DNA from: Psammoneis japonica
Lineage: Eukaryota
DNA length: 64,000 nucleotides
Reading direction: 5' to 3'
Assembly (NCBI GenBank): GCA_008632985.1
Contig: QPGO01000003.1
Span: 1-64,000 of the forward strand
In this document: in pieces, positions 1-64,000 of the stretch
How positions within the stretch are numbered: the first letter of the stretch is position 1
Layout of the letters: each line of letters opens with the position of its first letter
Translations under genes and position numbers: made by a program
The notes under the pieces: generated by a model
The model's database searches: none
The model's input: the letters and a program-made list of their open reading frames with translations, nothing else
Told to the model about the DNA's origin: nothing

Positions 1-221
1 CCTGGTTTTTTAGCAGAGTGTGTCCGCACGCACTGGTGCATTGTGCAACGGGCCTGTTTTTTGGTGAGTGTGGCGAGAAGGGGACAAAAAAGGACGACGG
101 GCCAACAAAAGGCAAAAAGCAGTGACAGACACGCAAGCAATCTGGCAATGTTCAAAGCTGCCACTGCGGTCGTTGCAACAAATGCAGTGCTTTCAGAGCA
201 AAAAATTGTCGCCGAATCAGT

Positions 222-413
222 TCAAGCTCTCTTGTTGCACTGGAATGGGTGACAAAAAGGAGCTTTGATGCAATGATCCGAGGCAGCGCCGTTCTCAGAT
301 TTCAGGAACACCCACGGCCAGCACGGTGCAAGCCGACACCCATTCTGAGGACATTGTGTGAATGCAGAGGCACTGGAACAGTGTTCGTCATGATGGTGCT
401 TTCTGGCTTGGGA
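222..413 (+). pseudogene. Truncated partial copy of the P-loop NTPase gene, cut inside Walker A by a MITE end
   Basis: GTVFVMMVLSGLG (about 367-413) matches GAVFVVMAPSGLGKT at about 762-810. The sequence switches to the MITE terminus at 414. Confidence 0.6.
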
Positions 414-545
414 GACACATTCCAGGTCTAGTTGGGACCTCCCACTGCTGAGCTGTGACATCGACAGTTTTTTGAATCGCATCGCATGTCACGCGCACAC
501 ATTTCTACGTGATTTTGGCAAAATTTTGTGTCATTTTATAGCACA
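414..545. mobile_element. Eroded left-end fragment of the GAC...GTC MITE family
   Basis: gacacattccaggtctagttgggacctc...ctgtgaca...acatttctacgtg aligns with the left end of the element at 46752. Confidence 0.75.
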
Positions 546-643
546 ATTGTCAGGCGATCCATTCAACAACTTTTGACATTTTTTTCTTCTACAAGAATGG
601 CGTGGGGCATGCACATTGTCCAAAGCTTCAAGTGTGAACAGGG

Positions 644-1530
644 ATGCATGCACTGCAAACTTGGCCATTCATTTTGTGTCAAAGACAAACATGTCCATTG
701 ACCAGATTACGAACTGCAGAGCTCACATGCAGAATTCTGCAGGGCAAATGTCACAAAAAGAGAGGCTCTGGAGCAGTGTTCGTTGTGATGGCACCTTCTG
801 GCTTGGGAAAAACAACAGCTGCCAAGCAGTTTTTCCATCAGTTTGAGCAACGAACACAAGGCGTTGCAATTTGCTTGCAAGTTTCATCAATCATGGAGCC
901 TCATGTTTGCCCAATGCTTTTGGCCTTGGGCCTGAATCCTGCCAACCCGCCAAAGGGTTGGCTCAAATGCTGCATCAATTGTCTCCACAATGCAGGCAAT
1001 GACAAGCCAGATCAGCAAACCTGTTTGGTGCTCGACGATTTTGGTGGGACTGGGGAAGATGCAGAACTCATCATGGCACTCAAAAGCCAGGCACAAAATG
1101 CGAACACGCTGTGATCATTGCACTTGCCAGAGCCAAGGAAGACACAGATTTTTGCTGTCCCAAAATGATTTGGTGTCCACAATTCCCTTGTCAAATGCCT
1201 GCCCAGACTGTCAAAATCTGTTTCCGAACAGTGAATGGGCAAGCATGCACTCGGACACTCTGATGCACAAAATGTCAGCAAGACTTCAGCCACGCTTTGT
1301 CAAGGAATTCACAAGAGATCAAATTGAAAATGCCATCGATCAACATGTTGGAAGCCCCGCACCACAGCAGATGGACCAATTGGATCCTCCATCTGTGTGG
1401 CATGTGCTGGAAGCAGTTCTTTTGTCGCCCGCCAAACCCAGCTGGAATGTTGATGCAGCAGCCACTTTGTCAGGGGAGGGACCACTGGCAGAGAGTGGTG
1501 GTGGTTGTGCTCAGTGCATTGTTGTTTGGC
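644..1530 (+). pseudogene. Decayed P-loop NTPase (AAA-like) gene
   Basis: Walker A APSGLGKTT and Walker B LVLDD. It continues after a frameshift near 1110 and has no Tyr codons. Confidence 0.6.
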
Positions 1531-2799
1531 CGTGCACCTTTGGGTTGCAAGCACAGTTCAAAGGCCAGAGCCTGCAGATGAGCCAATGGCAACCACAGCT
1601 CCGCCACCTGCAGATGAGCTCTGACCATGCCCAAAAATTCAATGGCCACCAGTCAAACCACACCCACCGACATTGCCAACCCACAAGAGCCAACCACAAT
1701 CACAAAACAACAAAGTGCCATCTGAACATCCCACTGGCATGGGCGCACCACACACCATTGTCACAGCTGAGCCAACCATCACCACAATCACAGAAGGGCT
1801 GCCAACTCTTTTGCCAGCTGAAGAAACCAAAACATCAACTCCTGCTGTCACAGGAGCACAAGCACCAATCCTCAGCAACACCATCCATGGCACCAGCACC
1901 CTCTGCTGTGGATGGACAGCCTCTCATCATCATGTTGCCAGTGAGAGACACCCTGCTGGCAGTTGAGGAAGCCCAACCATGGAGCCAGAAGAGCCAGACA
2001 ATGGCACAAATCTGCCAATTGTGGCGCCAATGACACAAGCTCCTCCAGCCACTGCAGAAGAGCCAACAATGCAAGCTCTGGCCACTGCAGAGCCAAGAAC
2101 ATCACAAGCTCTGATTGCCATTGATGCAGGTCACACAAACCCATGTGAAGATGGCCAGAAAAAGCTGGCATGCTGCATCAAGTGCAGGGTGACACTGGGC
2201 AGTTTCCTCCATTGCCCGCTTGCCCTTGAGGCTTGAAACAAAAGCTCCGTCATTGTTCGTGGTGCACCAGGACTTCTTCAGCCAGCACAAGAGTGCTGCC
2301 ATGTCCACAGAAGTGTTTTCAGTGCACTGCCCACCTGCCAAACAGAAACTCAACACACCAAAAAACTCTGCTGAAGCAGAGCTGGTTCTTGGGATGGATG
2401 GCAGCATGCCGCCAGTGGTTTGGATCAGAAAGTTTCTGGAAAGGCTCACAGTCACTGACACAATGAAGTTTGCTGGGACAACTGGAGCGCAACACTTCTC
2501 AAGTGCAACAGCCATGCCTCCAGTGGGAGGAGAACACATCGTGTGGACATCTGCTGATGCTGCTGGTTTGTCATGGACCAAGAGTCAAAAAAGAAGACCC
2601 TTCTGAGGAGATGGTTGCTGATTTTTTTGCCAAGAAGCCCCTGTGCAGCAGCTTGTTGAAAAGGTTTGTGTGTTGGGCCTCTAGGATGGGGGGGAAGGAC
2701 CCCAAGCTCTCTGTGGTGGTGTGCTGGAACCCAGGCTCATGCCAGCACAGTGCAAAGCGCAGACTGTGTTGAAGACATGAGGCCTTGACAGCCACACCA

Positions 2800-3094
2800 G
2801 CCACACTCCAGCTCTGGCTGGGACCTCACACTGCTGTGCTGAGACATGAGAGAGCTTTTGTGACATGTGCCACCTCATACACACACTTCTGTGCAAGATC
2901 TTTTTTTGCAAATTTGTCCCATGCTGCCCCCTGTTTTGTGGAGGAGTGAGTTTGTGCATTTCGCAAAATTGCCTCTTTTTCTGTTGGCGATTGTTGGCAT
3001 GTTCGTCATTCTCAATTGTTTTGCTGCAGAGCTCACATGAAGCATTCTGTGGACCCATTGTCACATGGAGCCCTGTCCAGTGCCAGAGCATGCC
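2800..3094. mobile_element. Eroded MITE copy (about 295 bp) with 4-bp target-site duplication ACCA
   Basis: Both ends align to the termini of 46752-47145, and it shares the core ttcgcaaaattgcctctttttctgttggcgat. ACCA lies at 2796-2799 and 3095-3098. Confidence 0.8.
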
Positions 3095-5798
3095 ACCACA
3101 GCATCAAAAGATCTTTTTTCTTGGAAGAAGGAGAAGAAAGGGAGGGGGGGGAGAAGATCCAGAGGATCTTCTTGCTGTTGCAAGGAGGAAACCACAAGCT
3201 GACAATGGCGGACCATCTTTGACAAATGCCCTTCTTCAGCATGTCCCGTTGTTGCATCGATGCAGCCCTGGTGTGGCAAGCACAGAAGCTGCTCCTTGCT
3301 GTTTGTTTCACAGCTTTGTTTGTTTCACAGCTTTGGTGGACAAAAAGCACCCCACCAGCGCAGTCCAGCCAGCACATGTGCATGTTTTGCCAAGTGGAGG
3401 AATTTGGCAAAGAGTCTCTTGTTTGGTTTTTCACCAGGCAAGAAGAATGACAATCAACAGCATTGTTGTTGTTGTTGTTGTTGTGACTGCAACCCCACAC
3501 AGTCCATTCGAAACCACGAGCGAGCGATCGAGCGAGCGAGCCGGTGGTCCCACCAAGTTCGTACGTCTACCGTCTACCGTTCACCATCCCTTGCACGTAC
3601 GCATCACGCACTTAGTTATTCGCCCATGGCGCTTGCTTGTTTGCCGTTCCATGTAGAAGACTCTGAAAGTGCTCTCTGCTGTTGCAATTGGTGTAAAGTC
3701 ACTTGATAGGTTTAAACTGTGGCTGGAGAGGATCATCTTCTGTAGAAGACTCTGACTAAAGAATAAAGAACACACCATGATGACAAACCAAGAAACAAAA
3801 CGCCAGACAACGACTCTAAACGGGGCTCCTCCCTTTTGCCGTTTAAAAATGTACGGAGAACACAAGCGAGCAGTCTCAGCTGTGGCCATGTCACCTCGAA
3901 ACGACAAGGAACATCCTCTCGTTGCCTCTGCGTCTGCCGATGGCACTGTCAAGATTTGGGATCTCAGTGATGGCAGCGGTGGTGGCAGCACTGTTGTCGG
4001 TTCTTTGGACAATAATGGCGACAATGTGCAAGCAGCCAATTCACAACTGGGAACCTCATTGCTTCCTTCACTGGTCCTGATGGGTCACTCGCGAGGTGTC
4101 AATGATGTGGCATGGTCGAAAACTGGAGATTATGTGGCTACAGCATCCGATGACAAGACGCTAAGGTTGTGGGATGTAAACACCGGAGAGGCTCTTGTTG
4201 AGTTTCGGGGGCATTTGAACTTTGTCTTTTGTACGAAATTCAATGCAGCCTTTAGCAACAATTTATTGGTAAGCGGAGGATTTGATGAGACTGTCAAACT
4301 ATGGGATGTTCGAACGGGTGATTGTGTATCGACTCTTCCGGCCCATTCCGATCCAGTCACGGGCGTTGACTTTAATCGCAAAATTGCCTCTTTTTCTGTT
4401 GGCGATTGTTGGCATGTTGTTCGTCATTCTCAATTGTTTTGCTGCAGAGCTCACATGAAGCATTCTGTGGACCCATTGTCACATGGAGCCCTGTCCAGTG
4501 CCAGAGCATGCCACCACAGCATCAAAAGATCTTTTTTCTTGGAAGAAGGAGAAGAAAGGGAGGGGGGGGGAGAAGATCCAGAGGATCTTCTTGCTGTTGC
4601 AAGGAGGAAACCACAAGCTGACAATGGCGGACCATCTTTGACAAATGCCCTTCTTCAGCATGTCCCGTTGTTGCATCGATGCAGCCCTGGTGTGGCAAGC
4701 ACAGAAGCTGCTCCTTGCTGTTTGTTTCACAGCTTTGTTTGTTTCACAGCTTTGGTGGACAAAAAGCACCCCACCAGCGCAGTCCAGCCAGCACATGTGC
4801 ATGTTTTGCCAAGTGGAGGAATTTGGCAAAGAGTCTCTTGTTTGGTTTTTCACCAGGCAAGAAGAATGACAATCAACAGCATTGTTGTTGTTGTTGTTGT
4901 TGTGACTGCAACCCCACACAGTCCATTCGAAACCACGAGCGAGCGATCGAGCGAGCGAGCCGGTGGTCCCACCAAGTTCGTACGTCTACCGTCTACCGTT
5001 CACCATCCCTTGCACGTACGCATCACGCACTTCGTTATTCGCCCATGGCGCTTGCTTGTTTGCCGTTCCATATAGAAGACTCTGAAAGTGCTCTCTACTG
5101 TTGCAATTGGTGTAAAGTCACTTGATAGGTTTAAACTGTGGCTGGAGAGGATCATCTTCTGTAGAAGACTCTGACTAAAGAATAAAGAACACACCATGAT
5201 GACAAACCAAGAAACAAAACGCCAGACAACGACTCTAAACGGGGCTCCTCCCTTTTGCCGTTTAAAAATGTACGGAGAACACAAGCGAGCAGTCTCAGCT
5301 GTGGCCATGTCACCTCGAAACGACAAGGAACATCCTCTCGTTGCCTCTGCGTCTGCCGATGGCACTGTCAAGATTTGGGATCTCAGTGATGGTAGCGGTG
5401 GTGGCAGCACTATTATCGGTTCTTTGGATAATAATAATAATAATATGCAAGCAGCCAATTCACAACTGGGAACCTCATTGCTTCCTTCACTGGTCCTGAT
5501 GGGTCACTCGCGAGGTATCAATGATGTGGCATGGTCGAAAACTGGAGATTATGTGGCTACAGCATCCGATGACAAGACGCTAAGGTTGTGGGATGTAAAT
5601 ACCGGAGAGGCTCTTGTTGAGTTTCGGGGGCATTTGAACTTTGTCTTTTGTACGAAATTCAATGCAGCCTTTAGCAACAATTTATTGGTAAGCGGAGGAT
5701 TTGATGAGACTGTCAAACTATGGGATGTTCGAACGGGTGATTGTGTATCGACTCTTCCGGCCCATTCCGATCCAGTCACGGGCGTTGACTTTAATCGC
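2961..5798 (+). repeat. Tandem duplication, two copies of about 1.42 kb (2961-4375 and 4376-5794), with TCGC microhomology
   Basis: Near-identical copies. TCGC occurs at 2961, 4376 and 5795. Confidence 0.95.
3777..4379 (+). pseudogene. WDR5: 3'-truncated duplicate of WDR5
   Basis: Same N-terminal WD40 repeats as the gene at 5196, ending at VDFNR at the duplication junction. Confidence 0.85.
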
Positions 5799-6411
5799 GA
5801 CGGAAGTTGCGTGGTGAGTGGATCACACGATGGCCTTATACGGATATGGGACACCGCCACGGGAGAATGCCTGAAAACAATCTATGCCATGGGAATCCAC
5901 CCGTTTCCTCGGTCAAGTACTCTCCGAATGGCAAGTACGTGCTAGCCGGAACACTCGATTCAAAATGCCGTCTGTGGCACATGGCGTCCAAGGAACACCA
6001 ATCTACCGACAAGACGTTGGTTGGTGCGTCTTCGTCCAATCGTGGTGGCGGTGGCAAGTGCACGCGCATCTACTCTTCTCCGGATCATGTCAATTCCAAG
6101 TACTGTATTGCCAGTGATTTTTGCAATTCTCCGTATCGCAACTGCGTCGTGACGGGATCCGAGCGCGGTTCTATCGTTCTCTATGACATTCAAAGCCAAA
6201 AAGTTCATCAAGTTTTGGAGGGGGGACACTCGGATGCGGTGTTGGCGGTTGCGTCGCATCAAAACAAGAGTTTATTGCTTCGGGTGGCATGACACAAGAC
6301 AAAACTGTGCAATTCTGGAAACCAAATCGTGAGCAACAGCAAGAACCGGGGCATGAAGAACAAAAAGAAGGGCCTGCTAGTGATAGCAACAAGAGACCAA
6401 AGTTACAATAG
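5196..6411 (+). CDS. WDR5: WD40-repeat protein WDR5 (COMPASS subunit); apparent frameshifts near 5890 and 6270
   Basis: Motifs GINDVAWS, ASDDKTLRLWD, LPAHSDPVTGVDFNRDG, IRIWDTATGECLKT, NPPVSSVKYSPNGKY and IASGGMTQDKTVQFW. Stop TAG at 6409-6411. Confidence 0.9.
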
Positions 6412-6847
6412 AATGAAGGTGCTATTCTTTTAATTCTCAGATTAAGGGATGCATCATGCGACATTCGCCCATATGAAGAAACAACACGAGTTGGAGACAC
6501 CGCAGTCTCTAGCTGCCTGCATGGCTGACTTTGTGTGTTTTCGTCCTGTCGTGGCTCCGGAGCTTTATCAGAATAAACACGTTTTGACGATCTATGCATA
6601 CTCTAGTAGACACAAGGACAGAAACTAACAATAGAACCGCCCAATGAAGTGACCCGTTCAATCTCATGAAGTAGACCCGTTCTACTACAGTCCTACTACG
6701 GTATTAAAATAGGTAGCCAAGTACGCACATCACATCATGTCCCTGCATCTCTCTCTTATACCCTATCTGTACCGAATTCTAGCTTGGTACCTATTTAGAG
6801 AGATCCAATGGAAATCTGAACCTGTACCCTGGTACACCCTACAATGT

Positions 6848-6905
6848 TACCCGGTAGGGCCTAGCTAGAGCTAGCAGTGGTAGAGGGCCTGTTAGCTAGC
6901 TAGAG
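6848..6905. repeat. TAG/CTAG-rich low-complexity tract
   Basis: tacccggtagggcctagctagagctagc...ttagctagctagag. Confidence 0.7.
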
Positions 6906-7900
6906 TGCGTACATCTGTTTAAGATCAAGATGTCTGCTGAAAGAGCCGGTATATCTGGACCTTTTCAACCTATTTATACGGACCCCTTTTGAGATCTGTG
7001 CCTAATCTCTTTGGTCATTCCCACTCAACGTGAGTTGAGTTCGTTGCACTTGCAACTCCAATTGATGTGATTCGATCGTGACTCGGAATCACGCACGCAA
7101 CGAGTCTCCCCCACTTTGAAACTCATCGAAGTGCAGGTGAGGGCAGTACGTGGTTTTAAAAATGTCGCAAATCATTCGTGACCTATCTCAACGCTTTTTA
7201 AGTAGTCGAAATTATTTAACGCATCTAATGATTGACGCGATAGTACGTAAATAACATGCTTAAGTAGTGGTCTTTCCAACACGCCCCACTTTTTTGTCTC
7301 ATTTCAGACGCCAGGGTGCGGATTTATTAAGAGAGTCATTGTAGACAGTGGTATTGAAGAGTACCTTGAACGCAGTAGGACAGACAATGATGGCAACTTC
7401 CTCACTACTTAACGAAATATTGTTGCCAACAAGTAATTATGCTCAGAGGCCAATATTTTCCGAAAAGACATGTCGCGGATGTATTGCAGAAAATTCTTGC
7501 AGATAATGGGGACCAAACGGGGCAATTGGAATCTCTTGACGCCAATTTCCTGTCATAAATGGCTTCCTGGGAAATGACGTGGTTATCGGTTCTCTTTTTA
7601 TCCATTTTCAGAATATTTAACGCGGTCATCATTATGCAGCCACAATACCAACTTCTACGTTGCCAATGCACAGAGTCATCTTACCTGAAATAACCCGAGA
7701 ATGACTATTACGACAAAACGAATCGAGATTAGCCAATCAAATCGTTCCAAGAACCCAACAAGCTAGCGAAAGAAGTTCGCAAGAGCAACAATAAGTAAAC
7801 AAAGAAAGTCTTCATTTCTGATCCTTTAAGGGATGTCTTTCTAGTATCACTTTTTATGAAACTTCATTTACTTAACAGCGGCAGTTGAGGCATAGGGCTA

Positions 7901-8413
7901 ATGACGAGGGACTGTTTGGACATCACAAAAAAAGCGAGCTTGATCCCCGACTTGATCGGCACATCGCATAAAAACTCCCACAAACCCAAGAAACGATCAC
8001 TTTTGACTTTCAACCAAAGCCTTACGAAGAAAATGACAGCAACTTCATTAAACCACGACAACGCACATGACAGACAAAGCCCTCCTCACAAGGCTGAAGG
8101 GTGCAGAACGTACGAGAAGAAGCATTACCGCAGTGACTCGTTTGACTTTCAGCAAGAACAATGTTTGCAGGCCCTTCGGGTCGCGCAAATGAACTCTCAG
8201 CTGTTCACTACTGCATTGACTTCAAAAGTCCTTTATGGTAGTGGAAAGTTTGATGATGACACGCTCAACGCATTGCTTGACAACGTTTCCCAAGCCATGG
8301 ATGTTGCCAATCAGTACACCAAGGCAAACTCGTGCATACTCAACGAAAGTACACCGGCACGACACGACGAAAGATTACGCCCCGGGCTCCTAGAATACCC
8401 TCCTTCGGCATAA
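7901..8413 (+). CDS. Hypothetical protein (start possibly at MTATS near 8032)
   Basis: 170-aa ORF with normal composition and no recognisable motif. Confidence 0.4.
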   Translation: MTRDCLDITKKASLIPDLIGTSHKNSHKPKKRSLLTFNQSLTKKMTATSLNHDNAHDRQSPPHKAEGCRTYEKKHYRSDSFDFQQEQCLQALRVAQMNSQLFTTALTSKVLYGSGKFDDDTLNALLDNVSQAMDVANQYTKANSCILNESTPARHDERLRPGLLEYPPSA

Positions 8414-9320
8414 GGCACTCCATGATGGTCTGACTTGGACAGAAGGTGGGTTTCTGGTCGCGACGAAGACACTATGGTAGAGAATTTCTTGCCTGATGCG
8501 GCCACGAGACTTGACGGGGTATGATATAGTTAGTATTAGTCTAAGAAGGATTAGAGTATCAGCATTGAACGTTTCTAATTGTCAGCCTTAGTAAGAGCTA
8601 GACTTATCTAGAATAGTGTGTCTCTAAAGAGGGTGCGAGAATCGAGCTCTATTGTTTAGAGAGGATACAGTATGAAGTTTAGTTCTGGACACCTTTAGGC
8701 CTATGCTTCATTACCATAGGCAACGGACGGAAAAGAGGTGACAAACCGATACAGTATCACGAGCATTGTTGAGACATTGCTGTAACTCTCGTTTTGTCGC
8801 TAAAGCACTTTTCCCGGGAAACAAAGGGTCACCCGAGTGCATGTTGGTCTTGGGTCATGGTCCTGGGAGCGATTGTCGCGTTGATCCCTCCGTCTCTCAC
8901 CTTTGCGCGCGATTCCGGTAATTTTGCTCGAGCCGATCAACTGGGTTGGAACACGACTGAATCACCCAAAAAACGAGAATCTAACCAAATGCTAACACCA
9001 GATGGTGCTCGAGCAAATGTCCTTTGAATCACGAATTCAAAAAGAGATAACTTATCAACTATTCATATGCTCACTGCAATATCTAGAGCGAGAGTAGAGA
9101 GAGAATGCAGACGCAAGAGGATTGAATCCTCACGAGACTGGTCAAGCCGCTGTCCTTTGAATCACGAATGAAGTTTTTACTACTGTTATAAATAGCCTAG
9201 GCCCTACATGTCGACATCTAATACTAATCCGCCCATACTTTCACTACTGTCCTACTCTGCTCTCTGTATATCTTCTTCATATCCCACTGCTGTACTTCTC
9301 TCCTCTCTGTCTTCGTTTTC

Positions 9321-11176
9321 TCATCCCATATTGGCATAATGTTGTTTGAGCACCAAAATACTCCCTCCACAGCATCTTTTTTCATAATGCAAAGTTCCTT
9401 GACAAGTCCCAAAAACTTTTTACGTCGTTCCGGCGTGGCCCGTTTGGTATCAAAAATCTTCATGAGACGTTTGAGTGGAATGGAACCGTGATGAAGCCAA
9501 ATTTCACGACGAATCGCATCGAGACTAATGATGCGTTGACCATTTTCGTCCGTCTCGGGTTCGGGGGGCATATTCGTCGTGGATGCGGCAGGAGTTGGAT
9601 TGCTTTTTTCGGCAGCCTTCTTGGCGGCTTCGGCCGCGGCAGCTTCCATTTTGGCCAAGGGATCCGCTTGAGCAGCAGACGCATTGTTATTGTCTGCTGC
9701 AGCCTTGTCGGACGCGGCAGCAATGGGCGAAGCAGCTCTTGCAGCCGCAGGAGCTTGTTTGGCACTCTGCTGTGAGGATGGTGATGTAGGACGGTCCTTC
9801 TTCTTGGCATCCTCTCCTTATTTGCCTCATCCTCGCTGCCACTGGCCATCATGTTGGTCGGCGAATCCCCCCGTGCCTTGGCCAACATGGCACGAAATCC
9901 CGCCACCGTTGCAAGACCTGCCGCACCACTTAAATCTCCCACATTATCGTCCTCGTCCTCCTCCTCATCTTCTTCTTCATCCTCATTGTCGGCCGCAAAG
10001 CCACCGGTATCCACCACCATTTCGGCTCACCCAAATCAACATCATCATCATCAAATAGTTCATTGGCATCATAATCCAATTCTTCATATTCGGCTTGAAC
10101 ATCACGTTGATAAAAATCATCCGCCATGGCTAATCCGTCATTGCCCATGCCCGTATTTGCTTTTTGTCTTGATCGTTTTTCGTCGTCTTGTTATCCTCTT
10201 CATTGGTGACTTTACCAAAATGACGTTTACCACCAAATTCGGCATGATTGGTTCCACCCAAAACACCCTCCTCATCCATGGTCACGACACCATCATCGGT
10301 TGTCAAACTGGAAAGCAATTCTCGTCGTGCCGCAATGATGATGATTTGCGTCCAGGACGACGAAAGGCAACATCCGCCATGACATCATCATCGTCATCAT
10401 CATTCTCATCTGTTTTCAATGACAATTTGTTCAAGAGACGTGATTTTGTATTACCAGAAGCAGAAGTAGTATTCTTGTGCATCATGAAACGTGTCATTTT
10501 TCCACGTGCATCTTGCATGGCTTGTTCGGCTTGTGTCATGGACAAGGCTTGTCCTTGACGGGGTTGCGACATGGCCACTAGTGCATTCGGTGGCATGGTT
10601 TGTACCGAAATTTGATTTTTTCCGGAAAAAGAAAGAATGACGTAACGACTCGGATTGTATTCCGAACACCTTCGTACCGTGACGAGGGTGCGTTGGCATT
10701 CCAAGTATTGTTGTTAGACTTTTTTTTCGAAATCATGTATTGTACAAATTCTTCTTCTTCTTGTAATACCCATTGACGTTGGGGAGTATCGTTGTTACGA
10801 CGACGGCGTTTGGATTTTTGTTGTTGTACTGCTGATTCGGCTTCATCTTCAGACGAATCCACTTGAGCCTTGGGTACATCTTGTTGATACAGACGTGCTG
10901 AAGTCTTCCAATTTGTAGAAGAAACAAAATCAGGACGAACCACGGATTCACCAAATTTGAGAACTTGAGGAAAACTATCTAGGGGTGGAATGTGTTGTTG
11001 CTTTGTCTTTTTTTTGTTGTTGTTGGCAACGGGATCGAGTTGGTTTGTAATGGTAGAACCCTTGACAAGAGTCATGCGTAACGATTCACCCGGTTGAAGG
11101 AGCTTTCCACGACGAGTCAAAACAAATCCATACCACCGACGACACTACTACTTGAAGAAACAACATTCGACGACAT
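9321..11176 (-). CDS. Transcription factor TFIIF large subunit (RAP74/Tfg1)-like; several frameshifts
   Basis: RQWVLQ, YEG...SRYVIL and LSMTQAEQ segments, an acidic EELDYDANELFDDDD region, and a C-terminal winged-helix-like ISLDAIRREIW...LVKELC. Confidence 0.7.
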
Positions 11177-11532
11177 GGTAAAAAAGACAACTTGTAAATG
11201 ATGCAAAAGGTATGATATCGCAATTCAGTGATGCTTTGCAAAATGGCTATCTGCGACGCTTCTCATCACACCGAAAAGTATGGGGCGTAAAAGTTGCACG
11301 AGCATGCGTTTGGGTGTCAGATCAGCAAACGGGGGGAAATTTTACCCATTCTACATACAAGTGATACTGAATCATGACGTCACTAGAAGATATTTGTCCA
11401 CCCCGTCTTCTCTCAAAAGATACCATCCGTATGCTCGTCGTCCGTCACCATGAACAACAAAACAAAACGTTGAGCGCCCGCTGTTATTGTTGCTCTATTA
11501 GAACTTATACAAGTTAACAACAACAACACACC

Positions 11533-12035
11533 ATGTCATCCTCCTCATCATCATCTTGGCCTCCTCTTTCGATTGCAACGTATACGGAATCGATTTTATA
11601 CGAATGTCAAGCCATGGAAATGATGCCTCTGCTGGCAGACGACGAAATGGCACAAGTGCTTCCCATGGTTCAGATTGCGGCACTCTTGCATCAGGGTGAA
11701 ACCATTCATGCTCATCATGTCTATCAGCGATATTTTGCTTCCACTAAAAATAATCATCACAACTCTTGCACGATTGGCATGCCGTGACGTGTTGTATGAA
11801 TGACATGACGTCTCTGTCACAACTCGAAAAGGCATTCACAGTATGCAAAAATCACGCAGAACCCTTTGCGACCTATGCCATCGAGGTGGAAACGAAATTC
11901 AAACAACGACATTCAGTCATTCAAGACAAGAATTTGATCAAACCCAACAAGAACAAAATGAAAGAAGAATCCAATCGTCGTCCTGATACGACGACGTTGA
12001 TTTCCTTTTTGGAAACCAAACGATGGAACGCGTAG
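11533..12035 (+). CDS. Small hypothetical protein (frameshifted)
   Basis: Two overlapping ORFs that join into about 165 aa, divergent from the TFIIF-like gene. Confidence 0.35.
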
Positions 12036-12724
12036 TATTGTAACTTTTGCGTCCTAGATTATTGTGGAGTGTGTGTACAAGTATTCAGGACATGATCAAG
12101 GTACAAGAAGTAGAATATATGCCGAGTGTAGACAAGGTCGTTTTTGAATACTATATAGATACAGTCAGTTTCTTGACTTCCTCTAAAGTAGAGCGTAGAA
12201 GTGTTCTGCCAACTCTCTCTACTTTTGTTACCGGCATTGCAAATCGCCATACTTCTAGAGGGGCAATCATGACACACATATCAGGAGTCAATTATTTGAT
12301 CATAAGATGCTTTGCCTTTCCTTGAGAATTAAGGGATCCTAGGCTGAGTTCTTCGGGCTTGCGGGAAGCCGCACTGTATGGTGCCGGCTGTACGATTTGT
12401 ATAATGCCAATGAAACAAAAGCAGACGGATATCTCTCTCGTACAAACAATACCGGTACAACTGAGTTACAGTATCCACAAAATGGAAACATTGCTGATAC
12501 CATGATATCTACTAAGAATAGAAAACACTAACGCCCTTTTTGCGACTGTTTGCATGCTTTCTTAAAGCCGTACTAAATTAGAAGTTTTGTTAAGAATTAT
12601 ACTATGCCAATCGAAAAATGTAAAAAAACAGATTCATCACCAGTCCATCCAAATGCAATCTATTGAAGAGAAAACAAATCGCCCCTGCTTGCAACTCTCT
12701 CTCTGTTTTAGGTACACGATGCTG

Positions 12725-13970
12725 CTATGCCGCGCTACTATTACTGCCCATGAGAAAGGATCGGGGAGATGTTGCAAAGAAGCTTCCCCCACCCGACAGT
12801 ACTTGTTGTTGTTTTTGGATTCGTTTGGCTCGAAGATGGTCTTGTTGTATTTCACCACCGCCATTATTATTGTTGCTGCTGCTGCCACTCACTACTCGTC
12901 CATTCTTCATTGGCTCTCGTGTAGCAACCGAGAGAAAGGTTTCCTTGGAATCATAATACAATGGCGTTGTCTTGTTGCTGCCAACGGCTAAAAGGGAATA
13001 CGGGTTGTTGGACTCGAAAGAAACTGTCTTGTTGTGCGGCACCTCGACTTGATTTGTTGCAGTAGTATCTTTGGAGATGAGGGGAGGAAGGGCACTCATG
13101 AGTGCTGCGGCAGGTGGACCCGCAGCATTCTCCACATGGCACTTTTTGAGCCGGAGGCAAAATGTCAAAACCCGCCGGGACAGTAGTATTAGAAGCACTC
13201 GTCGGAGGAGCTGGCGTGAGTGAAAAGGGGGCATTCAGGGAATGCGCATAATATGCACGACTCTGATGATGGTGCTCGTTTTCCGACGAATTGGATGACA
13301 AGCTGGAGGCAAAGGATGAAGCATTCTGAAGGCCTGGAACGACAGATTCGCCTAATGGCTTTTGTTCACGAAACACGTCGGCAAACGATTTGGATTCAGC
13401 ATGATGATTATCTCTTGCTTGCACTGGAATGGTCAATGATGTTGCGGGAGATTGGTATTGCTGGTTTTTCACCTGTCCTTGATGAGGTTCGTTTCCAGAG
13501 TATCCCGTACGATGGGACGACGTTTGATGCTTATTCTGATCCTTGGCATCCCCATCAGCATCAAGTGCCGCGGTGGCAACATCCGTTGCAACACGCTGAG
13601 ATCGACGGTTCCTACGGGCAGCACCACCCCGACATCCTCGAGCACGGTATGCCTTCTTTTTGGGTCGGGATGTTGACGACGACGATTGCTGAGATCCTCC
13701 GAATGCACTACTACTACTACTACCATCCGATGACGACGAAGCGCTGTCTAACCTACGACGACCATTGCGACCTCCGCGTGACATTGGTTGGGCCTTTTTG
13801 TTCGGGTTCTGTCCATTACGTTCATTCATCTTTGAATACGATTCTTGTAATGTCAACTGCGGGTCTCTCGACCGACGATCGTACTGCCTCGACGATGAAT
13901 TAGAGTTAGCAGCAGCTCCTCGGTCTCGCGAATTGGAACCCATCCCCTCTCCATAGCCATCACTTCTCAT
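12725..13970 (-). CDS. Low-complexity Ser/Arg-rich hypothetical protein
   Basis: Long ORF with KKKAYRARGCRGG and a C-terminal GGSFFATSPRSFLMG; one frameshift. Confidence 0.6.
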
Positions 13971-14523
13971 TGGGATAGTAGATTCTTTGTCGCTACAAGC
14001 TGTCAAAGTGTCCCTGCGACGAAGCTTGTGTGCAAGATCTTGCAACTGACTTTTCGCCAAGAGAGATCACAGACGGCAATGTGTGAGCAAAAAAGGATCG
14101 CTCATGTGTATCACAAGGCGTTGAGTGTTTCATTGTGCCTATCGTTGAATATCGTTATAAATAGTATACTATTAACAATCGTATAAAGATATTGAAAAGA
14201 ATATTCTTTATATATATTAGTCTCTGTATGTATACAAGTACGAAACGGTTCATGTGTTTCGCTCGCCAGCCCGTTTTTTGTCGGAGTAGAAATATTGAAC
14301 ATCCGTCCGTCCGTCCAGAGCTACATAAAAGAAGCGGTTTCTCGCGCGGCCACAAAATGACGGAGAAAAAGCAGCTCAACAAGAAGGCCAACACAGGCTA
14401 CCGTAACACAGCACATCAGCTGCACAGTCCCTCTCATCAGTTGGCTACGTGACATAAGTTAGATGGATTCTGGCGAAAAAAAAAAAAACAAGGAGCTCTT
14501 CCCACGCAACACAGCCAACAATT

Positions 14524-15544
14524 TCAAACCGGAATGTCGGGACAATCGTTTTCTCGTTGCAATTCAACGTGACTGTAGATCTTTCCAAATTCTCGATTGA
14601 CAAAGAAGTCACTTCTTCTATATGTTTCCACAAGGACATAATTGTTCTTCTCCAACAGGGTACGCACCGCTTCGTTTTTGTTTGATTGTGCTCGTCGGCT
14701 TCGCTGAAAATGACACCAAATCTGATTTTGTCCAGTCGACTGATTGGAAGCACCTCAATTCGGCCCCTTCCACGTCTAGAGAGACTGGTGAAATAAAGAG
14801 ATAAAGAGGTATTTGATTAGTACGAAACGATAAGGTGTGTTGTTGCGATACGCTTCATGGGTTTGTGAGCACTCACAAAATCAAAATAGCCTTGTTGAGG
14901 CACGTGTTGCTTCAAAATATCTCCAAGTGGCATACAATCAATCGGAGTTGTTTGTTCGATTGTTATGTTTGGCCACCATTTCTTACGAAATGAATCCGCG
15001 GCAAACTCCCAAACGCCGCTCACAGCTGGAAATCTTGCCACGTAATAATAATGTACCACGCTTCGTTCTCCACACACTGCTGCGTTTACAGTCGCAAGCT
15101 CATTGGGACGATTGTGCTCTACTTTTCCAATGAATCAGGTGACGGCTCGACCATGAGTCCTTTCCACCCAAACGCCTTGTTGAATACATGGCTATTGCTG
15201 AATCGGACTCCATCGAGTCCTCCCATTTCAATATAAGTTCCACCACAGAGGTTCCTGAACCAGCATTCGACAAGTCGTTTGTCTTCTTCATCTTGTGATT
15301 CCATAAGATGGTCGATTCCATAAATGAGCTGTGATATCGGTGTCGGAGGACACGGAAAAGCAGCCGTTGAAGTATGCAAGCTCTGATGATTCCCCGACGA
15401 CCTTGAGAATATCCCATCTTGGAATGGCCGTACCGTATACAGACACCAAATTACAAATAAGCAGACGGGAAAGCAATATAATACTATCTGTCTCGTTGTG
15501 ATTGCAGAACGCTTCTTCGTCATGCGGGAGGAGAATCTTGCCAT
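14524..15544 (-). CDS. FkbM-family (Methyltransf_21) methyltransferase with N-terminal membrane anchor; one intron at about 14790-14876
   Basis: GTYIEMGGLDGVRFSNS, GWKGLMVEP, YFDF and, after the intron, SLDVEGAE. Confidence 0.8.
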
Positions 15545-16152
15545 TGCTGCAGAGACACCTTTAAAGCTACCGGTACCTCAGGCTCGTATCTCGTATTTCT
15601 CAAAAGAAAGAATGATGCTTTCAAAAACAGTATTCTCTAAGAGAGAAGTAGAGTGAGCGCACAGCGGATAGATCAGATGATGTGCTGTGCTGTGCTGGGT
15701 CTCATGATACGCACAACGCACATCATGTCGCTCGCTCGGCATTCGATCGGCATGGTTACGAAATCGATGACGATAATAGCCGATAACCGATAACCATCGC
15801 ATGATCGCGGACAGACCATGAAGCCATCAACTGCGTTTATTCGAACCCCAGCCCACATCTAGTTGGTCAAATAACCATGCTGAAAAATCATCGGATGAAT
15901 GGACAATGTGTCTGCTACGAAAAGCAATTACTCTGGACTAAGGTTTAGGAATGCTACCTCGGGACTTATTGATAATAGGCTCTGACAAATAATTTGCAAG
16001 ATGGTGAAATCCTGAACTAGAACCGGAGCACCTCAACATAAACTATAAAAGCCAAGTCTAGTAGTATTGTCTGTTAAAAATTACCCATGCTGTCCGTTAC
16101 ACTCACTAATTTTCGAGATTCTTAATATAGTGTCCAAAACAAACGCACTATC

Positions 16153-16863
16153 CTAAGACAACTCGTCATGTGCCCGAATGCCTTTTCCGGGAACAAAGGA
16201 TCCAGGAGTCTTTTTTCCACCCTTGAATGTTTCGAGTGCAGGATTGCTCGCCGCCAAGAGTACATCATCGTCATGACTACGGATTCCCTTGCCCGGAACA
16301 AATGAGCCCGGTGTCCTCTTGCGTCCCTTGAAGGTTTCAAGAGCAGGGTTGGAAGCCATCAACGACGTATCATCATCGTCGTGCTGACGACGAATACCCT
16401 TGCCCGGAATGAACGATCCCGGAGTCTTTTTTCCACCCTTGAAGGTTTCCAGCGCGGGATTGCTAGCCGCCATCCAGTTGTTTACTTCTTCTTCGTGACT
16501 CCGAATGCCCTTGCCTGGAACAAAGGAACCGGGTGTCTTCTTTCGTCCCTTGAAGGTTTCAAGTGCCGGATTGGAAGCCATGAGATTCTCAAAATCTTCG
16601 TGTTTTCGAATTCCTTTTCCTGGAATGAAGGATCCCGGAGTCCTCTTTCGTCCCTTGAAGGTCTCGAGTGCAGGATTGGCGGCATTTGCGGGTGGTGCAG
16701 CTACAGACAAGCCGGCAAGAACACCTCCGGTAGCAGCAATAAAGTCACGACGATCCGCGGCGGCGGCGAGTTGCGTGTTTACTCGAGCACCACTGCCAGT
16801 GGATGATGGGGCAAAGGCGCTAGCCGATGCTATGAGAGATATCAAGAGGATGTTGCGCATCAT
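16153..16863 (-). CDS. Plastid-targeted, probably thylakoid-lumen protein with five 24-aa repeats
   Basis: Signal peptide plus ASAFAP, then a twin-arginine RRDF, a hydrophobic stretch and ANA. Five copies of NPALETFKG(R/G)K(R/K)TPGSF(I/V)PGKGIR follow. Confidence 0.85.
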   Translation of the reverse strand: MMRNILLISLIASASAFAPSSTGSGARVNTQLAAAADRRDFIAATGGVLAGLSVAAPPANAANPALETFKGRKRTPGSFIPGKGIRKHEDFENLMASNPALETFKGRKKTPGSFVPGKGIRSHEEEVNNWMAASNPALETFKGGKKTPGSFIPGKGIRRQHDDDDTSLMASNPALETFKGRKRTPGSFVPGKGIRSHDDDVLLAASNPALETFKGGKKTPGSFVPGKGIRAHDELS

Positions 16864-17176
16864 GGTGGTGACGACTCGACTATTGTTGAGGAAGGAAGTT
16901 TGACAACGAGAAAAAACGTGTGAAACGCGGTGAATGAGATTGAAGGCAGATCTTTGTTTGTCGTGTAGAGAGATGTGTGGTGACCAACTTCAACTTGGAG
17001 TGTCTGCGTTTGGTAAACATCATTTGAAACCTACATGTTCATATAACATTATTGACTCAACGGAAATTACCACGTCATAATGACGCCACCATGACGAGGG
17101 TGGAGAGGGTGTCGTCACTCATTTTTTCTCGGAATGATACGCGAGAAACAACGAGAATTAGAATACTGTACTCAAA

Positions 17177-18208
17177 ATGATCATGACGAAACCCCAACAC
17201 GACGATGCAATAACTACCGCTGCGGACTCCTCCAATTCAAGTAGTACAGGTTGCTTCAAGAGATTCAAAAATCAAAGGAACATGGCGAGATGCAGTCGCT
17301 GGAGCTATTGCAGGAGGAATGGCAAAAACAATTGTTGCCCCCATTGAACGCGTCAAATTGTTGCTTCAGCTACAACAATACTCCACCACGTACGGTACAA
17401 CTCCATGCAAGTGGCAAAGTCGTCTATCAACAAGAGGGTATTCTTGCATTTGGAGAGGCAACACACCGAATGTGATTCGACAAGCCGGTACATCGGCGAT
17501 TAATTTCGGTCTCATGGAGCATTACAAACGCGTTGCCGTGTCACCCATGTTGAATCGAACAATGGCATGGCCCTCGAGACGAAATACGGAATTACGAATC
17601 AAACGAAGAAATATATGGGGTGCGTTCTTATCGGGTGGTTTGGCGGGAGGGACAACCACGACCGTGTTGTATCCGATTGAATTTCTACGGACGCGACTGG
17701 CGTTGGATAGTGGATCGACGAATCATCAACGATTGTATCCAAGAGGTATGCGTGATGTCTTTTTGGTAACTTGGAAGAGTGATGGAATTCGTGGAATGTA
17801 TCAAGGTTATGGTATTTCGCTTGCGGGAGTTATTGTGTATAGAGCCTTGTACATGGGTGGTACGATGCGTTAAAGACAGAGATTCAATACCGACGTCGTG
17901 ACAGGGATGAAGAACGCGAAGATCAAAAACCATTGTCTTGGACACAGCGATTTGTTGCTGCACAAGTAGTTAGTTTAGTGGCTGGAACATTGTGCTACCC
18001 TATTGATTCTGTGAAGAGACGGCTCATGATGCAAGCAGGGATACCCCTGGAAGAACGATTGTACCGTAATTCTTTGGACTGTTTCAGACGTGTTTGGTCT
18101 CAAGAAGGACTTCGTGGTTTTTATTTGGGGATAGCACCCAATCTGGTGCGGAGTTTAGGAGCAGCACTGTTGCTGGTGACTTATGACGTGTTTAAAGTAA
18201 TGCTGTAA
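17177..18208 (+). CDS. Mitochondrial carrier, ADP/ATP translocase-like (frameshifts)
   Basis: PIERVKLLLQ, WRGNTPNVIR, YPIEFLRTRL and YPIDSVKRRLMMQ carrier signatures. Confidence 0.9.
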
Positions 18209-18518
18209 AAAATTATGAACTATATTGAATGCGGTGAGGGAAGGCTTCTTGTTTGCTGCCTTGGTGCAGCGGGAGATCCCGTACCGGTATTCCCAATCCT
18301 TCGGTGTCTTTTTGCTTCCACAATGTAGCAAAATTGTAGTGCAAAAGAGGCTTGAATCAAAAGCATGCATGATGAGTAGCCAAATGGGAAGGAGCAGTAG
18401 AGCACTCCAAAGACGTATGCCAAGGTGTCAATCGCATGGGTATCAAACCAGTGCTTTGCACATGTCTGTAACTCTCAAAGAGACGTGTGAAAGTGCTGAT
18501 TGCGTGTCGACACGGTGA

Positions 18519-20031
18519 TCAAATTTTCTTGATCCTCCTCTTGTTGAACAGAAGAGCTTTCGCCGTCGTGATGATTAGATGCGCCGACAATGTCATCATT
18601 TCTGGTTTCCTTCTTTGAATCGTTTTCCCATTCTCTTTTTCTTTTTGAAACAGCCAAAAACAATAAGGCACTGTACATAACAGAGCAATAGCGCAAGCAA
18701 TGTTGACCGCCGTTTCCTTTCCACTGGCTGCAAGTGTAATGAGAGGATACTGAACCAAACTAATCACGGCCGAGAAAAACAAGCCAAGTCCCGCCAGAGT
18801 TCCATAATGTTCGTATCCAAATCGTTTTCCGACATTAGTAAAGAACATACCAAATACCATCATTCGACCAATACCATAGCATGACATTCCAAAGATTTGC
18901 ACAGTAGGCCGGGACCAACCAGAGTCACAAAGGAAATCGCCACTGTGACTGTTGCAATGGCTTGTGCCACTCCAAGGCCGGCATGGTCGGCAATCTTTCC
19001 CAAGAGTGGTGCATTGCAGCGGCACTGGCGTAGGTAATGGAAAATATACCCGTGTACACCCCGAGTCATCTCCTTTTTCCTCCAGTTGGTATCCAATGGT
19101 GGCGATGTAGTACTGAAGCGGAATGAGTAGAACGGAAAACCATGTTAGCAACAAGATGTACTCGAGGCTTTTCAACTGCTCCACTGAAGTAGGGCTTTTG
19201 AGGGCATTGTCATCTCGTTCTGTTTGAGAGTCCATCTCATCTAATGTGGGAGAAGAGGAAGAACCATCGATATCCATGCCCTTGCTACAAATGCTGTCAC
19301 TCGATCCATGTGCCACTCCGGGCTCTTTCGCTCTTTCATTATTTTCATTTTCCACGAATCCGTCCTCGCTATTGTTTTCTTCTGTCAAAATCAAATCATC
19401 AATGCCATCAAGATTTCTTTTTCTAGGCTCAAACTTGTCTCTTGGCAATACCACGGCTGAAACGAGCAATAGCAAAGCCAATACACCCGTGAATGCCCCA
19501 AATGTTTTGCTTCGATCCGTAGAGATTGCCGTCAAGACTAGAAACACAAGTCCGGATATTTGAAAGGCTCCCGACGTGGATGCCAAGAGACACCCTTGCA
19601 TTTGTTTCGGAAACAGTCCCGCCACGGGTTGAAGACAGAGCTGCACAGACGATCCCAATCCCACAAAAAACATGGACACGCCCAGGCGATTCCATTGTTT
19701 GCATTGGCCACTGCAATTCCACAACATCCCCCCGTCACACAGAGTAATCCCAAACACGTTGTATAGCGAGTCCCCAACCAATAATCGCGAGTCAAACCAA
19801 AAAAGAACCGTCCACCCTGTGTGCTCCACGCTCCCGCCAAAAACACGGCACCCAACGCGTCTTCGTCCAGATCGGAACCCTCCTCGTTGACCAAATTTCG
19901 TCGTAGCGAGGGCCATCCATACACGAGCCCGCGCCAACACAATCGATACAAAGCTATAGCCATATAGAAACCAGGAATGACACGTGGGAGAAGAATCCAC
20001 AACAACGACATTATTCGTCTCGGGACGGCAT
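18519..20031 (-). CDS. MFS transporter, SLC43/LAT3 (FMP42)-like (frameshifts)
   Basis: Multiple TM segments, an N-terminal GLVYGWPSLR motif and a large central loop. Confidence 0.75.
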
Positions 20032-20440
20032 TATGTGTTCTCTGGAGTGCGCCGTAGTTAATAGCCTATTCTCTCTACCGGTATTAAAGACACAATGAGT
20101 TTCTTTGATACTATTACACAGGTAGCGGTAATGTTACATGAATACCTGGCAATCATTTCTCTCAGAAGAGAATCTCAAGAGAGCATAATAGCGAAATCGA
20201 CAATCAGCAACAACGCAACAACAAACGACAACGCACCTCGCACCCGCGCAAAAACACAAAAATAAAAAATTCAAATGATTTGGAAAGCACAATAGCTCAA
20301 ACAAGATCAAACTACCGAAGAACTGCGCTCTCGCTTGTTATTTCTGCGCTGCCTTCTGTCCAATGACGCTTTTGTGACCTGTTGTTTGTTCAATGACCTC
20401 TTTGTGACTCCCACTCATCCTATGATGTCCTTCTACGTAC

Positions 20441-21620
20441 GTTTTCGGCAGTCACAAGGCTCATGTCAAGAAACAAGAGGCATTCAACACGACGAGACAT
20501 GAGACACCGCCTGCCACTTCCTGCCGTCACTGTTGTGCGACTGCAAAAAAAACATGATCTGCCGTCTCCAATTTTGCCGAAATGGGGAAGAACCACACCG
20601 ACCAAATTGTCACTCCAAAAAAGGGGCACTGCAATGAAGAGCCCAGCATGAGCAGGACGATGCCGAGAATCCGAGGATGGATGATGAGAAATGTGAGCAG
20701 GAAGCGACTTGCGAAGCAAGCCGCCCAGCCAACGGGTCATCAAGAATGACCATCGTCAACAGCAAACCAACAAGCCCTTTTGGGACAAGTGTTCGTGAAC
20801 ATGATGACAACGAAAAGCAGCAAGAAGAGCAAAAAGAGGTGTCGAAGAAGAAGAAGCTCACCAAGACCATCAGCAAATGACTTCGATGCAGCAGATTCAA
20901 AAGTCGTGGATCGCAAAAGGTCACAAAGGCTTGAAATGAACAGAGAGTCAGCCAAACAAAGAAGAAGGAAACAGCGAAGGTCAGTCGCTGACCTGCAAGA
21001 AAGCAATTTGAAGCTCGAGTCTGAAAGCCGCCTCCTTCGAAGACAAAAACAGGAGCTGGCTGCTCAGTTGGCAAAAGCACAAAAAGCAGAGCAACGAGGT
21101 GCTGCACCCAGTGTGGCTGTGAGTCGACCTGAAGCTGGGGCCCTTGTGGACTCGTTCCCCTCACTGCCCGACTCAACTCAAAAGTCTGTTGCTGCTGCTC
21201 TCCGGACCAGAGATCGCCGGTGGCTTTTGTCGGTGATGCCACATCCAGAGAGTTGGGAGGACTTCTTGCAGCTGGGAACACTGGCTTGCACCATCCAGAA
21301 AGACTGCCTTCAGTGTCATTGACGAGAAATGCACTGTTGAGAGCGCCCCTTCCCGCCTCACCTCGAGCTGCACGTCTTTTTTCTGGGACACGCCCTGACA
21401 CTGCATCTGCCGAAGCAGTCGCATCGCTGCAAGAAGCTGCAAAGATGCGTCTTCTTCTTGAAGACCAAGCGCGACGGCAGCGTCAACGAGAGCTCTCTTC
21501 TTCTTTGGGCAACCCTCTGGGATTGATGGACAGGCATCGAATGAAAACGAGAGAGCTTCTTCGTGGATGCCAGGAGCATTCTCCAACGAGAAAGAAGGTG
21601 AGTGCATTGAGCATGATGCA
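20441..21620. other. TpA-free domain B (CpG retained)
   Basis: No TA seen in about 1180 bp while CG stays frequent. Confidence 0.95.
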
Positions 21621-22400
21621 TTAATGGTTTTGTGATTGTCCTCTGGTGTGCTTCAAATGATGAAATGTGCATGGTGATTTCGTTTCTAACTTTGTCTCTC
21701 ACGTTCGTCATTTGTTTTTGCTCATGCGATCTTCTTTGTTGGAAGATCGTGTGATTGAGGCCATTCTTCAGGAAAGGAAGAAAACGGCTTCTCCTACTTG
21801 TTCGAAGAGGGGCATCATCCGTCGCCTACTTCTTCGAGACGTACGACGAGTGTCTAGAATGATAACCTTGAAGAAATCTGTCAGCCACAAGGTCAAGGAT
21901 CTCTTGATGAGGGAGAATCCCCAGAAGACATCCTCCTGAAGAAGCAGGAGGAAGCTCGTTTGATTGAGGCAATTCTTCGGGAACGGCAAACAATGCCCAC
22001 TTCTTCTCAGCCATCGCCTGCTTCCTTGAGACGTAATACGAGTAGTCGGAATGATGACCCTGAAGAAATCCGACAGAGAGAAGGTGGAGAATCTCTCGAG
22101 GAGGGGGAAGAATCCCCGGAAGAAATTCTCCGTAAAAAACAGCAGGAAGCTCGTTTGATTGAGACAATTCTTTGGGAAAGACAAATAAAGATGGCGATTA
22201 CTCGTTGTTCACAGCAGCCGTCACCTACGTCTTCTAGACCTACGACCAGTGTGCAGGATGATGGTCATGAAGGGATCCTTCGAAAACAGCAGCAGCAGGG
22301 ATCTCTCAAAGAGGGAGAAACTGAGGCAGATAGAGGCTACTGAGGCAACAGCGGGAAGCTCGAAAGATGAAAGCCATTCGTCTTGAATGAGCACCATCGG
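20677..22400 (+). CDS. bZIP transcription factor, possibly pseudogenised; probable intron at about 21598-21745; repeated C-terminal exon
   Basis: KRSQRLEMNRESAKQRRRKQ followed by heptad leucines. GTGAGT donor and CTAAC branch site. The ARLIEAIL.ER unit repeats about every 200 bp. Confidence 0.7.
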
Positions 22401-23197
22401 CGGCGACTGCTTGTTCGGAAGAGCATCAGCCGTCTCCTAACCTGGATGGCCGTGAAAACGACTGTGATGGACGCTCCCAACCACAAGTCTCACATTGGTC
22501 TCATCCTCTTTGTGACATGTAAATCGTACTTTTTTTCTCGCAAGCCCGTATACTGAGCCTTTTGATGTTGCGTAGATAGCTTCTTTCTCGAAAGAACAAA
22601 CGATACGATCACTGAAAGCAACAGTACTTCAAGTATTATCAACGAAGAGTCTAGTGGCTAAGGTATAGAGCTTCTTAGAGTGGGATCTTTACCCAAACTA
22701 TAGATATAGCTACGCACAGTAGTAGAGTGAGTAATAGCCATCTCTCTCACCAAAGACTTGCTAGCAAAAGCAGAGCGGAGCATTCACCCCTCTGCAGCAC
22801 GCCCAAGAATTTGCTGGATCGTAGCCAAGCGAGATAATAGTCCAAGTTGCCTCCATTGCATGGAACTGACCTTGATGAGAGTATATTACGTAATATAAGG
22901 AATGGAGGCGCCCCCTCTTTCAGAACGCACGACTTTGCTGATGCAATATGTATAGCTTGTGCATTGACGATAAGGCACACTCGTAAACGCATCAAAGATC
23001 AGAATAAATGAAAACCAGGAAGCAAATCTAAATCGCGCGATGGTGCTGTAGAGAGTAGCTTCTGTATAAGATCTTTCTACGTAGGGAATAGTAGAATTAG
23101 TCTTGCTACCAACCAGCTGGTTTGACAGGAGAATGTCAGATTCATGATTAGTGATTGATCCAATCAATCACGCAATACATGACTTGTGCCATTCCAA

Positions 23198-24000
23198 TCA
23201 CGCCCGTCGTCGCCGCTTTCGGCGCTGAGCCGTTGCACTCGTAGTTTCAATGATTTCAACTTGCTGCTTGTCTTCGTCCTCGTCATTATCACTGTCCAAC
23301 AAATCAATGACGCCACCGTTAGTAGATGACACGCCTCGTTGCTTCTTCTGTTTCTTGTTTTCATCAAGGACAACGACATTCTTTTTGGCTCGAGGTTTTT
23401 GGGAATTGTTGAAGAAACAGTGCGCGTGAAGCACAAAATTCCTGCATCGGCCAATGCCAAGCTGCGACAAGCTCCGTCCACCGTTTTTCAATTCACGTCC
23501 CAAATGAAAGAACCGAACCGGATGATGTTTCGTCATGTCACGCAACTCCTTGCGTCCAGCGAGTTGATTGAGCGTGCAAGACATGGAAACCTTGACCTAT
23601 ATTAAAAAGCACGAATGAGAAATATAGGCTCAGAAACTAGAATTCTGTGTGTATAGGAAATTCGAACGTATCAAAAGAACTCACCTCGGCTTTGAAAGCA
23701 TCAGACGTCCTTAGAACCGTCAATACGGCGGTAGAATCGTCCGTCTTGTTCATGGTTGTAACGAGAGTTGTTCTAGATTTGAGTTGCGTACGCGCTGATA
23801 CTGCGGTTGAAGCACGGAGCGAGCGAGGCTGTATATTGTTTCTTTGTTCTTTGCTTATTCGTCTTTTCCCTCGCTTCTATATGCGTCGAGATAAACACAA
23901 CAACCGTCTTGGAGAGTATCGATGAAACAAAGTCAACGCAGCGGAAGGAGACGGGAGGTAAAGGTCGCAACGCCGGCGCTGCGATGGCCAACACAAACAT
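23198..24000 (-). CDS. Protein with a ubiquitin-like domain and C-terminal SIM-like motifs; intron at about 23598-23684
   Basis: VRFFHLGRELKNGGRSLSQLGI...VLH resembles a UBL. VVVLDE, VIDLLDSD and VEIIE are each followed by acidic or Ser residues. Confidence 0.55.
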
Positions 24001-24776
24001 TGTGTAGTGTTATGTTGCCGCGCCCCGCATCATCGAAGCTCGACGAGCTCGCAGAGAAAGTCAGAACATTTCAATTTGAATAATTTTATTCATGTATGAA
24101 GCTATTTTATGTTAAGTCGTGGCTTTTGGTGGCGATTACAAAACCGTTGAGTCTCGCCATCCTTGCTGCCGTCAGCGGAGAAGGACCAAACGCTAGCCTA
24201 ACGAAATAAAAAGAATGAGTTTTGTTCCACAATACTAAACGATGCATCTTTTTCATTAGGCGGGATAATAATCCCTGTCTTAATCTTGTTGAGATTGGCA
24301 AGCAATAAGAATACCACGCCCGTATTCTTCGATGACTTTGCGCCGGAAAAACGGTGAACAGCACAACATGAGGAAAAGATTTCTTATTGAGCGTTTCTAC
24401 TAGAGAGGATGCCCTAACAAAAATGACAAATCAAAACTATTTCGAGGTGATTTGACAATATTAACAAGAACAGAGAGAAGAAAGACAGTGGTGTCGTCTC
24501 TCCAACAAGATGTTGATCTTTAGGCTCCCGATACACGTGGACTACCTAGCTAGAAGAAGTTACTCGGTTCTCATTCAGTGACAAGTCAAATCATCAAAAG
24601 TCCTTGTTTCCGTGCGTTACGGTATGGCACTCAGGTACAACACAAAGTGACCAAAATTTACTTTGAGCTCACGTAACAAGTAGAAGACCATGTTCACAGT
24701 AAATGTCGATGTTTTCTTTAAACACTATATACATGATTTATCCCTAATTTTTTCGAAGCACTGACGTGAACGAAGC

Positions 24777-25289
24777 CTACAAGTAGTAGTCCTTGCCGCT
24801 ACTGGCCACCGACGCAGCCAACCGACTCATTTCGATTTCCATAAGGTTATTCCGCTGAATGTTGACAAGCGAGTCAAGATGCAAGCCATTGGCGTCAAAA
24901 TAATACCCATATCCAGCCATATTCAACGCCAGACCCGCAACAAGAGCCACAGCCAAGGCACCAAACACGTACTGCGAGGCTCCAAAAAGGCCCCAAACCA
25001 CAGCACGCAGAGGGTCGAGAGAGTCATTCATGACTGTCCTTCCAAATTCTTGCACAATCCCATCGTCTTGGCGCTGCTTGGCCTCCAAAAGCAAGCGTTC
25101 GGTTGCACCAAGAGAATTAGTATCTTCGATATCGGCACTCATGTACAAGGAACCTTGTGAAGCAGCATCTTGACGTTGAAGCATGACGACGGGTGACACT
25201 GGAGAAACAACAACAAATGCATGCGCACGGGACGACATTATTACGAATACCGACACTACGGACACAAGGAACTTGGAAAGATACAACAT
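24777..25289 (-). CDS. Predicted plastid-targeted small membrane protein
   Basis: Signal peptide ending AHA-FVV and hydrophobic helices. Confidence 0.6.
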   Translation of the reverse strand: MLYLSKFLVSVVSVFVIMSSRAHAFVVVSPVSPVVMLQRQDAASQGSLYMSADIEDTNSLGATERLLLEAKQRQDDGIVQEFGRTVMNDSLDPLRAVVWGLFGASQYVFGALAVALVAGLALNMAGYGYYFDANGLHLDSLVNIQRNNLMEIEMSRLAASVASSGKDYYL

Positions 25290-25589
25290 GGTTGCTCGGA
25301 TTTCTTTGTGTAAGATGCGTTCAACGACGCTCAAGGCCTTTGTAGAGAATGATTCGAAAGAATACCAGGTGTAGCGAATGAGCGAAGTGTCGAAGGCATC
25401 ACAGCTGTCAATTTCGAAATTTTGAAGAAGGGCACATCTGCCGATCGATCCGGTGAAGTTTCACGCAGACATTGAGATGCAAGTTGAAGTTGGGAAGAAA
25501 TCCAATTCTTCTCAGACACACAGTCAGCGCAAGCGACCAACCCGGGGGCCCTCGCGCGCATGACCTCGCGATCGCGTTGCATCGTGTTT

Positions 25590-25762
25590 CTCTACTCTCT
25601 CTCTCTCTCTAGACTAGTACCGTAGCTCTAGAGTAGTAGCTAGCTAGAGAGTAGAGTAGAGTAGCTCTAGTAGATAGAGAGTACCGGTAGAGAGCCCCCA
25701 TGTTGAATGCACTCTCTCTAGAGAGTAGCCTTAGACTAGAGTAGAGAGAGTAGTGCATAGTA
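25590..25762. repeat. TAG/CTAG/AGAGT-rich low-complexity tract
   Basis: ctagactagtaccgtagctctagagtagtagctagctagagagtagagtagagtag... Confidence 0.85.
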
Positions 25763-26020
25763 CAATCGGCATCCTCGATCAACACATGAACAATGCCGAA
25801 GCCAGCAGATCCTCTCTCAAAACATATAATTTGCAGAGTAGCTGCTGGCCTGTGTCAACTGTTGGTGTGTGTGGAAGCTTCAGGCTGAAGCTGGGGACAG
25901 GCCAAAGAAGAGAATGGACAACCTAGAACATTTGGCGAATCACTTGAATAATATGGCTTGTACCTTGTACAGAAGGAAGATTTGGCCACCAACGGGGCGT
26001 CTATGAGACATGAGACTGTT

Positions 26021-29000
26021 TTACTTTCCTATAGAGCAAGTACAAATGGTGTCTTTCCATTGATCGCTGCACTTGACTGGCCCTCTGCTCGTACAAGTTG
26101 CAACGTCACCTGCGTTGCCTGCTGCCGAGATACAATATCCGCCTTGATTCCTGCAAAAGGCATCGCAGCTGTCACCGTTCAGTTGGACAAAAACGGTACA
26201 CTCCATTTTGCTCTTATCTTCGGAACAAAGGTGTATGCCCCCCTCGTATCCAGTGTTACACAATGATGACGGTTTGAATGACTTCACTGGGCACGAATTG
26301 CAAGTCCTAGGGCAAGCCGCGTAGCCCGTCAGAGTGACCCCCTCAGCATTCTTGCCCGTTACCCGGCAAGAGGATGGCTTAGTCTCCAGGTATTTGCAGT
26401 CCTTTCGAACACGTGTAAAGCTCCATTTTTCGTGACGTAATATTTACCGTGCCAATCTTGGTCGTCGTGACAATCAAGGATTTCAGACGGTCCAATCGCT
26501 GGAGCCGTTGTTGCTATTGAGCTTCGGAGGTTTCCTGGAGACACAGTTGGCGGATCTCCAAGTGAACAGGTGCATATGTTGTCTATCCTTTCAAGATCAC
26601 AGGTTGATGGTCCTCTGCTCGTACAAGTCGCAACATCACCAGCATTTTCTTGTGCGGAAATGCAATATCCGCCTTGTTTCGCGCAAAAGCTATCGCATGT
26701 CTCACCATTCAACATGGCGTAAACGGTGCATTCCATTTTGCTTTCATCTTCGGCGCAAAGGTGTATGCCATTCTTGTGTCCAGCGTTGCACAAATTGACG
26801 GTTTGAACGACGTCACTGGGCACGAATTGCATGCTCTGGGACAAGCCGCGTAGCCCGTCTGAGTGACCCCTTCCGCATTCGGGCCCGAAATCAAGCAAGA
26901 GGATGGATTGGACACCAGGTATTCGCAATTCTTTCGCATGACGTATAGAAGTCCGTTCTTTGTGAAGTAGTAATTTCCCACCCAATCTTTGTTGTTGCTA
27001 CATTCAAGCTCCTTCAGAGCTGTGAGTGCATTTGTTGGAGCAACCGTTTTTGGCTTTTTCGGAGCAGGCGACGGCGAATCAGTTGGTAGCGACGTAGGGA
27101 GGTTCGTTGGTGGTGTAGCGGCAGGCGGTAGCAGCTTAAGCGCCTCCGTTGTTGCAGGAGATGGTGAGTTTGTCGGCCTAAGCGATGGTGCCTTTGTCGG
27201 CGCAAGCGTTGGCGGCGTGCTAGGTTGGTTTGTCGGCACTGGCGTTGGATTAGTTGTCGGTTCAGAGGTAGGTTTCGCTGTGGGAGGATTTGTCGGCACT
27301 TGCGTTGGTTTATTCGTTGGTTTCAAAGTAGGCCCTTCTGTTGGTCTATCGGTTGGGGCGTGCGTAGGTGTCCACGTCGGGAGTTGAGTTGGTGACGTTG
27401 TAGCGGTGTCAACGTAGGAGTCAACGTCGGCGCAGGCGTCAGTGACTTAGATGGTGTCAATGTCGGGTGGTCTGTAGGTGCCCTAGTGAATGGCGCTGAC
27501 GCTTCGGTCGGCATCAGAGAAGGCTGAAATGTTGGAGAGTCAGCAACATCTGATGGTACCTCCGTCTCTTCCGAGAGCCTCGAGAGGCTGCATTTTCCAC
27601 ACGAGGCGGGACAGCCATCGAAGGCTGATACAGAGTTGTTCTCCGCGTCAAGCCCAACAAGTTTGCACCTTGCATCAGGGCTCTTAGCAACAAACTTGCA
27701 CTTTTTCGTTGATCCATTCTTCGCGAAGACCCAATTACTATCGTCACTGCATTCTAATCCATCTTTCTCTGTGTTGTGAGACGTATTTTCACCGGTGAAT
27801 GTAGTAGGTCGTGCTGTTGGCGCTCGAGACGATGGAGCGTATGTCGGGTACGTATTGAGGGGCAACGTTGCTGCCCGTAATGTTGGTGCTGAGGTTTCCA
27901 ACACATCACTTATTGGGCAAGAGCCACACGTGAGTGGACACGCCTCGTATCCAGAAGCATCATTGCCAAACGCATTTTTTCCCATTAGCTTGCATCGTGA
28001 AACAGATTTGGATTTCAAATATCTGCAGGGCTTTCGAACCCCGGATTTGGTAGTGAAGATCCAGAGCTTATCATCAGCACACCCACCCTCCAATGGACGA
28101 TACGGAGTAATCGTTTCCGAGATTTGATTCGTCTCGGAAACAGAAGATAGTGTGGTTGACGAAACCGTTGGCATCAAAGTCACGGGTGCAGCCGGAGCTT
28201 CTGCTTCTACCAGCGAAGAGGGAGACGAACCTTTCGTTTTTATACCAACCCTGACTTTTTCTATGGGTCCGAAATTTCCGCCAGCTTTCTCCAGTTGCCC
28301 GTCAAAGTAAAGCGAGTAGCCCCCATCTCCATACTCGCAACATATTCCATCGTTCTCGCTATCTCGAATGGTAAAGGTGTATTTATCAAGAGGCAAGCAG
28401 AGTCGCGTGATGTAGGTTTTCTCACTACGAAGCCCATTAGCAGATTCAATGACGTCGTTTTTGGAATTCGTTAATTCCCAAGACGTTTCCTCTCCCCATT
28501 CATCCGTCGTCAGATTGAGCATGAAGACCTTTTCATCACAAAGGAACTCGGTCGGTGAAGGTGTTGGAGGTTGGGTATAAAGAGGGTCCTGCTTACAACC
28601 ACCAAGCGCTCCGTCCGAAAGGGGATCTGGAGACTCATCACCGGCTGTGCATCCATCGCGTTTCAAAAGATCGTAGGCTTCCTTTGCTTGAACCATGCCA
28701 AATCCGGACTCGGTGTCACAACCTGATAGTCCTATGTCCTTGGCAGTTCGTATCAGTACGTTTCTGATTTGATGGTTCGTGCATTCTTCAAAATGTAACC
28801 ACAGCAGAGCAGCAATGCCGGCTACATAGGGCGTTGCCATGGAAGTGCCTTTTTAAAAGAGAAATTACGGAGAAAACAATGAGGTCCAGCTTTGAATACT
28901 GTTGAAATCAACTGGTTTATCTGCACTTACCACTCCAGCTATCGTAGCCGTAATGTGTCCCATCGACTTTCGGTACGGTTGATACAATGTCGATTCCAGG

Positions 29001-30071
29001 ACCGGCGATCTCTACTTGGTCGTTGTATTGAGAAAAAGGTGCAATTGCTTCATCCTGTCCAGTTGCAGCTACCGACATAACGGAAGGGAAAGATGCTTGA
29101 AAGGCGTATGATGTGTCGCCTGCATTCCCAGAAGCAGCAATCAATAAAACACCTTCGTCGTATGCGGTTTGGAATGCATTGCGAGCTACGTCACTTGTTT
29201 CGTCTCCTCCAATACTCATACTTATCACCTTGGAACCGGCCGCGATACAACCTTTGAGTGCCTTCAAGACAAGGAATTCAGATCCATCACCCCGCGCGTC
29301 CAAAACTTTTGCAATATGGAAACTGAAGCCTGACATGTTTCGTAGAACACCCGCAACACCAATGTCGTTGTTTCCTAGCGCCCCAATTGTACCAAGACAA
29401 TGTGTGCCGTGGCCATAATCATCCACCCTCCAATCACCAATCCCGGTTTTTGTTCCGGTCACGCCTTCAGTGGGAAGATCCGGATGTCCCAGAGCCATCC
29501 CACTGTCAATAATACAAATCGTCATATTTCCAGTTAGAGAAGCGCTCCTCGGAATGCCCCATATTTGATCCGCTTGCACCATTTTCATGCCATATCCGAC
29601 ATGTTCAAGCACGCGACGGCGTTGCTCTTCCGGTGCGAGTGGTTTCTTGGGACGCTTCTGCGGTTGCAGTGCATGTACTTTGTGATTGAGCTCGACAAAA
29701 TCAATATTAGCATCGTCCAACAAAGTTCTAATTGCTTCTCGGTCGTTCGTCTCGATCGACATAATGGGATGGTGGGGTAGTCTCTTGGATTTGACTCTCG
29801 ACACCTTTCTCGCCAAAGACTTCCCTCTTCCATTTTTGTACTTTACGAACAATGATATTGCCTCGGTCAGTTCCTTGTCATCATCCGCGGCGATTCGAAG
29901 GATCTCATCGCTTCCCGCGGACTCTTTTAGCCACTTCTCTTTGCTCCTTTTTCTAAGCATCGACACGGGAGGATCAGTCTCGCTTGAAGGCAATTGGCAA
30001 TCTGCGACATGCAACATCACGAGTGATAGCACCGCTCCGATCCATGGTGTGCGGAGAAAGAAGAATGCCAT
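26021..30071 (-). CDS. Secreted subtilisin (S8) protease with PT-rich linkers, ShKT-like and Cys-rich C-terminal modules; intron at about 28849-28930
   Basis: Catalytic motifs IIDSG, HGTHCLG and SG|TSMATP (split by the intron). Signal peptide, ACPxTC and DSCDxFCxxQGGxC modules. Confidence 0.9.
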
Positions 30072-30449
30072 GGGCGATTTAAAAAAATAGTTCCGTCAAA
30101 TGAAGAGTAGAGATGAAGAACAGCGGATCTCTGTGTATCGCATCAAGAAAAAGGAGGAGGGCAAATATGAAAAAATTGTGACTATCGAAATCTCAGAAGT
30201 GAGAAAATGTCCCATTTAGAATGACTTGAGCAGTGCCGGCCGAAAGAGCATCAGGCAGGTAGGCAGGGGCAATAATTTGAAACTGTGACTCCTTTTTTCT
30301 ATTATTTGTATCCGTGAGAGTCATCAACCACAGACACTTTGGACATCGAGAGGGTTACTGTAAATCCATTAACTGGTCGCTAACGACGGACCAAATTGCT
30401 CACATCATTGTGTGGCATGCTCTCACAGTTGTTTGATCAAATCTAGAAA

Positions 30450-31700
30450 AGCTTTGCCCATGCAGGCATTGAAATGGGATCTCATTGACTCATGAATCCA
30501 TCTCGCATCCAACGACATCAACTCCTTTTTGTCGCCGTGTTCTCGGCGTCAGTGTTGTGGGCCAAAGGCACAAATCCCTGTGTCGACGAGTGCGGGACAA
30601 AAGAGCGCTTCTGTGGAGAGACATCGTCAGAGTGCACCTTTGCTGTCAACTTGGGTGGTGACAGCTGCAATGACTTTTGTGGGCGACATGGGGGGCGATG
30701 CATCACCACCAAAGCTGCTGGAAGTTCCAGTTGCAACACAAAGGGCGCGAACTCTTGTTCTCATGGCTGCAAAAACAACGCGTGTGTGTGCTCACTTCAA
30801 GACGTCACCAAGGGAGGCAACCAGCCTCCGAAAGAAGAAGAGGCCAAAGTGACTGCTCTAACACCCTGTGTCAAACAGTGTGGTGAAGAAAGTTCACTGT
30901 GCGAAGAAACGTCGCAGCAACGTTCCTTTTGTGTTGTTTTGAAAAAAAGGAGTTGTGGTGACTTTTGCGAACAGCATGGCGGCACTTGCTTGGAAGCGCG
31001 GGTGGCATCGGAAGCTTCCTGCACAGCACGTGAAACCAACTCTGAGATGACTTTTGCGTTTGCACAAGAAACGAAGCGCATGCACCATCTCCCACCCCTG
31101 GTCCTGCACCACTTCCTGCGCCCTCTCCCACGCCGCAGTCACCTCCAGATCCGACTGGGCCACCTGCTCAGCTTCCGACATTTCAGCCAACAGAAAAATC
31201 AATGGATTGTGTCGACGTTCCACAAGGTTGGCATGACCCTGATGGCGAGATCTGCAATTGTGCTTGGCACAGTTTGGATGACAACTGCAAAGAATGAGGA
31301 GATTTCTTTGAAAATTTTGGAGCCACGGCGAGTGCAGCCTGCTGTGGATGCGGTGGAGGGAACCTTCTGTCAGTCGATGGGATTGCACAAACGCCATCCC
31401 CGACGCCACGGCCTTCGCCACTGCCGACAAGCAGCCCTGCCCTCTCTCCCACTGCAGCTGCACCAACAGCCAAGCCGACCGACTGCCCTGCCATGGAATC
31501 AACAGCCAAGCCGACGAAAGGACCAACACGGGTTCCAACGAAGGCGCCCTCATCCAATCCGACTGAATTCCCAACCCTGGAGCCATCAGCCAAGCCGACG
31601 CGAGGTCCAACACGAGTTCCGACATTGCCTCCCACGAGTTCAACTGTTTCACCGACACCAGTGCCAACGCTTGCTTTGACAACGCGTCCAACCTCGACCC
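30450..31700. other. TpA-free domain C covering the 5' half of the M64 gene (CpG retained)
   Basis: One TA (30859) seen in about 1250 bp. Confidence 0.95.
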
Positions 31701-33365
31701 CTACGAAGGGTCCGACTTTGACGCCATCAAATCCTCCTACTGCTCAAACACATGATCCGACGGTGCGTCCGACTTTAGCCCCAACTCTTTTGCCAACCGC
31801 AACGCAAACAACCAATCCTACAGTGAATCCCACACAGTCCCCTTTAGCATCAGCAACATCATCTCCGACCCAGAGATTGACGCCAGTTCCGAGTAGGAGA
31901 CCAACAGCCTTCTCATCAAACAATGACCCTCCCCGCGCTTATACGGCGTATCCCACTCTTGCGCCAACAAATGCACCCACGATCCTGATACCAATGGACG
32001 CCGGTGACGACGATATAAAAGGACAGGGTTCTTCAGAACCAGGATCCTTGAGTGTTGGTAGGGCGTGCTCGAAAAGTAATCAATGCAAGTCATCGACTTG
32101 TCGAAGTGGCGTTTGTATGGCGTCGCCGGCTTGCTATCCAATCAAACACACGTTTGGGAATCCATTCCACAAGAATAGATCAACATTGTGTTTGTTCCAT
32201 CCGCATTCGCTTCATTTGGTCATGATGCTTGGCATGATCACGTCAATAAGACATATGGATTCATGCAAAACTACAACATGTTTGCAGAAGATATCGACGA
32301 GCTCAACGTTTTTAGGGTGGATCCTTTGAATCTCGATGAGTCATTTTGTGCATTGGGATGTCAGGGATTCGACCGACTCTTGTGCTGCGACGTAAAACGT
32401 ACCCATGCGTTGGCCAGCAAGTGCTTCCCTGTCGGACCTAATCTTCAAACTGCTGTCATTCATAGCTCAAGGCAATATGGTGGTGCAGGATACACTAACG
32501 CAAACATTGCTACGGCGACAATGCATCCTGCCGCCCTCTCGTATTAGTACATGAGCTTGGTCACTCGCTCTTTGAGTTGACCGATGAGTACTCGTACGGA
32601 GAAGGAAGTGCCTTTGAGGCAAATTGTGATTCTAGCAGATCTTGCGAGAAATGGTCAGACCTCATGGAGGAAAATTACAGACCGAAAGGTTACGAAAGAG
32701 TGAAATGCATTCCAGGATGTGAGGATGGGTACTACTTTGTTGGAGGCAAGACATTCATGAATGACTTGAGCGCTCCCGTTGGAGCGGTCAATGAACGGTT
32801 TAGTTGCTGTACATACTTGCGTTGACGAAAAAGTTCCCTTCCTACTGTGATGTTTTTGATCCGTCCCCAAACTATCTCTTGAACTATTGCAAGAAGGATT
32901 ACCAAAACTATGGTGCCTCAAGCTACGAAAGTGAAGAGGTCCTTGCCATACCGGGGTACACAAACAATGACAAGGCCGACGCTAAATACATGAGAGTGGT
33001 AGATCCAGCAATGGTGACAATTACATCCACAACAAAGCGCTCGGGGTCACGGTATTCCGAACAAAAACATCTCAATTAGAAACTGGAATCTTTCCTACGT
33101 CTCAGGTCAAAGGCGACTTTGTTAATCCAAGAGCCGCAATGAAACAAGGAGTAGATTCCTTGTTGAAAGTCTTGGTCTTTTATACAAGAGGAAAAGACAC
33201 GCTGTTTTTTCAAGAAAAATAACCATTGAAATACCCCCGCCTCCTCCCAACAGCACAACATTACAAGGAGTCCCTCACAGTGTTTCCGATGAACCCAATG
33301 TTTTCGAGTTGGTCTTGGACACCAAAGGACGGGCTGTAAAGAAGATTCGTGTCAAGGCAATCTGA
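30492..33365 (+). CDS. Secreted Cys-rich / PT-repeat / peptidase M64-like metalloprotease; 5' half eroded, possibly a pseudogene
   Basis: YGGAG and HELGHS...LTDEY motifs. Paralog of 41442-45005. In-frame TGA near 31295. Confidence 0.75.
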
Positions 33366-34280
33366 ACGACTTTATTTGACCACTGGAGTATGCTAATATT
33401 ACACGAGACCACCGCCTTTTGTCGAAAAGCAAAACGATGGAGGCTTCTTTTCCGGTTCAAGAAACGAGTTCTGTTCAAAATACAAAACACCCGCAAAATG
33501 TTGAGATTTCACTTTTGCCTCCTCACAAATTCTAGCAATGGACACAGAAAGACAACAAACTAAAATGGAATCATGCAAGGTCCATAAGCAAGACAAGGTT
33601 GATTGTATCATCAAGACTCTACTAGCCGCGGTTCAAACGCACTTTTCAACAAATTATTTTATAAGCTCGGACAGTAGTATAATGTAGCCACTGTGAGAAT
33701 TGATTGAGCCATATATTCACTCGCCACACTTGGGTATAACTTTACAATAATAGTGTTCAAAGTACCGTAGCAACATGCTTGGGCTCACAGTCAACGGATT
33801 CCAAGTAAGTGCTTTCGCAGTGCGGCCTTTTTTGCGTCGCAAGAGATCAAGATCCACCATATGACACCTGTGCATGTTGTCCTTCACAATCAAAACGGCC
33901 TCTTGCTCGTCAAGAATATAAACAAACAGCCCCATTTACTCGCTCTTTGTGTTGCTGAGGCCAAACGTTGTTGTCGTCGAGTGTGTCACACAAGGGAAAA
34001 GTGGGAAAAAAGTGTGTAATCAAGTGTGTATTAATAAAACGCTTTACGCGCCAAAATGTATCTTTTGCATGCCTCTAGAGAGGGAGAGAAAAAGTACAAA
34101 GCCACAGTAGTCGATCTAGAATGTTTTGTAACTATCAAGCCTAGCACACCTACCAACTCGTAGAAACAAAGTACTTCACGATTCTACTAAAATCCATCCT
34201 ATTCATGTCCTACCTTGAGCATACAAACCAACCAAAAACAACACAAGTCACACTCCAATCAACTCTCTTCCAACAATCTT

Positions 34281-35151
34281 TTACTTGGTATCAATTCCAA
34301 GCAACAAATTCGTCCCACCACCGTTTCCACTCGACCACTCGCTCCTCCTCCACTGCTACTTCCACTGGGCAAGTAGACAATATTCCTCGAATTGGCCAAT
34401 TTGCCTGCAATTTCCTTGGCGGCATCAATACGACGCACTTCCACAATGGCATTGCCCGTCTTTTCCATGGCACTTGTAATGATTTGTGCCGCTTCGGCTT
34501 CCCCTTCGGCACGCGTCACAACGGCTTGACGTTCTTGTTCGGCACGTTTGACAACCCACTGTTGTCGTTCGGCTTCTTGTGATGCCACCTGTTTGGCTTC
34601 AATGGCACGCATAAATTCGACACCAAATGTCAAATGCGTAATGGCAACATCATCAAACTGTAAATGAAAATTCTTGGCTCTCTTGATCATTTCACCCTTG
34701 ATGCGTTCCGAGACCTCGTGACGTTTGCTCAACAACTCTTCGGCATTGTACTGGGCCACGACACTTTCAAAACTTCATTGCCGATACTCGGCAAGACACG
34801 TTCATCAAAGTCAACACCCAACTCTCTATAAAGACGTGGCAACTCTTCCACGACGGGTCTCCATAATACCCTCAATTTGATGTTTACCATTTGCAAATCC
34901 TTGGTACCCGTCACAGAGGGAATTTCACGGGGTTTCGTACGGACATCCATGACAATGGGACGTTGAATGACGGGCACCATAAAATGGGTGCCTTCGCCAA
35001 TCACATGAGGACGGATACCACCCTGGAGTGTATCAAACATGACGGCACGTTCCCCGCCATCGACATTGTAGATACAAGAATTGACGGTAAAAGCACCGAC
35101 GGCCAGTGCACCCGACATGGTTCCGAGAGAACGTAAAATCTTGTCCGACAT
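34281..35151 (-). CDS. PHB1: Prohibitin 1 (SPFH family)
   Basis: YNVDGGERAVMFD, GEGTHF, TGTKDLQMVNI, DERVLPSIGNEVLK and AIEAKQVA. Confidence 0.95.
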
Positions 35152-35391
35152 GGTGCTAGTAGTAGTATGTTTGTTTGTTTCGAGTATAGTAGAACGATTA
35201 GAAGACGAACAACAGTGTGTACAACAGCACCAACAAACAAAGAGCCTCTCTTGGTGCTGACGCTGTGAACTGAGATTTTCGATCTTTTTCCACCTGCTTC
35301 CGACAACGTACATTTCTACGTGCTTCTGGTTGTCGTTCCAAACGTGTGGTGGATTGATTCTTCTCTGTTTGACTCGAACGGGCGACCGACC

Positions 35392-35480
35392 GACAGTCAG
35401 ACAGACAGACAGTCAGACAGACAGTCAGACAGACAGTCAGACAGACAGTCAGTCAGACAGTCAGACAGACAGTCAGACAC
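35392..35480 (+). repeat. 12-bp microsatellite (CAGTCAGACAGA)n
   Basis: About 7 units, directly visible. Confidence 0.95.
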
Positions 35481-36646
35481 GCACACCGACCTGCCATGCA
35501 TTGCATGTGCGTGTTCTTCACATCATGACAACACACAAAAAAGGGGTGAGCCGCAGCAGAGGCCCTCTGATGCTGTGCAGGTTGTTTGTCTCCAAACAAG
35601 AAGCAAAAGTGCCCAAACACCTCCTCCTCCTCCTTCTCTTCTTTTGTTGCCAGAGACTCTGCTTTTTGCGTTGCTCTGTGGTGGTGTGGCCAACTCTCCC
35701 GCTTTGTTTTGCAAAAGAGCATGCACAGCCACACTTGTTTTGCAACAAGATTTTTTTTTGCTGGACACATGTTGTTTTTGGCAGGTGACTTGGTTTTTTT
35801 TCAGACACTGCCCCAAACTTTGAGTGCTGCTGGCGCTGCCACACACTGGTGCTTGGCTCTCTCTCTCTGCACAGCAGGTTCTCTTGCCTTCTTCTTGCAC
35901 ACCACCACACACACACACAGGGCAGCCCAAAACATGATCAAATTGACAATGCAGCAAGAAGCAACAACGTCAACAAGAAAATGTTCAGCACACATCACAC
36001 GCAGCAGCAGGTGGCAGCAAAGCGGCGCTTTTCTGAGATGGTGTGCGTGAATTTCACAATTGAGCATGTGCACATGGGGTGATGTTTGCACAACAAATGT
36101 TGTGTCCAAGCAGTGCACAAATGTGAAATGACAACATTGGCACTGTCATGTGTGTGATGGGATTTTGGTTTGAGGTGGGGAGCAATGCACCAGACTTGGT
36201 CAATCATGGGGGGGGGGGCTGTGTGTCAAAAAGAGCTGGTGTGTTGCAAGTTTGTGAGCCAAATTGTCAAAATGCTGTGTCACGAACAAGCCCCAAACAC
36301 ACACTGTGTTTGTGTGCCATCATGTGAGATGTCCCATGTCTGACTGGATGTTTGTGTCCCCAATCATGTTGGCCAGCTGCACAACTGGCATGCAAGAAGA
36401 CTGCGCTCAAAACTGAGTTGCAGCATGATGATGCAAAAATGTGCACACAGCTGAAATCCCATCAACACCCATTTTGTTGGAAGGAGCCACACCCCACACT
36501 GGACTTGGCAAAGAAAGTGATGGAAGATCAAGAAAGTTAAAGGAGACACACACTGGAGAGCGCCAGACATGATGGGATGAAAGGGTGGCACAGCACTTGC
36601 ACACAAGCCAAGAGGTGGCACAGTGCTTGCACAATCCACAATGCAG

Positions 36647-36661
36647 GGCAGCAGCAGCAGC

Positions 36662-36694
<33 letters not shown>
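36647..36694 (+). repeat. (CAG)n microsatellite with one CGG interruption
   Basis: Directly visible. Confidence 0.95.
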
Positions 36695-36695
<1 letters not shown>

Positions 36696-37386
36696 CCAAC
36701 CACAATGCCAAACACACAGAGCTTGTGAGGCAACAAACTGAGAACCGCAACAAGCAGTGGTCTTGGCAGCAACTTGCTTCTTTTGGAGAACAGGCCAACA
36801 TGGCCAATCAGAAACTTGTTGAGGAACAGAGTGCAGAGTTCTTGCTCATCAGCTGGCTTATGTGAAACTTGTGGCTCTAGATTTCCCCTAAGTCATTTTA
36901 TTTTCAGAAGATGTCCATAACGGCTTAAGGGCTTATCAGTGTGGACCCTCATGACTGGTTGAGTGACTGCAACATTGATTATTTAGTAACGCTTCAATTT
37001 TTATAATATTTCGTCGGACTCTCGACATCAGCTGTCCAAAGAAATTCTGTCTTCCAGTGAGGGCCTACCATAGTACACATAAGACGTGCGCACAGAAAAC
37101 AACATACGGGCTGATTGACAGACTGCTTCAGTAAGATTTCTACATATTATTCTTTGGACAGCCGCTGTCCAGAGTCTGCCCCCCCCCAGCGAGCATGGGT
37201 TTTTGTGCGGTCCGTGAGTCCGTGATTTTTTTGGGAATTGTCATGCAAAAAAATAGATACTGTAATGTCTAATGTCATCTTTTCGCGGTTAGTTCAAGGC
37301 TCAGTGCAAGGAATAAACCAATAAGCAAGGACACTCCCTCTGTGATACAACAACTCACTGCATGACACAATACTCAGAGTGCAGCC

Positions 37387-40300
37387 ATGACGTTCTTCTT
37401 CTTTCCGACCATCGCGACATTGCTATGGTTCGTGATGTTGCATGCCGCAGATTGCCAATTGCCTTCGAACGATACAGATCCTCTCATGTCGATGCTGAGA
37501 AAAAAGAGCAGAGAGAAGTGGACAAAAGAGTCTGCAGGAAGCGCTGAGATCCTTCGAATCGCCGTTGACGATGACAAGGAACTGGTTGAGGCAATATCAC
37601 TATTCGTAACGTACAAAAATGGAAGAGGAAAGTCTTTGGCGAGAAAGGTGTCGAGTGTCGAATCCAAGAGAATACCCCAACATCCTATCATGACGATTGA
37701 GACGAGAGACCAAGAAGCAATCCGAGCGTTGTTGGACGACCCTGATATTGATTTTGTCGAGGTCAACACAAAGTACATGCACTGCAACTGCAGAAGCGTC
37801 CCAAGAAACCACTCACTCCAGCAGAGCGACATCGTCGCGTTAATGAACATGTTGGGTACGGCATAGGAATGATTCAAGTGGACCAAATATGGGACATTCC
37901 AAGGGACGCTTCGCAAACTGGAAATATGACGATTTGTATTATTGACAGTGGCATGGCTCTGGGACATCCGGATCTTCCCACTGAAGGCGTGACGGGGACA
38001 AACACAGGGATTGGGGATTGGAGGGTCGATGATTATGGCCACGGCACACACTGTCTTGGAACAATTGGGGCGCTAGGAAACAATGGCATTGGCGTTACGG
38101 GTATTCTACGAAACACATCAGGCTTCAATTTCCACATTGCCAAAGTTTTGGACGCGCGGGGTGATGGATCTGAATTCCTTGTCTTGAAGGCACTCGCAGG
38201 CTGTATCGCTGCCGGCTCCAAAGTCATAAGTATGAGTATTGGAGGAGACGAAACAAGCGATATAAGTCGCACAGCATTCCAAATGGCATACGATGAAGGC
38301 GTTTTACTTGTTGCCGCTTCAGGGAATGCAGGTGACACTTCACACGCCTATCCAGCATCGTTTCCATCAGTCATGTCGGTAGCTGCAACTGGACAGGATG
38401 AAGCAATTGCACCTTTTTCTCAATACAACGACCAAGTAGAGATCGCCGGTCCTGGAATCGACATTGTATCAACCGTACCGAAAGTCGATGGGACACGTTA
38501 TGGCTACGGTAGCTGGAGTGGTAAGTGCAGATAAACCAGTCGTTTTCAACAGAATGCATGACTGGATCTCATTGACTTCTCCGTGATTTCTCTTTTTAAA
38601 AAGGCACTTCAATGGCAACGCCCTATGTAGCCGGCATTGCTGCTCTGCTGTGGTCGCATTTTGAAGAATGCACGAACCATCAAATCAGAAACGTGCTGAT
38701 ACGAACTGCCAAGGACATAGGACCATCAGGCTGTGATACCGATTCGGGATTCGGGATGATCCAAGCAAAGGAAGCCTACGATCTTTTGAAACGCGATGGA
38801 TGCACAGCCGGTGATGAGTCTCCAGACCCCCTTTCGGATGGAGCGCTTGGTGGTTGTAAGCAGGACCCTCTTTACACCCAACCTCCAACACCTTCGCTGA
38901 CTGAGTTCCTTTGTGATAAAAGGTCTTCATGCTCAATCTGACGACGGACAAATGGGGAGAGGAAACTTCTTGGGATCTAACGAATTCCAAAAACGACGTC
39001 ATTGAATCTGCTAATGGGCTTCGTAGTGAGAAAACCTACATCACGCAACTCTGCTTGCCTCTCGATGTATACACCTTTACCATTCGAGATCGTGAGAACG
39101 ATGGAATATGTTGCGAGTATGGAGATGGGGGCTACTCGCTTTATTTTGACGGGCAACTGGAGAAAGTTGGCGGAATTTTCGGGCCCATAGAAAAAGTCAG
39201 GGTTGGTATAAAAACAAAAGGTTCGTCACCCCCTTCGCTGGTAGAATCAGAAGCTCCGTCTGCACCGTTGACTTTGATGCCAACGGATTCGTCAACCGCA
39301 CTATCTTCTGTTTCCGACACGAATCAAATCTCAGAAACACGTAAGCCGTATCTTCCACCGGAGGGTGGTTGCGCAGACGATAAGTTCTGGCTATTCACTA
39401 CCAAGACCGGCTTGAAAAAGCCCTGCAGATATTTGAAATCCAAGTCTTTGTTGCGATGCAAGCTAGTAGGGAAAAATGCCTTTGGCAATGATGCATCTGG
39501 CTACGAGGCGTGTCCACTCACATGTGGCTCTTGCCCAAGTGAGGAGATAGAAACCTCGGCTCCAACTTTGACAGCAACATCACCCCGCACCACTTACCCG
39601 ACCCACGCTCCATCATCACGAGCGCCAATGCCACGACCCACAGAATCCGATTCCAACTCGTCCATCACAACTAGAACCGGGGCTCATAACGCAGAAAACG
39701 TTGGGTCAACATGCATCGACGATAGAAAGTGGGTCTTCGTCAGGAAGGGTTCAACAAAAAAGTGTAAGTTTGTTTCTAAGAATCCTGACGCTCGGTGCAA
39801 GCTTGTTGGGCAAGATGAAGAGAACAACTCGGTATCGGCCTATGACGGTTGCCCCTTCTCTTGTGGAAATTGCAGCCTCCCGAGTTCCTCAGAACAAACT
39901 ACGGCACCATCAGATTTAACTGCATCTCTAACAATTCAGCCTACTCCAGGACCTGGTACTACCGGTATAAGACCAACGAACTTCCCAACATCGACACCAA
40001 CTAAGTCAAAAACGCTTGCACCAACTTCGTTCAATTCGTCGAAGCTCTGCAACAATGGATATGAGGACGGCATACTCCTATGTGAAGAAGATAGGAGCAA
40101 AATGGAATGTACAGCTTTTGCCAAGTTAAACGGTGACAGCTGCGATGACTTCTGTATGAAGCAAGGCGGAATTTGCATATCGGCAAAATCCGATGCAGAT
40201 GATTCGTGTGTCAGCAGAGGACCAACGAAATGCAGCGACAAATTAAAAGACAACATATGTTCATGCTCGCTTCCTTCAATACCAGCAAAGTCGCCAGCGA

Positions 40301-41025
40301 ATTCACCGGCAGAGTTGTCTCCAGCAGCAACAGAAGATTCTCTCTGCAAAGATGACAAGGACTGGTACTCCGACAAATACAAGATGGACTGCAAATCCTT
40401 GGAGACGGAGTCATTCTATTGCTGGATAATGGGCGAAAATGCGGAAAGTTCAGGTCAGACAGGCTACGAGGCTTGTCGGGTCGCTTGCAACACGTGTCCA
40501 GCAACGTCGCTCAATCCTTCGACGCTCTGTAATAATGGATATGAGGACGGCATACTGCTGTGTGAAGAAGATAAAAGCAAAATGGAATGCACAGTCTTTG
40601 CCAAATTAAACGGTGACAGCTGCGATGACTTCTGTATGAAGCAAGGCGGAATTTGCATCTCGGCAAAATCCGATGTAGATGATTCGTGTGTGAGCAGAGA
40701 GCCGACAAAGTGCAGCGCTGAATTGAAAGACAACATATGTACCTGCTTTGTTGGAAATTTTGAAGAGGCTCAGTTACCAGCAACTGCCAGTTCGTCAACC
40801 TGTACAAGCTATAAAGGCAGAGACTTCCTTCACTGTGAGCAGACCAAAACCGAATGTTCAGCCTACGTTAGGTTGGATGGCGACAGCTGCGACGATTATT
40901 GCAAGAGTCAGGGCGGTAGTTGTCTTAACGCATCGTCTAACGGCGGCAAGGTAACATGCGAAACGAAACGTCGAAAGTCCTGCAGTAAAGGCGTTCGAGA
41001 TATGATATGCACGTGCACCTTCTGA
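37387..41025 (+). CDS. Second secreted subtilisin (S8) protease, paralog of 26021-30071; intron at about 38522-38603
   Basis: IIDSG, HGTHCLG and SG|TSMATP, with the same intron position and similar Cys-rich modules. Confidence 0.9.
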
Positions 41026-41441
41026 GTTTATCAAACCAACCAATGCTGCGTGCGCAGAGAAGAGTGCTACTTTTGTTGTGTTGAATGGTAGCAGCTCTGT
41101 CCGCAGACGGCTCCCGATCGGTCTGAAGCCACAGAATCGAAACATCAACAAGTCGAGTGACAAATACGGTGCAGATCGGAGACCACTTATAGAGTGAATG
41201 GAGAGCCATACTCAATACCGGTAGAGGGCAATCGTCTGAAGGGAGTTACGATTGGCACTACCGTATTGTGCGCAGTTCAGAATGAACCCTAACCCAAACG
41301 GACTACCCTGTCTTTGTCAATAGTCTCAATTTAAACCCTCTCTACTACAAAAACTGAAGACTAGAAGATCAGCCTAAGATGCACAGAAATCATGAATTAC
41401 TACCCTTCCTTTTGCACGATCACAATTTGTGTAACAATGTG

Positions 41442-44400
41442 TTACCGTGCATCAATTAGTTTTGCTCGAATGCTCTTGATGTGCCTCCCCTTTGTGTCCA
41501 AGACCAATTCGAGAACTTCGGATTCCGTTGAAACTCTTAGCGGCATCTCATCTTGTACGCCTGAATGATTTGGATCTGGCAACGGGATCTCAATTGTTTT
41601 GTTTCTCGAAAAGAATAATATCTCCTTTCCAGTTCTATATATGACCAAGACTTTCAACAAGGAATCTACCCCTTGTTTGCTGCGGCTTTTGGGCTTGCAA
41701 AGTCGCCCTTGACCTGAGATTTCGAGAATATTCCACTTTCTAATTCAGACGTTTTTGTTCGGAATACAATGGTACCCGTCCGCTTCGTTTTGGAAGTAAG
41801 TGTCGCCATGACAGGATCTGCCACTCTCATGTATTTAGCACTAGCCTTGTCATTGCTTTCAAATCCCGGAATAGCAAGAAGCTCCTCGCTTTCATAGTTC
41901 GAGGCGCCATAGCTTTGGTAGTCCTTCTTGCAGTACTCACGGAGATAGCCGGGGGATGTATCGAAAATCTGACAGTAGGAGGGAACTTTTTCGTCAAAGC
42001 TAAATATGTGCAGCAACTAAACCTTTCATTTACCGCTCCAACGGGATGGCTCAAGTCGTCCATGAAGGTTTTGCCCGAGACAAAGTAGTTACCATTCTCG
42101 CATCCAGGAATGCATTGCACTCTGTCATAGCCCTGTGGTCGGTTCTTTCGTCCCATTAGGTCTGACCATTTCTCGCACGACCTGGTGTCACAATTTGCTT
42201 CAAGTCCGTTTCCATCTCCGTAAGAGTACTCGTCGGTCAATTCAAAGAGCGAGTGACCAAGCTCATGTACCAAAACTAAAGAGGAAGCAGGATGCATTGT
42301 CGCAGTAGCAATGTTTGCACTTGTATAGCCAGCGCCTCCATACTGCCTTGAGCTATGAATGACAACAGTTTGAAGATTAGGTCCGACAGGGAAGCACTTG
42401 CTGCCTAAGTCGTGGGCGCGTTTTATGTCACAGCACAAGAGTCGATCAAATCCCTGGCAGCCCAAATTACAAAACGACTCGTCGAGATTCAATGGGTCTA
42501 CCATAAACACATTGAGCTCATCGATCTCTTCTGCAAACATATTATAGTTTTGCATGAATCGATACGTTCTGTAGACCTCATCTTCCCAAGCATCGTGACC
42601 AACCGAATCAAAGGCAGACGCAACGAACACGATGTTGATATTGTGTTTGTAAAATGGAGTCCCAAACGTGTGTTTGATTGGATAGCAATCCGGCGATGCC
42701 ATGCAAACGCCACTCCGACACGTAGAGGACTTGCACTGCCTATTGTTGGAGCACGGCCTACCAGCGCCCAAGGATCCTGGTTCTGCATCTACTTGTATTT
42801 TGTGGTCGGTGTCACCGGAGCCTGGTGGTAGCTTGACCACGGGTTTATTGGACGGTGCGATAGTGAGACCAGTCGCTGGGACCGGTGAGGGTCCTGGCGT
42901 TGCAATCGTTGTTTGGTATGAAGCCGGCGATTGAGTTGGTGACGGTGTAGGAGGCTCTGAAGGGAAGGACGTCGGCCGCTGAGTCGGAGATGGTGTCGCT
43001 GATGCTGAAGGGGATGTCGTGGGGTACACAGTAGGATTCCTTGTCAACGGGGTGGTTGGTAAACTAGTTGGGGTTAACGTTGGTCGCACCGTGTGAGGAC
43101 TTGACGGAGTCGAAGTCGGATCCCTTGTAGGCATTGAGGATGTCGGTGAAATTGATGGGGTCATCGTTGGGGGAGGCGTTGGTGGCATCGTCAGAGGAAA
43201 AGTTGGTGCGGCTGTCGAAGTTTCTGTCGGTGCCATTGTCGGGCGAGAAGTCGGTTGTAGTGTCGGTGGAGCAGACGGACTACTTGTTGGGGTTAACGTC
43301 GGTCGCACCGTCGGAGGAGTTGATGGTTCCGAAGTCGGATCCTTTGTAGGCGGTGAGGATGATGGCGAATTTGATGGCGTCATTGTTGGGGGAGGCGTTG
43401 GTGGCATCGTCAGAGGAAAAGTTGGTGCAGCTGTTGGAGTTTCTGTCGGAACCATTGTCGGGCGAGAAGTCGGCCGTATTGTCGGTGGAGCAGACGGACT
43501 ACTTGTTGGAAACAAAGTGGGAAAAGCCGTCGGTACTCTTGTCGGCGGCGCAGATGGGCTATCCGTTGGCAACAAAGTGGGATTAGCGGTCGGTTTTCTT
43601 GTCGGTGTTGCGGTGGGTTTGTGGGTTGGGTCTGCGCTAGGCAACGGAGTAGGTCGCGATGTAGGCCTTCTCGTAGGGGATCTTGTGGGTGTAGCAGTCG
43701 GAGGCGCCAATATCGCAGCACCAAAATCAATCGGTTTCCACAAAAACAAGAAAGGCTCACCACGATTTCTTGTTTCACCTGTATTACTCGTCATTCTATT
43801 GACGTTGTCCCAAGAATTCCCGTTCCAAAGACAAAAATTCGCGTCTTGTCCGTTGTCCTGGGCGGCAAGCATGATGTTATTCCCCCTCGGCGACGAGAAT
43901 ATTCTCAATGAGTTTGGCGCATTTCCCAAGTCGGGCCCTTGCCTCTCATTAGACCAGCCATTGCTTAATGACCACATTCTGTATCGTAATTTATTATCAA
44001 ATTGTGAATAGACTGCCATTGCCCTTCCCGTGGCGTCCTCAAATGCCACATCAATGCCTTGAAACTTTTGGGCAAGGGAACGAGATGCAGCATTCGTGAT
44101 TGATCCCCACATTGCGTTTCCATCCCAAACAGCAAGCCAAAATGAAAAGTACTTGAAGGTTGACACTCCCAAAACAAGGCGATTGCTAGTCGGATCCGAA
44201 GATATGGAGAGAAAGGCAACATTATACGACATTGAGACACCGCTGGGTGGTGCTATTGTTCCTTCCCGACTCCATTCAATGCCATTAAAAATGCGATAAT
44301 GTAGCGTGGGAGACTTTTTTGCATATAATAGCATTGCTCGACCACTCTGCTGTTCATAGGCGACCTTCACCTTGATTTTGCCCCAATTTTCATTGTTTTT

Positions 44401-45005
44401 CAGGTCTAAAGAATCACTCCAACGCTTTCCATCCCAGACGATGACATTGTCCGATGAAGAAGGCCCAGCTACGGATAAGATCATCTCATCCGATAAAGGA
44501 CTTGCCACCAAGTCGATTTGGTAATGGCTGTCACTTGTATTCGGCAATCGTATCTTTGACTCCATGCTCCAGGATCTGCCATCGAATGTTCGGTAGTGAA
44601 TTTCATCCGTATTCCCCTTGTGCCAAACCAGCATGGCCCTTCCCGTTAGAGATTCATAACGGATATCAAATGATGCCTGATACCATTCTGTTGCCCTGTA
44701 GTCCAAAGGAGAAAAGGGAAGGTCTTTCCATGTAACTCCGTCGTAAATTTGTGCTGTGACTCTTTGATCGATCGTAATTCCAACGACAATTGCTTCGTCC
44801 CGAGTTGGTGAGTAAGCCCCTTGATAACTTTCCATCGTGATCCAGTGCTTCTCATGCTGCCTGATTGAGAGAATCGTTCTCCATCCCAAACCGCGTAACC
44901 TGGCGTACTGCCACTGTTTGCCCAAATGGCCAAGTCCTGTGCAGATGCAAACGCCAACGCCAGGAAAGCAACGGCGTGATTCAAGACTGGAGAGAAGTGC
45001 TTCAT
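41442..45005 (-). CDS. Secreted protein with WDG-repeat (propeller-like) domain, PT repeats and peptidase M64-like domain
   Basis: Signal peptide MKHFSP...ASAQ, repeated (W/Y/F)DGxxW units, YGGAG and LVHELGHSLFELTDEY. Confidence 0.85.
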
Positions 45006-46629
45006 GGTGTTTACTTATTTCTCCTCTGCCTCTGTTGCAATAATTTTGGTTGAATCGATGTGAAGAGTTTGTTGGCGGCGGATCGAGAGCGAGGGTGGCG
45101 GAAGCTGAGAAATGAGTGAGTGCGAGAAACACTTTGATTTGGTGACTGGCACATAAAAAGATTAGATATAAGCCCAATGCCCGTGGACATTTTGGACGAC
45201 TTAGACATTCTACTCGCGTCATCCATCATCCTTGATCCGGAATGACTGTAAATCATTCAAAGTGTTTAGCATGCACCCATTTATTCAAGGATCTGCACTG
45301 TGCTTCATTCTGGGGCCAGACAAAATCTGCACCTGTCCTGGATGGAAATAAATCTCAATCAGTGCCCCATCTGTCTCTCCCCCTCTTTTCATCGCAGGTG
45401 TGTGCAGAGGACAGCACCGTGTCTCCCTGACTGGACGGTGCCAAGTTGAGGGCACGGGAGGTTTTTTTTCAAAGGTCGTGCAATTTGCCAAGTTCTCGCA
45501 AAATGGCCACAGTTCTGGCAGGCTCAACGAAAATGTGTGCTTTACAAAATTTGCACCTGGCAGCTTTGAAGGACATGTGCTCCACATGGTGGCGGCGCAA
45601 GTTGGGCGGTCTTTGAAGAGAGCCCCTCGATGCACTCACTCTTTGGTGCAACCCAGGCTGCTGGCATGGTCTTTGTGCATCCAATGTGCGCTGGTGCAGC
45701 AGAGAAAGGAGAGAGAAGACAGGTGGCATGCAAACTCAGATTTCTGCCCAGAAGAGCTGCAGATTTTGTCCAGCCCCCTTGTGGAGCACAACCACAGATC
45801 CTCAAATGGGGGGTGCAGATTTTCTGTGATGACCAGGGCGGCATGCAGCCACAAAGAGAGCAACAAATTGTTGGCAACAATGACACAATGGGTGAGCAGA
45901 GCAGTTGCTGCAATTTCTGAAAAAATGTCAAACTCTCTCATGGGCAGCTTCTTAGATGGCTCTCACACTCGCACACTTGGAAATGAGAAACGAGTGGTGT
46001 GCCATGTGCCCACACTGTTCCGGGCTGTCAACTGACAAATCGCACTGCAGCTGAAAGATCATTTTGTTGTTGACACACAGAAGAAGCTTGTTGTCATGGC
46101 ACACTTGCTTGCACATTGCCAGTGTGAATGATGGTTGGATGCACAGTTGCTCAACGTGCACATGCAACAGGTCATGAGAGCAGCGGTGCGATTGCCTCTC
46201 TGTGGCGCACATGCTGCTGGCAGCATCTGCAGTTTGCCAAAGAAGTCTGCAAACTGGGCCCATTTGGTTTGCAAAATGTGTTTGCAAACAGAGTGTTTGC
46301 AAGACACTGAAGTCTCCCAACTGGCTGCAAACAGCTTGCAAAGTGTCTGCAAACAAAAGAGCTCATCCAGTGGCTCGCAGCTCAAGCACACATGAGCCAC
46401 ATGTCAGACGTGTCTCTTGCCTGGCACCGCTGTCATCTTTTGATGTGTCTGAACATGTCTGCTCCATCGCATTGAAGAAGCACAACAACTTTCTCAGCAA
46501 TGACTTGAAACAGACTGGTGGGTGTGCCCCTTTTCACATGAAATGCGCAACCCAAGAAGAGGTGTTGGTCCTTTGGCTTTCAACTCATTTGCCCCAAGTG
46601 GAAGAAAACCTCAGTTGTGTGCATTGGTG

Positions 46630-48850
46630 TTGGAGCTTCATGGCTTGCCAGCTGGCACATGTCAAGTGTCGCCATCTCCTGGCTTGCTGCATGGCTTGCA
46701 AACATGTCAGCCTGATGCTGCCAGTTGTCATCGACATGTTGACCAGGTGCAGACGCGTTCCTGCTCTAGGTGGACCTCGTACTACTGAACTGTGACACAA
46801 TTATTTTTTATCATCCGTCGTATGTTTCGCACGTACATTTCTACGTGTTCTATTATAAAAAATTGTTCCACACTGCCTGTTTTGCGAAGCCAAAGGCTTT
46901 CTGTTATCTGCACTTATGTCAATAAAAATGCGCTGGGTATATTCTTTAATGTCTGAAGAACATACCCGCGCATGCTGTAAAGAATGTACTTCAAGTGTGG
47001 AGGAGGAGATACGTTCGCAAAATTGCCTCTTTTTCTGTTGGCGATCATTCATATGTGCATTGCTTAATAAATTTACTACAGAGCTCGCACGTAGAATTCT
47101 ACGGGCCCAATGTCACAAAAGTCCCACCTAGGACTGGAACCCGTCTGCAGAAGCTAAAAGGTGAGCACAAGACCAGCAACTCAACCCAAGTTGCGGAGCG
47201 TCAACTTGCCATGTTGTTCACAACTGTCAGTGCATCCTGTGCTGCAACTTTGTCTGTCCACCCTGCAACAACTGCCTCTTGTCCCAATGTTCCAACACAC
47301 ACTCCTTTGACAAGTTGTCAATCAATCGACCTTTTGCACATCAAGCACAGGAGGATGACACTTGGAAATCATGCCACCCAACACCATGCCAGCTGTTCCA
47401 TTGACTCTTGTGGTCCACATCATCTGACTCCACTGAAGAATGACTGCTGTCAGGACAATCCCTCCTTGTGTGTCTGACCTTGTTGCACTTCCAGCATGTG
47501 ATCTTCTTCTTGTCATTCTGCACAAAACTTGTGCCCTTGGGTCTCTTGTTGGTCGTGCACGTGTCAAACACCTGCAGCGGTGCTTCTTTGGCTGAGTTGG
47601 GGCACACATTGACCCCCAATGTGAGCTGGTGCCAACTCAGGTCCTTCAAGACATGGCAACACTCCTTGGCACCTTCCGCTGGCATTGCTGCTGATGACCA
47701 GCTCCTTTTTTTGCTCTGGGTGTCATCAACATCCTTGCCAAACCCATCTTCTTTCTTGGCGATTTCTTCTGGGATGATCCTGCCAGGGGATGCTTCCACC
47801 ATTTCAACCACACTGACAAACCAATCACAGCAGCATTGAAGTGCTTCTCTGTTGTCTTGATGAATGAGTGCCAACTGCTCCCAAGCCTTCATCGCCTGGA
47901 CACATGGGTTTGTTTGCTCATTTTTGCATCAAACAAAATTGACTTGAGAGTGCTCAGCAGTGCCACCATGTCCCACTCCTTTGTGACTCTCACAAGCTCT
48001 GCCACTCCTTCAAGCTTGTGACCAACAGCCTTTGCACATTGCCCCGCAATTGTGTCAAATGCCCTCACCTTCTGCACCTTGTGGATCACACTCTGCTTCA
48101 CACAGTGACCACATTTCTTGCCTCAGATCACCTTGTCCTTCTCCAATGCGGTGTCTTCTGTGATGGACAATCTGATTCTCCTGGCATGTGCTCCTGCCTT
48201 AGAGACAACAGCGCCTGCATTTTTGGCCTGAACATTCTTCTGACATGTTCAATGAGATCTTCCTCGTGGTTTCCATGCATCCATCTGCCTGTCTCGTCCC
48301 AACTCGGCAATGGTGTCATGCACCCAATCCTTCAAATCTTTCACACTTCCATGCCCAGCTGCAATCTGCCAACACAAGGTGTGCCTTTGGATTCCCACCA
48401 ACCTTCTGGTCTTTTTTTGGGTTCTCACGCACTTTCCAGGAGCCCTTGTCTCTGCAGGCTCCTCTCTCAACTTCTCTCAGCCCTTGTTCTGTTGACTCCT
48501 CTTGACTTCCCAGCCCTTGTTGAACAACAACACTCCTTTGAGCATCATGCCATGGCTTTTGGCTTCTGTGTTGGAGCTTCTTGGCTTGCCAGCTGGCACT
48601 CACATTTGGTCTCACTGTCTCCTGACTCACCGTGTGGCTTGCAAACACATCAGCTGATGCTGCCAGTTGTCATTGCAGCCATGTCAACTGGGTGCAGAAG
48701 CCAAAAAGTGAGCACAAGACCTGCAACTCAACCCGAGTTGCAAATGTAAACTTGCCACATTGTCCACAATCATCAGTGTGTCCTGCGCTGCAACTTTGTC
48801 TGTCTGTCCCATGAAAACTGCCTCTGACCCTGATGCTCCAACAACTGGGC
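46630..48850 (-). mobile_element. Decayed Ty1/copia-like retrotransposon remnant: gag region between two diverged direct repeats (46630-47300 excluding the MITE, and 48570-48850)
   Basis: Zinc knuckle CWKCNKVRHTRRDC, and gag-like segments IAGQC..KLE..DMVALL and LGVNVCP. The flanking direct repeats could be LTRs. Confidence 0.6.
46752..47145. mobile_element. Intact 394-bp non-autonomous TIR element (MITE) with 4-bp TSD TGCA
   Basis: Left end gacgcgttcctgctctaggtggac; right end reverse complement gacgggttccagtcctaggtgggac. TGCA at 46748-46751 and 47146-47149. The related repeat near 48690 shows the empty site. Confidence 0.9.
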
Positions 48851-50199
48851 AGGAAAAGTCCAAAAACAATGCAGGTGCAGCCACAGCTGCACATTCAAGG
48901 AGCACAGAGGAACAAAAAGCTGAGGCAGGATGTGGCGCTGATGAAAACTGATTGAGGTGCAATTGGCACTTCTTGCAGGCTTGAACTGGAAGAAGTTGAA
49001 GGCTGCATGACACACACACAACAGCAACAAAGTGGGGTCATCAGCTGTGGGACAAGAGCACCAGCAGCTCAGAGTCAGGAGGGTGGTTGAGGAGGGGGTT
49101 CTGTCAAGACTCCCACACAAAAGGAAGAGGCCTGGCTGCAGAGTGAAGACAGAGAATCAGCAGAAAAAGATTTTGGAGGTCTGTTCAAGAGGTGGGCAAA
49201 GAAGGAAACAGACTTGCAAAAAGTTTTTCCCCATGTGAGATTCTCCCCTGCAGAGCCAGCCCCCCATTCAAGATTTGACAAAATTTGTCTCAGGCAAGCC
49301 ATGTGTCAAAATCAAGAAAGAAGGCAGGAAACAAGTTGGTTTTGGCTTTCTTCTTACACACATGGAAGCCTGCCCTGCTCCAGGGGCAAAAATGTCATGC
49401 TCAATGCACAGAAAGCCTCACAAGTGCTGGTGCAGGTCATGATGCAGAAAACCACTTGTTGCAACAGATTGCAAAACACCCTTTTGTCCGATGATGAAGT
49501 CACCATGCTGGTCACACTTTGAGTGAATTGAGAGTTCATGGAACACATGAGGGAGCATCATCCAGTCTGTGGCACTGGCAGCAAAGTGCTGAAAAATCTG
49601 GTGCAGGAGCAGCACAGCACAAAAGACCAAACCCATTTGCAACAACAACCAGGAGCCTTGCTTTGCTCACTGCCTGCTTCCAAGGATCCATTTTCTTTTC
49701 CACCATCATGTCTGTTTCCTTGTGTTGACAAAATGGCAAAAAAGGGGCTAAAGTTGATGCCATTGTCCAGGCTGAGCTTTGCTTCTTCTTGCATCTTTGG
49801 GAGCTTGCTCATCAACAAATGTTTCATTGAGCACATTGCGAATCACTCATGCCAACATGTTGTTGAAAAAAATCCTTTGTGTCACATTCAAGAGCCTGCA
49901 TTCATGTGCTGGAACATCAAATTGTCTTTTGATTTGCGCATGAATGAGGCTGCAGGTTGCTCAAGGGAGAGCCAAGCTCTGGCTCTGCAGTGCCATTTGA
50001 CAATCAAGAATGACCAAGCCAGCCCTCAGTTTCAAACATGTGGGGGCACATGTGCACGAGGCCTTTCCATGATGTGTGCCCCTGCCAACATGTTTGAAAA
50101 TCATTGTGTTTTGTTGACTGTTCTTGAAAATGGTGCCAAAAGTTTGGGCCATGCATTTCATGCAAAAAATTCTTGGAAATGTGTGCCTGAGTCTAGAAC

Positions 50200-50730
50200 A
50201 AGCCACACTAGGAAAAATGCTGTGCTGGCATTTTTCCTGCCAAAGTTGTGGCAGCAAAAAGCAAGCAACACAAATCCAGCTGACTTGTGCAAACATTTTG
50301 GTGTGCAGCAGCATTTTATGGTGCAGTGTCAAGTTTTCAGATGTTGTGCTCAGCACTCCATTGAGCTGCACTGTGCATTGTGATGTGACTGAGAAATGAG
50401 GAGAAATGGTGCTGGCACATGACCTGCCAAAGTCATGGCAGCAAAGATGCAAATCTGACTGTCTTGCATTTCCATCAGCTCCAGAGGAGTGCAGCACTGA
50501 CTTTGGATGACACACTCAGCACTCCATTGAACCATGCCCCCCCTGCAATTTGGTTGAAAAATGCATGGAAAAGTGCAGTGTCAGCATTTTGCCTGCCAAA
50601 ACCATGTTGCCACAAAACACAAGCAGCACAAACTCAGCCATCTCATGCTTCTGTTGCTGCTGTGCACACAGCAGCTTTGGGGCACAGCACTGAGCTTTGG
50701 ATGCTGCACTTGGTGCTCTGTTCAGCATGT
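50200..50730 (+). repeat. Degenerate tandem repeat, about 3 units of 170-190 bp
   Basis: Recurring cctgccaaa and cagcactccattga segments. Confidence 0.5.
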
Positions 50731-53700
50731 TGCCATCTTGCCACAGCTTTGAAAAGCAGGGTTTGGATGAAATCTGATGAGAGCAGTGCATCATGATTTT
50801 TGAGAACCCAGGAATTGAGCCATTTGGATGAGCAGATTCTGATGAAAATGTGACATTCAAAATGATGGTGGACAGCACAGGACACACAAGCACTGTGGCC
50901 AGCCAACCAAAGCTTCAGTGTGTGCCTCAGGACACTTTGCTTGTCACCTCTTGCTTTTTGCCTTGCACATTTGAGAACCAAGAATCAAGCCCCAAACCTC
51001 GTCATTCTTTTTTTCAGCAAAGAAGCACTCATCTGTGCCACCACTGGCGAGCTTCATTTTTGCAACAAGAAGCTGTGCACACAACAAAATGTGATCTCAT
51101 CTTGTGACAACCAAAAGATGGTGGCAGATTGGGCCTGTGCTTTTCATTCACACATTTCTCATTTTGCAAATCATGATGGCTGGTGGGGAATCCATGGAGA
51201 GGGGGGACATGTGCGCGCTCCTTTCAGGGCAAGTCTCTTGCACTTCACACACTTGTTTGCAAGCTGTGGGTTTGCAGCACCAAAGCTGGTTCAATGGCAA
51301 ACACAACTGCTTTGCTGCTGCAACAAGAAACAGGTGTGTTTGCTGCTTTGCAGCTGACAAACTGTGCTTTGCAAAAATGGCTTGTGTTGGAAAAACCTTT
51401 GCAAAAAACCGCAAACCAAAACACGGTTGTGCAGCAAAATCCAGAGTCCACTGAGGAACACTCAAGGTTGTTGTCACAGATTCGACACCTCTCCAAGTTC
51501 ACAATGTGGTATGAAGTGCATTGCAAAGTCCATGGCAAAATCACACTGACGCACAAACAGTCCAAAGACAAACTGACACGCGAGTGAGCATCGTCATTGT
51601 TGGCGACCTCACTGCGACACACTTGCTCTCTTTTCTCTCTCTGACAAAAGAGTCCGCTCTCTCAACATGTCTCGTTCCAACCAAAGATGATGATGCTTCC
51701 ACTCAAACAACTGAGAAGCAAAGGCAGGCACCTTTTTTGACATGTAGCTGCCTGCCGAATCCCATGAACTGTCTGGCATCCTGCTGGGCATGATGCGCGC
51801 AGTGCGCGGTGACATGAGCGATTTTTCGCGCGCGCCGCAAACACAACAGACATACACAACATGATGATTTTTTTCAGAGCGACAATGATGGCTTGCGTCG
51901 CTTATTGCACCGTCGCCTTTGATTCTTTATAGTACAAGGTAACACACTCATAAGATTATATCTCTATTCGTTCATATGATGCATATGCGTTAGCTCTGTC
52001 TCGATAATTACCGTGAGACTTACAGAGACTGTTTCAATGCCGTGACGCGCTGTTGTTGCTGTTTTGATTTTTTGTTTTTACATGTGCTCCCGTCGATCCT
52101 CTCATAGTTTCTATTTGTCGCAATGTTGCATCATTGTTTCATAGGCGGCATGGAACAATGTCCATGTAAGCACCATTTCGGTTTTTCCCTTGTTGTTCTC
52201 GAGGTTGGCGTTGCGCAATGTAAAAGCCATCATGGACAACCACCTTATGTTTCACAGGCACTGAAATACGATAGAGCCCTTGTTGTCGTTCAGGACACGC
52301 ATGTACATGTTTGACAATCGGAGTCAAGATACTCAGAGTCTCAATTAAGCAAATCACTCTTGTCGTGGCTTGCGTTGTCGTCATTTGTAAAGACAGTACG
52401 TACGATCCTTTTCGCAGTCGCTGCGTCACCAAAGGGCGGGCATTGACGACTCGCAGACGGCTGCGGGATGTACACGGAAAGAATTGCAACATGTGTAAGG
52501 TGGCATAGTGCTGGGAAGGTACATTATTGTTTCCGCCGTTTTGTGGGCCTTGTATTGCTTATCCATATTCTTTTGCTCATTCGGGATGGATACCGTCTCC
52601 GTTTGGTTATATGTTATCAAACTCGATGGTAAAGGAGAAACAGTAGTTGTCCTACATTGGGCCCGGTATCTTCGCAGGGCGGACGTTGCCAGCAGAATGA
52701 GGTATTCAACATTTTCTCTGAGCGTATGATTATTTTGTGGTGGGACTATTACGACTGTTGGTTTCTGGGAAAGAAATGAAGTGTAGGATTGTTCAATGCT
52801 GCCGATACTACTGTACCTACGACGACGTGGACGAGTATATCAACCAAGAGAGAGAGTTAGTGGTTGATTGTTGGTGGCTCGCCATGTCCCTTTTTCATGC
52901 CCTATGGTGACATTATGGCTTGGGAACGAATATACGTACTCAACCAATGTCTGGGCGAGAAAAAGTAGAAAGAAGAAGGAAGGAAACTCGCCCGACTGTC
53001 GGTTTCGCTGGTCTTTCGAGAGGTTTTGTTGAAGGAGAAGAGTGTACGATTACAGATACGGTATGCAAAGGTTCTCGCTACATGAATATGCATACGCTAA
53101 CAAGAATGCTTCAATGTGGAATAATACCGGTGTATTATATATTGATCCGTCTTATGTAAGTACTCGTGGACGACCTGTGTATTGCAGGAACCTCACTATA
53201 GTAGTTGTACACTCACAAATGTTTCTCCATTGAATGGCAATAAGGATACTGCAGTCGCATCGGCTATTACGGGTTTCGTCCACAAGCCCTACAATATCGC
53301 AAGAGTGTGCAATTGCGTTACCCTATCTCGGATTTACGGCCAAAGACTTGCTGCGAAGAATACGCCCCCTCTTGCCCATACTCGCGAGAATGACACTTGC
53401 GCAAAAGCAATAAGCCGTGGTGGTACTTGATGGGTATGCTCGTAAACTATGCAGGTTTCGATGCCGGCATGGCATGTGATCATGAGGAGGTCTGGATAAT
53501 TCGCCAATGTCGATTATCAACCAAAGTGTCGATTGCTCCTTGCGACTGTTGCAAAGGTGATATCATTTTGTGAATGCCCCGTACGCTACGACATCCGTCG
53601 TACGTCAATAATGTGGGGCATCTTCCGTATGTAGCTTGGCAGCCTGCATCTGCAACTAGATATGTTGGGTTTCAACAATTGTACAAGGAGGATTCAATTG

Positions 53701-53777
53701 AATGTAATGCCTTTCTAGTTGTTATTCCTTTATGAAAAATAGACAAATCATTTACATGCATTATACTACGAAACTGT

Positions 53778-55538
53778 TCACACCGCAAACACTTCCTGCG
53801 ATCGTGCCCCTCGCTTCCGACTCCACTTAAAACCGATGCTGTTGAGTTTTTCCATGCGATCATTTTTCAACTTGCCTTTTGCTTGCAGGTGGCGTTGGTC
53901 CACCACCCACTGTCCAAGCTGGGGATATTTCTTGTAACCTCGCGGAACATTGCAGTTGCCGTGTTCATTTTTGTACTTGATCAATTCATCAAATCTTTGA
54001 TCCCATCGTCCAGCATGAGGCGTGCTCCAAACAAATCCAATTCCGTCCAGTCGTTCCTTGCGGGGGAGTGACAACTCGTCTTTTGCGTGCAGCTTTCGTT
54101 GTTTGTCCACCCAATATCCAAGCTGGGGATTTTTCTTGTAACGATGCGGAACCTTGCAGTCACCATGTTCATTTTTGTACTCGATCAATTCATCAAATCT
54201 TTGTTCCCATCCAGCATCTTGCGGGTTCCAATCAAATTCAATTCCGTCAAGCAGTTCTTTGCGGCAGTCTGGCAACTCGTCTTTTGCTTGCAGCGAGCGT
54301 TGTTTGTTCACCCACCGTCCAAGCTGGGGATTTTTCTCGTAACGTTGCGGAACGTTGCAGTTGCCCTGTTCATTTTTGAACTCGATCAATTCATCAAATC
54401 TTTGTTCCCATCCAGCATCTTGCGGGTTCCAAACAAATCCAATTTCGTCAAGTCGTTCCTTGCGGGAGGTTGACAACTCGTCTTTTGCTTGCAGCGAGCG
54501 TTGTTTGATCACCCACTTTCCAAGCGGGGGATTTTTCTTGTAACGTATTGGGACGTTGCAGTTGCCATTTTCATTTTTGTACTCGATCAATTCATCAAAT
54601 CTTTGATCCCATGCGGTGCGTTTTGTGCTCCAAACAAATCCAATTTCGTCAAGTCGTTCCTTGCGGGAGGTTGACAACTCGTCTTTTGCTTGCAGCGTGC
54701 GTTGTGTGTTCACCCACTTTCCAAGCGGGGGATTTTTCTTGTAACGTATTGGGACGTTGCAGTTGCCATTTTCATTTTTGTACTCGATCAATTCATCAAA
54801 TCTTTGATCCCATGCGGTGCGTTTTGTGCTCCAAACAAATCCAATTTCGTCAAGCAGTTTTTTGCGGCAGTCTGGCAACTCGTCTTTTGCTTGCAGCTTG
54901 CGTTGTGCGTGCACCCACTTTCCAAGCTGGGGATTTTCCTTGTAACCTCGTGGAACATTACAGTCACCGTGAGTTTCCCGATACGACACCAGCTCCAGAT
55001 ACTTTGTGTTCCATGTTTCTTCTCGCGGCTTCCAAACAAAGCCAATGCTGTTGAGCTTCTCCATTCTGGTTGGAGAAAGTTTTTTTTGCTTCTTGAACCA
55101 TCGCTGATTTTTGACCCAATTGGCAAGCTGTTTCTTTAGCTTGTATGGAGGTGAAATGATTTCGTTGGAGTCACGGTACTTGCTTTTATGAGGAAAAAGG
55201 CAATGATTGTGTCGAGCCTTGAACAGCTTCAATGCCGCAAAATTGGCATCCCACTCCTCGTCACCTACACCTTTGTTGTCGCCTCTGGCAACCGCAGCCT
55301 CAAATCCCAACCCCAGAGCGGGACGAGGCGCTGGAGGAGGCATGTCCTCACCATCCTCGTCGACAAAGACGTCTTCGTAAAAACCTTCTTCATCTTCCTT
55401 GGTCCAATCGCTTTCAGGAGCGAAGTCGCTGTTAGCGGTAACATCAGACTCCTCCTGGGCTGCTTCTACACGGCTAAAGAGGGGTTTTAGTGGATCACGT
55501 CGAGCGTTGCGTCCAGGGTTGCGTCGGTGGCGCGGCAT
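53778..55538 (-). CDS. Helicase-associated (HA) domain repeat protein, about 6-7 repeats
   Basis: Repeated WDQRFDELIEYKNEHGNCNVP...LGKWVxxQR...RKERLDEIGFVW, in near-identical units of about 201 bp. Confidence 0.95.
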   Translation of the reverse strand: MPRHRRNPGRNARRDPLKPLFSRVEAAQEESDVTANSDFAPESDWTKEDEEGFYEDVFVDEDGEDMPPPAPRPALGLGFEAAVARGDNKGVGDEEWDANFAALKLFKARHNHCLFPHKSKYRDSNEIISPPYKLKKQLANWVKNQRWFKKQKKLSPTRMEKLNSIGFVWKPREETWNTKYLELVSYRETHGDCNVPRGYKENPQLGKWVHAQRKLQAKDELPDCRKKLLDEIGFVWSTKRTAWDQRFDELIEYKNENGNCNVPIRYKKNPPLGKWVNTQRTLQAKDELSTSRKERLDEIGFVWSTKRTAWDQRFDELIEYKNENGNCNVPIRYKKNPPLGKWVIKQRSLQAKDELSTSRKERLDEIGFVWNPQDAGWEQRFDELIEFKNEQGNCNVPQRYEKNPQLGRWVNKQRSLQAKDELPDCRKELLDGIEFDWNPQDAGWEQRFDELIEYKNEHGDCKVPHRYKKNPQLGYWVDKQRKLHAKDELSLPRKERLDGIGFVWSTPHAGRWDQRFDELIKYKNEHGNCNVPRGYKKYPQLGQWVVDQRHLQAKGKLKNDRMEKLNSIGFKWSRKRGARSQEVFAV

Positions 55539-55844
55539 GGTGAATTGTAATAACGCAATCGAGTTGACAGCGAAACGGGATTAATGAACGCATCAACAAA
55601 CAACGAACGATAGAGTGTGAGGAGCAGCTGCTGTACAAGACTCATCTGCGTGCGTTTGATCGACAATCGCTCAAAAATTTCGTTGATTGCCGGCGATACT
55701 TCACTCGAGCAAGCCGCTACAACGGGCAAGCGAAACGCTCCACTTGCACTTCTGTAGTCATACACCGGTACAGTATGGCTATCTCGCACCACACAACGTC
55801 AACCGTTACAAATCTATCCGCGGTATTCAAGGTGACTTGACAAG

Positions 55845-56016
55845 TAGGGCTACTACTTCTCTCTAGTAGAGAGTAGTAGCTAGCTAGCTACTCTACTCTA
55901 GCTAGCTACTCTACTCTAGCTAGCTACTCTAGAGTAGAGAGCTAGCTACCGGTAGTAGTAGTCTACAGTAAGAGTTGAGACGACTGCAAGTTCTAGCCAG
56001 AGTAGCTAGAGTCTAG
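55845..56016. repeat. TAG/CTAG-rich low-complexity tract
   Basis: agtagtagctagctagctactctactctagctagctactctactctagctagctactctagagtagag... Confidence 0.9.
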
Positions 56017-56804
56017 TTTTTACATAAGCAGTGACGCGGGAAATAGGGTAAGCGCAGTGCTAGAGTAGAGTTCCGAACTGTTCGCCGTTCCTTTCTCTTT
56101 TTCTTCCTTCGTTTCTTCTCCGAGCAATCTGGGCTCTCGGGCGGGTACATAGGCCCTAGCGTCCCCACTGTCGGGCGGAGGACTCTCGAGATCGGATACA
56201 CTCCTGGAGCTATTTCGCTCTTCATCATGCGCCACGAAACCCTGTCCCTCCCAATGCCCCGGAACGTGCGTCGAACAAATTTCTTGACTTTTCGTTTATT
56301 CCCCACATAGTACGCCAGTTCCAAGAAAAAGTCCCATCAAGAGTGCCACTAACGAAATAATTCGCAACGGTACAATCTTGTACCGTAAAGACATTCTCCG
56401 TGATGGCATTGAGATAGGCTCGTTTGATACCGTGGCGGTCAGGACACTGCTCTCCGTAAATATCCAAATCGCAAGCGGTACTTGTTTGAAGCAATGTTTC
56501 TGCAAACGAGTCATATGTCGTGGAGGAAGAGTAGTCACCATTTTCGTCTTCTAGTCGTCGTCCTTCTTTCACGTTGCAGTAGCAATGTGCTTACAGTAAC
56601 CATTCCCTTAATGCTTGGTTCCAAGACAAGCTTGGGTTTCCTCACTTCTAACCTTGTGTTACTTTCTTCTCCCTCAGAATATTTGCACCCTACCGTAAAT
56701 CCATTCACACTCATGCTTGAATGTCCAAGTTTCATTGAGAAACGTCTTGTCTCCTGTTGATCTGTCTCTATGTTGTCAAGTCGCAGCCTCTGATGAATAC
56801 GCAA
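56013..56804 (-). CDS. Hypothetical protein (frameshifted)
   Basis: Chain of overlapping minus-strand ORFs with protein-like composition. Confidence 0.35.
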
Positions 56805-57154
56805 GCTCCCATTGATCTCATGCCGTGATAAACATGGAATTCTTCATTTTACCAATTCTCAAATGTTTTGTTTGCTTTGTGAACGTATAGGGCCCTAGTA
56901 TGATTTGAGATGGACAAGAACCTTGCTTTTGAACCCAAGGATGTTTAGCACCATCCTTGCTGACAGGCGGATACTACCGAATGGAAAGTGAGGTAGACTG
57001 GTGGAAGACTCCACCTTAAGACGCCGAGATAACGAGCGCTTGCACGAGAGAGCACGTCGACGTCCTTCTTCGATAGCTTCAAGTTTTCGCATGAAACATA
57101 ATGAGGAAGTGCACGTCTTAACTTGGCACAACGTTCAATTGTTCATTGCATAAT

Positions 57155-58243
57155 CTATGCCACTGCAGGATGCTTGCATATAGGGCAGACCGCCTTTTCT
57201 GCCAGCCACGGATCAACACATGCGCTATGAAAAGAGTGAAAACACGGGATTGTGCGTACTCTATCCCCAAGTTGATAGGGTTCAAGACACACTGCACACG
57301 AAGGCATGGTGCGCTCAGTGGGGCTCGGTCGGAGCAAATCATCTTGTCCTGATAAAACTCGCTGTGGACAACGATTGATTTCTTCCGCAGTTGCGCCCAT
57401 GGTACTGGTCAATGCTTGGATTGCATCGCCGGCTTCATTGCTAAAATTCAAAAGATCATCATAATCATTCCCGTCATTTCTTCCCTCCCTAAGAACAAGA
57501 CGCAGGGATTGAATAGACAGGGGACGTTCTCCTTGTTGTATTCGCTGTCGATTTAATTGTTCCACCCAGTTACGGAATCGACGTTGCCGCTGCAATAAAT
57601 CGCGATGATGACTCCCACTCTGTCGTCTACGTAAAATGATTCGACCACTCCTAGTTCTCGATATTTCCGATTGACTCACCGCACGGCGAACAATCATCAT
57701 GAAAACCATAAATCCTCCGAGACTCATCATGTAACTTATAAACTGTGAAAGAAGATCATCGTCGTCTTTTCTGTGACTGTCGGTTCTATTTTCGTCCTGC
57801 GTTGTTGTGTTTTGGGCGTCTGCTGCAGTCGAGTTTGCCATTTCGTGGTCATAATCAAGTTGATTCTTGTTGTTTCGAAGCGTTCGTTCTTTTCTTCGTT
57901 CTTCCAATTCGGCTTGACGGTGTTTATTCCGACGTTCTTCTGCCTTTGCTTTTCGTTCGAGTTGCTGTTCTCTAAAGATTTTCTCATGCTTGGCATTGTA
58001 CTGCACCACCTGCTCGGCATTATAAGCGGGCCATGTACTTGATAATAACGTGTGTCCATAAAAGAGTACACAGAGACATGTCGCTAGTACAACACCGGCT
58101 TGTTTGTAGGGGCGATTTCGGTTGAGACGATGAAACGATTGAATTCGTGTCGTCGTCGTCTCGGAGGAATCATCAGTTGCATCTCGATCAGAGAAAAAGG
58201 GATTTGTCGAGGGTGGTGAAGCAGCGCTGCTGGTACGACGCAT
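57155..58243 (-). CDS. Membrane-anchored RING-H2 E3 ubiquitin ligase
   Basis: Two TM helices and a C-terminal CAVCLEPY...RTIPCFHSFHSACVDPWL...CPIC. Confidence 0.92.
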   Translation of the reverse strand: MRRTSSAASPPSTNPFFSDRDATDDSSETTTTRIQSFHRLNRNRPYKQAGVVLATCLCVLFYGHTLLSSTWPAYNAEQVVQYNAKHEKIFREQQLERKAKAEERRNKHRQAELEERRKERTLRNNKNQLDYDHEMANSTAADAQNTTTQDENRTDSHRKDDDDLLSQFISYMMSLGGFMVFMMIVRRAVSQSEISRTRSGRIILRRRQSGSHHRDLLQRQRRFRNWVEQLNRQRIQQGERPLSIQSLRLVLREGRNDGNDYDDLLNFSNEAGDAIQALTSTMGATAEEINRCPQRVLSGQDDLLRPSPTERTMPSCAVCLEPYQLGDRVRTIPCFHSFHSACVDPWLAEKAVCPICKHPAVA

Positions 58244-58728
58244 AAGCTCTCACACAAAACAATAAAACAAACGCAAGAAAAAACAGTGGAGATTTCAGTG
58301 TTGTGATGAGGCTCGCGGTTTTGATTGAGTTTTCCAACGCAACGCGGCGTTTGGTGTTTTTGATTGCAGTACTTGTAACCCTGACCAGGCATTTACGTCA
58401 CATCCAAGTTCAAAGCTTACCGGATCAGGGGTAGTTGCCTTCCTCTGCATGGAGATCGAGCGGGGACCAATTGAAATGATAGTTACTCCCACCTCTACTC
58501 TAGCAGTGGTAGATTTGCTAGCATGAGATATGGTATAGGGTAAGGAATCACGTTCTAGAGCCACGATGAGGACTGTTGAAGTCCAATGTAATGTGCATTC
58601 GTTATATTATTGTGCATGATGCCAGACGTTTCTCTCTAGTGCTTGACTACGCAGGTGTCACTACCGGTATATAGATAGCCACGTTGGCTACTGCGTTTCC
58701 CATCTTGTCCCTTTCTACCAGCCCATTG

Positions 58729-59463
58729 CTATGGCTTTGGTTTTGCCTTGGCCTTAGCTTCTGCCTTCTCCTTGGCTTCTTTCATCTCCTTTTCCTTTAA
58801 CTTAGCGCGATGCTTTCTCCGATATGCCGCGCCGTCGTTCTTCTGGTACCACCTTTTGCAGTAAAGGCGGTTCTTAATTTTCTTTTTTATCTCCCCCGGA
58901 GTCAGCTCTTTTTCATTGGGAAGCTTCAATGGCTTCTGGACTGTTTCTACAGGTGCTTTTGGAAAGGGTAATGCAGCCGCGTTTGTTGGTGTATTTTCAA
59001 AATGCTTTCCACGCAGGGCGAGAAAATCATGGGGACTCGTATTTGATTGGTGTAACCGTCGAAGAAACGCATTTTCGGCCAAGATTGCTCTTATCGTAGA
59101 TTCATCATATATATTTCTTTGTGGAAGAAGTGCTGGGGGTCCCATGTAAAGTGTAGGCCTGCCACTGATTCCACTGTTCATTAGTGGAGGCGCGGCTCGG
59201 GCTGCTGATGCTGAGAGCGACGACATGCCAATCATCGGTAAAGGTACCCCCATTGGCGACATTGTGGGATACGTTGATGGTCCCATGACAACCCCAGATG
59301 CCCCAGGCGAGTGTCTTAGATATGAAGGACTTCTTGGCAGCCCATTTGGGTTTCTTCGCATTGATGTATCCGCCTGTCTCAGCAACGGGTTCGACGAGCC
59401 TGGCAAAGGCGTTTTCGGCTGTGTTCTCTGTTTAAAGGGCGCCATTGAATCGAAGCTCTTCAC
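58729..59463 (-). CDS. Hypothetical Pro-rich protein with basic C-terminus
   Basis: 244-aa ORF with a Lys/Arg-rich tail. Confidence 0.5.
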   Translation of the reverse strand: MKSFDSMAPFKQRTQPKTPLPGSSNPLLRQADTSMRRNPNGLPRSPSYLRHSPGASGVVMGPSTYPTMSPMGVPLPMIGMSSLSASAARAAPPLMNSGISGRPTLYMGPPALLPQRNIYDESTIRAILAENAFLRRLHQSNTSPHDFLALRGKHFENTPTNAAALPFPKAPVETVQKPLKLPNEKELTPGEIKKKIKNRLYCKRWYQKNDGAAYRRKHRAKLKEKEMKEAKEKAEAKAKAKPKP

Positions 59464-59858
59464 TCTAGCAGCTCGGTGACAAGCTCTCGTCTAGGAGAAT
59501 CTGGGGAAGGTCGAGGAGGTTGTTGCAACTCTACCGTTCATGGAAAAGTGATGGAGAACGCATGATGTGAATTTTTGTTCCTTGCACCAAGGCAACCAAC
59601 ATTGTGGCGACATTTTGCTCAGTACCAATGTCTGGACAGAAAGTGAGGCAATATAGTAACAACTGGTATATGAATATGTAGTTTGGACTTTATTCAATTT
59701 AATAATATATTAACGCGTGAATATAACAATGCGTAGCACCAAGACATGAATGAACCGCAGGCGATAATCGGCATCCGGCAAAAGCGCAAATCGATCAAAC
59801 CGCCCTCAACCAGGAGTGCACACCCTTCATTAACAGACCACAAGCCTTGCGTGAGGTC

Positions 59859-62800
59859 TCATGGGTGAATTGTGCTATATTTGGCAATGTTGGATGGTGT
59901 CATGTTGCGCCGCCTGTAGAACAATACATATGCCATTTCAGAAACAACGTTCCTCGGTGGAATTGGTTCTACCAACTCGTCATCAAATTGCAACCACAAG
60001 GGCTCCGCCGATTCTGACGCCGCCCTAGAAGCTGCGGCAGCGGCTATTTTGCTCTGATTCGTAGCGCTCTCCTTATCCTTGCTACGACCAAGCCTCCAGC
60101 CTGTTTGCACGCCTGGCTCCTCGCCCAAATCCTGCAGATGCGGGAAAAGAACAACGAAAAATGTGAACAAACGATGAAACAATAGTAGCATTAGGAGAGT
60201 GTGATGGAAGGCACAAATACGCACCAAGAAGTTGGTTCCGACACCGTTAAAGTCGTGCGTCACCTCTTCCGCTCCGTCAGGACCGCAAGCCGTCGCCTTA
60301 CAAGCCGCAACGTAATGGCCACCCGTCATCCCTCCGTAGTGATTGACAACTCCAATTAAATCGTAAATGTGATCGTCCTCCGTCCCAGCATACATGGCGG
60401 GGGATTCCTTATGATACCATTTGCTCATATCCAGTCCTGTCAAAGGAAAGTTGATCTTGGTCGATATCTTTTCCCTCCATCTGGCAGAGCAATTGAAACG
60501 CTTGATGTGAAACGTCAAGACGTCAGGAAGCTTCCAAAGACTCATGTTCTGTGTCCCTTCACGGAATTCCTTGCAGTGTGGGCATCTCCAATTATCGTTC
60601 AAATGCAGTTGCTGGGCTTTGCAGAATTCTGTCAAACACACTCCCAGGCGGAGACCGGCGCTTCCAGTGCTGTTCTTTGTTTTTCTCGCCTCGTGATCAT
60701 TTAGAAGGGCCATACCTGCTTTGTGCATGACGATTTCCGGCTTTACGTACATGACAGGGGATTTCAGATAACCAACAAGGCTGGCTTTGCTTTCTTCTCT
60801 AATTGAGGATCCCGCCAATGGAGAACAACCGCATGTCGAGCATTCATGAAGTTTCCAATTGTCCGCATCAGAGAAAACGGAAATGGAACCTCGTCATGTC
60901 CAGCTTTCGTCCCTACAGGGGAATCTGCTGTACATACTCGCACTTCAAATGGCAGCTTGTGCAGCAGACTGCGGACTTTTTCGATCAAAGAAGTAGAGAG
61001 CGCAGACGCATCAAACGATGAGTTGTGAAAGGGTTCGTTGCCTTTTCCTCGCGGTAGGTTCAAGCCATCCCCTTTGATTCCTAGCGCAGCCTTCACATAG
61101 CGACGGTCGTAGTCGATGAGAGTGTCAATCAAGTCTGAGATACCGCCGAATGACCTGTCGTATAAACGACGGACTTTACTGCTGGATTCGACATCGTCGG
61201 CATCCACGCCTGCGCCACCGGCATCCGACGGCCTCGAGAGGAAGCGTGCGGCTTGAGATAGAATGTGCGCACCAGCTCGAGCCGTACTCCACTCGTTCTG
61301 ACACTGCAGGTAGAAACCTCGGCCGAAAACGACGTTAGCTTTCTTTGATCGATCGTGGTATCTATGGTAGACTACAAATTCCGTTGGCTTCACTCTTGGG
61401 GTAGCATGGGAATACAGCGGGCGGACTTGGCCTTTCTGGAACTTATCGATCGTGTACGTCTCATCCCATTTAGACGAGAAATTATCAAAGTGAATGCGCA
61501 CCTTCGTTCTTGTTGCGTTGTCCTTTTCTTCGGAACTATCAGCGTCATCGTTTGCAACGCCTTCAACAATCTCAACTACGCTGCCCGGAAACCAGTGGTT
61601 TCGATGATCTATGGCATCTACTCGCAAGCCCAAGGTGAAATCATGTTCCATTCTTGGCCACAAGCAACGTGACATGGCCTTGGAGATTGGGAGAGGATCC
61701 GAATCATATACGCGGCATTCAGTGGCATCACCGTAAGTCTCCAATACGTGGCGGAGGGAACGCTGCTCCCTAATCGACGGGGCACTTGATACGCTTTCAG
61801 GCTCGTCATCTTCATCTTCATCAGTAGTAGAGGACAATTCCTCGTCAACACTATCGGCTTTAGAAGCAACTCCCTTGTGTCCATTCTGCTGAGGTTTCGG
61901 TCTAGGAAAAAGGGTCGACTCAAAAGCAATAATTTGCGTCGGCGCATCCTTCTCGCCTTTCTCGTCGTCCGGAGCTACTTTCTGAGCGACCTGCACACAA
62001 GGGCCTTCCTTGTTCGGGAGCGCAGTGGATTTCAGATAGGTTTTGAGGGGACTGGAGTCGTCCGCATCATCGTCAATAACAACCTCTTCCATGCGGCAAA
62101 GCTTAAAACGGTTTGCAGCAATTCCACTTGCATTCTGTAGCTGTAGTCTCAAATCACCAATGTCGGCTAGTCTAGACATGGCAATTACATACTGCTCGTA
62201 CACGAGTTGCTCCGATGGCGGTTTCACCGAGCGTGACTTCGGACTGTCAAAACGGTATTTCCCTGACTCTCCTTTTCTTGGTCTATTTAGAATGCGTGGG
62301 CAGTTGTAAGCTGATGCTCTTCGTATTACGGTGCATTGAAACACAACTTCGGCAACAGTTGGAAACGGAAGCGATAATAGATTGAAAGGATCGAAGTTCC
62401 TGCTGGAGAAGTGACAAGTGGGGCAAGTCACTGTATTTAGAACCTGTCCCATGGTGACATCCGCCATAATTGATCGATTGCGGCGAAGAAACCTATGCGG
62501 AAGAAGAAAAAAAGCGTTAGACGCCCGCGCATTCTCCTAGTGTAGATTCATCGCAGAATCTTTGCTTACCGTCTCCAGGCTTCCTGTCCTACCCGCGCAA
62601 GTCGGTTCTTAGCCACCCATTCATCTTCGAGAGCTTCGACATACGGTTTCTCCTTCACCTTATTGCTGTCTTCGTGCAGAACGTCAAGTAGGTAGCTTAG
62701 AAGTTCCTAGGATTTCCGCCAACAAGAGTCACAGAGAATTTGTCAGTAACGACCTACATCAGCAAACGAGGTGCAAACGTGGCATCATGCCGTGAAATAC

Positions 62801-64000
62801 TTTACCTGGGCGTCTTGCTGGTCTGCTGCAGCGAACTGCGAACGAGCCTTTCCCAACTGGCTCCGAAATCGAGTGGGTGTCCGCTCTCCATATTTCCCGC
62901 TCCACATCACCCGCAATAAATCGGAAAACTCTTCCAAGAGCTTGCCTCCGGTTCCCAATGGATTGTCCTTGTTCAGGTCTCCTCGCGTTTTATACTGAGC
63001 ACTGAGGAGGTAGGATCTAACAAGTGGCATGTAACTAATGCACTGCAATGCAGAGTTCGCGTAGCAAGTGTTCCCGAGATTTGCCAGCCCACAAGCTCCG
63101 TATCCCGGGTACGTACAAACTTTTCCTCCGCCATTCTGATCAGTCGCTGCATCACTTCCAGCCTTCTTCCCGGAAGCAGCAGTCTTAGCTCTGGAATCTC
63201 CGGATGCCTGATTACCACTTTCGTTTTTAGCTTGATCGCCGTTAACATCCCTCCCTGTTGTAAAGCGCCCGGCTTTGGCAAGCCTGTCAGATTCAACACT
63301 TATCCATTCAGAGTGCCCACCGTGAGAGCTGAAGTCGACTCGAATCTGACGTGATACCACATCGGTCTCCTTTTTCTCCCCGTTGTAATCAAACGGTTTC
63401 ACCTCGGCAGCGCTGTCGCTATCTTCTTCGCTCTCGTCTGTGCCCGTGTCAGTGCTCTGAACTTGAAGGACCTCAACCTGATACCAGCACCCAGATGTAT
63501 CCATTGCATCGATTATCATTCCAACCAATTTTGGAGGGTTCGCTAAGGCTTTGCCACTCTCATCGACTCCTTTCACAAGTTGTCGAAACTTTGCATCCTC
63601 GGCTGCAAGGTGCCGCACTCGTCCGGCTCTAGCGGCAGCTTCTCTGGGCCACGAGAAGTCCCCCGCCTTGTTCAAAATCGCATACTCAACAAGAACCCTA
63701 TCGCCATTTCCCAGCCCAATACTTTCCACCGTTGCATGGTCTGCGTACGATTCCCAATCCTGCACGAGATCGGCAATGATGTCGTCAAAATCCGCACTCT
63801 GTGGCAGGATGGGCAGTGTAGCCGACCGATTCTTACACAAGAGACTCCACGGCCCGTATCTAGAGGAAGCGTCTTTGGCTGATATCTCTGTTGCGTCAAG
63901 TCTCTTCCACAGTCTCGCTCGACCGAACCCGTCGGCATCAGCAGCCTTAGGATGTGTCACCTGCAAACGAGTAATTAACTCAGCGTACAATCGCCAAAGT
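59859..64000 (-). CDS. Ubiquitin-specific protease (C19, USP4/11/15-like), 5' end outside the window; introns at 62707-62805, 62493-62569 and 60132-60224
   Basis: Cys box GLANLGNTCYANSALQC, QQDAQ|ELLSYLLDVLHED, His box HYGGMTGGHY, and GT-AG introns that restore the frame. Confidence 0.93.

Follow-up and report, generated by a model that had tools for sequence, protein, structure and literature searches.

Hypermutation confined to TpA dinucleotides is known from the chlorarachniophyte (rhizarian) Bigelowiella natans. In mutation-accumulation lines of this alga two integrated viral regions acquired 231 mutations, of which 230 were A>G or T>C changes, every one at a TpA, and its genome carries 124 clusters of TpA-poor, CpA+TpG-rich windows, the clusters being defined at Rho ≤ 0.43 and the NCLDV (giant-virus) region having a Rho_TpA of 0.45 (Mettrop et al. 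2026, bioRxiv 10.64898/2026.01.13.699255). The preprint cites DNA as a substrate of BjADAT2 and TbADAT2, and a preference of ADAR for a 5′ U is quoted in the Discussion (bioRxiv 10.64898/2026.01.13.699255).

RIP in ascomycete fungi likewise introduces dinucleotide-specific transitions on both strands, in place, into repeated and mobile DNA, and leaves sharply bounded islands of skewed composition. It converts, however, CpA/TpG to TpA by C>T, so that GC goes down, whereas in the diatom DNA described here the change is from TpA to CpA/TpG by A>G, GC goes up and only one of two tandem copies is mutated. RIP requires the cytosine methyltransferase-like RID/DIM-2 and a sexual cycle. Deamination of methyl-cytosine (CpG decay), which has been reported in methylated diatom TEs, also yields TG/CA but is unable to remove TpA. 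With deaminases of the ADAR and TadA/ADAT2 types the process would share that a deaminated A is read as G and that a 5′ U/T neighbour is favoured; here, however, the substrate would have to be genomic DNA in place, on both strands, and a 3′ pyrimidine is preferred. No such enzyme lies in the window, as had been stated in a first-pass annotation: a Pfam scan detected no deaminase family among the 157 ORFs that it covered.

The window, 64 kb of DNA from Psammoneis japonica, contains seven TpA-depleted blocks (14.2 kb in total), none of which is assigned to a strand:

1–3562, block B1: TA-free, CpG-poor island that extends beyond the window start
4373–4981, block B2: 1 TpA, TA o/e 0.03, within copy 2 of a tandem duplicate
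20438–21622, block B3: TA o/e 0.02, CG o/e 0.71 (CpG near-normal)
30444–31702, block B4: TA o/e 0.03, CG o/e 0.75 (CpG near-normal)
35317–36859, block B5: TA-free and CpG-poor, starting about 170 bp upstream of a prohibitin gene
45349–46767 (also given as 45349–46747), block B6: left part of a TA-free, CpG-poor island, TA o/e 0.03, CG o/e 0.33
47155–51745, block B7: right part of the B6 island with TE-like content, TA o/e 0.03, CG o/e 0.15

The scope of all block statistics is this single window. In the blocks 27 TpA are seen versus 610 expected at the outside frequency (Poisson P = 2.6e-218), about 96% of the expected TpA being missing, and the TA o/e of every block is 0.02–0.04 versus 0.61 in the remaining 49.8 kb. 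CA and TG have o/e values of 1.2–2.0 in the blocks. For example, B1 has 9 TpA in 3562 bp (o/e TA 0.04, CG 0.31, CA 1.79, TG 1.77), and B5 exhibits o/e values of 0.02 for TA, 0.26 for CG, 2.04 for CA and 1.87 for TG. TA-free runs reach 1974 bp, compared with a median TA spacing of 15 bp, and the usual spacing is back within about 10 bp of each block edge, the boundaries being out of step with gene structure. The near-total TA loss in seven sharply bounded blocks of about 14 kb, from which the first-pass annotation started, is therefore confirmed. All seven blocks are real, but they represent only five independent loci, since B2 repeats the tail of B1 and B6 and B7 together form a single block; and the effect, being limited to five discrete loci, is not "domain-wide" over 1–51850 as had been proposed. 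Within the window the TA o/e is bimodal rather than unimodal: among 128 non-overlapping 500-bp windows 23 are below 0.1, 5 lie at 0.1–0.3 and the rest are mostly at 0.3–0.8. As a control, metagenomic sequences of relatives were used that comprise 74 prohibitin loci (322,872 bp): TA-free runs do not exceed 442 bp there, and the block signature is absent from all 500-bp windows.

The dinucleotides lost from the blocks reappear as TG and CA. A deficit of 583 TA and 452 CG, together 1035, is matched by a TG+CA surplus of 1040, and the two also roughly match in individual blocks (265 versus 273 in B1, 50 versus 48 in B4, 395 versus 383 in B7), with the exception of B3, where the surplus of 29 is only half of the deficit of 57. 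When TA and CG are converted computationally in the outside DNA, the resulting 16-dinucleotide profile matches that of B1/B5/B6/B7 with r = 0.968, compared with 0.775 for unconverted DNA. GC rises with the change from TpA to CpA/TpG (0.499 versus 0.469). The CpG o/e of 0.15–0.43 in B1, B2, B5, B6 and B7, where the loss is regained as TG/CA, resembles CpG decay; but in B3 and B4 the CpG o/e is only mildly low (0.71–0.75) and the CG deficit is 7 and −2, respectively, despite the loss of TpA.

Three copies of a MITE-like element are present in the window:

46748–47149, + strand, copy A: 402 bp, unconverted, separating B6 from B7
413–770, + strand, copy B: partly converted, within B1
2799–3075, + strand, copy C: internally deleted, fully converted, within B1

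Copy A has 26-nt terminal inverted repeats (46748–46773 and 47124–47149, 85% complementary) and 29 TpA between 46767 and 47129. B6 and B7 count as one block because they are split by this 402-bp insertion; 46627–46756 and 47146–47297 align to the unbroken stretch 48568–48843. At 18 TpA of copy A, copy B has 2 TA, 7 CA, 4 TG and 5 other dinucleotides and copy C 0 TA, 8 TG, 6 CA and 4 others, so that the spectrum of these TE copies agrees with the conversion postulated in the first-pass annotation. Six of the nine TAs inside B1 fall in copy B, whose residual TAs are at 429, 506, 537, 539, 590 and 708. Of the 14 CpG that copy A has in the aligned parts, 10 are replaced by CA or TG in each of the two converted copies; in copy C these are 7 CA and 3 TG, with 2 still CG. 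Judged by these alignments the conversion state follows location: none in A, partial in B, full in C. It should be noted that an unconverted copy A inside an island requires the extra assumption that its insertion is very young. In the public DNA run X1 the word depth summed over the bin 46680–47313 is about 50,000 versus about 60 in the flanks, and the TA-bearing copy A therefore resembles many genomic copies.

The direction and the recency of the change are best seen in a tandem duplicate:

2961–4379, + strand, copy 1: B1 tail, promoter and the first approximately 200 codons of a WD40 gene
4376–5798, + strand, copy 2: B2 with the 5′ portion of the WD40 gene, which runs past 5798; TpA kept

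The gene is recognized by WD40 Pfam matches in the ORFs 5196–5945 and 5807–6292, and the two copies are 98.7% identical. In the 817-bp TA-containing part of copy 1 (3563–4379) the 38 TpA of copy 2 read 26 TA, 7 TG, 4 CA and 1 CG. Differences affect 13 of the 76 bases within TpA versus 2 of the 741 other bases (Fisher P = 1.3e-12). In this young duplicate 32% of the TpA are altered but 0.27% of the other bases. All but one of the 15 substitutions are transitions in which copy 1 has G or C; 13 fall in a TpA of copy 2 and 2 outside. Unchanged between the copies are 68/68 TG, 54/54 CA and 39/40 CG, and 12 of the 38 TpA have changed whereas 0 of the 40 CpG have become TpG or CpA, a contrast that CpG decay does not explain. 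The reverse case, TA in copy 1 and TG/CA in copy 2, occurs at 0 sites. Going by its sequence, the TA-containing part of copy 1 is a truncated gene duplicate, situated between two islands, that is undergoing conversion.

At the protein level the effect can be seen in one pseudogene:

225–1526, + strand, pseudogene of an orphan P-loop (Walker A/B) family, in the pieces 225–419, 734–1099 and 1149–1526

It is broken by MITE copy B and a frame shift. In tblastn it matches residues 29–93, 68–187 and 204–323 of the protein P0243 (323 aa) at 55%, 58% and 42% identity; the family has 27 matches at E ≤ 0.001 among 1.84 billion representatives. In the aligned parts seven Tyr of P0243 read C, H, N, C, F, C and H, and 0 Tyr remain. 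Cys or His thus replaces Tyr at 5 of 7 family positions at which the homologues carry Tyr, in line with the loss of Tyr codons that had been predicted.

TG and CA products are interspersed in B1, B3, B4 and B7 (runs-test z 0.20, 0.23, −0.37 and −1.27; controls −2.85 to 1.04), although unevenly so, since they are clustered in B5 (z = −3.79) and over-dispersed in B6 (z = +2.40). With respect to the neighbouring bases, 11 of 41 TAY sites changed in the duplicate versus 2 of 37 TAR sites (P = 0.0145), 10 of the 21 residual block TAs are YTAR versus 16.7% expected (P = 0.001), and the surplus of YTGY/RCAR is +402 versus +93 for YCAY/RTGR. In the duplicate alone RTAY versus YTAR gives P = 0.088, and the TAY ratios per block (1.36–2.33) lie inside the range of windows outside the blocks (0.69–2.47, mean 1.27). 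The preferred target appears, from these small numbers, to be the A of 5′-TAY-3′, which equals the T of 5′-RTA-3′ on the other strand.

The islands are very probably the end state of an in-place, region-restricted DNA hypermutation, TpA → TpG/CpA, with a diatom as host. Specificity, direction, action in place and on both strands, recency and sharp boundaries of the change are shown by these comparisons, and the earlier claim that A:T becomes G:C at TpA on both strands is upheld alike by mass balance, tandem duplicate, MITE copies and pseudogene. In the proposed mechanism A:T of TpA would be changed to G:C on either strand, each TpA ending as TpG or CpA, and the process would recur until the TpA substrate is exhausted. 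Any DNA within a targeted island would be hit, be it TE remnants, a pseudogene, resident MITE copies or a truncated gene duplicate, and conversion would halt no more than about 10 bp from where the island ends. It would be distinct from, and much faster than, methyl-cytosine-type CpG decay, which in addition would have worn down the older, TE-like islands. The chemistry could be enzymatic deamination, in which a TadA/ADAT2-like deaminase turns adenine into hypoxanthine, which is then read as G, an assignment that we regard as tentative; targeting may be via silent chromatin or small RNAs, and the role may be genome defence.

The first-pass annotation knew of no described system of this kind. 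A TpA-erasing process is, however, not unprecedented: it has been described once before, in an unrelated alga (bioRxiv 10.64898/2026.01.13.699255). In both organisms A>G/T>C changes occur only at TpA and on either strand, giving TpG/CpA; they affect only separate regions, the nuclear genome being ordinary elsewhere; and in the long term they leave clusters that are poor in TpA, rich in CpA+TpG and enriched for TE-type sequence and for sequence without annotation. This does not mean that the two are identical. The host here is a stramenopile rather than a rhizarian, and conversion is near-complete (TA o/e 0.02–0.04 versus a Rho_TpA of 0.45 in the NCLDV region there). No NCLDV or virophage gene was detected in the blocks; what is hit here are TE remnants, a pseudogene, a duplicated gene and two segments with ORFs. 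Most of them show strong CpG loss, and there is a 3′ pyrimidine preference, whereas "CpG", "trinucleotide", "flanking" and "downstream" are absent from the preprint text. Finally, de novo mutation was shown in the B. natans lines, but would follow here from the young duplicate. No report of a TpA-only signature in diatoms was found in the literature searched.

The nearest competitor of adenine deamination is a modification of the T of TpA (5′-RTA-3′), e.g., by TET/JBP-type oxidation to 5-hydroxymethyl- or 5-formyl-uracil, followed by mispairing with G or by mis-repair to give T>C. Because TpA is palindromic, sequence does not distinguish T>C at RTA from A>G at TAY. 5-Formyluracil mispairs with G, and the 5-hydroxymethyluracil of dinoflagellates is enriched at TpA. 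We nevertheless consider thymine modification unlikely: nothing in the window favours it, no TET/JBP domain is found among the 157 ORFs, and the U33-A34 context of tRNA adenosine deaminases would fit a 5′ T beside the edited A. Adenine deamination by an ADAT2-like enzyme is also the sole published proposal for the signature (bioRxiv 10.64898/2026.01.13.699255). Editing before integration, in which ADAR- or APOBEC-style hyper-editing would act on TE RNA or cDNA and the mutated copies would then insert, would account for the sharpness of the boundaries (about 10 bp); some stretches of B5 and B7 are repeated in the genome (depth 281–1280 in X1, with a summed depth of 313–1280 for the B7 parts), and the ORF 47344–47928 (− strand) in B7 has a weak zinc-knuckle (gag-like) match (E = 0.0084, below cut-off). 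This explanation is already contradicted and very improbable. Single-strand editing predicts one product per element, but TG and CA are about equally frequent (364/430, 513/541) and interspersed; a host-gene duplicate is converting in place, after duplication; conversion of one DNA-transposon-like MITE varies with copy location; and the 3′ neighbour preferred is a pyrimidine, unlike the G preferred by ADAR.

Selection against TpA as such, e.g., as a Tc1/mariner-type target, a nuclease site or a UA-cleavage site in transcripts, could be invoked since TpA is scarce outside the blocks too, as in most genomes. However, the purge also hits non-coding DNA and a frameshifted, MITE-interrupted pseudogene, destroys conserved tyrosines and has boundaries independent of gene structure, and the rate at which TpA has changed in the young duplicate is implausible for site-by-site selection, which makes this explanation most unlikely. 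Classical RIP of opposite polarity, in which the blocks would be unmutated DNA of odd composition, has in its favour that the differences between the tandem copies are by themselves symmetric. Yet 0 of 123 CA/TG sites read TA in the TA-free part of copy 2 versus 11 of 133 elsewhere (P = 8.5e-4), just one copy differs, the homologues have Tyr where the block has Cys/His, and kilobases of zero TpA with twice the expected CA/TG are an unnatural start when the longest TA-free run of the relatives is 442 bp in 323 kb; such a polarity is hardly conceivable. The same holds for a sequencing, base-calling or polishing artefact, in which TpA, perhaps modified, would be misread systematically in the blocks. 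The depletion is close to absolute, and modification-dependent miscalls occur on some long-read platforms. But contigs of run X1, which is possibly from the same sample as the assembly and thus not fully independent, keep the sequence TA-free at single-copy depth (56–62; flanks about 57). Among the 40 of 144 differences listed, these contigs differ from the window at 0 positions in 35423–36642 of B5, which a 1267-nt contig spans, at 6 in 45529–46376 and at 3 in 49432–52415. TpA is, moreover, read normally in the neighbouring DNA and in the MITE inside an island, CpG decay goes alongside, and the Tyr → Cys/His changes are coherent at the protein level.

In the Pfam scan no TE or viral domain reached the curated cut-off in any block. 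B3 has an open frame of 190 codons (20750–21322, + strand) with a basic-zipper-like stretch by eye, for which neither a Pfam family at cut-off nor a homologue with E ≤ 0.001 was found, and which is only tentatively a gene. The ORF of B4 (30492–31679, + strand) is Cys-rich with a signal-peptide-like start by eye; its translation P0001 is without Tyr and lacks similarity to the N-terminal end of paralogue P0002, and an atlas look-up gave nothing above 0.79. B4 extends into the PT repeats of an M64-like peptidase paralogue. For B3 and B4, with their open frames, near-normal CpG and lack of such domains at cut-off, it is therefore not established that "foreign or repeated DNA" is being targeted. 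A further TA-poor gene, with helicase-associated (HA) domains (53778–55538), was excluded from the blocks: 17 Tyr are kept, and the same TAs recur in each repeat. In B7, window and X1 contig show CA/TG double differences at 49105–6 and 49265–6.

Dinucleotide statistics computed across the entire 64-kb window delimit seven blocks or islands, here designated B1–B7, which are nearly free of the dinucleotide TA (TpA).

Blocks nearly free of TpA and their observed/expected (o/e) ratio of TA
1–3562: B1, TA o/e in the range 0.02–0.04
4373–4981: B2, TA o/e in the range 0.02–0.04
20438–21622: B3, TA o/e in the range 0.02–0.04
30444–31702: B4, TA o/e in the range 0.02–0.04
35317–36859: B5, TA o/e in the range 0.02–0.04
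45349–46767: B6, TA o/e in the range 0.02–0.04
47155–51745: B7, TA o/e in the range 0.02–0.04

The blocks total 14.2 kb, and the other 49.8 kb have a TA o/e of 0.61; CA and TG are found in the blocks at an o/e of 1.2–2.0. Only 27 TpA are present where 610 were expected at the outside frequency (Poisson P = 2.6e-218). The longest TA-free run in the window measures 1974 bp, the median TA spacing being 15 bp, and the block sequence is complex and non-repetitive rather than microsatellite. The edges are sharp, to about 10 bp. For example, at the right edge of B1 a stretch of 684 bases without TA is followed by TAs at 3562, 3568, 3575, and 3598. The sharply bounded blocks nearly without TA described in the first-pass annotation are thus confirmed, and so is, within the window, its expectation that TpA o/e is not unimodal: of 128 non-overlapping 500-bp windows 23 are below 0.1 and only 5 lie at 0.1–0.3. 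The count of seven, however, holds for TA-poor stretches and not for independent loci, of which there are five. Self-comparison revealed a 98.7% identical tandem duplication (2961–4379 and 4376–5798), so that B2 is a copy of the tail of B1, and 46627–46756 together with 47146–47297 align to the unbroken stretch 48568–48843, which makes B6 and B7 one island, split by a 402-bp element (46748–47149). CpG is strongly depleted in B1, B2, B5, B6, and B7 (o/e 0.15–0.43) and mildly in B3 and B4 (0.71–0.75). Outside the blocks, the region 10001–10750 has an intermediate TA o/e (0.34), raised TG/CA (1.44–1.50), and normal CpG; it could be partly converted or merely coding sequence.

Among metagenome-derived prohibitin loci of relatives (74 loci; 322,872 bp) no 500-bp window carries the block signature, and the longest TA-free run is 442 bp. 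It should be noted that this is a composition control, the metagenome contigs being gene-rich and repeat-poor, and that it says nothing on the absence of the process in other diatoms.

The TA-free sequence is reproduced by the contigs of a public DNA run, coded X1, which were compared with the window across 34000–53000. The run contains 84% of the sampled words of 44500–52500, and its contigs differ from the window by 0 letters in 35423–36642, by 6 in 45529–46376, and by 3 in 49432–52415, with a contig depth of 56–62, equal to that of flanking single-copy DNA. Since run X1 is possibly the source sample of the assembly, the agreement is corroboration rather than independent proof. That an artefact should strip every TpA from some kilobases and none from the kilobases next to them, and do so in two data types, is implausible. 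Among 40 listed of 144 differences between run X1 and the window there are CA/TG double changes at 49105–6 and 49265–6, a TA/CA difference at 48468, and a TA/TG difference at 50210, all of which fit the resolution of one TpA independently in different alleles or copies. At 45782, 46007, and 49861, inside TA-free islands, the window has TG and the run X1 contig CG, as fits CpG decay still segregating among alleles or copies.

Where the missing TpA went can be deduced from a mass balance. Measured against outside frequencies, TA is short by 583 and CG by 452 in the blocks, in sum 1035, and TG plus CA are in surplus by 1040 (TG +444, CA +596). Deficit and surplus are roughly balanced also per block (B1 265 vs 273; B4 50 vs 48; B7 395 vs 383), the balance being poorest in B3 (57 vs 29). 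When the TA and CG of outside DNA are randomly converted in silico to TG/CA, the 16-dinucleotide profile of B1, B5, B6, and B7 is reproduced with r = 0.968, as compared to r = 0.775 without conversion.

The direction of the change is evident from the tandem duplicate, which comprises the 5′ part of a WD40 gene. Copy 1 (2961–4379) is a truncated gene fragment between B1 and B2, and copy 2 (4376–5798) runs on into the full gene. The copies are identical except for indels over the 602-bp TA-free part and differ by 15 substitutions over the 817 bp that contain TA; 14 of these are transitions, copy 1 having G or C and copy 2 A or T, and 13 fall within a TpA of copy 2. The 38 TpA of copy 2 read in copy 1 as 26 TA, 7 TG, 4 CA, and 1 CG, and the dinucleotides TG (68/68), CA (54/54), and CG (39/40) are almost all unchanged. 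Differences thus affect 13 of 76 TpA bases versus 2 of the 741 bases outside TpA (Fisher P = 1.3e-12), and in all 12 cases of a TpA difference it is copy 1 that has lost the TpA, and copy 2 in none. These conversions postdate the duplication, background divergence being 0.27%. The opposite reading, a RIP-like change of CA/TG to TA in copy 2, is rejected, because it would predict new TAs in the TA-free part also, where 0 of 123 CA/TG sites have a TA counterpart, as compared to 11 of the remaining 133 (P = 8.5e-4). The untouched copy 2, the sharp edges, and the bimodal TA o/e together indicate that TpA loss is regionally confined on the scale of 64 kb. One site of the duplicate stands apart: three consecutive TAA units of copy 2 (5436–5441) correspond to GGCGAC in copy 1 (4017–4022). 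Here one TpA was changed at both bases (TA to CG), creating a new CpG, and one A outside any TpA was changed too, and therefore clustered events may occur.

The same direction is given by three copies of a MITE-like element. Copy A (46748–47149), the 402-bp element between B6 and B7, has 26-nt terminal inverted repeats plus sub-terminal inverted repeats and is unconverted, with 29 TpA. The partly converted copy B (413–770, within B1) retains 2 of 18 alignable TpA and has 7 CA and 4 TG in place of others, and the fully converted copy C (2799–3075, within B1) retains 0 of 18, with 8 TG and 6 CA. In copy B and in copy C alike, CA or TG stands at 10 of the 14 CpG positions of copy A. The element probably belongs to a very high-copy family, of some 800 copies as judged by depth: in run X1 the bin of copy A reaches a summed word depth of about 50,000 versus about 60 in the flanks, from which it follows that copy A resembles many genomic copies. 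An exact 31-nt search of metagenome contigs gave 0 matches to the MITE copies. Direct repeats of 54 bp from the P-loop gene border copy B on both sides (366–419 and 761–814; 83% identity), a length that exceeds an ordinary target-site duplication.

A third line of evidence comes from the coding sequence into which copy B is inserted:

225–1526 (+): P-loop pseudogene in B1, broken by MITE copy B and a frame shift

At the positions of seven Tyr in its closest homologue, P0243, the pseudogene has C, H, N, C, F, C, and H. Conversion of TAY to TGY or CAY yields exactly Cys and His. Duplicate, MITE copies, and pseudogene therefore all give the direction that the first-pass annotation had postulated, namely a targeted change of A:T to G:C at TpA on both strands.

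Both strands are affected, as seen from the mixed products in the duplicate and from the surpluses of both TG and CA in the blocks. When the succession of TG and CA within blocks was put to a runs test, with ten outside controls (z = −2.85 to 1.04), z was 0.20 for B1, 0.23 for B3, −0.37 for B4, and −1.27 for B7, and B5 (−3.79) and B6 (+2.40) deviated in opposite directions. Strand-coordinated processive tracts are thus not supported overall, coordination being absent in four of the six blocks, and the interspersed products point to many independent events on duplex DNA rather than to one processive single-strand pass. The process acts in place, since MITE copies and gene fragment were converted by location and one tandem copy alone was affected. 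For the same reason, ADAR-type editing fixed by retrotransposition is contradicted by the both-strand, in-place pattern of the gene duplicate and MITE copies. The conversion of TpA is also distinct from CpG decay, and faster: in the duplicate 12 of 38 TpA were changed versus 0 of 40 CpG to TpG/CpA, and B3 and B4 have lost all TpA and almost no CpG (CG deficits of 7 and −2, respectively).

There is also a preference for the flanking base, which is likely real although not proven. In the duplicate, resolved by strand, 11 of 41 TAY were changed versus 2 of 37 TAR (P = 0.0145). Among the residual TpA of the blocks, YTAR is overrepresented (10/21 vs 16.7% expected; P = 0.001) and RTAY rare (2/21 vs 30.8% expected), and the block surplus is +402 for YTGY/RCAR versus +93 for YCAY/RTGR, implying that about 0.8–0.9 of YTAY sites were resolved via a change of the A once the symmetric CpG contribution is removed. 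The reason for caution is that the per-block ratios (1.36–2.33), though all above the outside mean of 1.27, fall within the outside range. T-A(-Y) resembles the U33-A34(-C35) context of tRNA adenosine deaminases.

Judged from their sequence, the targets appear to be TE-like, pseudogene, duplicate, or unannotated sequence. In B1 the P-loop pseudogene and two MITE copies are accompanied by unannotated sequence. The orphan P-loop family (P0243–P0269; about 320 aa, Walker A GxGKTTA, Walker B LxLDDF, C-terminal CxxC) has 27 matches at E ≤ 0.001 among 1.84 billion representatives, all unnamed environmental sequences, and the clusters of five members, when looked up, bore no informative name. B6 plus B7 carries segments repeated in the genome (depth 313–1280) and a weak gag-like zinc knuckle below the cut-off (E = 0.0084). 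B5, which is unannotated, begins some 170 bp upstream of the prohibitin gene. B3 and B4 have open frames without homologues. For the B3 frame there were 0 homologues at E ≤ 0.001 among proteins of 95–303 aa; a reading as bZIP is dismissed, the basic-zipper-like stretch being visible by eye only and without Pfam support. The B4 frame is Cys-rich, with a start that by eye is signal-peptide-like, and has no Tyr; it showed no similarity to the N-terminus of its paralogue, and its best Atlas scores (0.79 and 0.77) are below the level reached by shuffled proteins too. A Pfam scan of the blocks (116 six-frame ORFs) gave matches at E ≤ 0.01 for 6 ORFs, the sole match above its cut-off being a PT repeat in 31298–32326. 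No viral hallmark was found in these 116 ORFs, only a weak P-loop match and the weak zinc knuckle, and neither a deaminase nor a viral hallmark among the 157 ORFs scanned. The window also has two inverted paralogue pairs, one of subtilase genes (27517–30031 vs 39946–37421; 86.6% identity) and one of M64-like peptidase genes with PT-rich linkers (31760–33328 vs 43092–41489; 75.8%). In one of the M64-like paralogues the N-terminal domain is replaced by TA-free B4.

Before 2026 we know of no process that specifically removes TpA from DNA, and the statement of the first-pass annotation that no such system was described has been overtaken by a single preprint of that year on Bigelowiella natans, an unrelated alga. 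According to its main text, two integrated viral regions in mutation-accumulation lines mutate about 1000-fold faster than the remaining genome, 230 of 231 changes being A>G or T>C, all on TpA and yielding TpG/CpA; 124 clusters of TpA-poor, CpA- plus TpG-rich windows are enriched in TE domains and unannotated genes, TE domains occur among TpA-poor coding sequences, and an ADAT2-like adenine deamination is proposed (Mettrop et al., bioRxiv 10.64898/2026.01.13.699255). The window is diatom DNA and not Bigelowiella, since the prohibitin exon adjoining B5 (81–89% identity to best matches) has only diatoms among its 10 organism-named matches (Grammatophora, Fragilaria, Chaetoceros, Skeletonema, Fistulifera, Seminavis, Helicotheca, and others), and a host of this kind is in keeping with the ORFs, which are long and intron-poor, and with an expanded helicase-associated (HA) domain gene. 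The two cases are alike in that substitutions are almost exclusively A>G/T>C transitions (14/15 in the diatom duplicate), restricted to TpA (13/15 in the duplicate; 27 vs 610 expected in the blocks), located on both strands with TpG and CpA as products, and confined to discrete regions, in the diatom as judged on 64 kb. They differ in that the targets in B. natans are integrated NCLDV giant virus/virophage DNA, whereas no viral genes were found in the diatom blocks, and in that the host lineage differs and conversion is more complete in the diatom. CpG decay and a likely TAY preference are seen in the diatom, whereas CpG, flanking bases, trinucleotides, and diatoms are unmentioned in that main text. 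De novo occurrence was seen in the B. natans lines, whereas for the diatom the evidence is indirect, from the conversions that postdate the duplication and from the TA/TG, TA/CA, and CA/TG differences between the window and the run X1 contigs. In the full-text literature searched, TpA-specific hypermutation was found only in this preprint, and no diatom report was found; PMC9258296, in the part of it considered, is irrelevant to the subject.

The closest classical analogue is fungal RIP, in which C>T at CpA creates TpA, GC is lowered, and both copies of a duplication are mutated. In the diatom the polarity is opposite in the MITE, duplicate, and pseudogene comparisons, the GC content is higher in the blocks (0.499) than outside (0.469), and the duplicate is mutated in copy 1 alone. 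Methylation-driven CpG decay is in accord with the change of CpG to TpG/CpA in CpG-depleted blocks and in the MITE copies (10/14 CpG), and diatom TEs are cytosine-methylated; it explains the CpG part only.

As far as the literature searched shows, the window is the first evidence for TpA-restricted hypermutation in a diatom. The same signature in a diatom suggests that the mechanism is widespread among algae dominating marine primary production, or that it evolved twice. Enzyme, targeting signal, and biological role are at this stage inferences. On a bolder reading, possible but rather doubtful, diatoms would have an active genome-defence mutator that follows chromatin domains, deaminates the A of 5′-TAY-3′ in double-stranded genomic DNA, and is mechanistically related to the B. 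natans system; TpA editing ("reverse RIP") would then be an old trait of the whole stramenopile-alveolate-rhizarian (SAR) supergroup, spreading from silenced islands into neighboring genes and rewriting coding sequence (Tyr to Cys/His, loss of TAA/TAG) fast enough to affect gene birth and death. What the diatom case adds is that conversion is complete, that its boundaries are sharp, that it coincides in place with TE islands eroded by CpG decay, that it runs far faster than this decay, and that it spreads into a sandwiched gene fragment; the likely TAY preference narrows the enzyme search. An in vivo enzyme system making A:T to G:C at a defined DNA motif would be of interest as a natural adenine base editor, and because several diatoms are genetically manipulable the question is testable.

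TA-free islands defeat homology-based annotation of TEs and genes, and they contain spurious long ORFs because TAA and TAG stops are missing. The HA-domain gene (53778–55538, minus strand), composed of 5.5 tandem 201-bp repeats, is also TA-poor (o/e 0.13–0.27). It is not hypermutated, since it retains 17 Tyr and has identical TAs in every repeat. Among its best named database relatives, besides diatom entries, are some that carry the labels Chlamydia suis and Beggiatoa sp. PS (43% identity).

Follow-up and report, generated by a model that had tools for sequence, protein, structure and literature searches.

A probable recent burst of TpA-directed transitions on one of two likely WDR5 alleles in a pennate diatom

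The stretch of DNA analysed here (the window: 64,000 nucleotides of contig QPGO01000003.1 from Psammoneis japonica) carries two versions of the 5' part of a WDR5/SWD3 gene, most likely alleles of one locus. One of them appears to have suffered a recent burst of TpA>TpG/CpA changes. We consider it probable, at roughly 60%, that the burst reflects the same one-way TpA hypermutation, of the type described in Bigelowiella natans, that emptied three domains of the window of this dinucleotide.

Two versions of the WDR5 5' region

The features on which the comparison draws are as follows.

2961..4375, plus strand: version 1 ("copy 1"), an upstream TA-free stretch of 650 bp followed by the 5' region of WDR5 with its codons 1-199, the G/C letters being taken as derived
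4376..5798, plus strand: version 2 ("copy 2"), the same content with the A/T letters taken as ancestral, running on into the remainder of the gene
5196..6411, plus strand: WDR5/SWD3 (COMPASS subunit) coding region of version 2, its frame shifted by two 1-nt G-run deletions (~5890 and ~6270)
4376..4379: assembly junction with TCGC microhomology (TTTAATCGC meeting AAAATTGCC)
3974..4026: substitution cluster, 53 bp, 10 of the 15 substitutions
3653, 3678, 3993, 3996, 4017, 4018, 4020, 4026, and 4098 (version 1 coordinates): A/G sites, G in version 1
3974, 4010, 4019, 4022, and 4181 (version 1 coordinates): T/C sites, C in version 1
3614: the sole non-transition, C/A
4415-4417 and 4562: indels between the versions, TGT and one G in a G-run (G8 versus G9)

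The identity of the gene is given by 595 of 1452 candidates matching at E ≤ 0.001, many of them named COMPASS component SWD3; the best matches are 63-67% identical and colinear in ortholog alignment A2. SWD3 orthologs are seven-bladed WD40 proteins. The pairing of the two versions is also covered by the repeat families D1, D2, D6, and D7.

Pairwise alignment of 2961-4375 with 4376-5798 over 1423 columns gave 15 substitutions and two internal indels, and every position and letter listed by the first-pass annotation (nine A/G, five T/C, and C/A at 3614) proved correct. Fourteen of the substitutions are transitions, in every one of which version 1 has the G/C letter and version 2 the A/T letter (two-sided sign test, 1.2e-4). 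The difference pattern is also non-random in its context: 13 of the 14 transition sites lie within a TpA of version 2, against a background in which 70 of 411 A/T positions fall in TpA (P for at least 13 of 14, 1.2e-9). Of these 13 sites, 9 stand in a TAT context. The earlier count of 13 changes at TpA thus stands for the version-2 sequence, but at the time of mutation at most 12 of the 14 hits would have been at TpA, because 4018 is ApA and one of 4019/4020 (TA>CG) would already have lain outside TpA. As had been claimed, there are no CpG transitions between the versions, each of which holds 33 CpG. Ordinary paralogs of the window do not have this bias: in two other paralog pairs, TA<->TG/CA differences make up 22 of 197 and 14 of 184 clean differences and run in both directions.

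Probable alleles set in tandem by the assembly

We regard the two versions as most likely two alleles of one locus placed in tandem by the assembly. In the read-derived contigs of run X1, where each contig carries a single depth figure and all come from one sample, possibly the assembly's own source, the segment shared by the versions (3144-3973) has a depth of 62.6. The flank contigs (those listed leave 168-239, 452-775, 1689-1899, and 2989-3143 without cover) have depths of 55.8, 54.2, 62.6, 59, 55.7, and 51.3. The ratio is ~1.1, where a true duplication would give 1.5 or 2. The branch specific to the version-1 cluster, present exactly in an X1 contig, has a depth of 33.8, about half that of the shared segment. 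None among the read-derived contigs listed bridges 4376, and in the X1 and X2 contigs the version-2 form leads directly into the remainder of the gene. It is because the shared segment has the depth of its flanks, the version-1 cluster about half of it, and the junction no bridge among the contigs listed that we take the versions as alleles. The version-1 letters at 3614, 3653, 3678, 4098, and 4181 do not appear in the X1 and X2 contigs examined, a point against this reading; as such contigs drop minor paths, the letters may still be present. Exact-pattern scans of metagenome contigs, a collection that does not include this organism, returned no match to the version-1 cluster or to a shared 36-mer near the junction.

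The strongest competing explanation, which we nevertheless hold to be unlikely, is a true recent tandem duplication through microhomology-mediated joining, after which the truncated copy 1 alone was hypermutated at TpA. The clean assembly junction with its TCGC microhomology speaks for it, as do the 650 bp at the upstream end of the copies, where the absence of any substitution suggests youth; alleles might also come to stand in tandem through unequal exchange between homologs. A precise junction with 4-bp microhomology is commoner in real rearrangements than in mis-joins, which counts against the allelic reading. Against a duplication stand the single-copy depth of the shared segment, the lack of a bridge over the junction among the contigs listed, and the identical eroded upstream segment in both copies. 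The tandem arrangement reported in the first-pass annotation is therefore present in the assembly but is not mirrored in read-derived contig depth (62.6 against flanks of 51.3-62.6). The junction that it proposed to confirm finds no bridge among the contigs listed, and the alternative that it named itself, that of alleles, fits better. Its further claim, that hits are confined to the copy adjoining the eroded domain, is unsupported, since the same TA-free 650 bp (4 TA in each) precedes both versions.

In 2021, Rhie and colleagues reportedly described false (haplotypic) duplications that arise when heterozygous genomes are assembled. The present case resembles these in showing two alleles as adjacent copies at single-copy depth and differs from the usual ones in that the join is gapless and precise, with microhomology. 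As a caution, two alleles can look like a tandem duplication once a heterozygous genome is assembled from long reads.

Clustered, one-directional changes

The 53-bp cluster, which falls in a conserved host gene, has 8 of its 9 TpA altered, and within it the perfect (AAT)5 of version 2 reads AAT-AAT-GGC-GAC-AAT in version 1. TpA adenines are changed at 9 of 18 positions inside 3974-4026 versus 4 of 52 outside (Fisher, 3e-4), and the cluster includes the compound changes TA>CG and TAA>TGG. Along the 14 changes A>G and T>C alternate, in 10 runs versus 7.4 expected, and the processive action on both strands that had been suggested is unsupported. Since replication separates hits made on opposite strands, the changes would have taken no fewer than two rounds. 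Many TpA between the edge of the nearest TpA-free domain (3561) and the cluster are unaltered, which simple spreading from that domain does not explain.

The same pattern could in principle have arisen with no dedicated process: the alleles may have diverged in the ordinary way, a diverged paralog may have donated a short gene-conversion tract, or error-prone repair (pol eta, WA motif) may have left a patch. We judge this improbable. The genome is heterozygous: over 1-2988 the X1 contigs show 16 differences from the window. Clustering suits conversion or a repair patch, and hits at TA together with one at AA suit the WA motif. However, neither conversion nor drift is expected to give one-directional TpA transitions, and the 16 flank differences include 9 CpG transitions and just 1 TA/TG change. 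Pol eta, for its part, yields many transversions at A; taking transitions as 55% of its changes, 14 of 14 has P = 2e-4.

TpA-free domains of the window

When the window is divided into one-kb segments, 12 of the 64 pass both rhoTpA ≤ 0.43 and rhoCpA+TpG ≥ 1.52, thresholds taken from the Bigelowiella natans preprint discussed below. These 12 are TpA-depleted, CpA+TpG-enriched, and CpG-poor, and they fall into three clusters.

709..3561: domain 1, 2 TpA in 2.85 kb, CpG-poor, CpA/TpG at 1.5-2.1 times expectation
734..1526, plus strand: frameshifted P-loop pseudogene of a ~320-aa protein family, in domain 1
225-419: second partial P-loop copy
2961..3108, plus strand: high-copy repeat element, X1 word depth ~28,000 against ~55, its start coinciding with the left end of the repeated unit
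650-830 and 47014-47117: relatives of the high-copy repeat
35318..36858: domain 2, 1 TpA in 1.5 kb, CpG-poor, CpA/TpG-rich, intergenic
45350..51744: domain 3, ~10 TpA outside a 390-bp island
46767-47155: the island within domain 3, with normal TA and CG

The three domains appear to derive from transposable elements (TEs) and pseudogenes. A Pfam scan of their 63 stop-to-stop ORFs gave weak matches to AAA_22 (1.9e-4), zf-CCHC (8.4e-3), and eIF3g (2.8e-3) and recognised no viral gene; the single solid match, Band_7, is a genuine gene bordering a domain. The minus strand of domain 3 encodes a weak gag-type CCHC knuckle, and the gag-like ORF at 47344-47928 on that strand has no homolog at E ≤ 0.001 among 84 longer-protein candidates.

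Direction of change

Comparison of sequences supports TA as the ancestral state and TG/CA as the derived state in version 1, in agreement with the polarity first proposed. The isoleucine of the GIND motif, kept in version 2 and replaced by valine in version 1, is found in 20 of 20 aligned diatom orthologs. This outgroup polarises only 1 of the 14 transition sites, since the orthologs are at most 70% identical and synonymous and non-coding sites are accordingly not polarisable. A second line of evidence is the perfect (AAT)5 of version 2: were AATAAT the product of full G/C>A/T transition, just 1 in 64 hexamers would be expected to yield it. The eroded domains point the same way. At the seven tyrosine positions of its closest homolog, P0121, the P-loop pseudogene keeps no tyrosine: five read H, H, C, C, and C, and the remaining two F and N. 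Among the residues replaced are the PY tyrosine, found in 10 of 10 homologs, and its RYA counterpart, found in 9 of 9. Likewise, a less eroded copy of the repeat has TA against CA/TG of the domain-1 copies at 10 sites and the reverse at 0; for CG sites, the corresponding figures are 7 and 2.

This evidence makes it very improbable that version 2 was instead altered by C>T changes at CpA (G>A at TpG), in the manner of repeat-induced point mutation (RIP), with G/C ancestral. A TA<->CA/TG difference is in itself symmetric, version 1 reads CpA/TpG at 11-12 of the 14 transition sites, and duplicated DNA is the target of RIP. Yet the conserved isoleucine and the perfect (AAT)5 both contradict it, RIP normally alters both copies, and TpA is lost here where fungal RIP would enrich it. 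The window moreover holds no TA-enriched domain (maximum TA observed/expected, 0.86), and the TA-free domains that it does hold are polarised oppositely by Tyr>His/Cys. Least probable of all is an artefact in which base-calling or consensus errors at modified bases account for both the G/C letters and the domains free of TA and CG. Homopolymer-type indels (the two G-run deletions in WDR5 and G8 versus G9) do point to long-read data, but an X1 contig matches the version-1 cluster exactly at depth 33.8, and X1 contigs reproduce domain 1 at ~55x apart from the 16 differences noted above. RIP, APOBEC-like kataegis (C>T, strand-coordinated), and ADAR editing made permanent via cDNA or RNA-templated repair were each rejected on direction, context, or strand alternation.

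Comparison with known systems

ADAR A-to-I hyperediting, ADAT2/3, and TadA share the A>G outcome with the changes seen here, but these enzymes act on RNA, whereas it is genomic DNA, some of it promoter sequence, that is changed here; RNA editing fixed through a retrocopy would also be strand-coordinated, and A>G and T>C alternate here. Deaminases of the ADAR/ADAT/TadA type prefer U/T 5' of the target adenine. The Discussion of the B. natans preprint likewise gives this preference for adenine deaminases (bioRxiv 10.64898/2026.01.13.699255). With fungal RIP, the present case has in common that context-specific transitions degrade repeated or foreign DNA and leave a dinucleotide signature. RIP, however, makes TpA from CpA and here TpA is destroyed; there is also no evidence of duplication as the trigger, and one version only is altered.

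The closest match is reported by Mettrop et al. (bioRxiv 10.64898/2026.01.13.699255), who describe TpA-specific hypermutation of giant-virus and virophage DNA integrated in the genome of Bigelowiella natans. In two of the viral regions integrated there, A>G and T>C account for 230 of 231 single-nucleotide mutations, all of them at TpA. The evidence comes from mutation-accumulation lines and is joined by long-term TpA depletion, and the de novo rate in the targeted regions is ~1000 times higher. Judged by sequence, the signature in this pennate diatom matches that TpA-only A:T>G:C hypermutation. Both cases show near-exclusive A>G/T>C change on either strand at TpA, regional action, clustered one-kb windows with TpA depletion and CpA+TpG enrichment, and degraded, unannotatable sequence. 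The link drawn in the first-pass annotation between the WDR5 changes and domain-wide TpA erosion is supported, and that process has an experimental precedent. The two cases differ in several respects. The host here is a diatom (a stramenopile) and there a chlorarachniophyte, and the domains hold what is left of TEs and pseudogenes, among which no viral gene could be recognised, as against viral DNA in B. natans. TpA rho is 0.0-0.3 as against 0.45 in the giant-virus (NCLDV) region of B. natans. An allele of a conserved host gene is altered in the diatom, foreign DNA in B. natans, and mutation-accumulation data exist for the latter, while the present case is read from sequence patterns. Our literature search found no report of TpA-directed hypermutation in diatoms, the sole prior report being the 2026 chlorarachniophyte preprint.

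Proposed process and its implications

The process that we propose is a TpA-specific A:T>G:C hypermutation of DNA, in which A>G on either strand would give TpG or CpA, and which would have stripped nearly every TpA from the three domains, where CpGs were lost too. Its chemistry may be adenine deamination in DNA by a putative ADAT2/TadA-like deaminase; a thymine-modification route (5hmU-type mispairing at TpA) would leave a sequence pattern indistinguishable from it. The coincidence with CpG decay suggests targeting via methylated heterochromatin, so that the substrate would be silenced, CpG-methylated chromatin. TpA loss and CpG decay may nevertheless be independent processes, because CpG depletion, which accompanies TpA loss in the diatom domains, goes unmentioned in the part of the B. 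natans preprint used here. The WDR5 changes would then be an allele-specific spill-over into the adjoining host gene, with the TA-rich (AAT)5 tract possibly serving as a hot spot through melting or hairpin formation.

More tentatively, and at slightly less than even odds, diatoms may possess an active TpA hypermutation, probably effected by a DNA adenine deaminase aimed at CpG-methylated silenced chromatin, that empties TE domains of TpA with allele-specific spill-over into housekeeping genes. If so, the WDR5 allele pair would be a dated snapshot of one hypermutation episode, and this recently discovered defence would then be known from a second major lineage of eukaryotes and be tied to DNA methylation. 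The diatom case would show the process to be widespread in the algae of the stramenopile-alveolate-rhizarian (SAR) group and able to reach completion, in the form of TA-free kilobases, and would reveal that a conserved chromatin gene has suffered collateral damage. It offers a simple genome-scan signature, together with a polarised natural example for testing candidate deaminases.

Substitutions between the two versions of a repeated WDR5 segment

A global alignment of 1423 columns, together with repeat families D1, D2, D6 and D7, delineates a 1.42-kb unit repeated head to tail at 2961-4375 (version 1) and 4376-5798 (version 2). The unit comprises ~650 bp of upstream sequence followed by the 5' region and codons 1-199 of a WD40 gene, the remainder of which continues from the second unit. 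The gene encodes the diatom WDR5/SWD3 ortholog: of 1452 candidates, 595 match at E<=0.001, the best being 63-67% identical and several named COMPASS component SWD3. Cylindrotheca, Seminavis, Fistulifera and Bacillariaceae are among the sources named, and the cluster of the top match includes a Fragilaria crotonensis protein. These matches place the host among the pennate diatoms, without a near relation in the protein collection searched.

The versions differ by 15 substitutions and two indels, TGT at 4415-4417 and a single G within a run of G at 4562, and the substitutions are, in every position and letter, those listed by the first-pass annotation. Apart from a C/A difference at 3614, all are transitions (14/15), and in 14/14 of these version 1 has G or C where version 2 has A or T (sign test, P = 1.2e-4). 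Thirteen of the 14 coincide with a TpA in version 2 (P = 1.2e-9 for at least 13). Ten substitutions cluster within 3974-4026, where 9/18 TpA adenines are changed, as against 4/52 elsewhere in the unit (Fisher, 3e-4). TAT is the context of 9/13 TpA changes and of 21/70 of all TpA adenines, a comparison confounded by the repeat. In two other paralog pairs of the window (27517-30031 vs 37421-39946 and 31760-33328 vs 41489-43092) the spectrum is ordinary: transversions number 81 and 86, and TA<->TG/CA exchanges, in both directions, make up 22/197 and 14/184 of the clean differences. The TpA-biased pattern between the versions is real and far from chance.

Effects of the substitutions
5' of the ATG: 3/15, namely C/A at 3614 and two A>G
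Synonymous, three codons: Gly66, Asp78, Asn135
Amino-acid changes: Ile73Val, Ile74Val, Asn81Gly, Asn82Asp, Met84Val, Ile108Val

TpA-poor domains

Per-kilobase dinucleotide counts and lists of TpA and CpG positions show TpA to be almost absent from three domains of the window, in all of which CpA and TpG stand at 1.5-2.1x expectation and CpG is depleted (observed/expected 0.02-0.6). By the thresholds of a preprint on Bigelowiella natans (rhoTpA <=0.43 and rhoCpA+TpG >=1.52), 12/64 one-kb windows qualify, in three clusters. Recognisable content is sparse (63 ORFs scanned) and consists of a P-loop pseudogene, a weak CCHC knuckle and high-copy repeats.

Domains and elements
709-3561: domain 1, 2 TpA left
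35318-36858: domain 2, 1 TpA left
45350-51744: domain 3, ~10 TpA left, island 46767-47155 excluded
734-1099 and 1149-1526: frameshifted P-loop pseudogene inside domain 1 (tblastn homology)
225-419: second partial copy of the P-loop pseudogene (tblastn homology)
445-592: high-copy element, word depth in sequencing run X1 ~52,000 against a base of ~55
2961-3108: high-copy element, X1 word depth ~28,000 against a base of ~55

The pseudogene belongs to an unnamed family of ~320 aa with 27 proteins at E<=0.001 (phmmer), all from environmental assemblies, whose only Pfam similarity is a weak AAA_22 match; the best match, P0121, is 58% identical (phmmer, E = 7.9e-38). Judged by word depth, the two high-copy elements have hundreds to a thousand genomic copies. 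The left edge of the repeated WDR5 unit lies no more than about 5 bp from the start of the element at 2961-3108. Copies of both elements, known from 413-511 and 2961-3065, occur in the island at 46767-47155 inside domain 3; the island has normal TA and CpG (~30 TpA in 390 bp) and is probably a younger insertion, as yet uneroded.

The remaining window is ordinary diatom gene space, with a mitochondrial carrier, subtilases, PT-repeat proteins, HA-domain repeats, RING, UCH and prohibitin. Domain 2 is flanked by a large inverted segmental duplication whose genes encode subtilase and PT-repeat or M64-like peptidase proteins (27517-30031 vs 37421-39946, 87% identical; 31760-33328 vs 41489-43092, 76% identical). 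Two stretches of ~1.2 kb each, 20439-21621 and 30445-31701, have 0 or 1 TpA with normal CpG and CpA/TpG only slightly in excess; both coincide in part with long ORFs that have no Pfam match, and their low TpA is probably a coding or composition bias, not a hypermutation signature. One further ORF is TA-poor and CpG-normal:

53781-55580, minus strand: 600-aa ORF with seven HA (helicase-associated) domains in 201-bp tandem repeats

Direction of change

A difference between TA and CA or TG is symmetric, so its direction requires outside evidence. Four lines of evidence agree that TA is the ancestral state, the polarity first proposed from the sequence. First, Ile108, the isoleucine of the conserved GHSRG-I-ND blade motif, is Ile in 20/20 aligned diatom orthologs and Val in version 1. 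Second, the (AAT)5 tract, perfect in version 2, reads AAT-AAT-GGC-GAC-AAT in version 1; to turn GGCGAC into an in-register perfect microsatellite by five transitions would take a 1-in-64 coincidence of purine/pyrimidine pattern. Third, at the seven tyrosines of P0121 within the aligned stretches, the window has His (2), Cys (3), Phe (1) and Asn (1) and no Tyr, the replaced residues including the PY tyrosine (10/10 homologs) and the RYA tyrosine (9/9 homologs covering the position). At the codon level the Tyr>His and Tyr>Cys replacements are TAY>CAY and TAY>TGY, which correspond exactly to TpA>CpA and TpA>TpG. Fourth, the repeat copy at 46751-47122 is less eroded than those at 413-511 and 2940-3070: it has TA against their CA or TG at 10 sites, with none in reverse; for CG the corresponding counts are 7 and 2.

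Alleles or duplication

We compared Logan contigs from three runs of one sample, which may be the source of the assembly itself, with window positions 1-4440. Contigs of run X1 depart from domain 1 by only 16 single-base differences and 2 indels; CpG transitions account for nine of the former, and a single one is of the TA/TG type, at 2683, where one of the two TpA left in the domain lies. As these contigs reproduce domain 1, its TA/CG-free composition is not a consensus artefact. Likewise, an X1 contig of depth 33.8 is identical to the version-1 cluster at 3974-4026, with no differing letter, and the ten cluster changes therefore exist in accurate reads.

Contig depth, which is one figure per contig, is 62.6 for the X1 contig limited to the shared segment 3144-3973, 55.8, 54.2, 62.6, 59 and 55.7 for the flanks, and 51.3 for a 6-kb contig running from 4027 into the downstream gene. 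The shared segment thus stands at ~1.1x the flank, with the version-1 branch at about half depth, as two alleles of one locus give; a homozygous duplication is expected at 2x and a heterozygous one at 1.5x. The 6-kb contig and the sole contig of run X2 among the records listed carry version-2 letters and continue past 4379 into GACGGAAG..., the remainder of the gene. No contig among these records bridges 4376, and none carries the isolated version-1 letters at 3614, 3653, 3678, 4098 and 4181; as contigs drop minor paths, such absence is expected if single-SNP bubbles were popped, and these five letters are so far unconfirmed. The X2 contig (1593 nt, at 3628-4379) agrees with version 2 throughout and has, in addition, C>A at 3775; starting 149 nt upstream of the ATG and running 841 nt beyond 4379, it resembles, by extent alone, a mature WDR5 mRNA.

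The two versions are therefore probably alleles of one locus rather than the tandem duplication of the first-pass annotation, and as an allelic pair they still capture the mutation process, the part of that claim that stands. The junction is precise, with TCGC microhomology, unlike the usual mis-join, and this keeps a real rearrangement in contention, with a probability of roughly one in four to one in five; an unequal exchange between homologs, for instance, would likewise set two alleles in tandem. The suggestion that the changes were confined to the copy adjoining the eroded domain fails, because the first 650 bp of the unit are part of domain 1 and the same eroded segment, with 4 TpA, precedes each version.

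The full-length WDR5 frame is interrupted by two 1-nt G-run deletions, at ~5890 (5880-5895, ATGGGAAT, where orthologs require one base more) and ~6270 (6262-6275, AAGAGTTT in place of the expected AAGGAGTTT). Judged from the sequence, they resemble homopolymer errors of long reads; alternatively, the gene would be a real pseudogene. Homopolymer-type indels of this sort are in keeping with long reads assembled from a heterozygous diploid.

A candidate process and its precedent

The observed features are one-way TpA>TpG/CpA transitions, regional action and co-location with CpG decay. Pure transitions result from adenine deamination in DNA, which would be the chemistry at work. A pol-eta-like spectrum, with 55% transitions, would give 14/14 transitions at P ~2e-4. 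Thymine modification with mispairing is a conceivable alternative. Along the sequence, A>G and T>C are intermixed, the 14 changes forming 10 runs where 7.4 are expected, so the changes are not strand-coordinated, unlike APOBEC kataegis or a single edited RNA. Because opposite-strand changes segregate at replication, at least two rounds would have acted on the same 53 bp. TAA>TGG and TA>CG point to a relaxed context within the (AAT)5 tract; once the first change strikes a TpA, the partner adenine lies in CpA. Melting or hairpin formation may expose single strands in this TA-rich triplet repeat and so make it a hot spot. TpA loss and CpG loss share their borders, which suggests that methylated, silenced chromatin is targeted. 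Simple linear spreading is countered by the many intact TpA at 3562-3973.

A 2026 preprint on mutation-accumulation lines of B. natans (bioRxiv 10.64898/2026.01.13.699255) reports that 231/302 nuclear single-nucleotide mutations fell in integrated giant-virus and virophage regions, at a regional rate ~1000x background and in only some lines. It describes 230/231 of these as A>G or T>C, with the GC-biased mutations all at TpA, and proposes that an ADAT2-like enzyme deaminates adenine in DNA to defend the cell against foreign DNA. The window carries this signature in two forms, a long-term footprint and a fresh polarised burst, and adds near-complete erasure, CpG co-depletion and change in a conserved host gene. 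The TpA-eroding process first proposed from the sequence is supported. The preprint makes no mention of diatoms, and a literature search for diatoms with TpA or hypermutation found nothing relevant. The process has a very recent experimental precedent in B. natans, to which the diatom window adds a new lineage.

Follow-up and report, generated by a model that had tools for sequence, protein, structure and literature searches.

In the 64,000-nucleotide stretch of Psammoneis japonica DNA analyzed here (the window; positions 1 to 64,000 of contig QPGO01000003.1), a tract of 1184 bp at positions 20439..21622 contains not one TA dinucleotide. We consider it probable, at roughly 65%, that this tract is the footprint of TpA-to-TpG/CpA (A:T to G:C) hypermutation on a single-copy segment that belongs to no repeat. 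What is new here is the class of target, which is single-copy, free of transposable elements (TEs), largely CpG-retaining and the size of a transcription unit. A complete tract on DNA of this kind would mean that targeting needs neither repetition nor long-term CpG methylation. TpA-specific A:T-to-G:C hypermutation has a single published description in the full-text literature, a 2026 preprint on a chlorarachniophyte whose supplements may also bear on novelty, and the same full texts yielded nothing of this type for diatoms (Mettrop et al., bioRxiv 10.64898/2026.01.13.699255).

The TA-free tract and the direction of change

The absence of TA over about 1180 bp had been claimed in an initial annotation of this DNA, and the counts bear it out: the unstranded tract holds 0 TA in 1184 bp, where 50.8 are expected from the rate of the window outside its TA-poor blocks (2086 TA in 48,574 bp), giving a Poisson probability P0 of 8.6e-23, or about 1e-22. 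When the tract was shuffled 2000 times by mononucleotide, TA numbered 65.65 on average and 46 at the least, and the largest TA-free gap in the background DNA of the window measures 275 bp. The edges are sharp, with ordinary TA-rich DNA adjoining, and the nearest TAs are those at 20421, 20434 and 20438 before the tract and those at 21622, 21687 and 21795 after it. The remark in the same annotation that TA reappears in a CTAAC motif is likewise correct, as the TA at 21687, the second one past the tract, sits in TTTCTAACTTTG. TA is missing from the 173-codon open reading frame (ORF) within the tract and equally from the 362 bp 5' of it (20439..20800, plus strand), presumed to be the promoter-proximal region and 5' UTR, and from the 300 bp 3' of its TGA (21323..21622, plus strand), presumed to be 3' UTR or exon sequence in another frame.

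The composition of the tract was compared with that of background DNA. Its CA+TG o/e is 1.37, a value as high as which is found in 0.5% of 427 background windows of the same length, and its GC content is 0.517, compared with 0.469 in the background and 0.512 predicted from conversion of 50.8 TA. The total of CA, TG and TA amounts to 202, while the controls have 223 ± 13. With 109 CA and 93 TG, the two dinucleotides do not differ significantly in number (binomial p = 0.29), which indicates that both strands contributed. Relative to background, the excess is +22 for CA and +7 for TG; added together, these make up about 29, short of the roughly 51 TA that are missing, which counts against the conversion reading. 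A 4-mer conversion fit was powerless to separate T>C from A>G (control standard deviation about 0.3). Judged from its composition, the tract itself would have undergone conversion of TA to CA or TG.

Across the whole window, the o/e of TA is 0.495, that of CA 1.31 and that of TG 1.30. TA-free gaps of more than 800 bp occur seven times and fall into two classes. The CpG-poor class comprises blocks at 709-2682, 35318 to about 36538-36900, 47156-48200 and 50318-51510, with a CG o/e of 0.11-0.30 and CA and TG o/e of 1.7-2.1; short repeat families are common to the blocks at 709-2682 and 47156-48200. The CpG-retaining class comprises the tract at 20439-21622, which has 56 CpG (o/e 0.71), and a second tract at 30445-31702 (CG o/e 0.75).

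Changes of the A>G/T>C type relative to a sister copy were seen in the same window at another locus than the tract. Between the WDR5 copies at 3440-4375 and 4859-5798, 15 of the 936 aligned sites are different, 14 of them by A>G or T>C, most of these at TA and with the G or C in the copy nearer the repeat block. At position 4019-4020 of this pair, both bases of a TA have changed to give CG, and this double hit implies that the process can create CpG. Two segments of the WDR5 area, 2961-3481 and 4376-4900, are identical and both TA-free, and are therefore uninformative on direction.

Under the hypermutation reading, the process that stripped TA from the repeat DNA of this genome would also have acted on a segment the size of one small transcription unit. 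The adenine of TpA, on whichever DNA strand it lies, would be deaminated and then read as G. The mutator may be drawn by the state of a single gene, be it repressive chromatin, small RNA or transcription, and would respond neither to copy number nor to long-standing CpG methylation. Most likely, the gene would have been silent, dispensable or already dead when it was hit, or else hit in one burst.

A bZIP-like reading frame and its surroundings

The simplest gene model for the locus is a compact ORF of 173 codons plus TGA on the plus strand (20801..21322), which contains no Tyr codon. Matches in Pfam, the PDB and the protein atlas point to a bZIP-like basic region and leucine zipper at approximately 20909..21070 (plus strand). 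In the bZIP motif, an invariant N and R stand at canonical spacing in the basic region, and leucines recur in heptads after it; in the translation, an N-x7-R spacing and four Leu at 7-residue spacing can be read by eye. The best Pfam family is bZIP_1 (PF00170), with an E value of 0.094 and 13.3 bits, below the gathering cutoff of 27.6, in an alignment that spans profile positions 4-59 of 64. Of six PDB matches, the five top-scoring ones are bZIPs and the last is a synthetic helix; the E values are 0.038 for CREB1 (5zko), 0.065 for TGA3, 0.16 for CREB and 0.2 for TGA7, and residues 12-57 align without gaps to the CREB1 bZIP (5zko). The nearest clusters in the atlas are bZIP families, some with diatom members; the top score of 0.90 with 176 shared features is a lead only, and all of the 10 best matches come from one family or clan. 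This segment of the ORF is thus very probably of bZIP ancestry.

Homology searches were also made with the ORF. A phmmer search against 1.84 billion representative proteins returned 0 matches at E <= 0.001, and scans of metagenome and viral contigs confirmed 0 of 528 and 0 of 12 pattern matches, respectively. Pfam searches with five ORFs of the locus at E <= 0.01 gave nothing but a spurious RICTOR_phospho match, those with the 149 ORFs of at least 110 aa in the window gave no match for any ORF inside the tract, and Rfam had no match over 19500-23500. The length of the ORF is not significant either, as 23% of Markov simulations of the tract produce an open run of 190 codons (P = 0.23); since TGA is the sole possible stop in TA-free DNA, long ORFs have no evidential value there. 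Codon usage was modeled on the 15 Pfam-confirmed segments of the window; the model favors the plus strand and does not single out the bZIP frame. The locus had initially been described as a host bZIP gene. That description is no more than probable: the PDB and atlas matches favor it, and the sub-threshold Pfam score, the 0 homologs and the null results for ORF length and codon usage speak against it.

Where 4.6 Tyr codons are expected in the ORF, there are 0. The 15 Pfam-confirmed gene segments in the window hold 0.05-0.15 TA per codon and 1.2-4.6% Tyr. Examination of the codon positions of the ORF for a selection filter on synonymous outcomes gave no signal, at low power. Because every TA is gone, including those of all Tyr codons, the changes do not appear to have been filtered by selection. 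Annotators should be aware that Tyr-free "orphan" proteins may be hypermutated relics.

A single first exon running to about 21597, as originally proposed, is at odds with the reading frames: the bZIP-like frame ends at the TGA at 21320-21322, and the sequence from there to 21597 is open only in another frame, which spans 21133-21597. The putative intron proposed with this exon (21598..21745, plus strand) has a GTGAGT donor, CTAAC at 21685-21689, a pyrimidine tract and AG at 21744-21745; joining 21597 to 21746 continues neither the bZIP frame nor the frame at 21133-21597. Three tandem units of about 200 bp follow (21741..22343, plus strand), which are 68-76% identical and include an open frame at 21858-22343, and the region that contains them (21623-22500) has 18 TA, a lowish o/e of 0.31. 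The first of these units (21741-21952) carries a frame-shifting indel and an in-frame TAG at 21855-21857, where the others have CGG and CAG, and is intron sequence or has decayed.

Close to the left edge of the tract, two copies of the 17-nt motif CAATGAC..TTTTGTGA (family D3) are located on the plus strand at 20361-20377 and 20391-20407, and a third, weaker copy (13/17) at 21619-21635 falls on the right edge of the tract. The motif may be a promoter element shared by two adjacent genes, a boundary feature, or a product of chance. The neighbor in divergent orientation on the minus strand (18522-20030) is probably an MFS transporter, with an atlas score of 0.99 to MFS_1 clusters from several phyla; it had no Pfam match at E <= 1e-4. 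A metagenome contig of 2986 bp (L001) carries a 43% identical relative of this MFS-like neighbor and ends before the side on which an ortholog of the bZIP-like ORF would be expected.

CpG retention, copy number and alternative origins

The tract had been said to have kept its CpGs. Most of them are indeed retained, far above the level of the repeat blocks, but retention is incomplete: the o/e of 0.71 is equal to or below that of all 427 control windows (mean 0.98, sd 0.11, minimum 0.71). If the approximately 50 C and G gained by conversion are discounted, arithmetic gives an o/e of about 0.84. At codon positions 2-3 and 3-1 of the ORF, CpG was observed 8 times compared with 23 expected, and Arg-type CG at positions 1-2 was observed 10 times compared with 7.6 expected. 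Deamination of 5-methylcytosine (5mC) also yields TG and CA, and it accompanies TA loss in the repeat blocks; in the tract, however, CpG is mostly kept, and CpG decay therefore cannot account for the TA loss or for most of the CA+TG gain. The earlier proposal that TpA loss is separable from 5mCpG decay holds in so far as TA can be erased entirely in DNA with little CpG decay, but, given the CpG o/e of 0.71, it does not extend to mechanistic separability. A kinetic reading fits equally well, in which a single silent state leads to both and TA erasure is much faster than 5mC decay. The mild CpG loss would be explained if TA erasure outpaces CpG decay in the same silent state by at least an order of magnitude (at least 12-26 times), or if the tract was little methylated or not at all.

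The copy number of the tract was assessed from assembled reads and by sequence comparison. The contig of public run X1 that crosses the tract and its unique flanks has a uniform depth of 58.8. Among the contigs of runs X1-X3 at >= 80% identity, one covers the tract and otherwise only short pieces were found; as the comparison covers 16 of 310 pieces and 40 of 680 differences, a rare variant could escape it, and no second allele of the tract was found among these 16 of 310 pieces. The protein, metagenome and viral searches yielded no ancestor or ortholog of it either. Within the window, blastn found no paralog of the tract, and a transition-blind purine/pyrimidine comparison gave a longest match of 30, compared with 23-31 under the null. 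A sequence search of the scan index found no look-alike.

Two triggers had been considered in the initial annotation, the internal repeats of the following exon and paralogs elsewhere, and neither is borne out. The tandem units keep TA and differ from each other chiefly by ordinary substitutions, about 3 of the approximately 50 inter-unit differences being TA versus TG/CA, and no paralog was found in the window, in the run contigs (beyond short pieces among those listed) or in the scan index. Together with the single-copy depth, these observations give no support to repetition as the trigger. That no TE lies nearby agrees with the lack of any repeat, paralog or Pfam TE domain at the locus, although Pfam is silent on the repeat blocks as well. 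In Phaeodactylum, H3K27me3 is reported on 1421 of 3493 TEs and on 700 poorly expressed genes (PMC4504042); by analogy, a silent state common to TEs and genes is a plausible trigger in the present organism.

Instead of a host gene, the tract could be what is left of foreign or mobile DNA, for example of a bZIP gene carried by a virus or transposon, with the rest of the element gone or unrecognizable; the target would then be of the type that the mutator normally strikes. This origin would suit the orphan status of the ORF among the 1.84 billion representatives, the insertion-like sharpness of the tract edges and the presence of a weak 17-nt direct motif close to both of them, and the process described in Bigelowiella natans does target integrated viral DNA, where many TpA-depleted genes are unannotated (10.64898/2026.01.13.699255). 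We nevertheless consider it unlikely, if still worth serious attention, as the ORF has no relative in the viral contig collection and no TE or viral Pfam domain, and the tract has no likeness to the repeat blocks of the window, even in the transition-blind alphabet. Its depth is that of single-copy DNA, in the atlas it lies closest to clusters of eukaryotic bZIP families, some of them including diatom members, and the motif match of 13/17 may be due to chance. It is highly improbable that the tract is the retrocopy of an mRNA with A-to-I hyper-editing at UA sites, in which the change would have occurred in RNA and not in DNA. In size, the tract roughly matches a single small transcript without introns, and RNA-editing enzymes prefer U before the edited A (Mettrop et al., Discussion, 10.64898/2026.01.13.699255), but editing of the sense strand predicts an excess of TG only, whereas CA is here at least as abundant as TG (109 versus 93) and in the larger excess (+22 versus +7). 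Moreover, neither a poly(A) tract nor a target-site duplication was found at the 3' edge, and the intron-bearing genomic copy of WDR5 shows both T>C and A>G.

An artefact of sequencing or assembly, for example the systematic misreading of a modified base in TpA, is scarcely credible. A 5225-nt contig of run X1 spans 20097-25315 and reproduces the tract with 0 base differences from the window; run X1 possibly represents the sample behind the assembly, and this reproduction is thus not independent proof. X1 differs from the window, however, at 7 sites in the adjacent 1.7 kb, which shows that its contig is no mere copy of the window. The sharp edges beside ordinary TA-rich DNA also speak against misreading, and an identical signature has been verified as heritable mutation in B. 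natans (10.64898/2026.01.13.699255). Selection against TA, whether by UA-directed RNA decay or by avoidance of stop codons or TATA elements, would be in keeping with the general under-representation of TA in the window and with its lower frequency in coding DNA. Yet the 15 Pfam-confirmed segments combine their TA content with normal Tyr levels, and TA is equally absent from the 362 and 300 bp outside the ORF; at a probability of about 1e-22, both selection and chance are effectively refuted by the counts.

Comparison with known systems and other loci in the window

The second CpG-retaining tract (30445-31702) has 1 TA in 1258 bp. It starts about 50 bp 5' of the ATG of a plus-strand gene and extends 1.26 kb into this gene, which encodes a signal peptide, two Cys-rich repeats and a PT-rich linker; the end of the linker is paralogous to an M64-like peptidase gene at 41830-45225 (E = 4e-44). 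The block was considered as a paralog control and rejected, since the part upstream of the PT-rich end is unrelated (best E 2.0). In run X1, the contig at 29878-31233 has a depth of 98 compared with 56-59 in its neighbors, and this segment possibly exists in two copies. The two tracts have a common layout, the one at 20439-21622 starting 362 bp 5' of its ATG and measuring 1.18 kb, the other starting about 50 bp 5' and measuring 1.26 kb. This 5'-anchored layout of about 1.2 kb, with n = 2 and the anchoring taken from ORF positions alone, suggests that targeting occurs at the level of the gene, by way of chromatin, small RNA or transcription. It amounts to a concrete rule, gene 5' end and about 1.2 kb, that is testable genome-wide.

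In AID-dependent somatic hypermutation of immunoglobulin genes, the footprint lies near the 5' end of the gene and fades after 1-2 kb, and the enzyme deaminates cytosine in somatic cells of vertebrates. Both CpG-retaining tracts resemble this pattern, as they begin at or just upstream of a gene start and run for about 1.2 kb; they differ in that the adenine/thymine of TpA is affected and the changes are germline-fixed, and there are two such tracts. A broader conclusion would be that the TpA mutator can be aimed at single non-repeated genes, writing a 5'-anchored tract of about 1.2 kb according to transcriptional or chromatin state and not according to repeats, foreignness or methylation. We regard this generalization as speculative and rather a long shot. 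If true, the process would be a formal counterpart of somatic hypermutation in immunoglobulin genes that acts on adenine and is inherited through the germline, and it would retire (or diversify) host genes besides its role in genome defence.

The repeat-induced point mutation (RIP) known from Neurospora and other ascomycetes is a local, dinucleotide-specific storm of transitions that puts sequences out of action and can spill over into single-copy DNA next to them. It changes C to T, mostly at CpA, thereby creating TpA, and needs duplicated sequence. In the present tract the direction is reversed, TA being absent and not in excess, and no duplicate was found in the window, among the listed run-contig pieces (beyond short ones) or in the scan index. 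RIP also serves as a comparison in the Discussion of Mettrop et al. (10.64898/2026.01.13.699255).

The closest known system is that of the chlorarachniophyte B. natans, in whose mutation-accumulation lines the new mutations of two viral inserts were A>G/T>C in 210 of 211 and 20 of 20 cases (bioRxiv 10.64898/2026.01.13.699255). All of these changes were located at TpA, with a rate about 1000-fold that of the baseline (Mettrop et al., bioRxiv 10.64898/2026.01.13.699255). The two cases share a strong TpA depletion with a gain of CpA+TpG, an involvement of both strands, a sharply local extent and a direction against the usual GC-to-AT bias. They differ in that mutations were measured in B. natans, whereas here they are inferred from composition and in another organism. 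The targets there are integrated giant-virus and virophage DNA, with inserts of tens of kb (10.64898/2026.01.13.699255), in contrast to a 1.2-kb single-copy, gene-like tract without viral or TE mark. Nor does the foreign or repeated nature of those targets have a recognizable counterpart at our locus, where no TE or viral domain and no paralog was found and the depth is that of single-copy DNA. Some TpA-depleted coding sequences of B. natans have host-like domains, and many of the genes are unannotated (10.64898/2026.01.13.699255). The cutoff used by these authors is a Rho CpA+TpG of >= 1.52 in at least three consecutive 1-kb windows (10.64898/2026.01.13.699255); the tract, with its CA+TG o/e of 1.37 and its length of 1.18 kb, lies below both the value and the three-window cluster.

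Three further loci of the window are of note. The HA-domain gene at 53781-55580 (minus strand) is intact, with 600 codons, a Pfam E value of 7e-140 and a CpG o/e of 0.99. It has kept its Tyr (17 TA at codon positions 1-2, 2.8% Tyr), and TA at positions 2-3 and 3-1 occurs 8 and 6 times compared with approximately 21 and 27 expected; as the gene is made up of 6-7 tandem 201-bp units, its codons are not independent. This pattern could mean that the gene is live and that selection has filtered the erasure of its TpA. The repeated element at 25517-26017 has a normal TA o/e of 1.07 and is untouched by TA erasure; in run X1 it shows a depth of 137 compared with about 59, and numerous indels, joints and loose ends. 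An inverted segmental duplication (26000-33350 and 37420-43340) consists of pieces that are 76-94% identical and carries subtilase and M64-like peptidase paralogs, and the CpG-poor TA-free block that starts at 35318 lies between its arms.

What the first reader, a model, noticed from the sequence alone, without database searches (positions are those of the whole stretch)
30450..31700. Half-eroded gene: the 5' part of the M64 peptidase gene is Tyr-free while the 3' part is normal
Seen: one TA in about 1250 bp with CpG kept, then normal TA from 31700 within the same gene. The module at about 31202-31360 reads CVDVPQGWHDPDGEICNCAWHSLDDNCKE*GDFFENFGATASAACCGCGGG. From my recollection of this common diatom Cys-rich module, the aromatic positions are usually Tyr (YNC.WY, YG). 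Inference: TAY>CAY and TAY>TGY changes are the protein-level signature, and domain edges ignore gene boundaries.
Basis: partly seen in the sequence, partly recalled or inferred. Interest (0 to 1): 0.7.

Follow-up and report, generated by a model that had tools for sequence, protein, structure and literature searches.

The report
TA-erased half of a peptidase gene
The front half of a now broken algal peptidase gene has had almost every TA step rewritten to TG or CA, turning its conserved tyrosines into cysteine or histidine while the back half is untouched, a clean record of a local DNA-mutating process so far reported in one unrelated alga.

Summary
Observation confirmed. 30450-31700 holds 1 TA where about 40 are expected. 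Against two intact paralogs, 0 of 10 shared TAs survive in the tract (7 TG, 2 CA) against 31 of 39 downstream; CpGs and other sites show no excess change. Tyr is the normal residue at the module columns (e.g. 401 of 419 outside homologous domains), so the proposed refutation fails. The gene is broken by a 16-bp deletion near 31044 and TAC>TGA at 31295; the frameshifts in the M64 domain are assembly errors. One correction: tract edges do not generally ignore genes; 6 of 94 edges cross a long ORF against 58% expected, so this case is an exception. The tract (at most 30362-31701) is a young, minimal-size domain of a TpA>TpG/CpA hypermutation covering about 40% of 706 kb sampled. It works like the TpA hypermutation of Bigelowiella natans (bioRxiv 2026) but here hits a host gene. 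Enzyme, trigger and the reason for the mid-gene edge are not shown. This scan has reported the same process many times on other DNA of this genome.

The parts
30362..31701 (.). TpA-erased tract, widest bounds (0 susceptible TA, 4 resistant YTAR; CpG kept); core 30445-31490 is firm
30492..33365 (+). broken gene for a secreted mosaic protein: signal-like N-terminus, two Cys-rich modules, a third 50-aa Cys-rich module, Pro/Thr stalk, M64 metallopeptidase domain
30570..31075 (+). two Cys-rich modules of a family with 64 matches in this genome; Tyr-free here, 6 Tyr in the matching 193 aa of the closest paralog (C7:135 kb)
31043..31045 (+). junction of a 16-bp deletion (frameshift) relative to the C7 paralog, near the centre of the tract (centre 30926-31073 by the four edge choices)
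31205..31357 (+). third Cys-rich module with Tyr>Cys (31253), Tyr>His (31268) and Tyr>stop (31295)
31295..31297 (+). premature TGA where both close paralogs have TAC
30859..30860 (.). only TA left in the core, in CTAA, one of the most resistant contexts (survival 0.31 against 0.004-0.12 for susceptible ones)
31702..33365 (+). TA-normal 3' half; open frame to the natural stop in the second assembly copy, HELGH motif at 32550; five one-base gaps of the window here are assembly errors
31994..31996 (+). in-frame ATG absent from three paralogs, 292 bp beyond the tract edge; possible restart codon (untested)
28917..30071 (-). first exon of the divergent subtilisin-like neighbour; its ATG lies 290 bp from the widest left edge

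Best explanation
The tract is the footprint of a regional DNA hypermutation that changes A to G at TpA, mostly where a pyrimidine follows (TAY), on both strands, and that in this genome saturates silent DNA between live genes. Here a young domain of the smallest usual size (about 1.3 kb) formed over the 5' half of one redundant member of a large peptidase family. SHOWN: direction (TA>TG/CA), both strands, saturation, confinement, no excess CpG or other change, protein-level effect, broken gene. INFERRED: the change is adenine deamination in DNA (A to hypoxanthine, copied as G) by a TadA/ADAT-like enzyme recruited to silenced chromatin (about 55%); CpG decay follows later and more slowly, so this tract is recent (75%); the left edge is held by the promoter of the divergent subtilisin gene (60%); the right edge is the limit of a local spread from a seed inside the gene, possibly the lesion that left the 16-bp deletion at the tract centre (30%). 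Whether the gene died before or because of the tract is not resolved: TA>TG/CA cannot itself make a stop or a deletion.
For: 0 of 10 paralog-shared TAs kept against 31 of 39 (Fisher p 5e-6) and 1 of 26 against 23 of 46 with a distant paralog (p 5e-5). Changes on both strands within 20 bp (31253 TG; 31268 and 31270 CA), all 13 readable events fit TAY on one strand. Non-TA change on this lineage 11 of 413 sites, CpG kept 22 of 24 against 35 of 42 downstream: by hand calculation at least a 25-fold excess at TA. 10 of 13 lineage-specific codon changes in the tract are non-synonymous against 18 of 47 in the M64 domain. The same signature covers 47% of C4:1-506 kb and 39% of C3:300-500 kb, with YTAR making 51-56% of survivors against 17% in normal DNA. 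12 of 46 tracts measure 1.0-1.75 kb and none less than 1.03 kb; most of these have also lost CpG. A wholly eroded M64 paralog exists (L011: 2 TA, 13 CG in 1140 bp), so the 3' half is not immune by sequence. Mettrop et al. (bioRxiv 10.64898/2026.01.13.699255, parts 1-3 of 5 read) measured the same TpA>TpG/CpA spectrum as de novo DNA mutation. Five deaminase-fold matches (PF14437) exist in the genome.
Against: No enzyme is tied to the process; the PF14437 matches may all be ordinary tRNA or nucleotide deaminases and were not characterised beyond one ORF listing. No methylation, chromatin or RNA data. No transposon or repeat lies in the tract, and no close copy of its 5' part exists apart from the segmental copy that shares all lesions. 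The seed-at-centre idea rests on one deletion (a chance position this central has about 1 in 10 odds, by hand) and the CpG-keeping rim of 53 large-tract edges is only 100-300 bp wide, not the 650 bp that two joined transposon halos would need. Only 10 TA sites are polarised by two close paralogs.
Confidence: 0.8

Rival explanations
1. The 3' half is spared because it is still a live, shorter gene: a new start at 31994 gives an M64-only protein without signal peptide, and the tract simply fills the silent gap between two active promoters, as most tracts do.
For: Edges avoid live ORFs (6 of 94 against 58%). The ATG at 31994 is missing from three paralogs and lies 292 bp from the edge, like the 290 bp on the left. 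Both disabling lesions lie in the first 28% of the gene; the 690-codon 3' frame is open with HELGH intact.
Against: A young tract explains an intact 3' half without selection. Edge-to-ATG distances range widely (1 bp to over 1 kb), so the match of 290 and 292 is weak. A Cys-rich peptidase without signal peptide is unlikely to fold (inference). The synonymous excess in the M64 domain is older than the lesions.
Confidence: 0.2
2. The right edge is a recombination junction: a longer eroded copy had its 3' half replaced by gene conversion or crossing-over from an unmutated copy.
For: The family is a mosaic: 32270-32570 differs from paralog L003 at 3 of 300 sites while neighbouring stretches differ by 12-37%, and the tract part of the stalk is closer to L003 than the next part.
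Against: The switch in ancestry on this lineage maps to 31760-31976, beyond two intact susceptible TAs at 31702 and 31738. No donor for 31702-32170 is in the assembly. The tract has the modal size of isolated tracts.
Confidence: 0.15
3. RIP-like, homology-triggered mutation set off by pairing of duplicated sequence.
For: The locus is duplicated in the assembly (C4:195.8 kb) and has close paralogs.
Against: The duplicate spans 29067-36854 and shares every lesion, yet only 1.3 kb of the gene is hit; the stretch that is 99% identical to L003 keeps its TAs, and L003 and L004 are untouched. Two other small tracts are single-copy.
Confidence: 0.1
4. An error-prone polymerase (Pol eta-like, A>G at WA) or a failure to repair a modified adenine, rather than a deaminase, writes the same signature in silent DNA.
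For: The sequence record cannot tell the chemistry; a few A>G changes outside TA occur in the tract (31332, 31380, 31658, 31683).
Against: AA is not a target (31 of 33 kept in the tract; A_A mismatch rate 0.006 against T_C 0.112 in repeat pairs), unlike the WA motif recalled for Pol eta.
Confidence: 0.2
5. Ordinary composition: His and Cys are the normal residues and TA is low because of amino-acid content, or the stretch is an assembly artefact.
For: Cys-rich and Pro/Thr-rich coding DNA is somewhat TA-poor (paralog stalks 4-7 TA per 250 bp).
Against: Tyr columns in 26 paralogs and 423 outside domains; synonymous TAs are lost too (31432); short-read contigs match the tract exactly.
Confidence: 0.01

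Closest known systems
TpA-specific hypermutation of integrated NCLDV and virophage DNA in Bigelowiella natans (Mettrop et al., bioRxiv 10.64898/2026.01.13.699255; abstract, results and discussion read, methods and supplements not)
   Same: TpA>TpG/CpA, regional, DNA-level, both strands; TpA-depleted clusters that also include genes of likely host origin
   Different: There the measured targets are viral insertions of 25-186 kb that keep many TAs; here the loss is saturated, covers about 40% of the DNA sampled, shows a TAY preference, and in this tract hits half of a host gene with no foreign or repeated DNA inside. Different supergroup branch (a diatom-like genome by homolog names).
Repeat-induced point mutation (RIP) of ascomycetes (from established knowledge)
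   Same: Regional, saturating, dinucleotide-specific transition mutation that kills genes and leaks into neighbours
   Different: Opposite chemistry (CpA>TpA creates TA); needs paired duplicates, which do not predict this tract
Methyl-CpG decay in DNMT5-methylated diatom transposons (PMC9998398, abstract only)
   Same: Silenced DNA as the likely target; older tracts here have lost CpG
   Different: Does not remove TA; this tract has no excess CpG loss
Peptidase family M64 (Pfam PF09471)
   Same: Domain above cut-off, HELGH as in 103 of 112 homologs
   Different: This copy is broken upstream; the mosaic Cys-rich N-terminus matches no Pfam family

Membership tests
Bigelowiella-type TpA hypermutation | A>G / T>C transitions concentrated on TpA | tested here: met
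   9 of 10 shared TAs became TG or CA; other sites 11 of 413 changed
Bigelowiella-type TpA hypermutation | fixed in DNA, on both strands | tested here: met
   TG and CA products within 20 bp; DNA contigs match
Bigelowiella-type TpA hypermutation | confined to regions | tested here: met
   sharp tract; 46 internal tracts in 706 kb
Bigelowiella-type TpA hypermutation | target of viral or foreign origin | tested here: not met
   host gene family with algal homologs, no repeat in the tract
Bigelowiella-type TpA hypermutation | about 1000-fold raised de novo rate, active in some lines only | not testable with these tools
   needs mutation accumulation; only a lower bound of about 25-fold from paralogs
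Bigelowiella-type TpA hypermutation | ADAT2-like deaminase as proposed (unproven) agent | tested here: inconclusive
   5 PF14437 matches in the genome, none tied to the process
RIP | C>T at CpA, gain of TpA | tested here: not met
   CA kept 39 of 39 in the tract, TA lost
RIP | extent set by duplicated sequence | tested here: not met
   duplicate is 7.8 kb and the most identical stretch is spared
RIP | premeiotic timing, RID dependence | not testable with these tools
   no data
Methyl-CpG decay | excess CpG>TpG/CpA | tested here: not met
   22 of 24 CpG kept against 35 of 42 downstream
Peptidase M64 | Pfam PF09471 above gathering score with HEXXH zinc motif | tested here: met
   44.9 bits against 26; HELGH
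Peptidase M64 | intact full-length product | tested here: not met
   16-bp deletion and premature stop

The most novel reading that the evidence does not exclude
A natural adenine base editor acts on this genome in quanta of about 1.3 kb, can be seeded inside a host gene without any repeat (at a DNA break or transposon excision, here the central 16-bp deletion) and without prior CpG decay, and so prunes or remodels members of expanded gene families; here it may have left a live, shortened M64 gene starting at 31994.
Probability: 0.15. Interest if true: 0.85.

Novelty: new variant of a known kind. Interest (0 to 1): 0.5.

Why it matters
If the process is enzymatic A-to-G editing of chromosomal DNA, it is a genome defence that mirrors RIP with the opposite chemistry and shapes a large share of this genome; four searches of the held papers found it only for Bigelowiella. 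This locus is a useful test case: the ancestral state is known from close paralogs, TA loss is complete while CpG is untouched, no repeat is present, and the edge falls inside one gene, so chromatin, methylation and RNA can be read on both sides of it. The locus itself adds one well-polarised example to a pattern that this scan has already reported many times.

Tried and rejected
Tracts anchored at gene 5' ends (like antibody hypermutation): all 6 ORF-crossing edges had the 5' side in the tract, but on inspection two are this gene and its copy, one is an LTR-element ORF, one the WDR5 junction and two are probably stop-free upstream extensions; a subtilisin at C4:190.3-193.1 kb has its 3' part eroded instead. 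Rejected. Two joined 650-bp halos of an excised transposon: the CpG-keeping rim is only 100-300 bp; of four other small tracts searched, two hold repeat pieces at one side and two are single-copy. Not supported, not excluded. Edge equals recombination junction: change point lies further right. Frameshifts in the M64 domain as pseudogene lesions: assembly errors. The break near 31044 as an intron: the nearest GT..AG spans 17 bases, too short (read). No RNA holder listed for this DNA; this says nothing on expression. No TA-keeping version of 30144-31187 was laid from the contigs, but contigs drop rare variants. A Pfam scan of six-frame readings of seven other small tracts failed on an input error and was not repeated, so their content is unknown. 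No Pfam family for the two kinds of Cys-rich module. Look-up of earlier findings by the tract sequence gave nothing.

Full report
OBSERVATION. The stretch 30450-31700 has one TA (30859) in 1251 bp; 39.6 are expected from its composition at the background rate (Poisson P 2.5e-16). TA o/e is 0.02 here, 0.60 in 31702-33100 and 0.62 in background; CG o/e is 0.74 against 0.98. The quoted module and its stop are present. The 402 codons in the tract hold no Tyr; the 555 after it hold 23. Contigs of a short-read run match 29878-31233 and 31340-31570 without a difference, so the loss is real. That run may be the source sample and is a check on base calls, not independent biology.

ANATOMY. The gene starts at ATG 30492 with a hydrophobic N-terminus, then two Cys-rich modules of a family with 64 matches in the genome, a third 50-aa Cys-rich module, a Pro/Thr stalk and an M64 peptidase domain (44.9 bits, cut-off 26) ending at 33365. 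Homologs of the domain are named from diatoms and other algae; HELGH is shared with 103 of 112. A second copy of 29067-36854 lies at C4:194.6-202.4 kb; between 29068 and 34800 it differs only by eight one-base gaps of the window, six of which lie in the stretch laid and are filled in the short-read contigs. So the apparent frameshifts of the M64 domain are assembly errors and the 3' frame is open for 690 codons. Two lesions are shared by both copies: a 16-bp deletion at about 31044 relative to the C7 paralog (inside the matching contig) and TGA at 31295 where both close paralogs have TAC (not covered by a listed contig).

DIRECTION OF CHANGE. With paralogs L003 and L004 as ancestral state, 0 of 10 shared TAs survive in 31170-31701 (7 TG, 2 CA, 1 TT at the edge of homology) against 31 of 39 in 31702-33240 (p 5e-6). 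With the distant C7 paralog, 1 of 26 survive in the 5' modules against 23 of 46 in the M64 part (p 5e-5). Both strands are hit within 20 bp. Other sites changed at 11 of 413 on this lineage, no more than in L003 (14 of 418); CpG is kept at 22 of 24. By hand, that puts the excess at TA at 25-fold or more. The 13 events readable from one or both close paralogs all fit TAY>TGY on one strand, though no TAR site was there to test. Genome-wide, YTAR contexts survive at 0.19-0.47 of their normal density and the others at 0.004-0.12; the lone survivor is CTAA.

PROTEIN SIGNATURE. In 26 other copies of the third module in this genome the three columns are Tyr in 23, 25 and 23; the single copy with His at all three lies in TA-free DNA. 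In 423 domains from the best 150 of 998 outside proteins the columns are Tyr 241 of 340 (Phe 85, Cys 1), Tyr 401 of 419 (His 1) and Tyr 226 of 418 (Phe 92, His 25, Cys 0); none has both Cys and His as here. The His of WHD is native. Besides Tyr, stalk Thr codons became Ala; 10 of 13 lineage-specific codon changes in the tract are non-synonymous against 18 of 47 in the M64 domain.

CONTEXT. A two-state model on susceptible TAs% of C4:1-506 kb and 39% of C3:300-500 kb depleted (706 kb of 91 Mb, not a random sample) and sets the widest bounds of this tract at 30362-31701. Of 46 internal tracts (neighbours under 1 kb apart merged; this tract counted twice through its copy), 12 measure 1.03-1.73 kb and none less; outside them only four gaps of 403-524 bp exist. 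Most small tracts have also lost CpG, which fits TA going first and CpG later. Edges avoid intact genes: 6 of 94 cross a long ORF where 58% of normal DNA lies in such ORFs. The test cannot see broken remnants; by homology a subtilisin at C4:190.3-193.1 kb has its 3' part eroded. A fully eroded M64 paralog (L011, 2 TA in 1140 bp) shows the end state.

MECHANISM. Shown: a saturating, two-strand, TpA-directed A>G change confined to about 1.3 kb of a broken gene. Inferred: adenine deamination in silent chromatin by a TadA/ADAT-like enzyme (the match of TAY to the tRNA substrate of TadA is recalled, and is also in earlier notes). Five deaminase-fold matches exist in the genome but none is linked. 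Why the edge falls mid-gene is open. The left edge lies 290 bp from the ATG of the divergent subtilisin, within the usual range. For the right edge I favour the limit of a local spread; the 16-bp deletion sits near the centre (30926-31073 by edge choice), which would fit a seeding break or excision, but that is one event, and the rim test went against a simple transposon-halo model. A live short gene from ATG 31994 and a recombination junction are the rivals; the ancestry switch maps to 31760-31976, beyond two kept TAs. Homology triggering is disfavoured: the stretch 99% identical to L003 is spared.

KNOWN SYSTEMS. Mettrop et al. (bioRxiv 10.64898/2026.01.13.699255; parts 1-3 of 5 read; supplements closed) report de novo TpA>TpG/CpA mutation at about 1000 times the base rate in two viral insertions of Bigelowiella natans and propose an ADAT2-like enzyme. 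This tract works like that; the foreign-target feature is not met, and rate and enzyme are untested, so I call it a variant rather than a member. It is not RIP and not methyl-CpG decay. Searches for a diatom report returned only that preprint; the library lacks most subscription journals. PMC9998398 was seen as abstract only.

VERDICT. Real, well polarised, and a clear protein-level record of an unusual mutational process, but one more instance of a pattern this scan has reported repeatedly in this genome. Interest 0.5.

Noticed in passing
window 29067-36854 and G000:C4:194.6-202.4 kb (L002, L021, L022): Near-identical second copy of the segment; left break inside the subtilisin gene, right break at 36854 where the copy runs on into a 20-kb TA-free block; about a dozen substitutions cluster at 34954-35331. 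Recent duplication or two haplotypes.
   Followed up: partly
window 32176, 32533, 32818, 33042, 33207, 33812: One-base deletions that are assembly errors; apparent frameshifts elsewhere in this assembly need the same caution.
   Followed up: yes
window 32270-32570 and L003: 3 differences in 300 bp amid 12-37% divergence: recent gene conversion around the catalytic motif.
   Followed up: partly
window 20439-21794: A second CpG-keeping TA-free tract of nearly the same length (1356 bp) over a bZIP-like ORF.
   Followed up: partly
G000:C4:190302-193067 (L021, L051): Subtilisin-like gene with an eroded 3' part (Tyr-free Cys-rich modules, stops) and a TA-normal 5' part: the mirror image of this finding.
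   Followed up: partly
706-kb sample of C4 and C3: Tract lengths have a floor near 1.0 kb, a mode at 1.3-1.7 kb and a gap between 2.8 and 4.2 kb.
   Followed up: partly
G000:C4:129831-131237 and 409048-410077: Paralogous intergenic tracts share the same left edge though only one holds the repeat insertions.
   Followed up: no
window 27323-43092: Inverted arrangement of paralog pairs: subtilisin(-), M64(+), prohibitin-like(-), tract, subtilisin(+), M64(-); the prohibitin label is recalled from the translation.
   Followed up: no
L004:31-2415, L003: Close M64 paralogs carry a different, Pfam-less N-terminal region of about 480 aa in place of the two Cys-rich modules: module shuffling in this family.
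   Followed up: no
L141-L145: Five matches to PF14437 (deaminase fold); L141 encodes a TadA-like ORF of 243 aa.
   Followed up: no

Follow-up and report, generated by a model that had tools for sequence, protein, structure and literature searches.

The closest described counterpart of the process considered here comes from mutation-accumulation lines of Bigelowiella natans, a chlorarachniophyte rhizarian, in which an episodic, region-limited hypermutation of TpA to TpG or CpA was measured and an ADAT2-like deaminase was named as the candidate enzyme; in the accessible part of that preprint, the target is integrated viral DNA, and a hypermutable NCLDV region still holds 3.3% TpA (bioRxiv 10.64898/2026.01.13.699255). 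Fungal RIP is another regional, dinucleotide-specific transition hypermutation, which disables repeats and marks them with a pronounced dinucleotide footprint. Clustered transitions are also produced by ADAR on double-stranded RNA and by APOBEC on single-stranded DNA, in defence against mobile or foreign sequences, and adenine deamination of the ADAR type prefers a 5′ U or T. Acting on RNA or on replication intermediates, these enzymes leave strand-biased changes. The Discussion of the preprint is one source for this comparison. Across the literature that we searched, TpA-specific hypermutation of DNA was found only in the 2026 B. natans preprint, and nothing was found on such hypermutation in diatoms or on A-to-G hypermutation of transposable elements; the available part of the Cyclotella cryptica genome paper contains nothing on TA depletion.

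The locus described here lies in a 64-kb stretch of diatom (Stramenopila) DNA, which as a whole we call the window. The window contains six TA-free domains with sharp edges and 16 TA-free stretches of at least 350 bp; Table 1 gives the coordinates of features. TA-free DNA has 0.8 TA and 20.4 CG per 1000 where normal DNA has 42.4 and 53.1; its CA stands at 114.9 in place of 74.4 and its TG at 106.2 in place of 72.9. The combined loss of TA and CG (74.3 per 1000) equals the combined gain of CA and TG (73.8 per 1000). The increases in CA and TG are of similar size in every one of the 10 sub-domains. A simulation converting all TA and 65% of CG gave CA at 113 and TG at 111, leaving unexplained a shortage of AT (47 versus 65 per 1000) and an excess of GC (79 versus 61) in TA-free DNA. 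As a background control, and not to show absence from other diatoms, we used 35 environmental loci with an orthologous UCH gene (342,600 bp), on contigs of a kind that seldom contain repeats, and found no TA-free stretch of at least 350 bp among them; their longest TA-free runs, of 299 and 314 bp, occur in G+C-rich DNA without an excess of CA+TG. Among named relatives of the UCH ORF in the window, the five that score best are all from diatoms and the four weaker ones from nematodes, and the HA-domain clusters that were matched are commonest in Bacillariophyta. Searches with an M64-like ORF and a WD40 query and a look-up of clusters yielded no informative names.

Table 1. Coordinates of features in the window. 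Positions are numbered from the first letter of the stretch; o/e, observed/expected.
Feature	Position	Strand	Basis or remark
TA-free domain	12..3561		with MITE copies B and C; ORF 638-1111 is P-loop NTPase-like
MITE copy C	414..~770	+	partly eroded; 6 TA in 355 bp; right end approximate
MITE copy B	2800..3094	+	internal deletion; 1 TA; duplication ACCA at 2796-2799 and 3095-3098
Tandem copy 1	2961..4379	+	TA-free DNA and truncated 5′ part of WDR5; 12/39 TpA lost
Tandem copy 2	4376..5798	+	runs into the rest of the WDR5 gene; 39/39 TpA kept
Duplicate of the 3′ portion of MITE B	4376..4483	+	product of the tandem duplication
TA-free domain, gene-sized	20439..21621		CG o/e 0.71, near-normal
Weakly bZIP-like ORF	20750-21322		in domain 20439..21621; bZIP_1 E 0.08, below cut-off
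TA-free domain	30445..31701		CG o/e 0.67-0.78, near-normal; coextensive with ORF 30489-31676
TA-free, CpG-poor domain	35318..36537		CG o/e 0.30
TA-free, CpG-poor domain	45544..51509		contains the LTR retrotransposon and copy A
Small LTR retrotransposon hosting copy A	46628-48843		LTR pair and flanking 5-mers
LTR 1, split by copy A	46628..47297	-	termini TGTTGGA...TCCAACA
Target-site duplication TGCA, left	46748..46751		sister LTR with single TGCA
MITE copy A	46752..47145		394 bp; 57.9% A+T; 29 TA and 19 CG
Left terminal inverted repeat of copy A	46752..46773	+	arm pairing and TIR pattern
Right terminal inverted repeat of copy A	47124..47145	-	arm pairing and TIR pattern
Target-site duplication TGCA, right	47146..47149		sister LTR with single TGCA
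Gag-like ORF	47344..47928	-	one CCHC zinc knuckle, weak (zf-CCHC E 0.0084, 16.6 bits, below cut-off 20.8)
LTR 2, carries empty MITE target site	48569..48843	-	LTR pair alignment

Within the domain at 45544..51509 sits a short element, copy A, with a wholly different composition. The original prediction had described it as rich in TA and CG between flanks nearly without TA, and the counts agree: against the 29 TA and 19 CG of copy A (TA o/e 0.89, CG o/e 1.06-1.09), there is 1 TA in the 1,208 bp of the left flank (45544-46751) and 3 in the 1,698 bp of the right flank (47146-48843). Together this makes 4 TA in 2,906 bp, against about 123 expected if TA were as dense as elsewhere in the window (42.4 per kb). 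At the flank rate, 394 bp should carry 0.54 TA, and the Poisson tail for at least 29 is 1e-39. Normal TA density begins and ends at the termini of copy A.

Known MITEs are small, noncoding and highly repeated, with terminal inverted repeats (TIRs) and a target-site duplication, and copy A is alike in these respects, its high repetition being probable. It has stops in all six reading frames and no coding capacity; its arms (46748-46773 and 47124-47149) are 85% complementary over 26 nt, the outer 4 nt being the target duplication, and its ends pair in a predicted fold (z = -3.6) as a long hairpin. A search of the window with the TIR pattern returned 3 matches against 0.02 expected and found no autonomous element with the same ends; three copies and one duplicated fragment of the family lie in the window. 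The target duplications are of 4 bp (TGCA at copy A, ACCA at copy B). A Mutator-like duplication of 9 bp was rejected as it required a mismatch and as the four copies have the same first bases inside those 9 bp; piggyBac was rejected as the target lacks TTAA. A metagenome scan with a 25-base core of the MITE gave no matches. Of the sequencing runs searched, X1 alone contained the stretch, and no RNA run was listed for it. In contigs of run X1, summed depth, which is not a copy number, was 32,500-173,900 over copy A and 55-76 on the unique left flank. From these sequence features, we classify copy A as a non-autonomous DNA transposon, a MITE, of a family that is probably highly repeated.

Copy A splits one LTR of a small retrotransposon, which has two direct LTRs of 272 and 275 bp with TG...CA ends (inverted termini of 7 nt) and a flanking target duplication of 5 bp that matches at four of five positions (ATTGG at 46623-46627, ACTGG at 48844-48848). 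Pfam searches of its internal region of about 1.27 kb detected neither reverse transcriptase nor integrase, the CCHC knuckle of the Gag-like ORF being the sole match, below cut-off. The sister LTR carries the empty target site as a single TGCA at 48693-48696, and this paralogous empty site bears out the element boundaries that had been proposed from the sequence alone.

The two LTRs also record how their surroundings lost TA. They differ by 55 substitutions, 46 transitions and 9 transversions, and 28 of these differences form 14 adjacent doubles in which one LTR reads CA and the other TG; 10,000 permutations gave a mean of 1.9 such doubles and a maximum of 8. Each double needs a TA or CG ancestor, and 14 discordant sites therefore imply about 28 ancestral TA or CG sites in 272 bp, near the 95 per kb of normal DNA. 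Since the LTRs were identical at integration, the loss must have been acquired in place.

A second comparison is offered by a tandem duplication at the WDR5 gene. The two copies differ by 15 substitutions, 14 of which are A>G or T>C when read from copy 2 to copy 1, and all but one of these transitions (at 4018) fall at TpA. The 12 TpA converted in copy 1 became TG seven times, CA four times and CG once, and nine of ten consecutive sites are converted in a cluster at 5393-5444; by contrast, none of 40 CpG was changed by a transition between the copies. That change ran from copy 2 to copy 1 is indicated by the single state in copy 2 against three outcomes in copy 1, and by the intact gene in copy 2 against the truncated one. 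Protein fit was discarded as evidence of direction: a WDR5 profile scores copy 2 at 121.7 bits and copy 1 at 120.6, a weak gap of 1.1 bits, and with a generic WD40 model it is copy 1 that scores higher, by 0.7 bits. TpA was lost from one tandem copy with almost no other change, which again argues that the loss was acquired in place. Judged by this comparison, hypermutation has been recently active at the duplication, elsewhere in the same window as copy A.

The LTR pair, the tandem duplication and the balance of TA+CG against CA+TG all uphold the original prediction that TA loss was acquired rather than intrinsic. Its further claim, that copy A inserted after the last mutagenic episode or is protected, is supported in its first form at this locus, given the empty site in the sister LTR and the edges in TA density; it does not hold for the window at large, where the process was recently active. 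Copy A is untouched by TA or CpG erosion and would thus be younger than the last hypermutation at its locus. We consider it likely that an acquired, regional TpA hypermutation preceded the insertion of copy A and that copy A postdates the last such event there. An older copy A, shielded through the episodes by its hairpin, by chromatin or by lack of transcription, is unlikely. The long-hairpin fold would suit such shielding, the window offers no direct date for copy A, and with hypermutation recent at the other locus copy A would have to be very young if the whole domain were still a target. However, its siblings copies B and C are eroded, with a TA o/e of 0.05 and 0.22 against 0-0.03 in the flanks, so that belonging to the family does not protect; the shift in TA density falls at the ends of the element; and the surrounding domain, having no TA left, cannot reveal whether it is still targeted.

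The siblings further show what became of individual sites. Summing the alignments of copy A with copy B and with copy C, 35 TA of copy A are aligned, of which 23 are TG or CA in the sibling, 2 are kept and 10 are otherwise changed; of 26 aligned CG, 19 are TG or CA, 5 are kept and 2 are otherwise changed. In the opposite direction, 62 sites that are TG or CA in copy A were aligned, and no sibling has TA at any of them. All the strings that had been quoted as matching changes could be located, in their copy A forms at 46772, 47074, 47097 and 46752 and in eroded form at 2821, 3022 (also 4440), 3045 (also 4463) and 414. The sibling extents proposed with them stood for copy B, which has ACCA on both sides, and for the start of copy C at 414, but copy C ends near 770 and not at 545. 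At the 12 sites resolved in both siblings, copies B and C agree at 9, where about half would be predicted from independent erosion, and their erosion may not have been independent.

It is very improbable that the direction was the reverse, with a natively TA-poor family in which copy A gained TA through C>T and G>A changes at CpA and TpG, as in RIP. Among the 40 differences listed of 565, most run X1 depth disagrees with copy A at five positions (46969, 47011, 47068, 47071 and 47080); at 47011, 47068 and 47080 it has G or C against A or T in copy A, at the first two of these reading TG or CA against TA, and one loose-end consensus has TG at 47077-78. These four cases, all C:G>T:A in copy A, are what such a gain would leave, and a few of its TA may be private gains; copy A carries a few private changes and is pristine only in a relative sense. 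CpA and TpG are nevertheless not depleted in it (CA o/e 1.06, TG o/e 1.31), and RIP makes no CpG to account for its CG content. The loose-end consensus strings of other copies retain TA and CG, and at three of the 12 shared sites (46816, 46856 and 47102) copy B has TG and copy C has CA, for which a TA or CG ancestor is needed. The LTR pair likewise makes TA or CG ancestral in the surrounding DNA. The run X1 contigs break at the ends of copy A, none of those listed spanning the insertion or an empty allele, and give no cover in the last bin (48886-49000); as run X1 is possibly the assembly's own sample, its support is not independent.

Even less credible is an intrinsic absence of TA, the domains being foreign DNA or under selection against TA and never mutated in place. 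Two of them are gene-sized and have kept their open reading frames, as this would predict, one with an ORF (30489-31676) that has a hydrophobic N-terminus and is Cys-rich and without Tyr. On the other hand, the 14 CA-versus-TG doubles arose between LTRs that were once identical, and a duplicate of host WDR5 DNA has been losing TpA. ORFs in TA-free domains have no Tyr at all, which is expected from mutated TAY codons and not from selection. The 69 ORFs from these domains gave almost no Pfam matches (AAA_22 at E 1.9e-4, zf-CCHC at 0.0084 and a PT repeat), showing that homology searches fail on TA-free DNA. With some base-callers, methylated motifs give rise to systematic transition errors. An artefact of that kind, with modified bases in silenced DNA miscalled and TA and CG only seemingly missing, is just as hard to credit: the signature is clean, strand-symmetric and missing from the MITE in mid-domain, and run X1 contigs (depth about 52-57), possibly from the same sample and possibly used in polishing, differ from the TA-free flanks at 0 to 6 positions over 262-848 bp.

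Loss of CpG appears to be a process separate from loss of TA. In repeat-rich TA-free domains CG o/e is 0.04-0.43, whereas two domains without TA have near-normal CpG, so that the two losses are separable. CpG decay in methylated repeats likewise turns CG into TG or CA in the same repeat-rich domains, but it does not account for the loss of TA, and 12 TpA but no CpG have gone from the young tandem duplicate. The most likely source of CpG to TpG or CpA changes in this DNA would be the ordinary deamination that methylated CpG undergoes in silenced repeats.

As far as the available text of the B. natans preprint allows comparison, the likeness to that system is close. In both, changes are almost exclusively A>G or T>C (here 14 of 15 substitutions between tandem copies and 46 of 55 LTR differences are transitions), confined to TpA (13 of 14 transitions) and present on both strands (TG 7, CA 4, CG 1). 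Both are region-limited and episodic, as seen here in the six sharp-edged domains and the untouched tandem copy 2, both show long-term TpA depletion with enrichment of CpA+TpG, and in both the affected coding sequences are enriched in transposon domains. The differences are that our host is a diatom and not a rhizarian; that depletion here is saturated, at 0-1 TA per kb over kilobases; and that mutation rates were measured there and are deduced here. CpG and MITEs are not discussed in the accessible portion of the preprint. In our window the process has struck an LTR retrotransposon, copies of the MITE, units of gene size, part of a host gene in duplicate and ORFs without recognisable origin, and no viral genes or viral insert were seen in it.

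The resemblance to RIP is more general. RIP changes C to T mainly at CpA and creates TpA, whereas the A>G and T>C changes seen here destroy TpA; the TpA enrichment that marks RIP is absent from the TA-free DNA, which has 0.8 TpA per 1000 and is enriched in CpA and TpG. RIP also strikes both duplicates, whereas here only one tandem copy was struck and the single-copy left flank of copy A is TA-free as well. ADAR and APOBEC differ in that the changes here are chromosomal, lie on both strands and extend to the tandem duplicate, which is DNA without an RNA stage in its history.

We propose the following course of events. Regional, strand-symmetric hypermutation had already struck the retrotransposon and some 6 kb of surrounding DNA, with TpA going to TpG or CpA until essentially none remained, before copy A came; copy A then entered one LTR of the by then old element with a duplication of 4 bp. 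The most likely chemistry would be enzymatic deamination of adenine that follows T, on either strand of the DNA, with the product read as G when the DNA is next replicated. A DNA adenine deaminase is the probable enzyme; it would be guided to DNA domains that are silenced or foreign and would act in episodes. The sequence comparisons themselves show the TpA context and direction of the changes, their symmetry between strands and regional confinement, that they arose in place once integration or duplication had taken place, and in what order events followed; which enzyme acts, what targets it and why CpG was lost are inferred.

The window amounts to three natural experiments, an LTR pair, a young and partly processed tandem duplication and MITE copies in graded states of erosion, which give the direction, the order of events and the separability from CpG decay without laboratory work. 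More tentatively, diatoms may have an active, domain-targeted defence by DNA adenine deamination that erases TpA from silenced DNA and still operates here. Both the striking of single-copy DNA and the choice of only the sandwiched copy of the tandem duplication suggest that its guide might be chromatin position, not repetition or viral origin. Such a defence might leave open, Tyr-free, Cys/His-enriched frames that could seed new genes, and the degree of erosion, from 0 to 100%, might serve as a clock for transposon insertions. With this signature present in saturated form in a diatom, the process would become a wider trait of SAR algae and reach a group with genetic tools. Tests can now address which deaminase attacks chromosomal TpA, what singles out domains for it and to what extent transposon and gene history has been blurred in diatom genomes.

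The MITE copy A holds 29 TA and 19 CG dinucleotides (observed/expected, o/e, for CG 1.09) against four TA in its flanks (one in 1,208 bp on the left, three in 1,698 bp on the right), bearing out the original prediction of a TA- and CG-rich copy amid nearly TA-free DNA; at the flank rate, 0.54 TA would be expected in 394 bp (Poisson tail 1e-39). All eight strings quoted in that prediction were found at their places, and its boundaries for copy A are exact. Window self-comparison showed that the sequences to the left (46627–46756) and right (47146–47297) are contiguous in a paralog (48568–48843) with a single TGCA, which is present on each side of copy A, showing that the latter inserted with duplication of a 4-bp target; ACCA likewise stands on both sides of sibling copy B. 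The terminal inverted repeats of copy A (26 nt, 85% complementary) are paired in its predicted fold (z = -3.6), stops occur in six of six frames, and a degenerate terminal-repeat pattern matched three times in the window versus 0.02 expected. Contigs of X1, the sequencing run covering the window, pile on copy A to a summed depth of 32,500–173,900, compared to 55–76 on the unique left flank; these depths, which do not equate to copy number, mark the MITE family as highly repeated. No autonomous partner was found in the 64-kb window, and a metagenome scan with a 25-base MITE core gave no hits.

Coordinates of the features discussed
Feature	Position	TA count	TA o/e	Remark
MITE copy A	46752–47145	29	0.89	394 bp
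MITE copy B	2800–3094	1	0.05	
MITE copy C	414–~770	6	0.22	
54-bp direct repeat	366–419, 761–814			83% identity, brackets copy C
LTR retrotransposon	46628–48843			holds copy A
LTR1	46628–47297			includes copy A
LTR2	48569–48843			
TA-free domain	12–3561			
TA-free domain	4374–4980			
TA-free domain	20439–21621	0		gene-sized
TA-free domain	30445–31701	1		gene-sized
TA-free domain	35318–36537			
TA-free domain	45544–51509			contains copy A
Tandem copy 1	2961–4379			truncated WDR5 5' part
Tandem copy 2	4376–5798			continuous with WDR5
Subtilase gene, inverted duplication	27517–30031, 39946–37421			86.7% identity
M64-peptidase-like gene, inverted duplication	31760–33328, 43092–41489			75.8% identity
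ORF with seven Helicase-associated (HA) domains	53778–55580 (-)			201-bp internal repeats, 80–88% identity

In the window (G+C 48%), normal DNA alternates with stretches lacking TA, 16 of which, each at least 350 bp, merge into six domains. No TA-free stretch of at least 350 bp occurred in our background set of 35 environmental loci with an orthologous UCH gene (342,600 bp), where the longest runs, 299 and 314 bp, are G+C-rich and show no CA+TG excess. Between normal and TA-free DNA, TA falls from 42.4 to 0.8 and CG from 53.1 to 20.4 per 1000, while CA rises from 74.4 to 114.9 and TG from 72.9 to 106.2, a loss of 74.3 per 1000 balanced by a gain of 73.8. Converting all TA and 65% of CG of the window's normal DNA in silico yielded CA 113 and TG 111. 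CA and TG are raised about equally in ten of ten sub-domains, indicating that both strands are affected. In the 11,874 bp of TA-free DNA, ApT is low (47 versus 65 per 1000 simulated) and GpC high (79 versus 61), a deviation beyond what the simple conversion model accounts for. Tyrosine is absent from the ORFs of TA-free domains, as expected from conversion of TAY codons. The two gene-sized domains, with near-normal CpG (o/e 0.67–0.78), are each about coextensive with one open reading frame. One frame is weakly bZIP-like; the other starts with a hydrophobic N-terminus, contains two Cys-rich repeats and is followed, in a different frame, by a PT repeat. Either domain might be a hypermutated gene that has kept its function. 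A TA-free domain lies past the N-terminal end of each copy of the duplicated subtilase gene, and these two domains are not mutually alignable. TA is also low (4 per 500 bp) at 54001–54500, within the HA-domain ORF.

Copy A's host is a small or truncated LTR retrotransposon, as indicated by an LTR pair with 7-nt inverted termini (TGTTGGA...TCCAACA), an intervening minus-strand ORF with one CCHC knuckle (a weak match, E 0.0084, under the Pfam cut-off) and repeated depth in run X1 (mostly 500–7,100), with 45000–46600 being single copy; the flanking 5-mers match at four of five positions. On integration, an element carries two identical LTRs. Here, LTR1 without the MITE differs from LTR2 at 55 positions, comprising 46 transitions and nine transversions: 28 substitutions form 14 adjacent CA-versus-TG doubles, five are CG versus TG/CA, one is TA versus CA, and 12 are other transitions. 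Randomly placing the 46 transitions gave a mean of 1.9 doubles and a maximum of 8 in 10,000 trials. Opposed CA and TG presuppose an ancestral TA or CG and one change per copy, so the LTRs formerly had about normal TA/CG density, the 14 discordant sites corresponding to ~28 ancestral sites in 272 bp, compared to 95 per kb in normal DNA. Each LTR lost its TA and CG sites independently. Isolated TA persist in the surrounding domain at 47155, 45953, 48200, 48747, 49355 and 49749; these seem to be not survivors but ordinary C>T changes that came later, since 48747 is C in 82% of read depth from other copies and 47155 faces CA in the sister LTR. The only run X1 contig over the single-copy TA-free stretch 45529–46376 shows six differences from the window, which could reflect another haplotype or assembly error.

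In the summed alignments of copy A with copies B and C, 35 TA of copy A were aligned, of which 23 are TG/CA, two are kept and ten are otherwise changed; for its 26 aligned CG the corresponding numbers are 19, five and two. Conversely, none of 62 aligned TG/CA sites of copy A is TA in a sibling. TA o/e in the flanks of the MITE copies is 0–0.03, and six of the nine TA in 1–3561 fall within copy C. Copies B and C share the same state at 9 of 12 sites resolved in both, and may have a common eroded ancestor; at 46816, 46856 and 47102, B has TG and C has CA. These discordant sites, the TA and CG still present in loose-end consensus strings of other MITE copies in run X1, and the undepleted CpA, TpG and CpG of copy A point to a probable TA-bearing family ancestor. 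"Pristine" is nevertheless relative: most run X1 read depth has TG or CA at 47011 and 47068, where copy A has TA, and CG at 47080, where it has CA, and one loose-end consensus has TG at 47077–78, so that copy A carries a few private C:G>T:A changes. The 54-bp repeat bracketing copy C far exceeds the 4-bp duplications of A and B and is part of a P-loop NTPase-like frame (Walker A just downstream; AAA_22, E 1.9e-4); it may stem from duplication during repair or from a tandem array.

A tandem duplication of 1,419 bp, with its junction within MITE B and a WDR5 exon, captures hypermutation midway. Tandem copy 2 continues into the remainder of WDR5. The copies differ by 15 substitutions; read from copy 2 towards copy 1, 14 are A>G or T>C, 13 of which lie at TpA. 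Of 39 TpA in copy 2, 12 are altered in copy 1 (seven TG, four CA, one CG), including nine of ten consecutive TpA at 5393–5444; in reverse, 27 of 28 TA of copy 1 are also TA in copy 2. The direction is argued from one state versus three outcomes and from an intact versus a truncated gene; protein-profile comparison was too weak to inform it. Tandem copy 1 is formerly ordinary host DNA, between two TA-free blocks, caught partway through the process. Because transitions changed 0 of 40 CpG, CpG loss appears to be a process distinct from TpA loss. Five copy-1 changes at 4017–4022 (5436–5441 in copy 2) are grouped in one A/T-only decamer of copy 2, and include both bases of one TpA, now a CpG, as well as one A>G outside TpA; the grouping suggests processive action.

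The LTR doubles, the TpA changes between tandem copies and the TA+CG/CA+TG balance together uphold the earlier claim that TA loss is acquired rather than intrinsic. At the copy A locus, retrotransposon integration was followed by TpA erasure to saturation and decay of most CpG, with ordinary divergence between the LTRs reaching ~8% (21/272 positions), and then by MITE insertion, TA remaining intact from then on. At the tandem locus, MITE B and its surroundings lost TA before the duplication, after which hypermutation resumed on the sandwiched copy; the tandem copies show just two differences besides TpA changes. Insertion of copy A after the last episode, as originally proposed, therefore holds for its own domain and not beyond it: since tandem copy 1 was altered after duplication, hypermutation is recent or ongoing elsewhere in the P. 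japonica genome, and locus-specific. Copy A might be shielded rather than young, a possibility we do not favour, as copies B and C were eroded and hence unshielded.

Changes of A to G and T to C that are confined to TpA and occur on both strands, in patches and within limited regions, match the hypermutation that a mutation-accumulation study (bioRxiv 10.64898/2026.01.13.699255) reported for two viral regions integrated in Bigelowiella natans. The study also describes TpA-depleted, CpA/TpG-enriched clusters and coding sequences enriched in transposon domains, proposes a DNA-acting ADAT2-like adenine deaminase as candidate, and makes no mention of diatoms, CpG or MITEs. Adenine deamination at TpA is the most likely chemistry, by a putative enzyme; a thymine-directed modification mispairing with G is possible and would leave the same strand-symmetric pattern. 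Fungal RIP runs in the opposite direction, the window DNA losing TA and gaining CA/TG. The gene content of the window is that of a diatom: its genes have long uninterrupted ORFs, the UCH ORF scores best, among named relatives, with those of Discostella, Fragilariopsis, Phaeodactylum, Pseudo-nitzschia and Thalassiosira, and Bacillariophyta are the commonest source of the HA-domain clusters recovered. In the open-access articles and bioRxiv main texts searched, no such hypermutation was found for diatoms. Copy A makes visible a larger phenomenon, TpA-specific hypermutation in a diatom that runs to saturation and stays within domains. Its kind was previously known from one preprint, and it is seen here with unusually clean internal controls.
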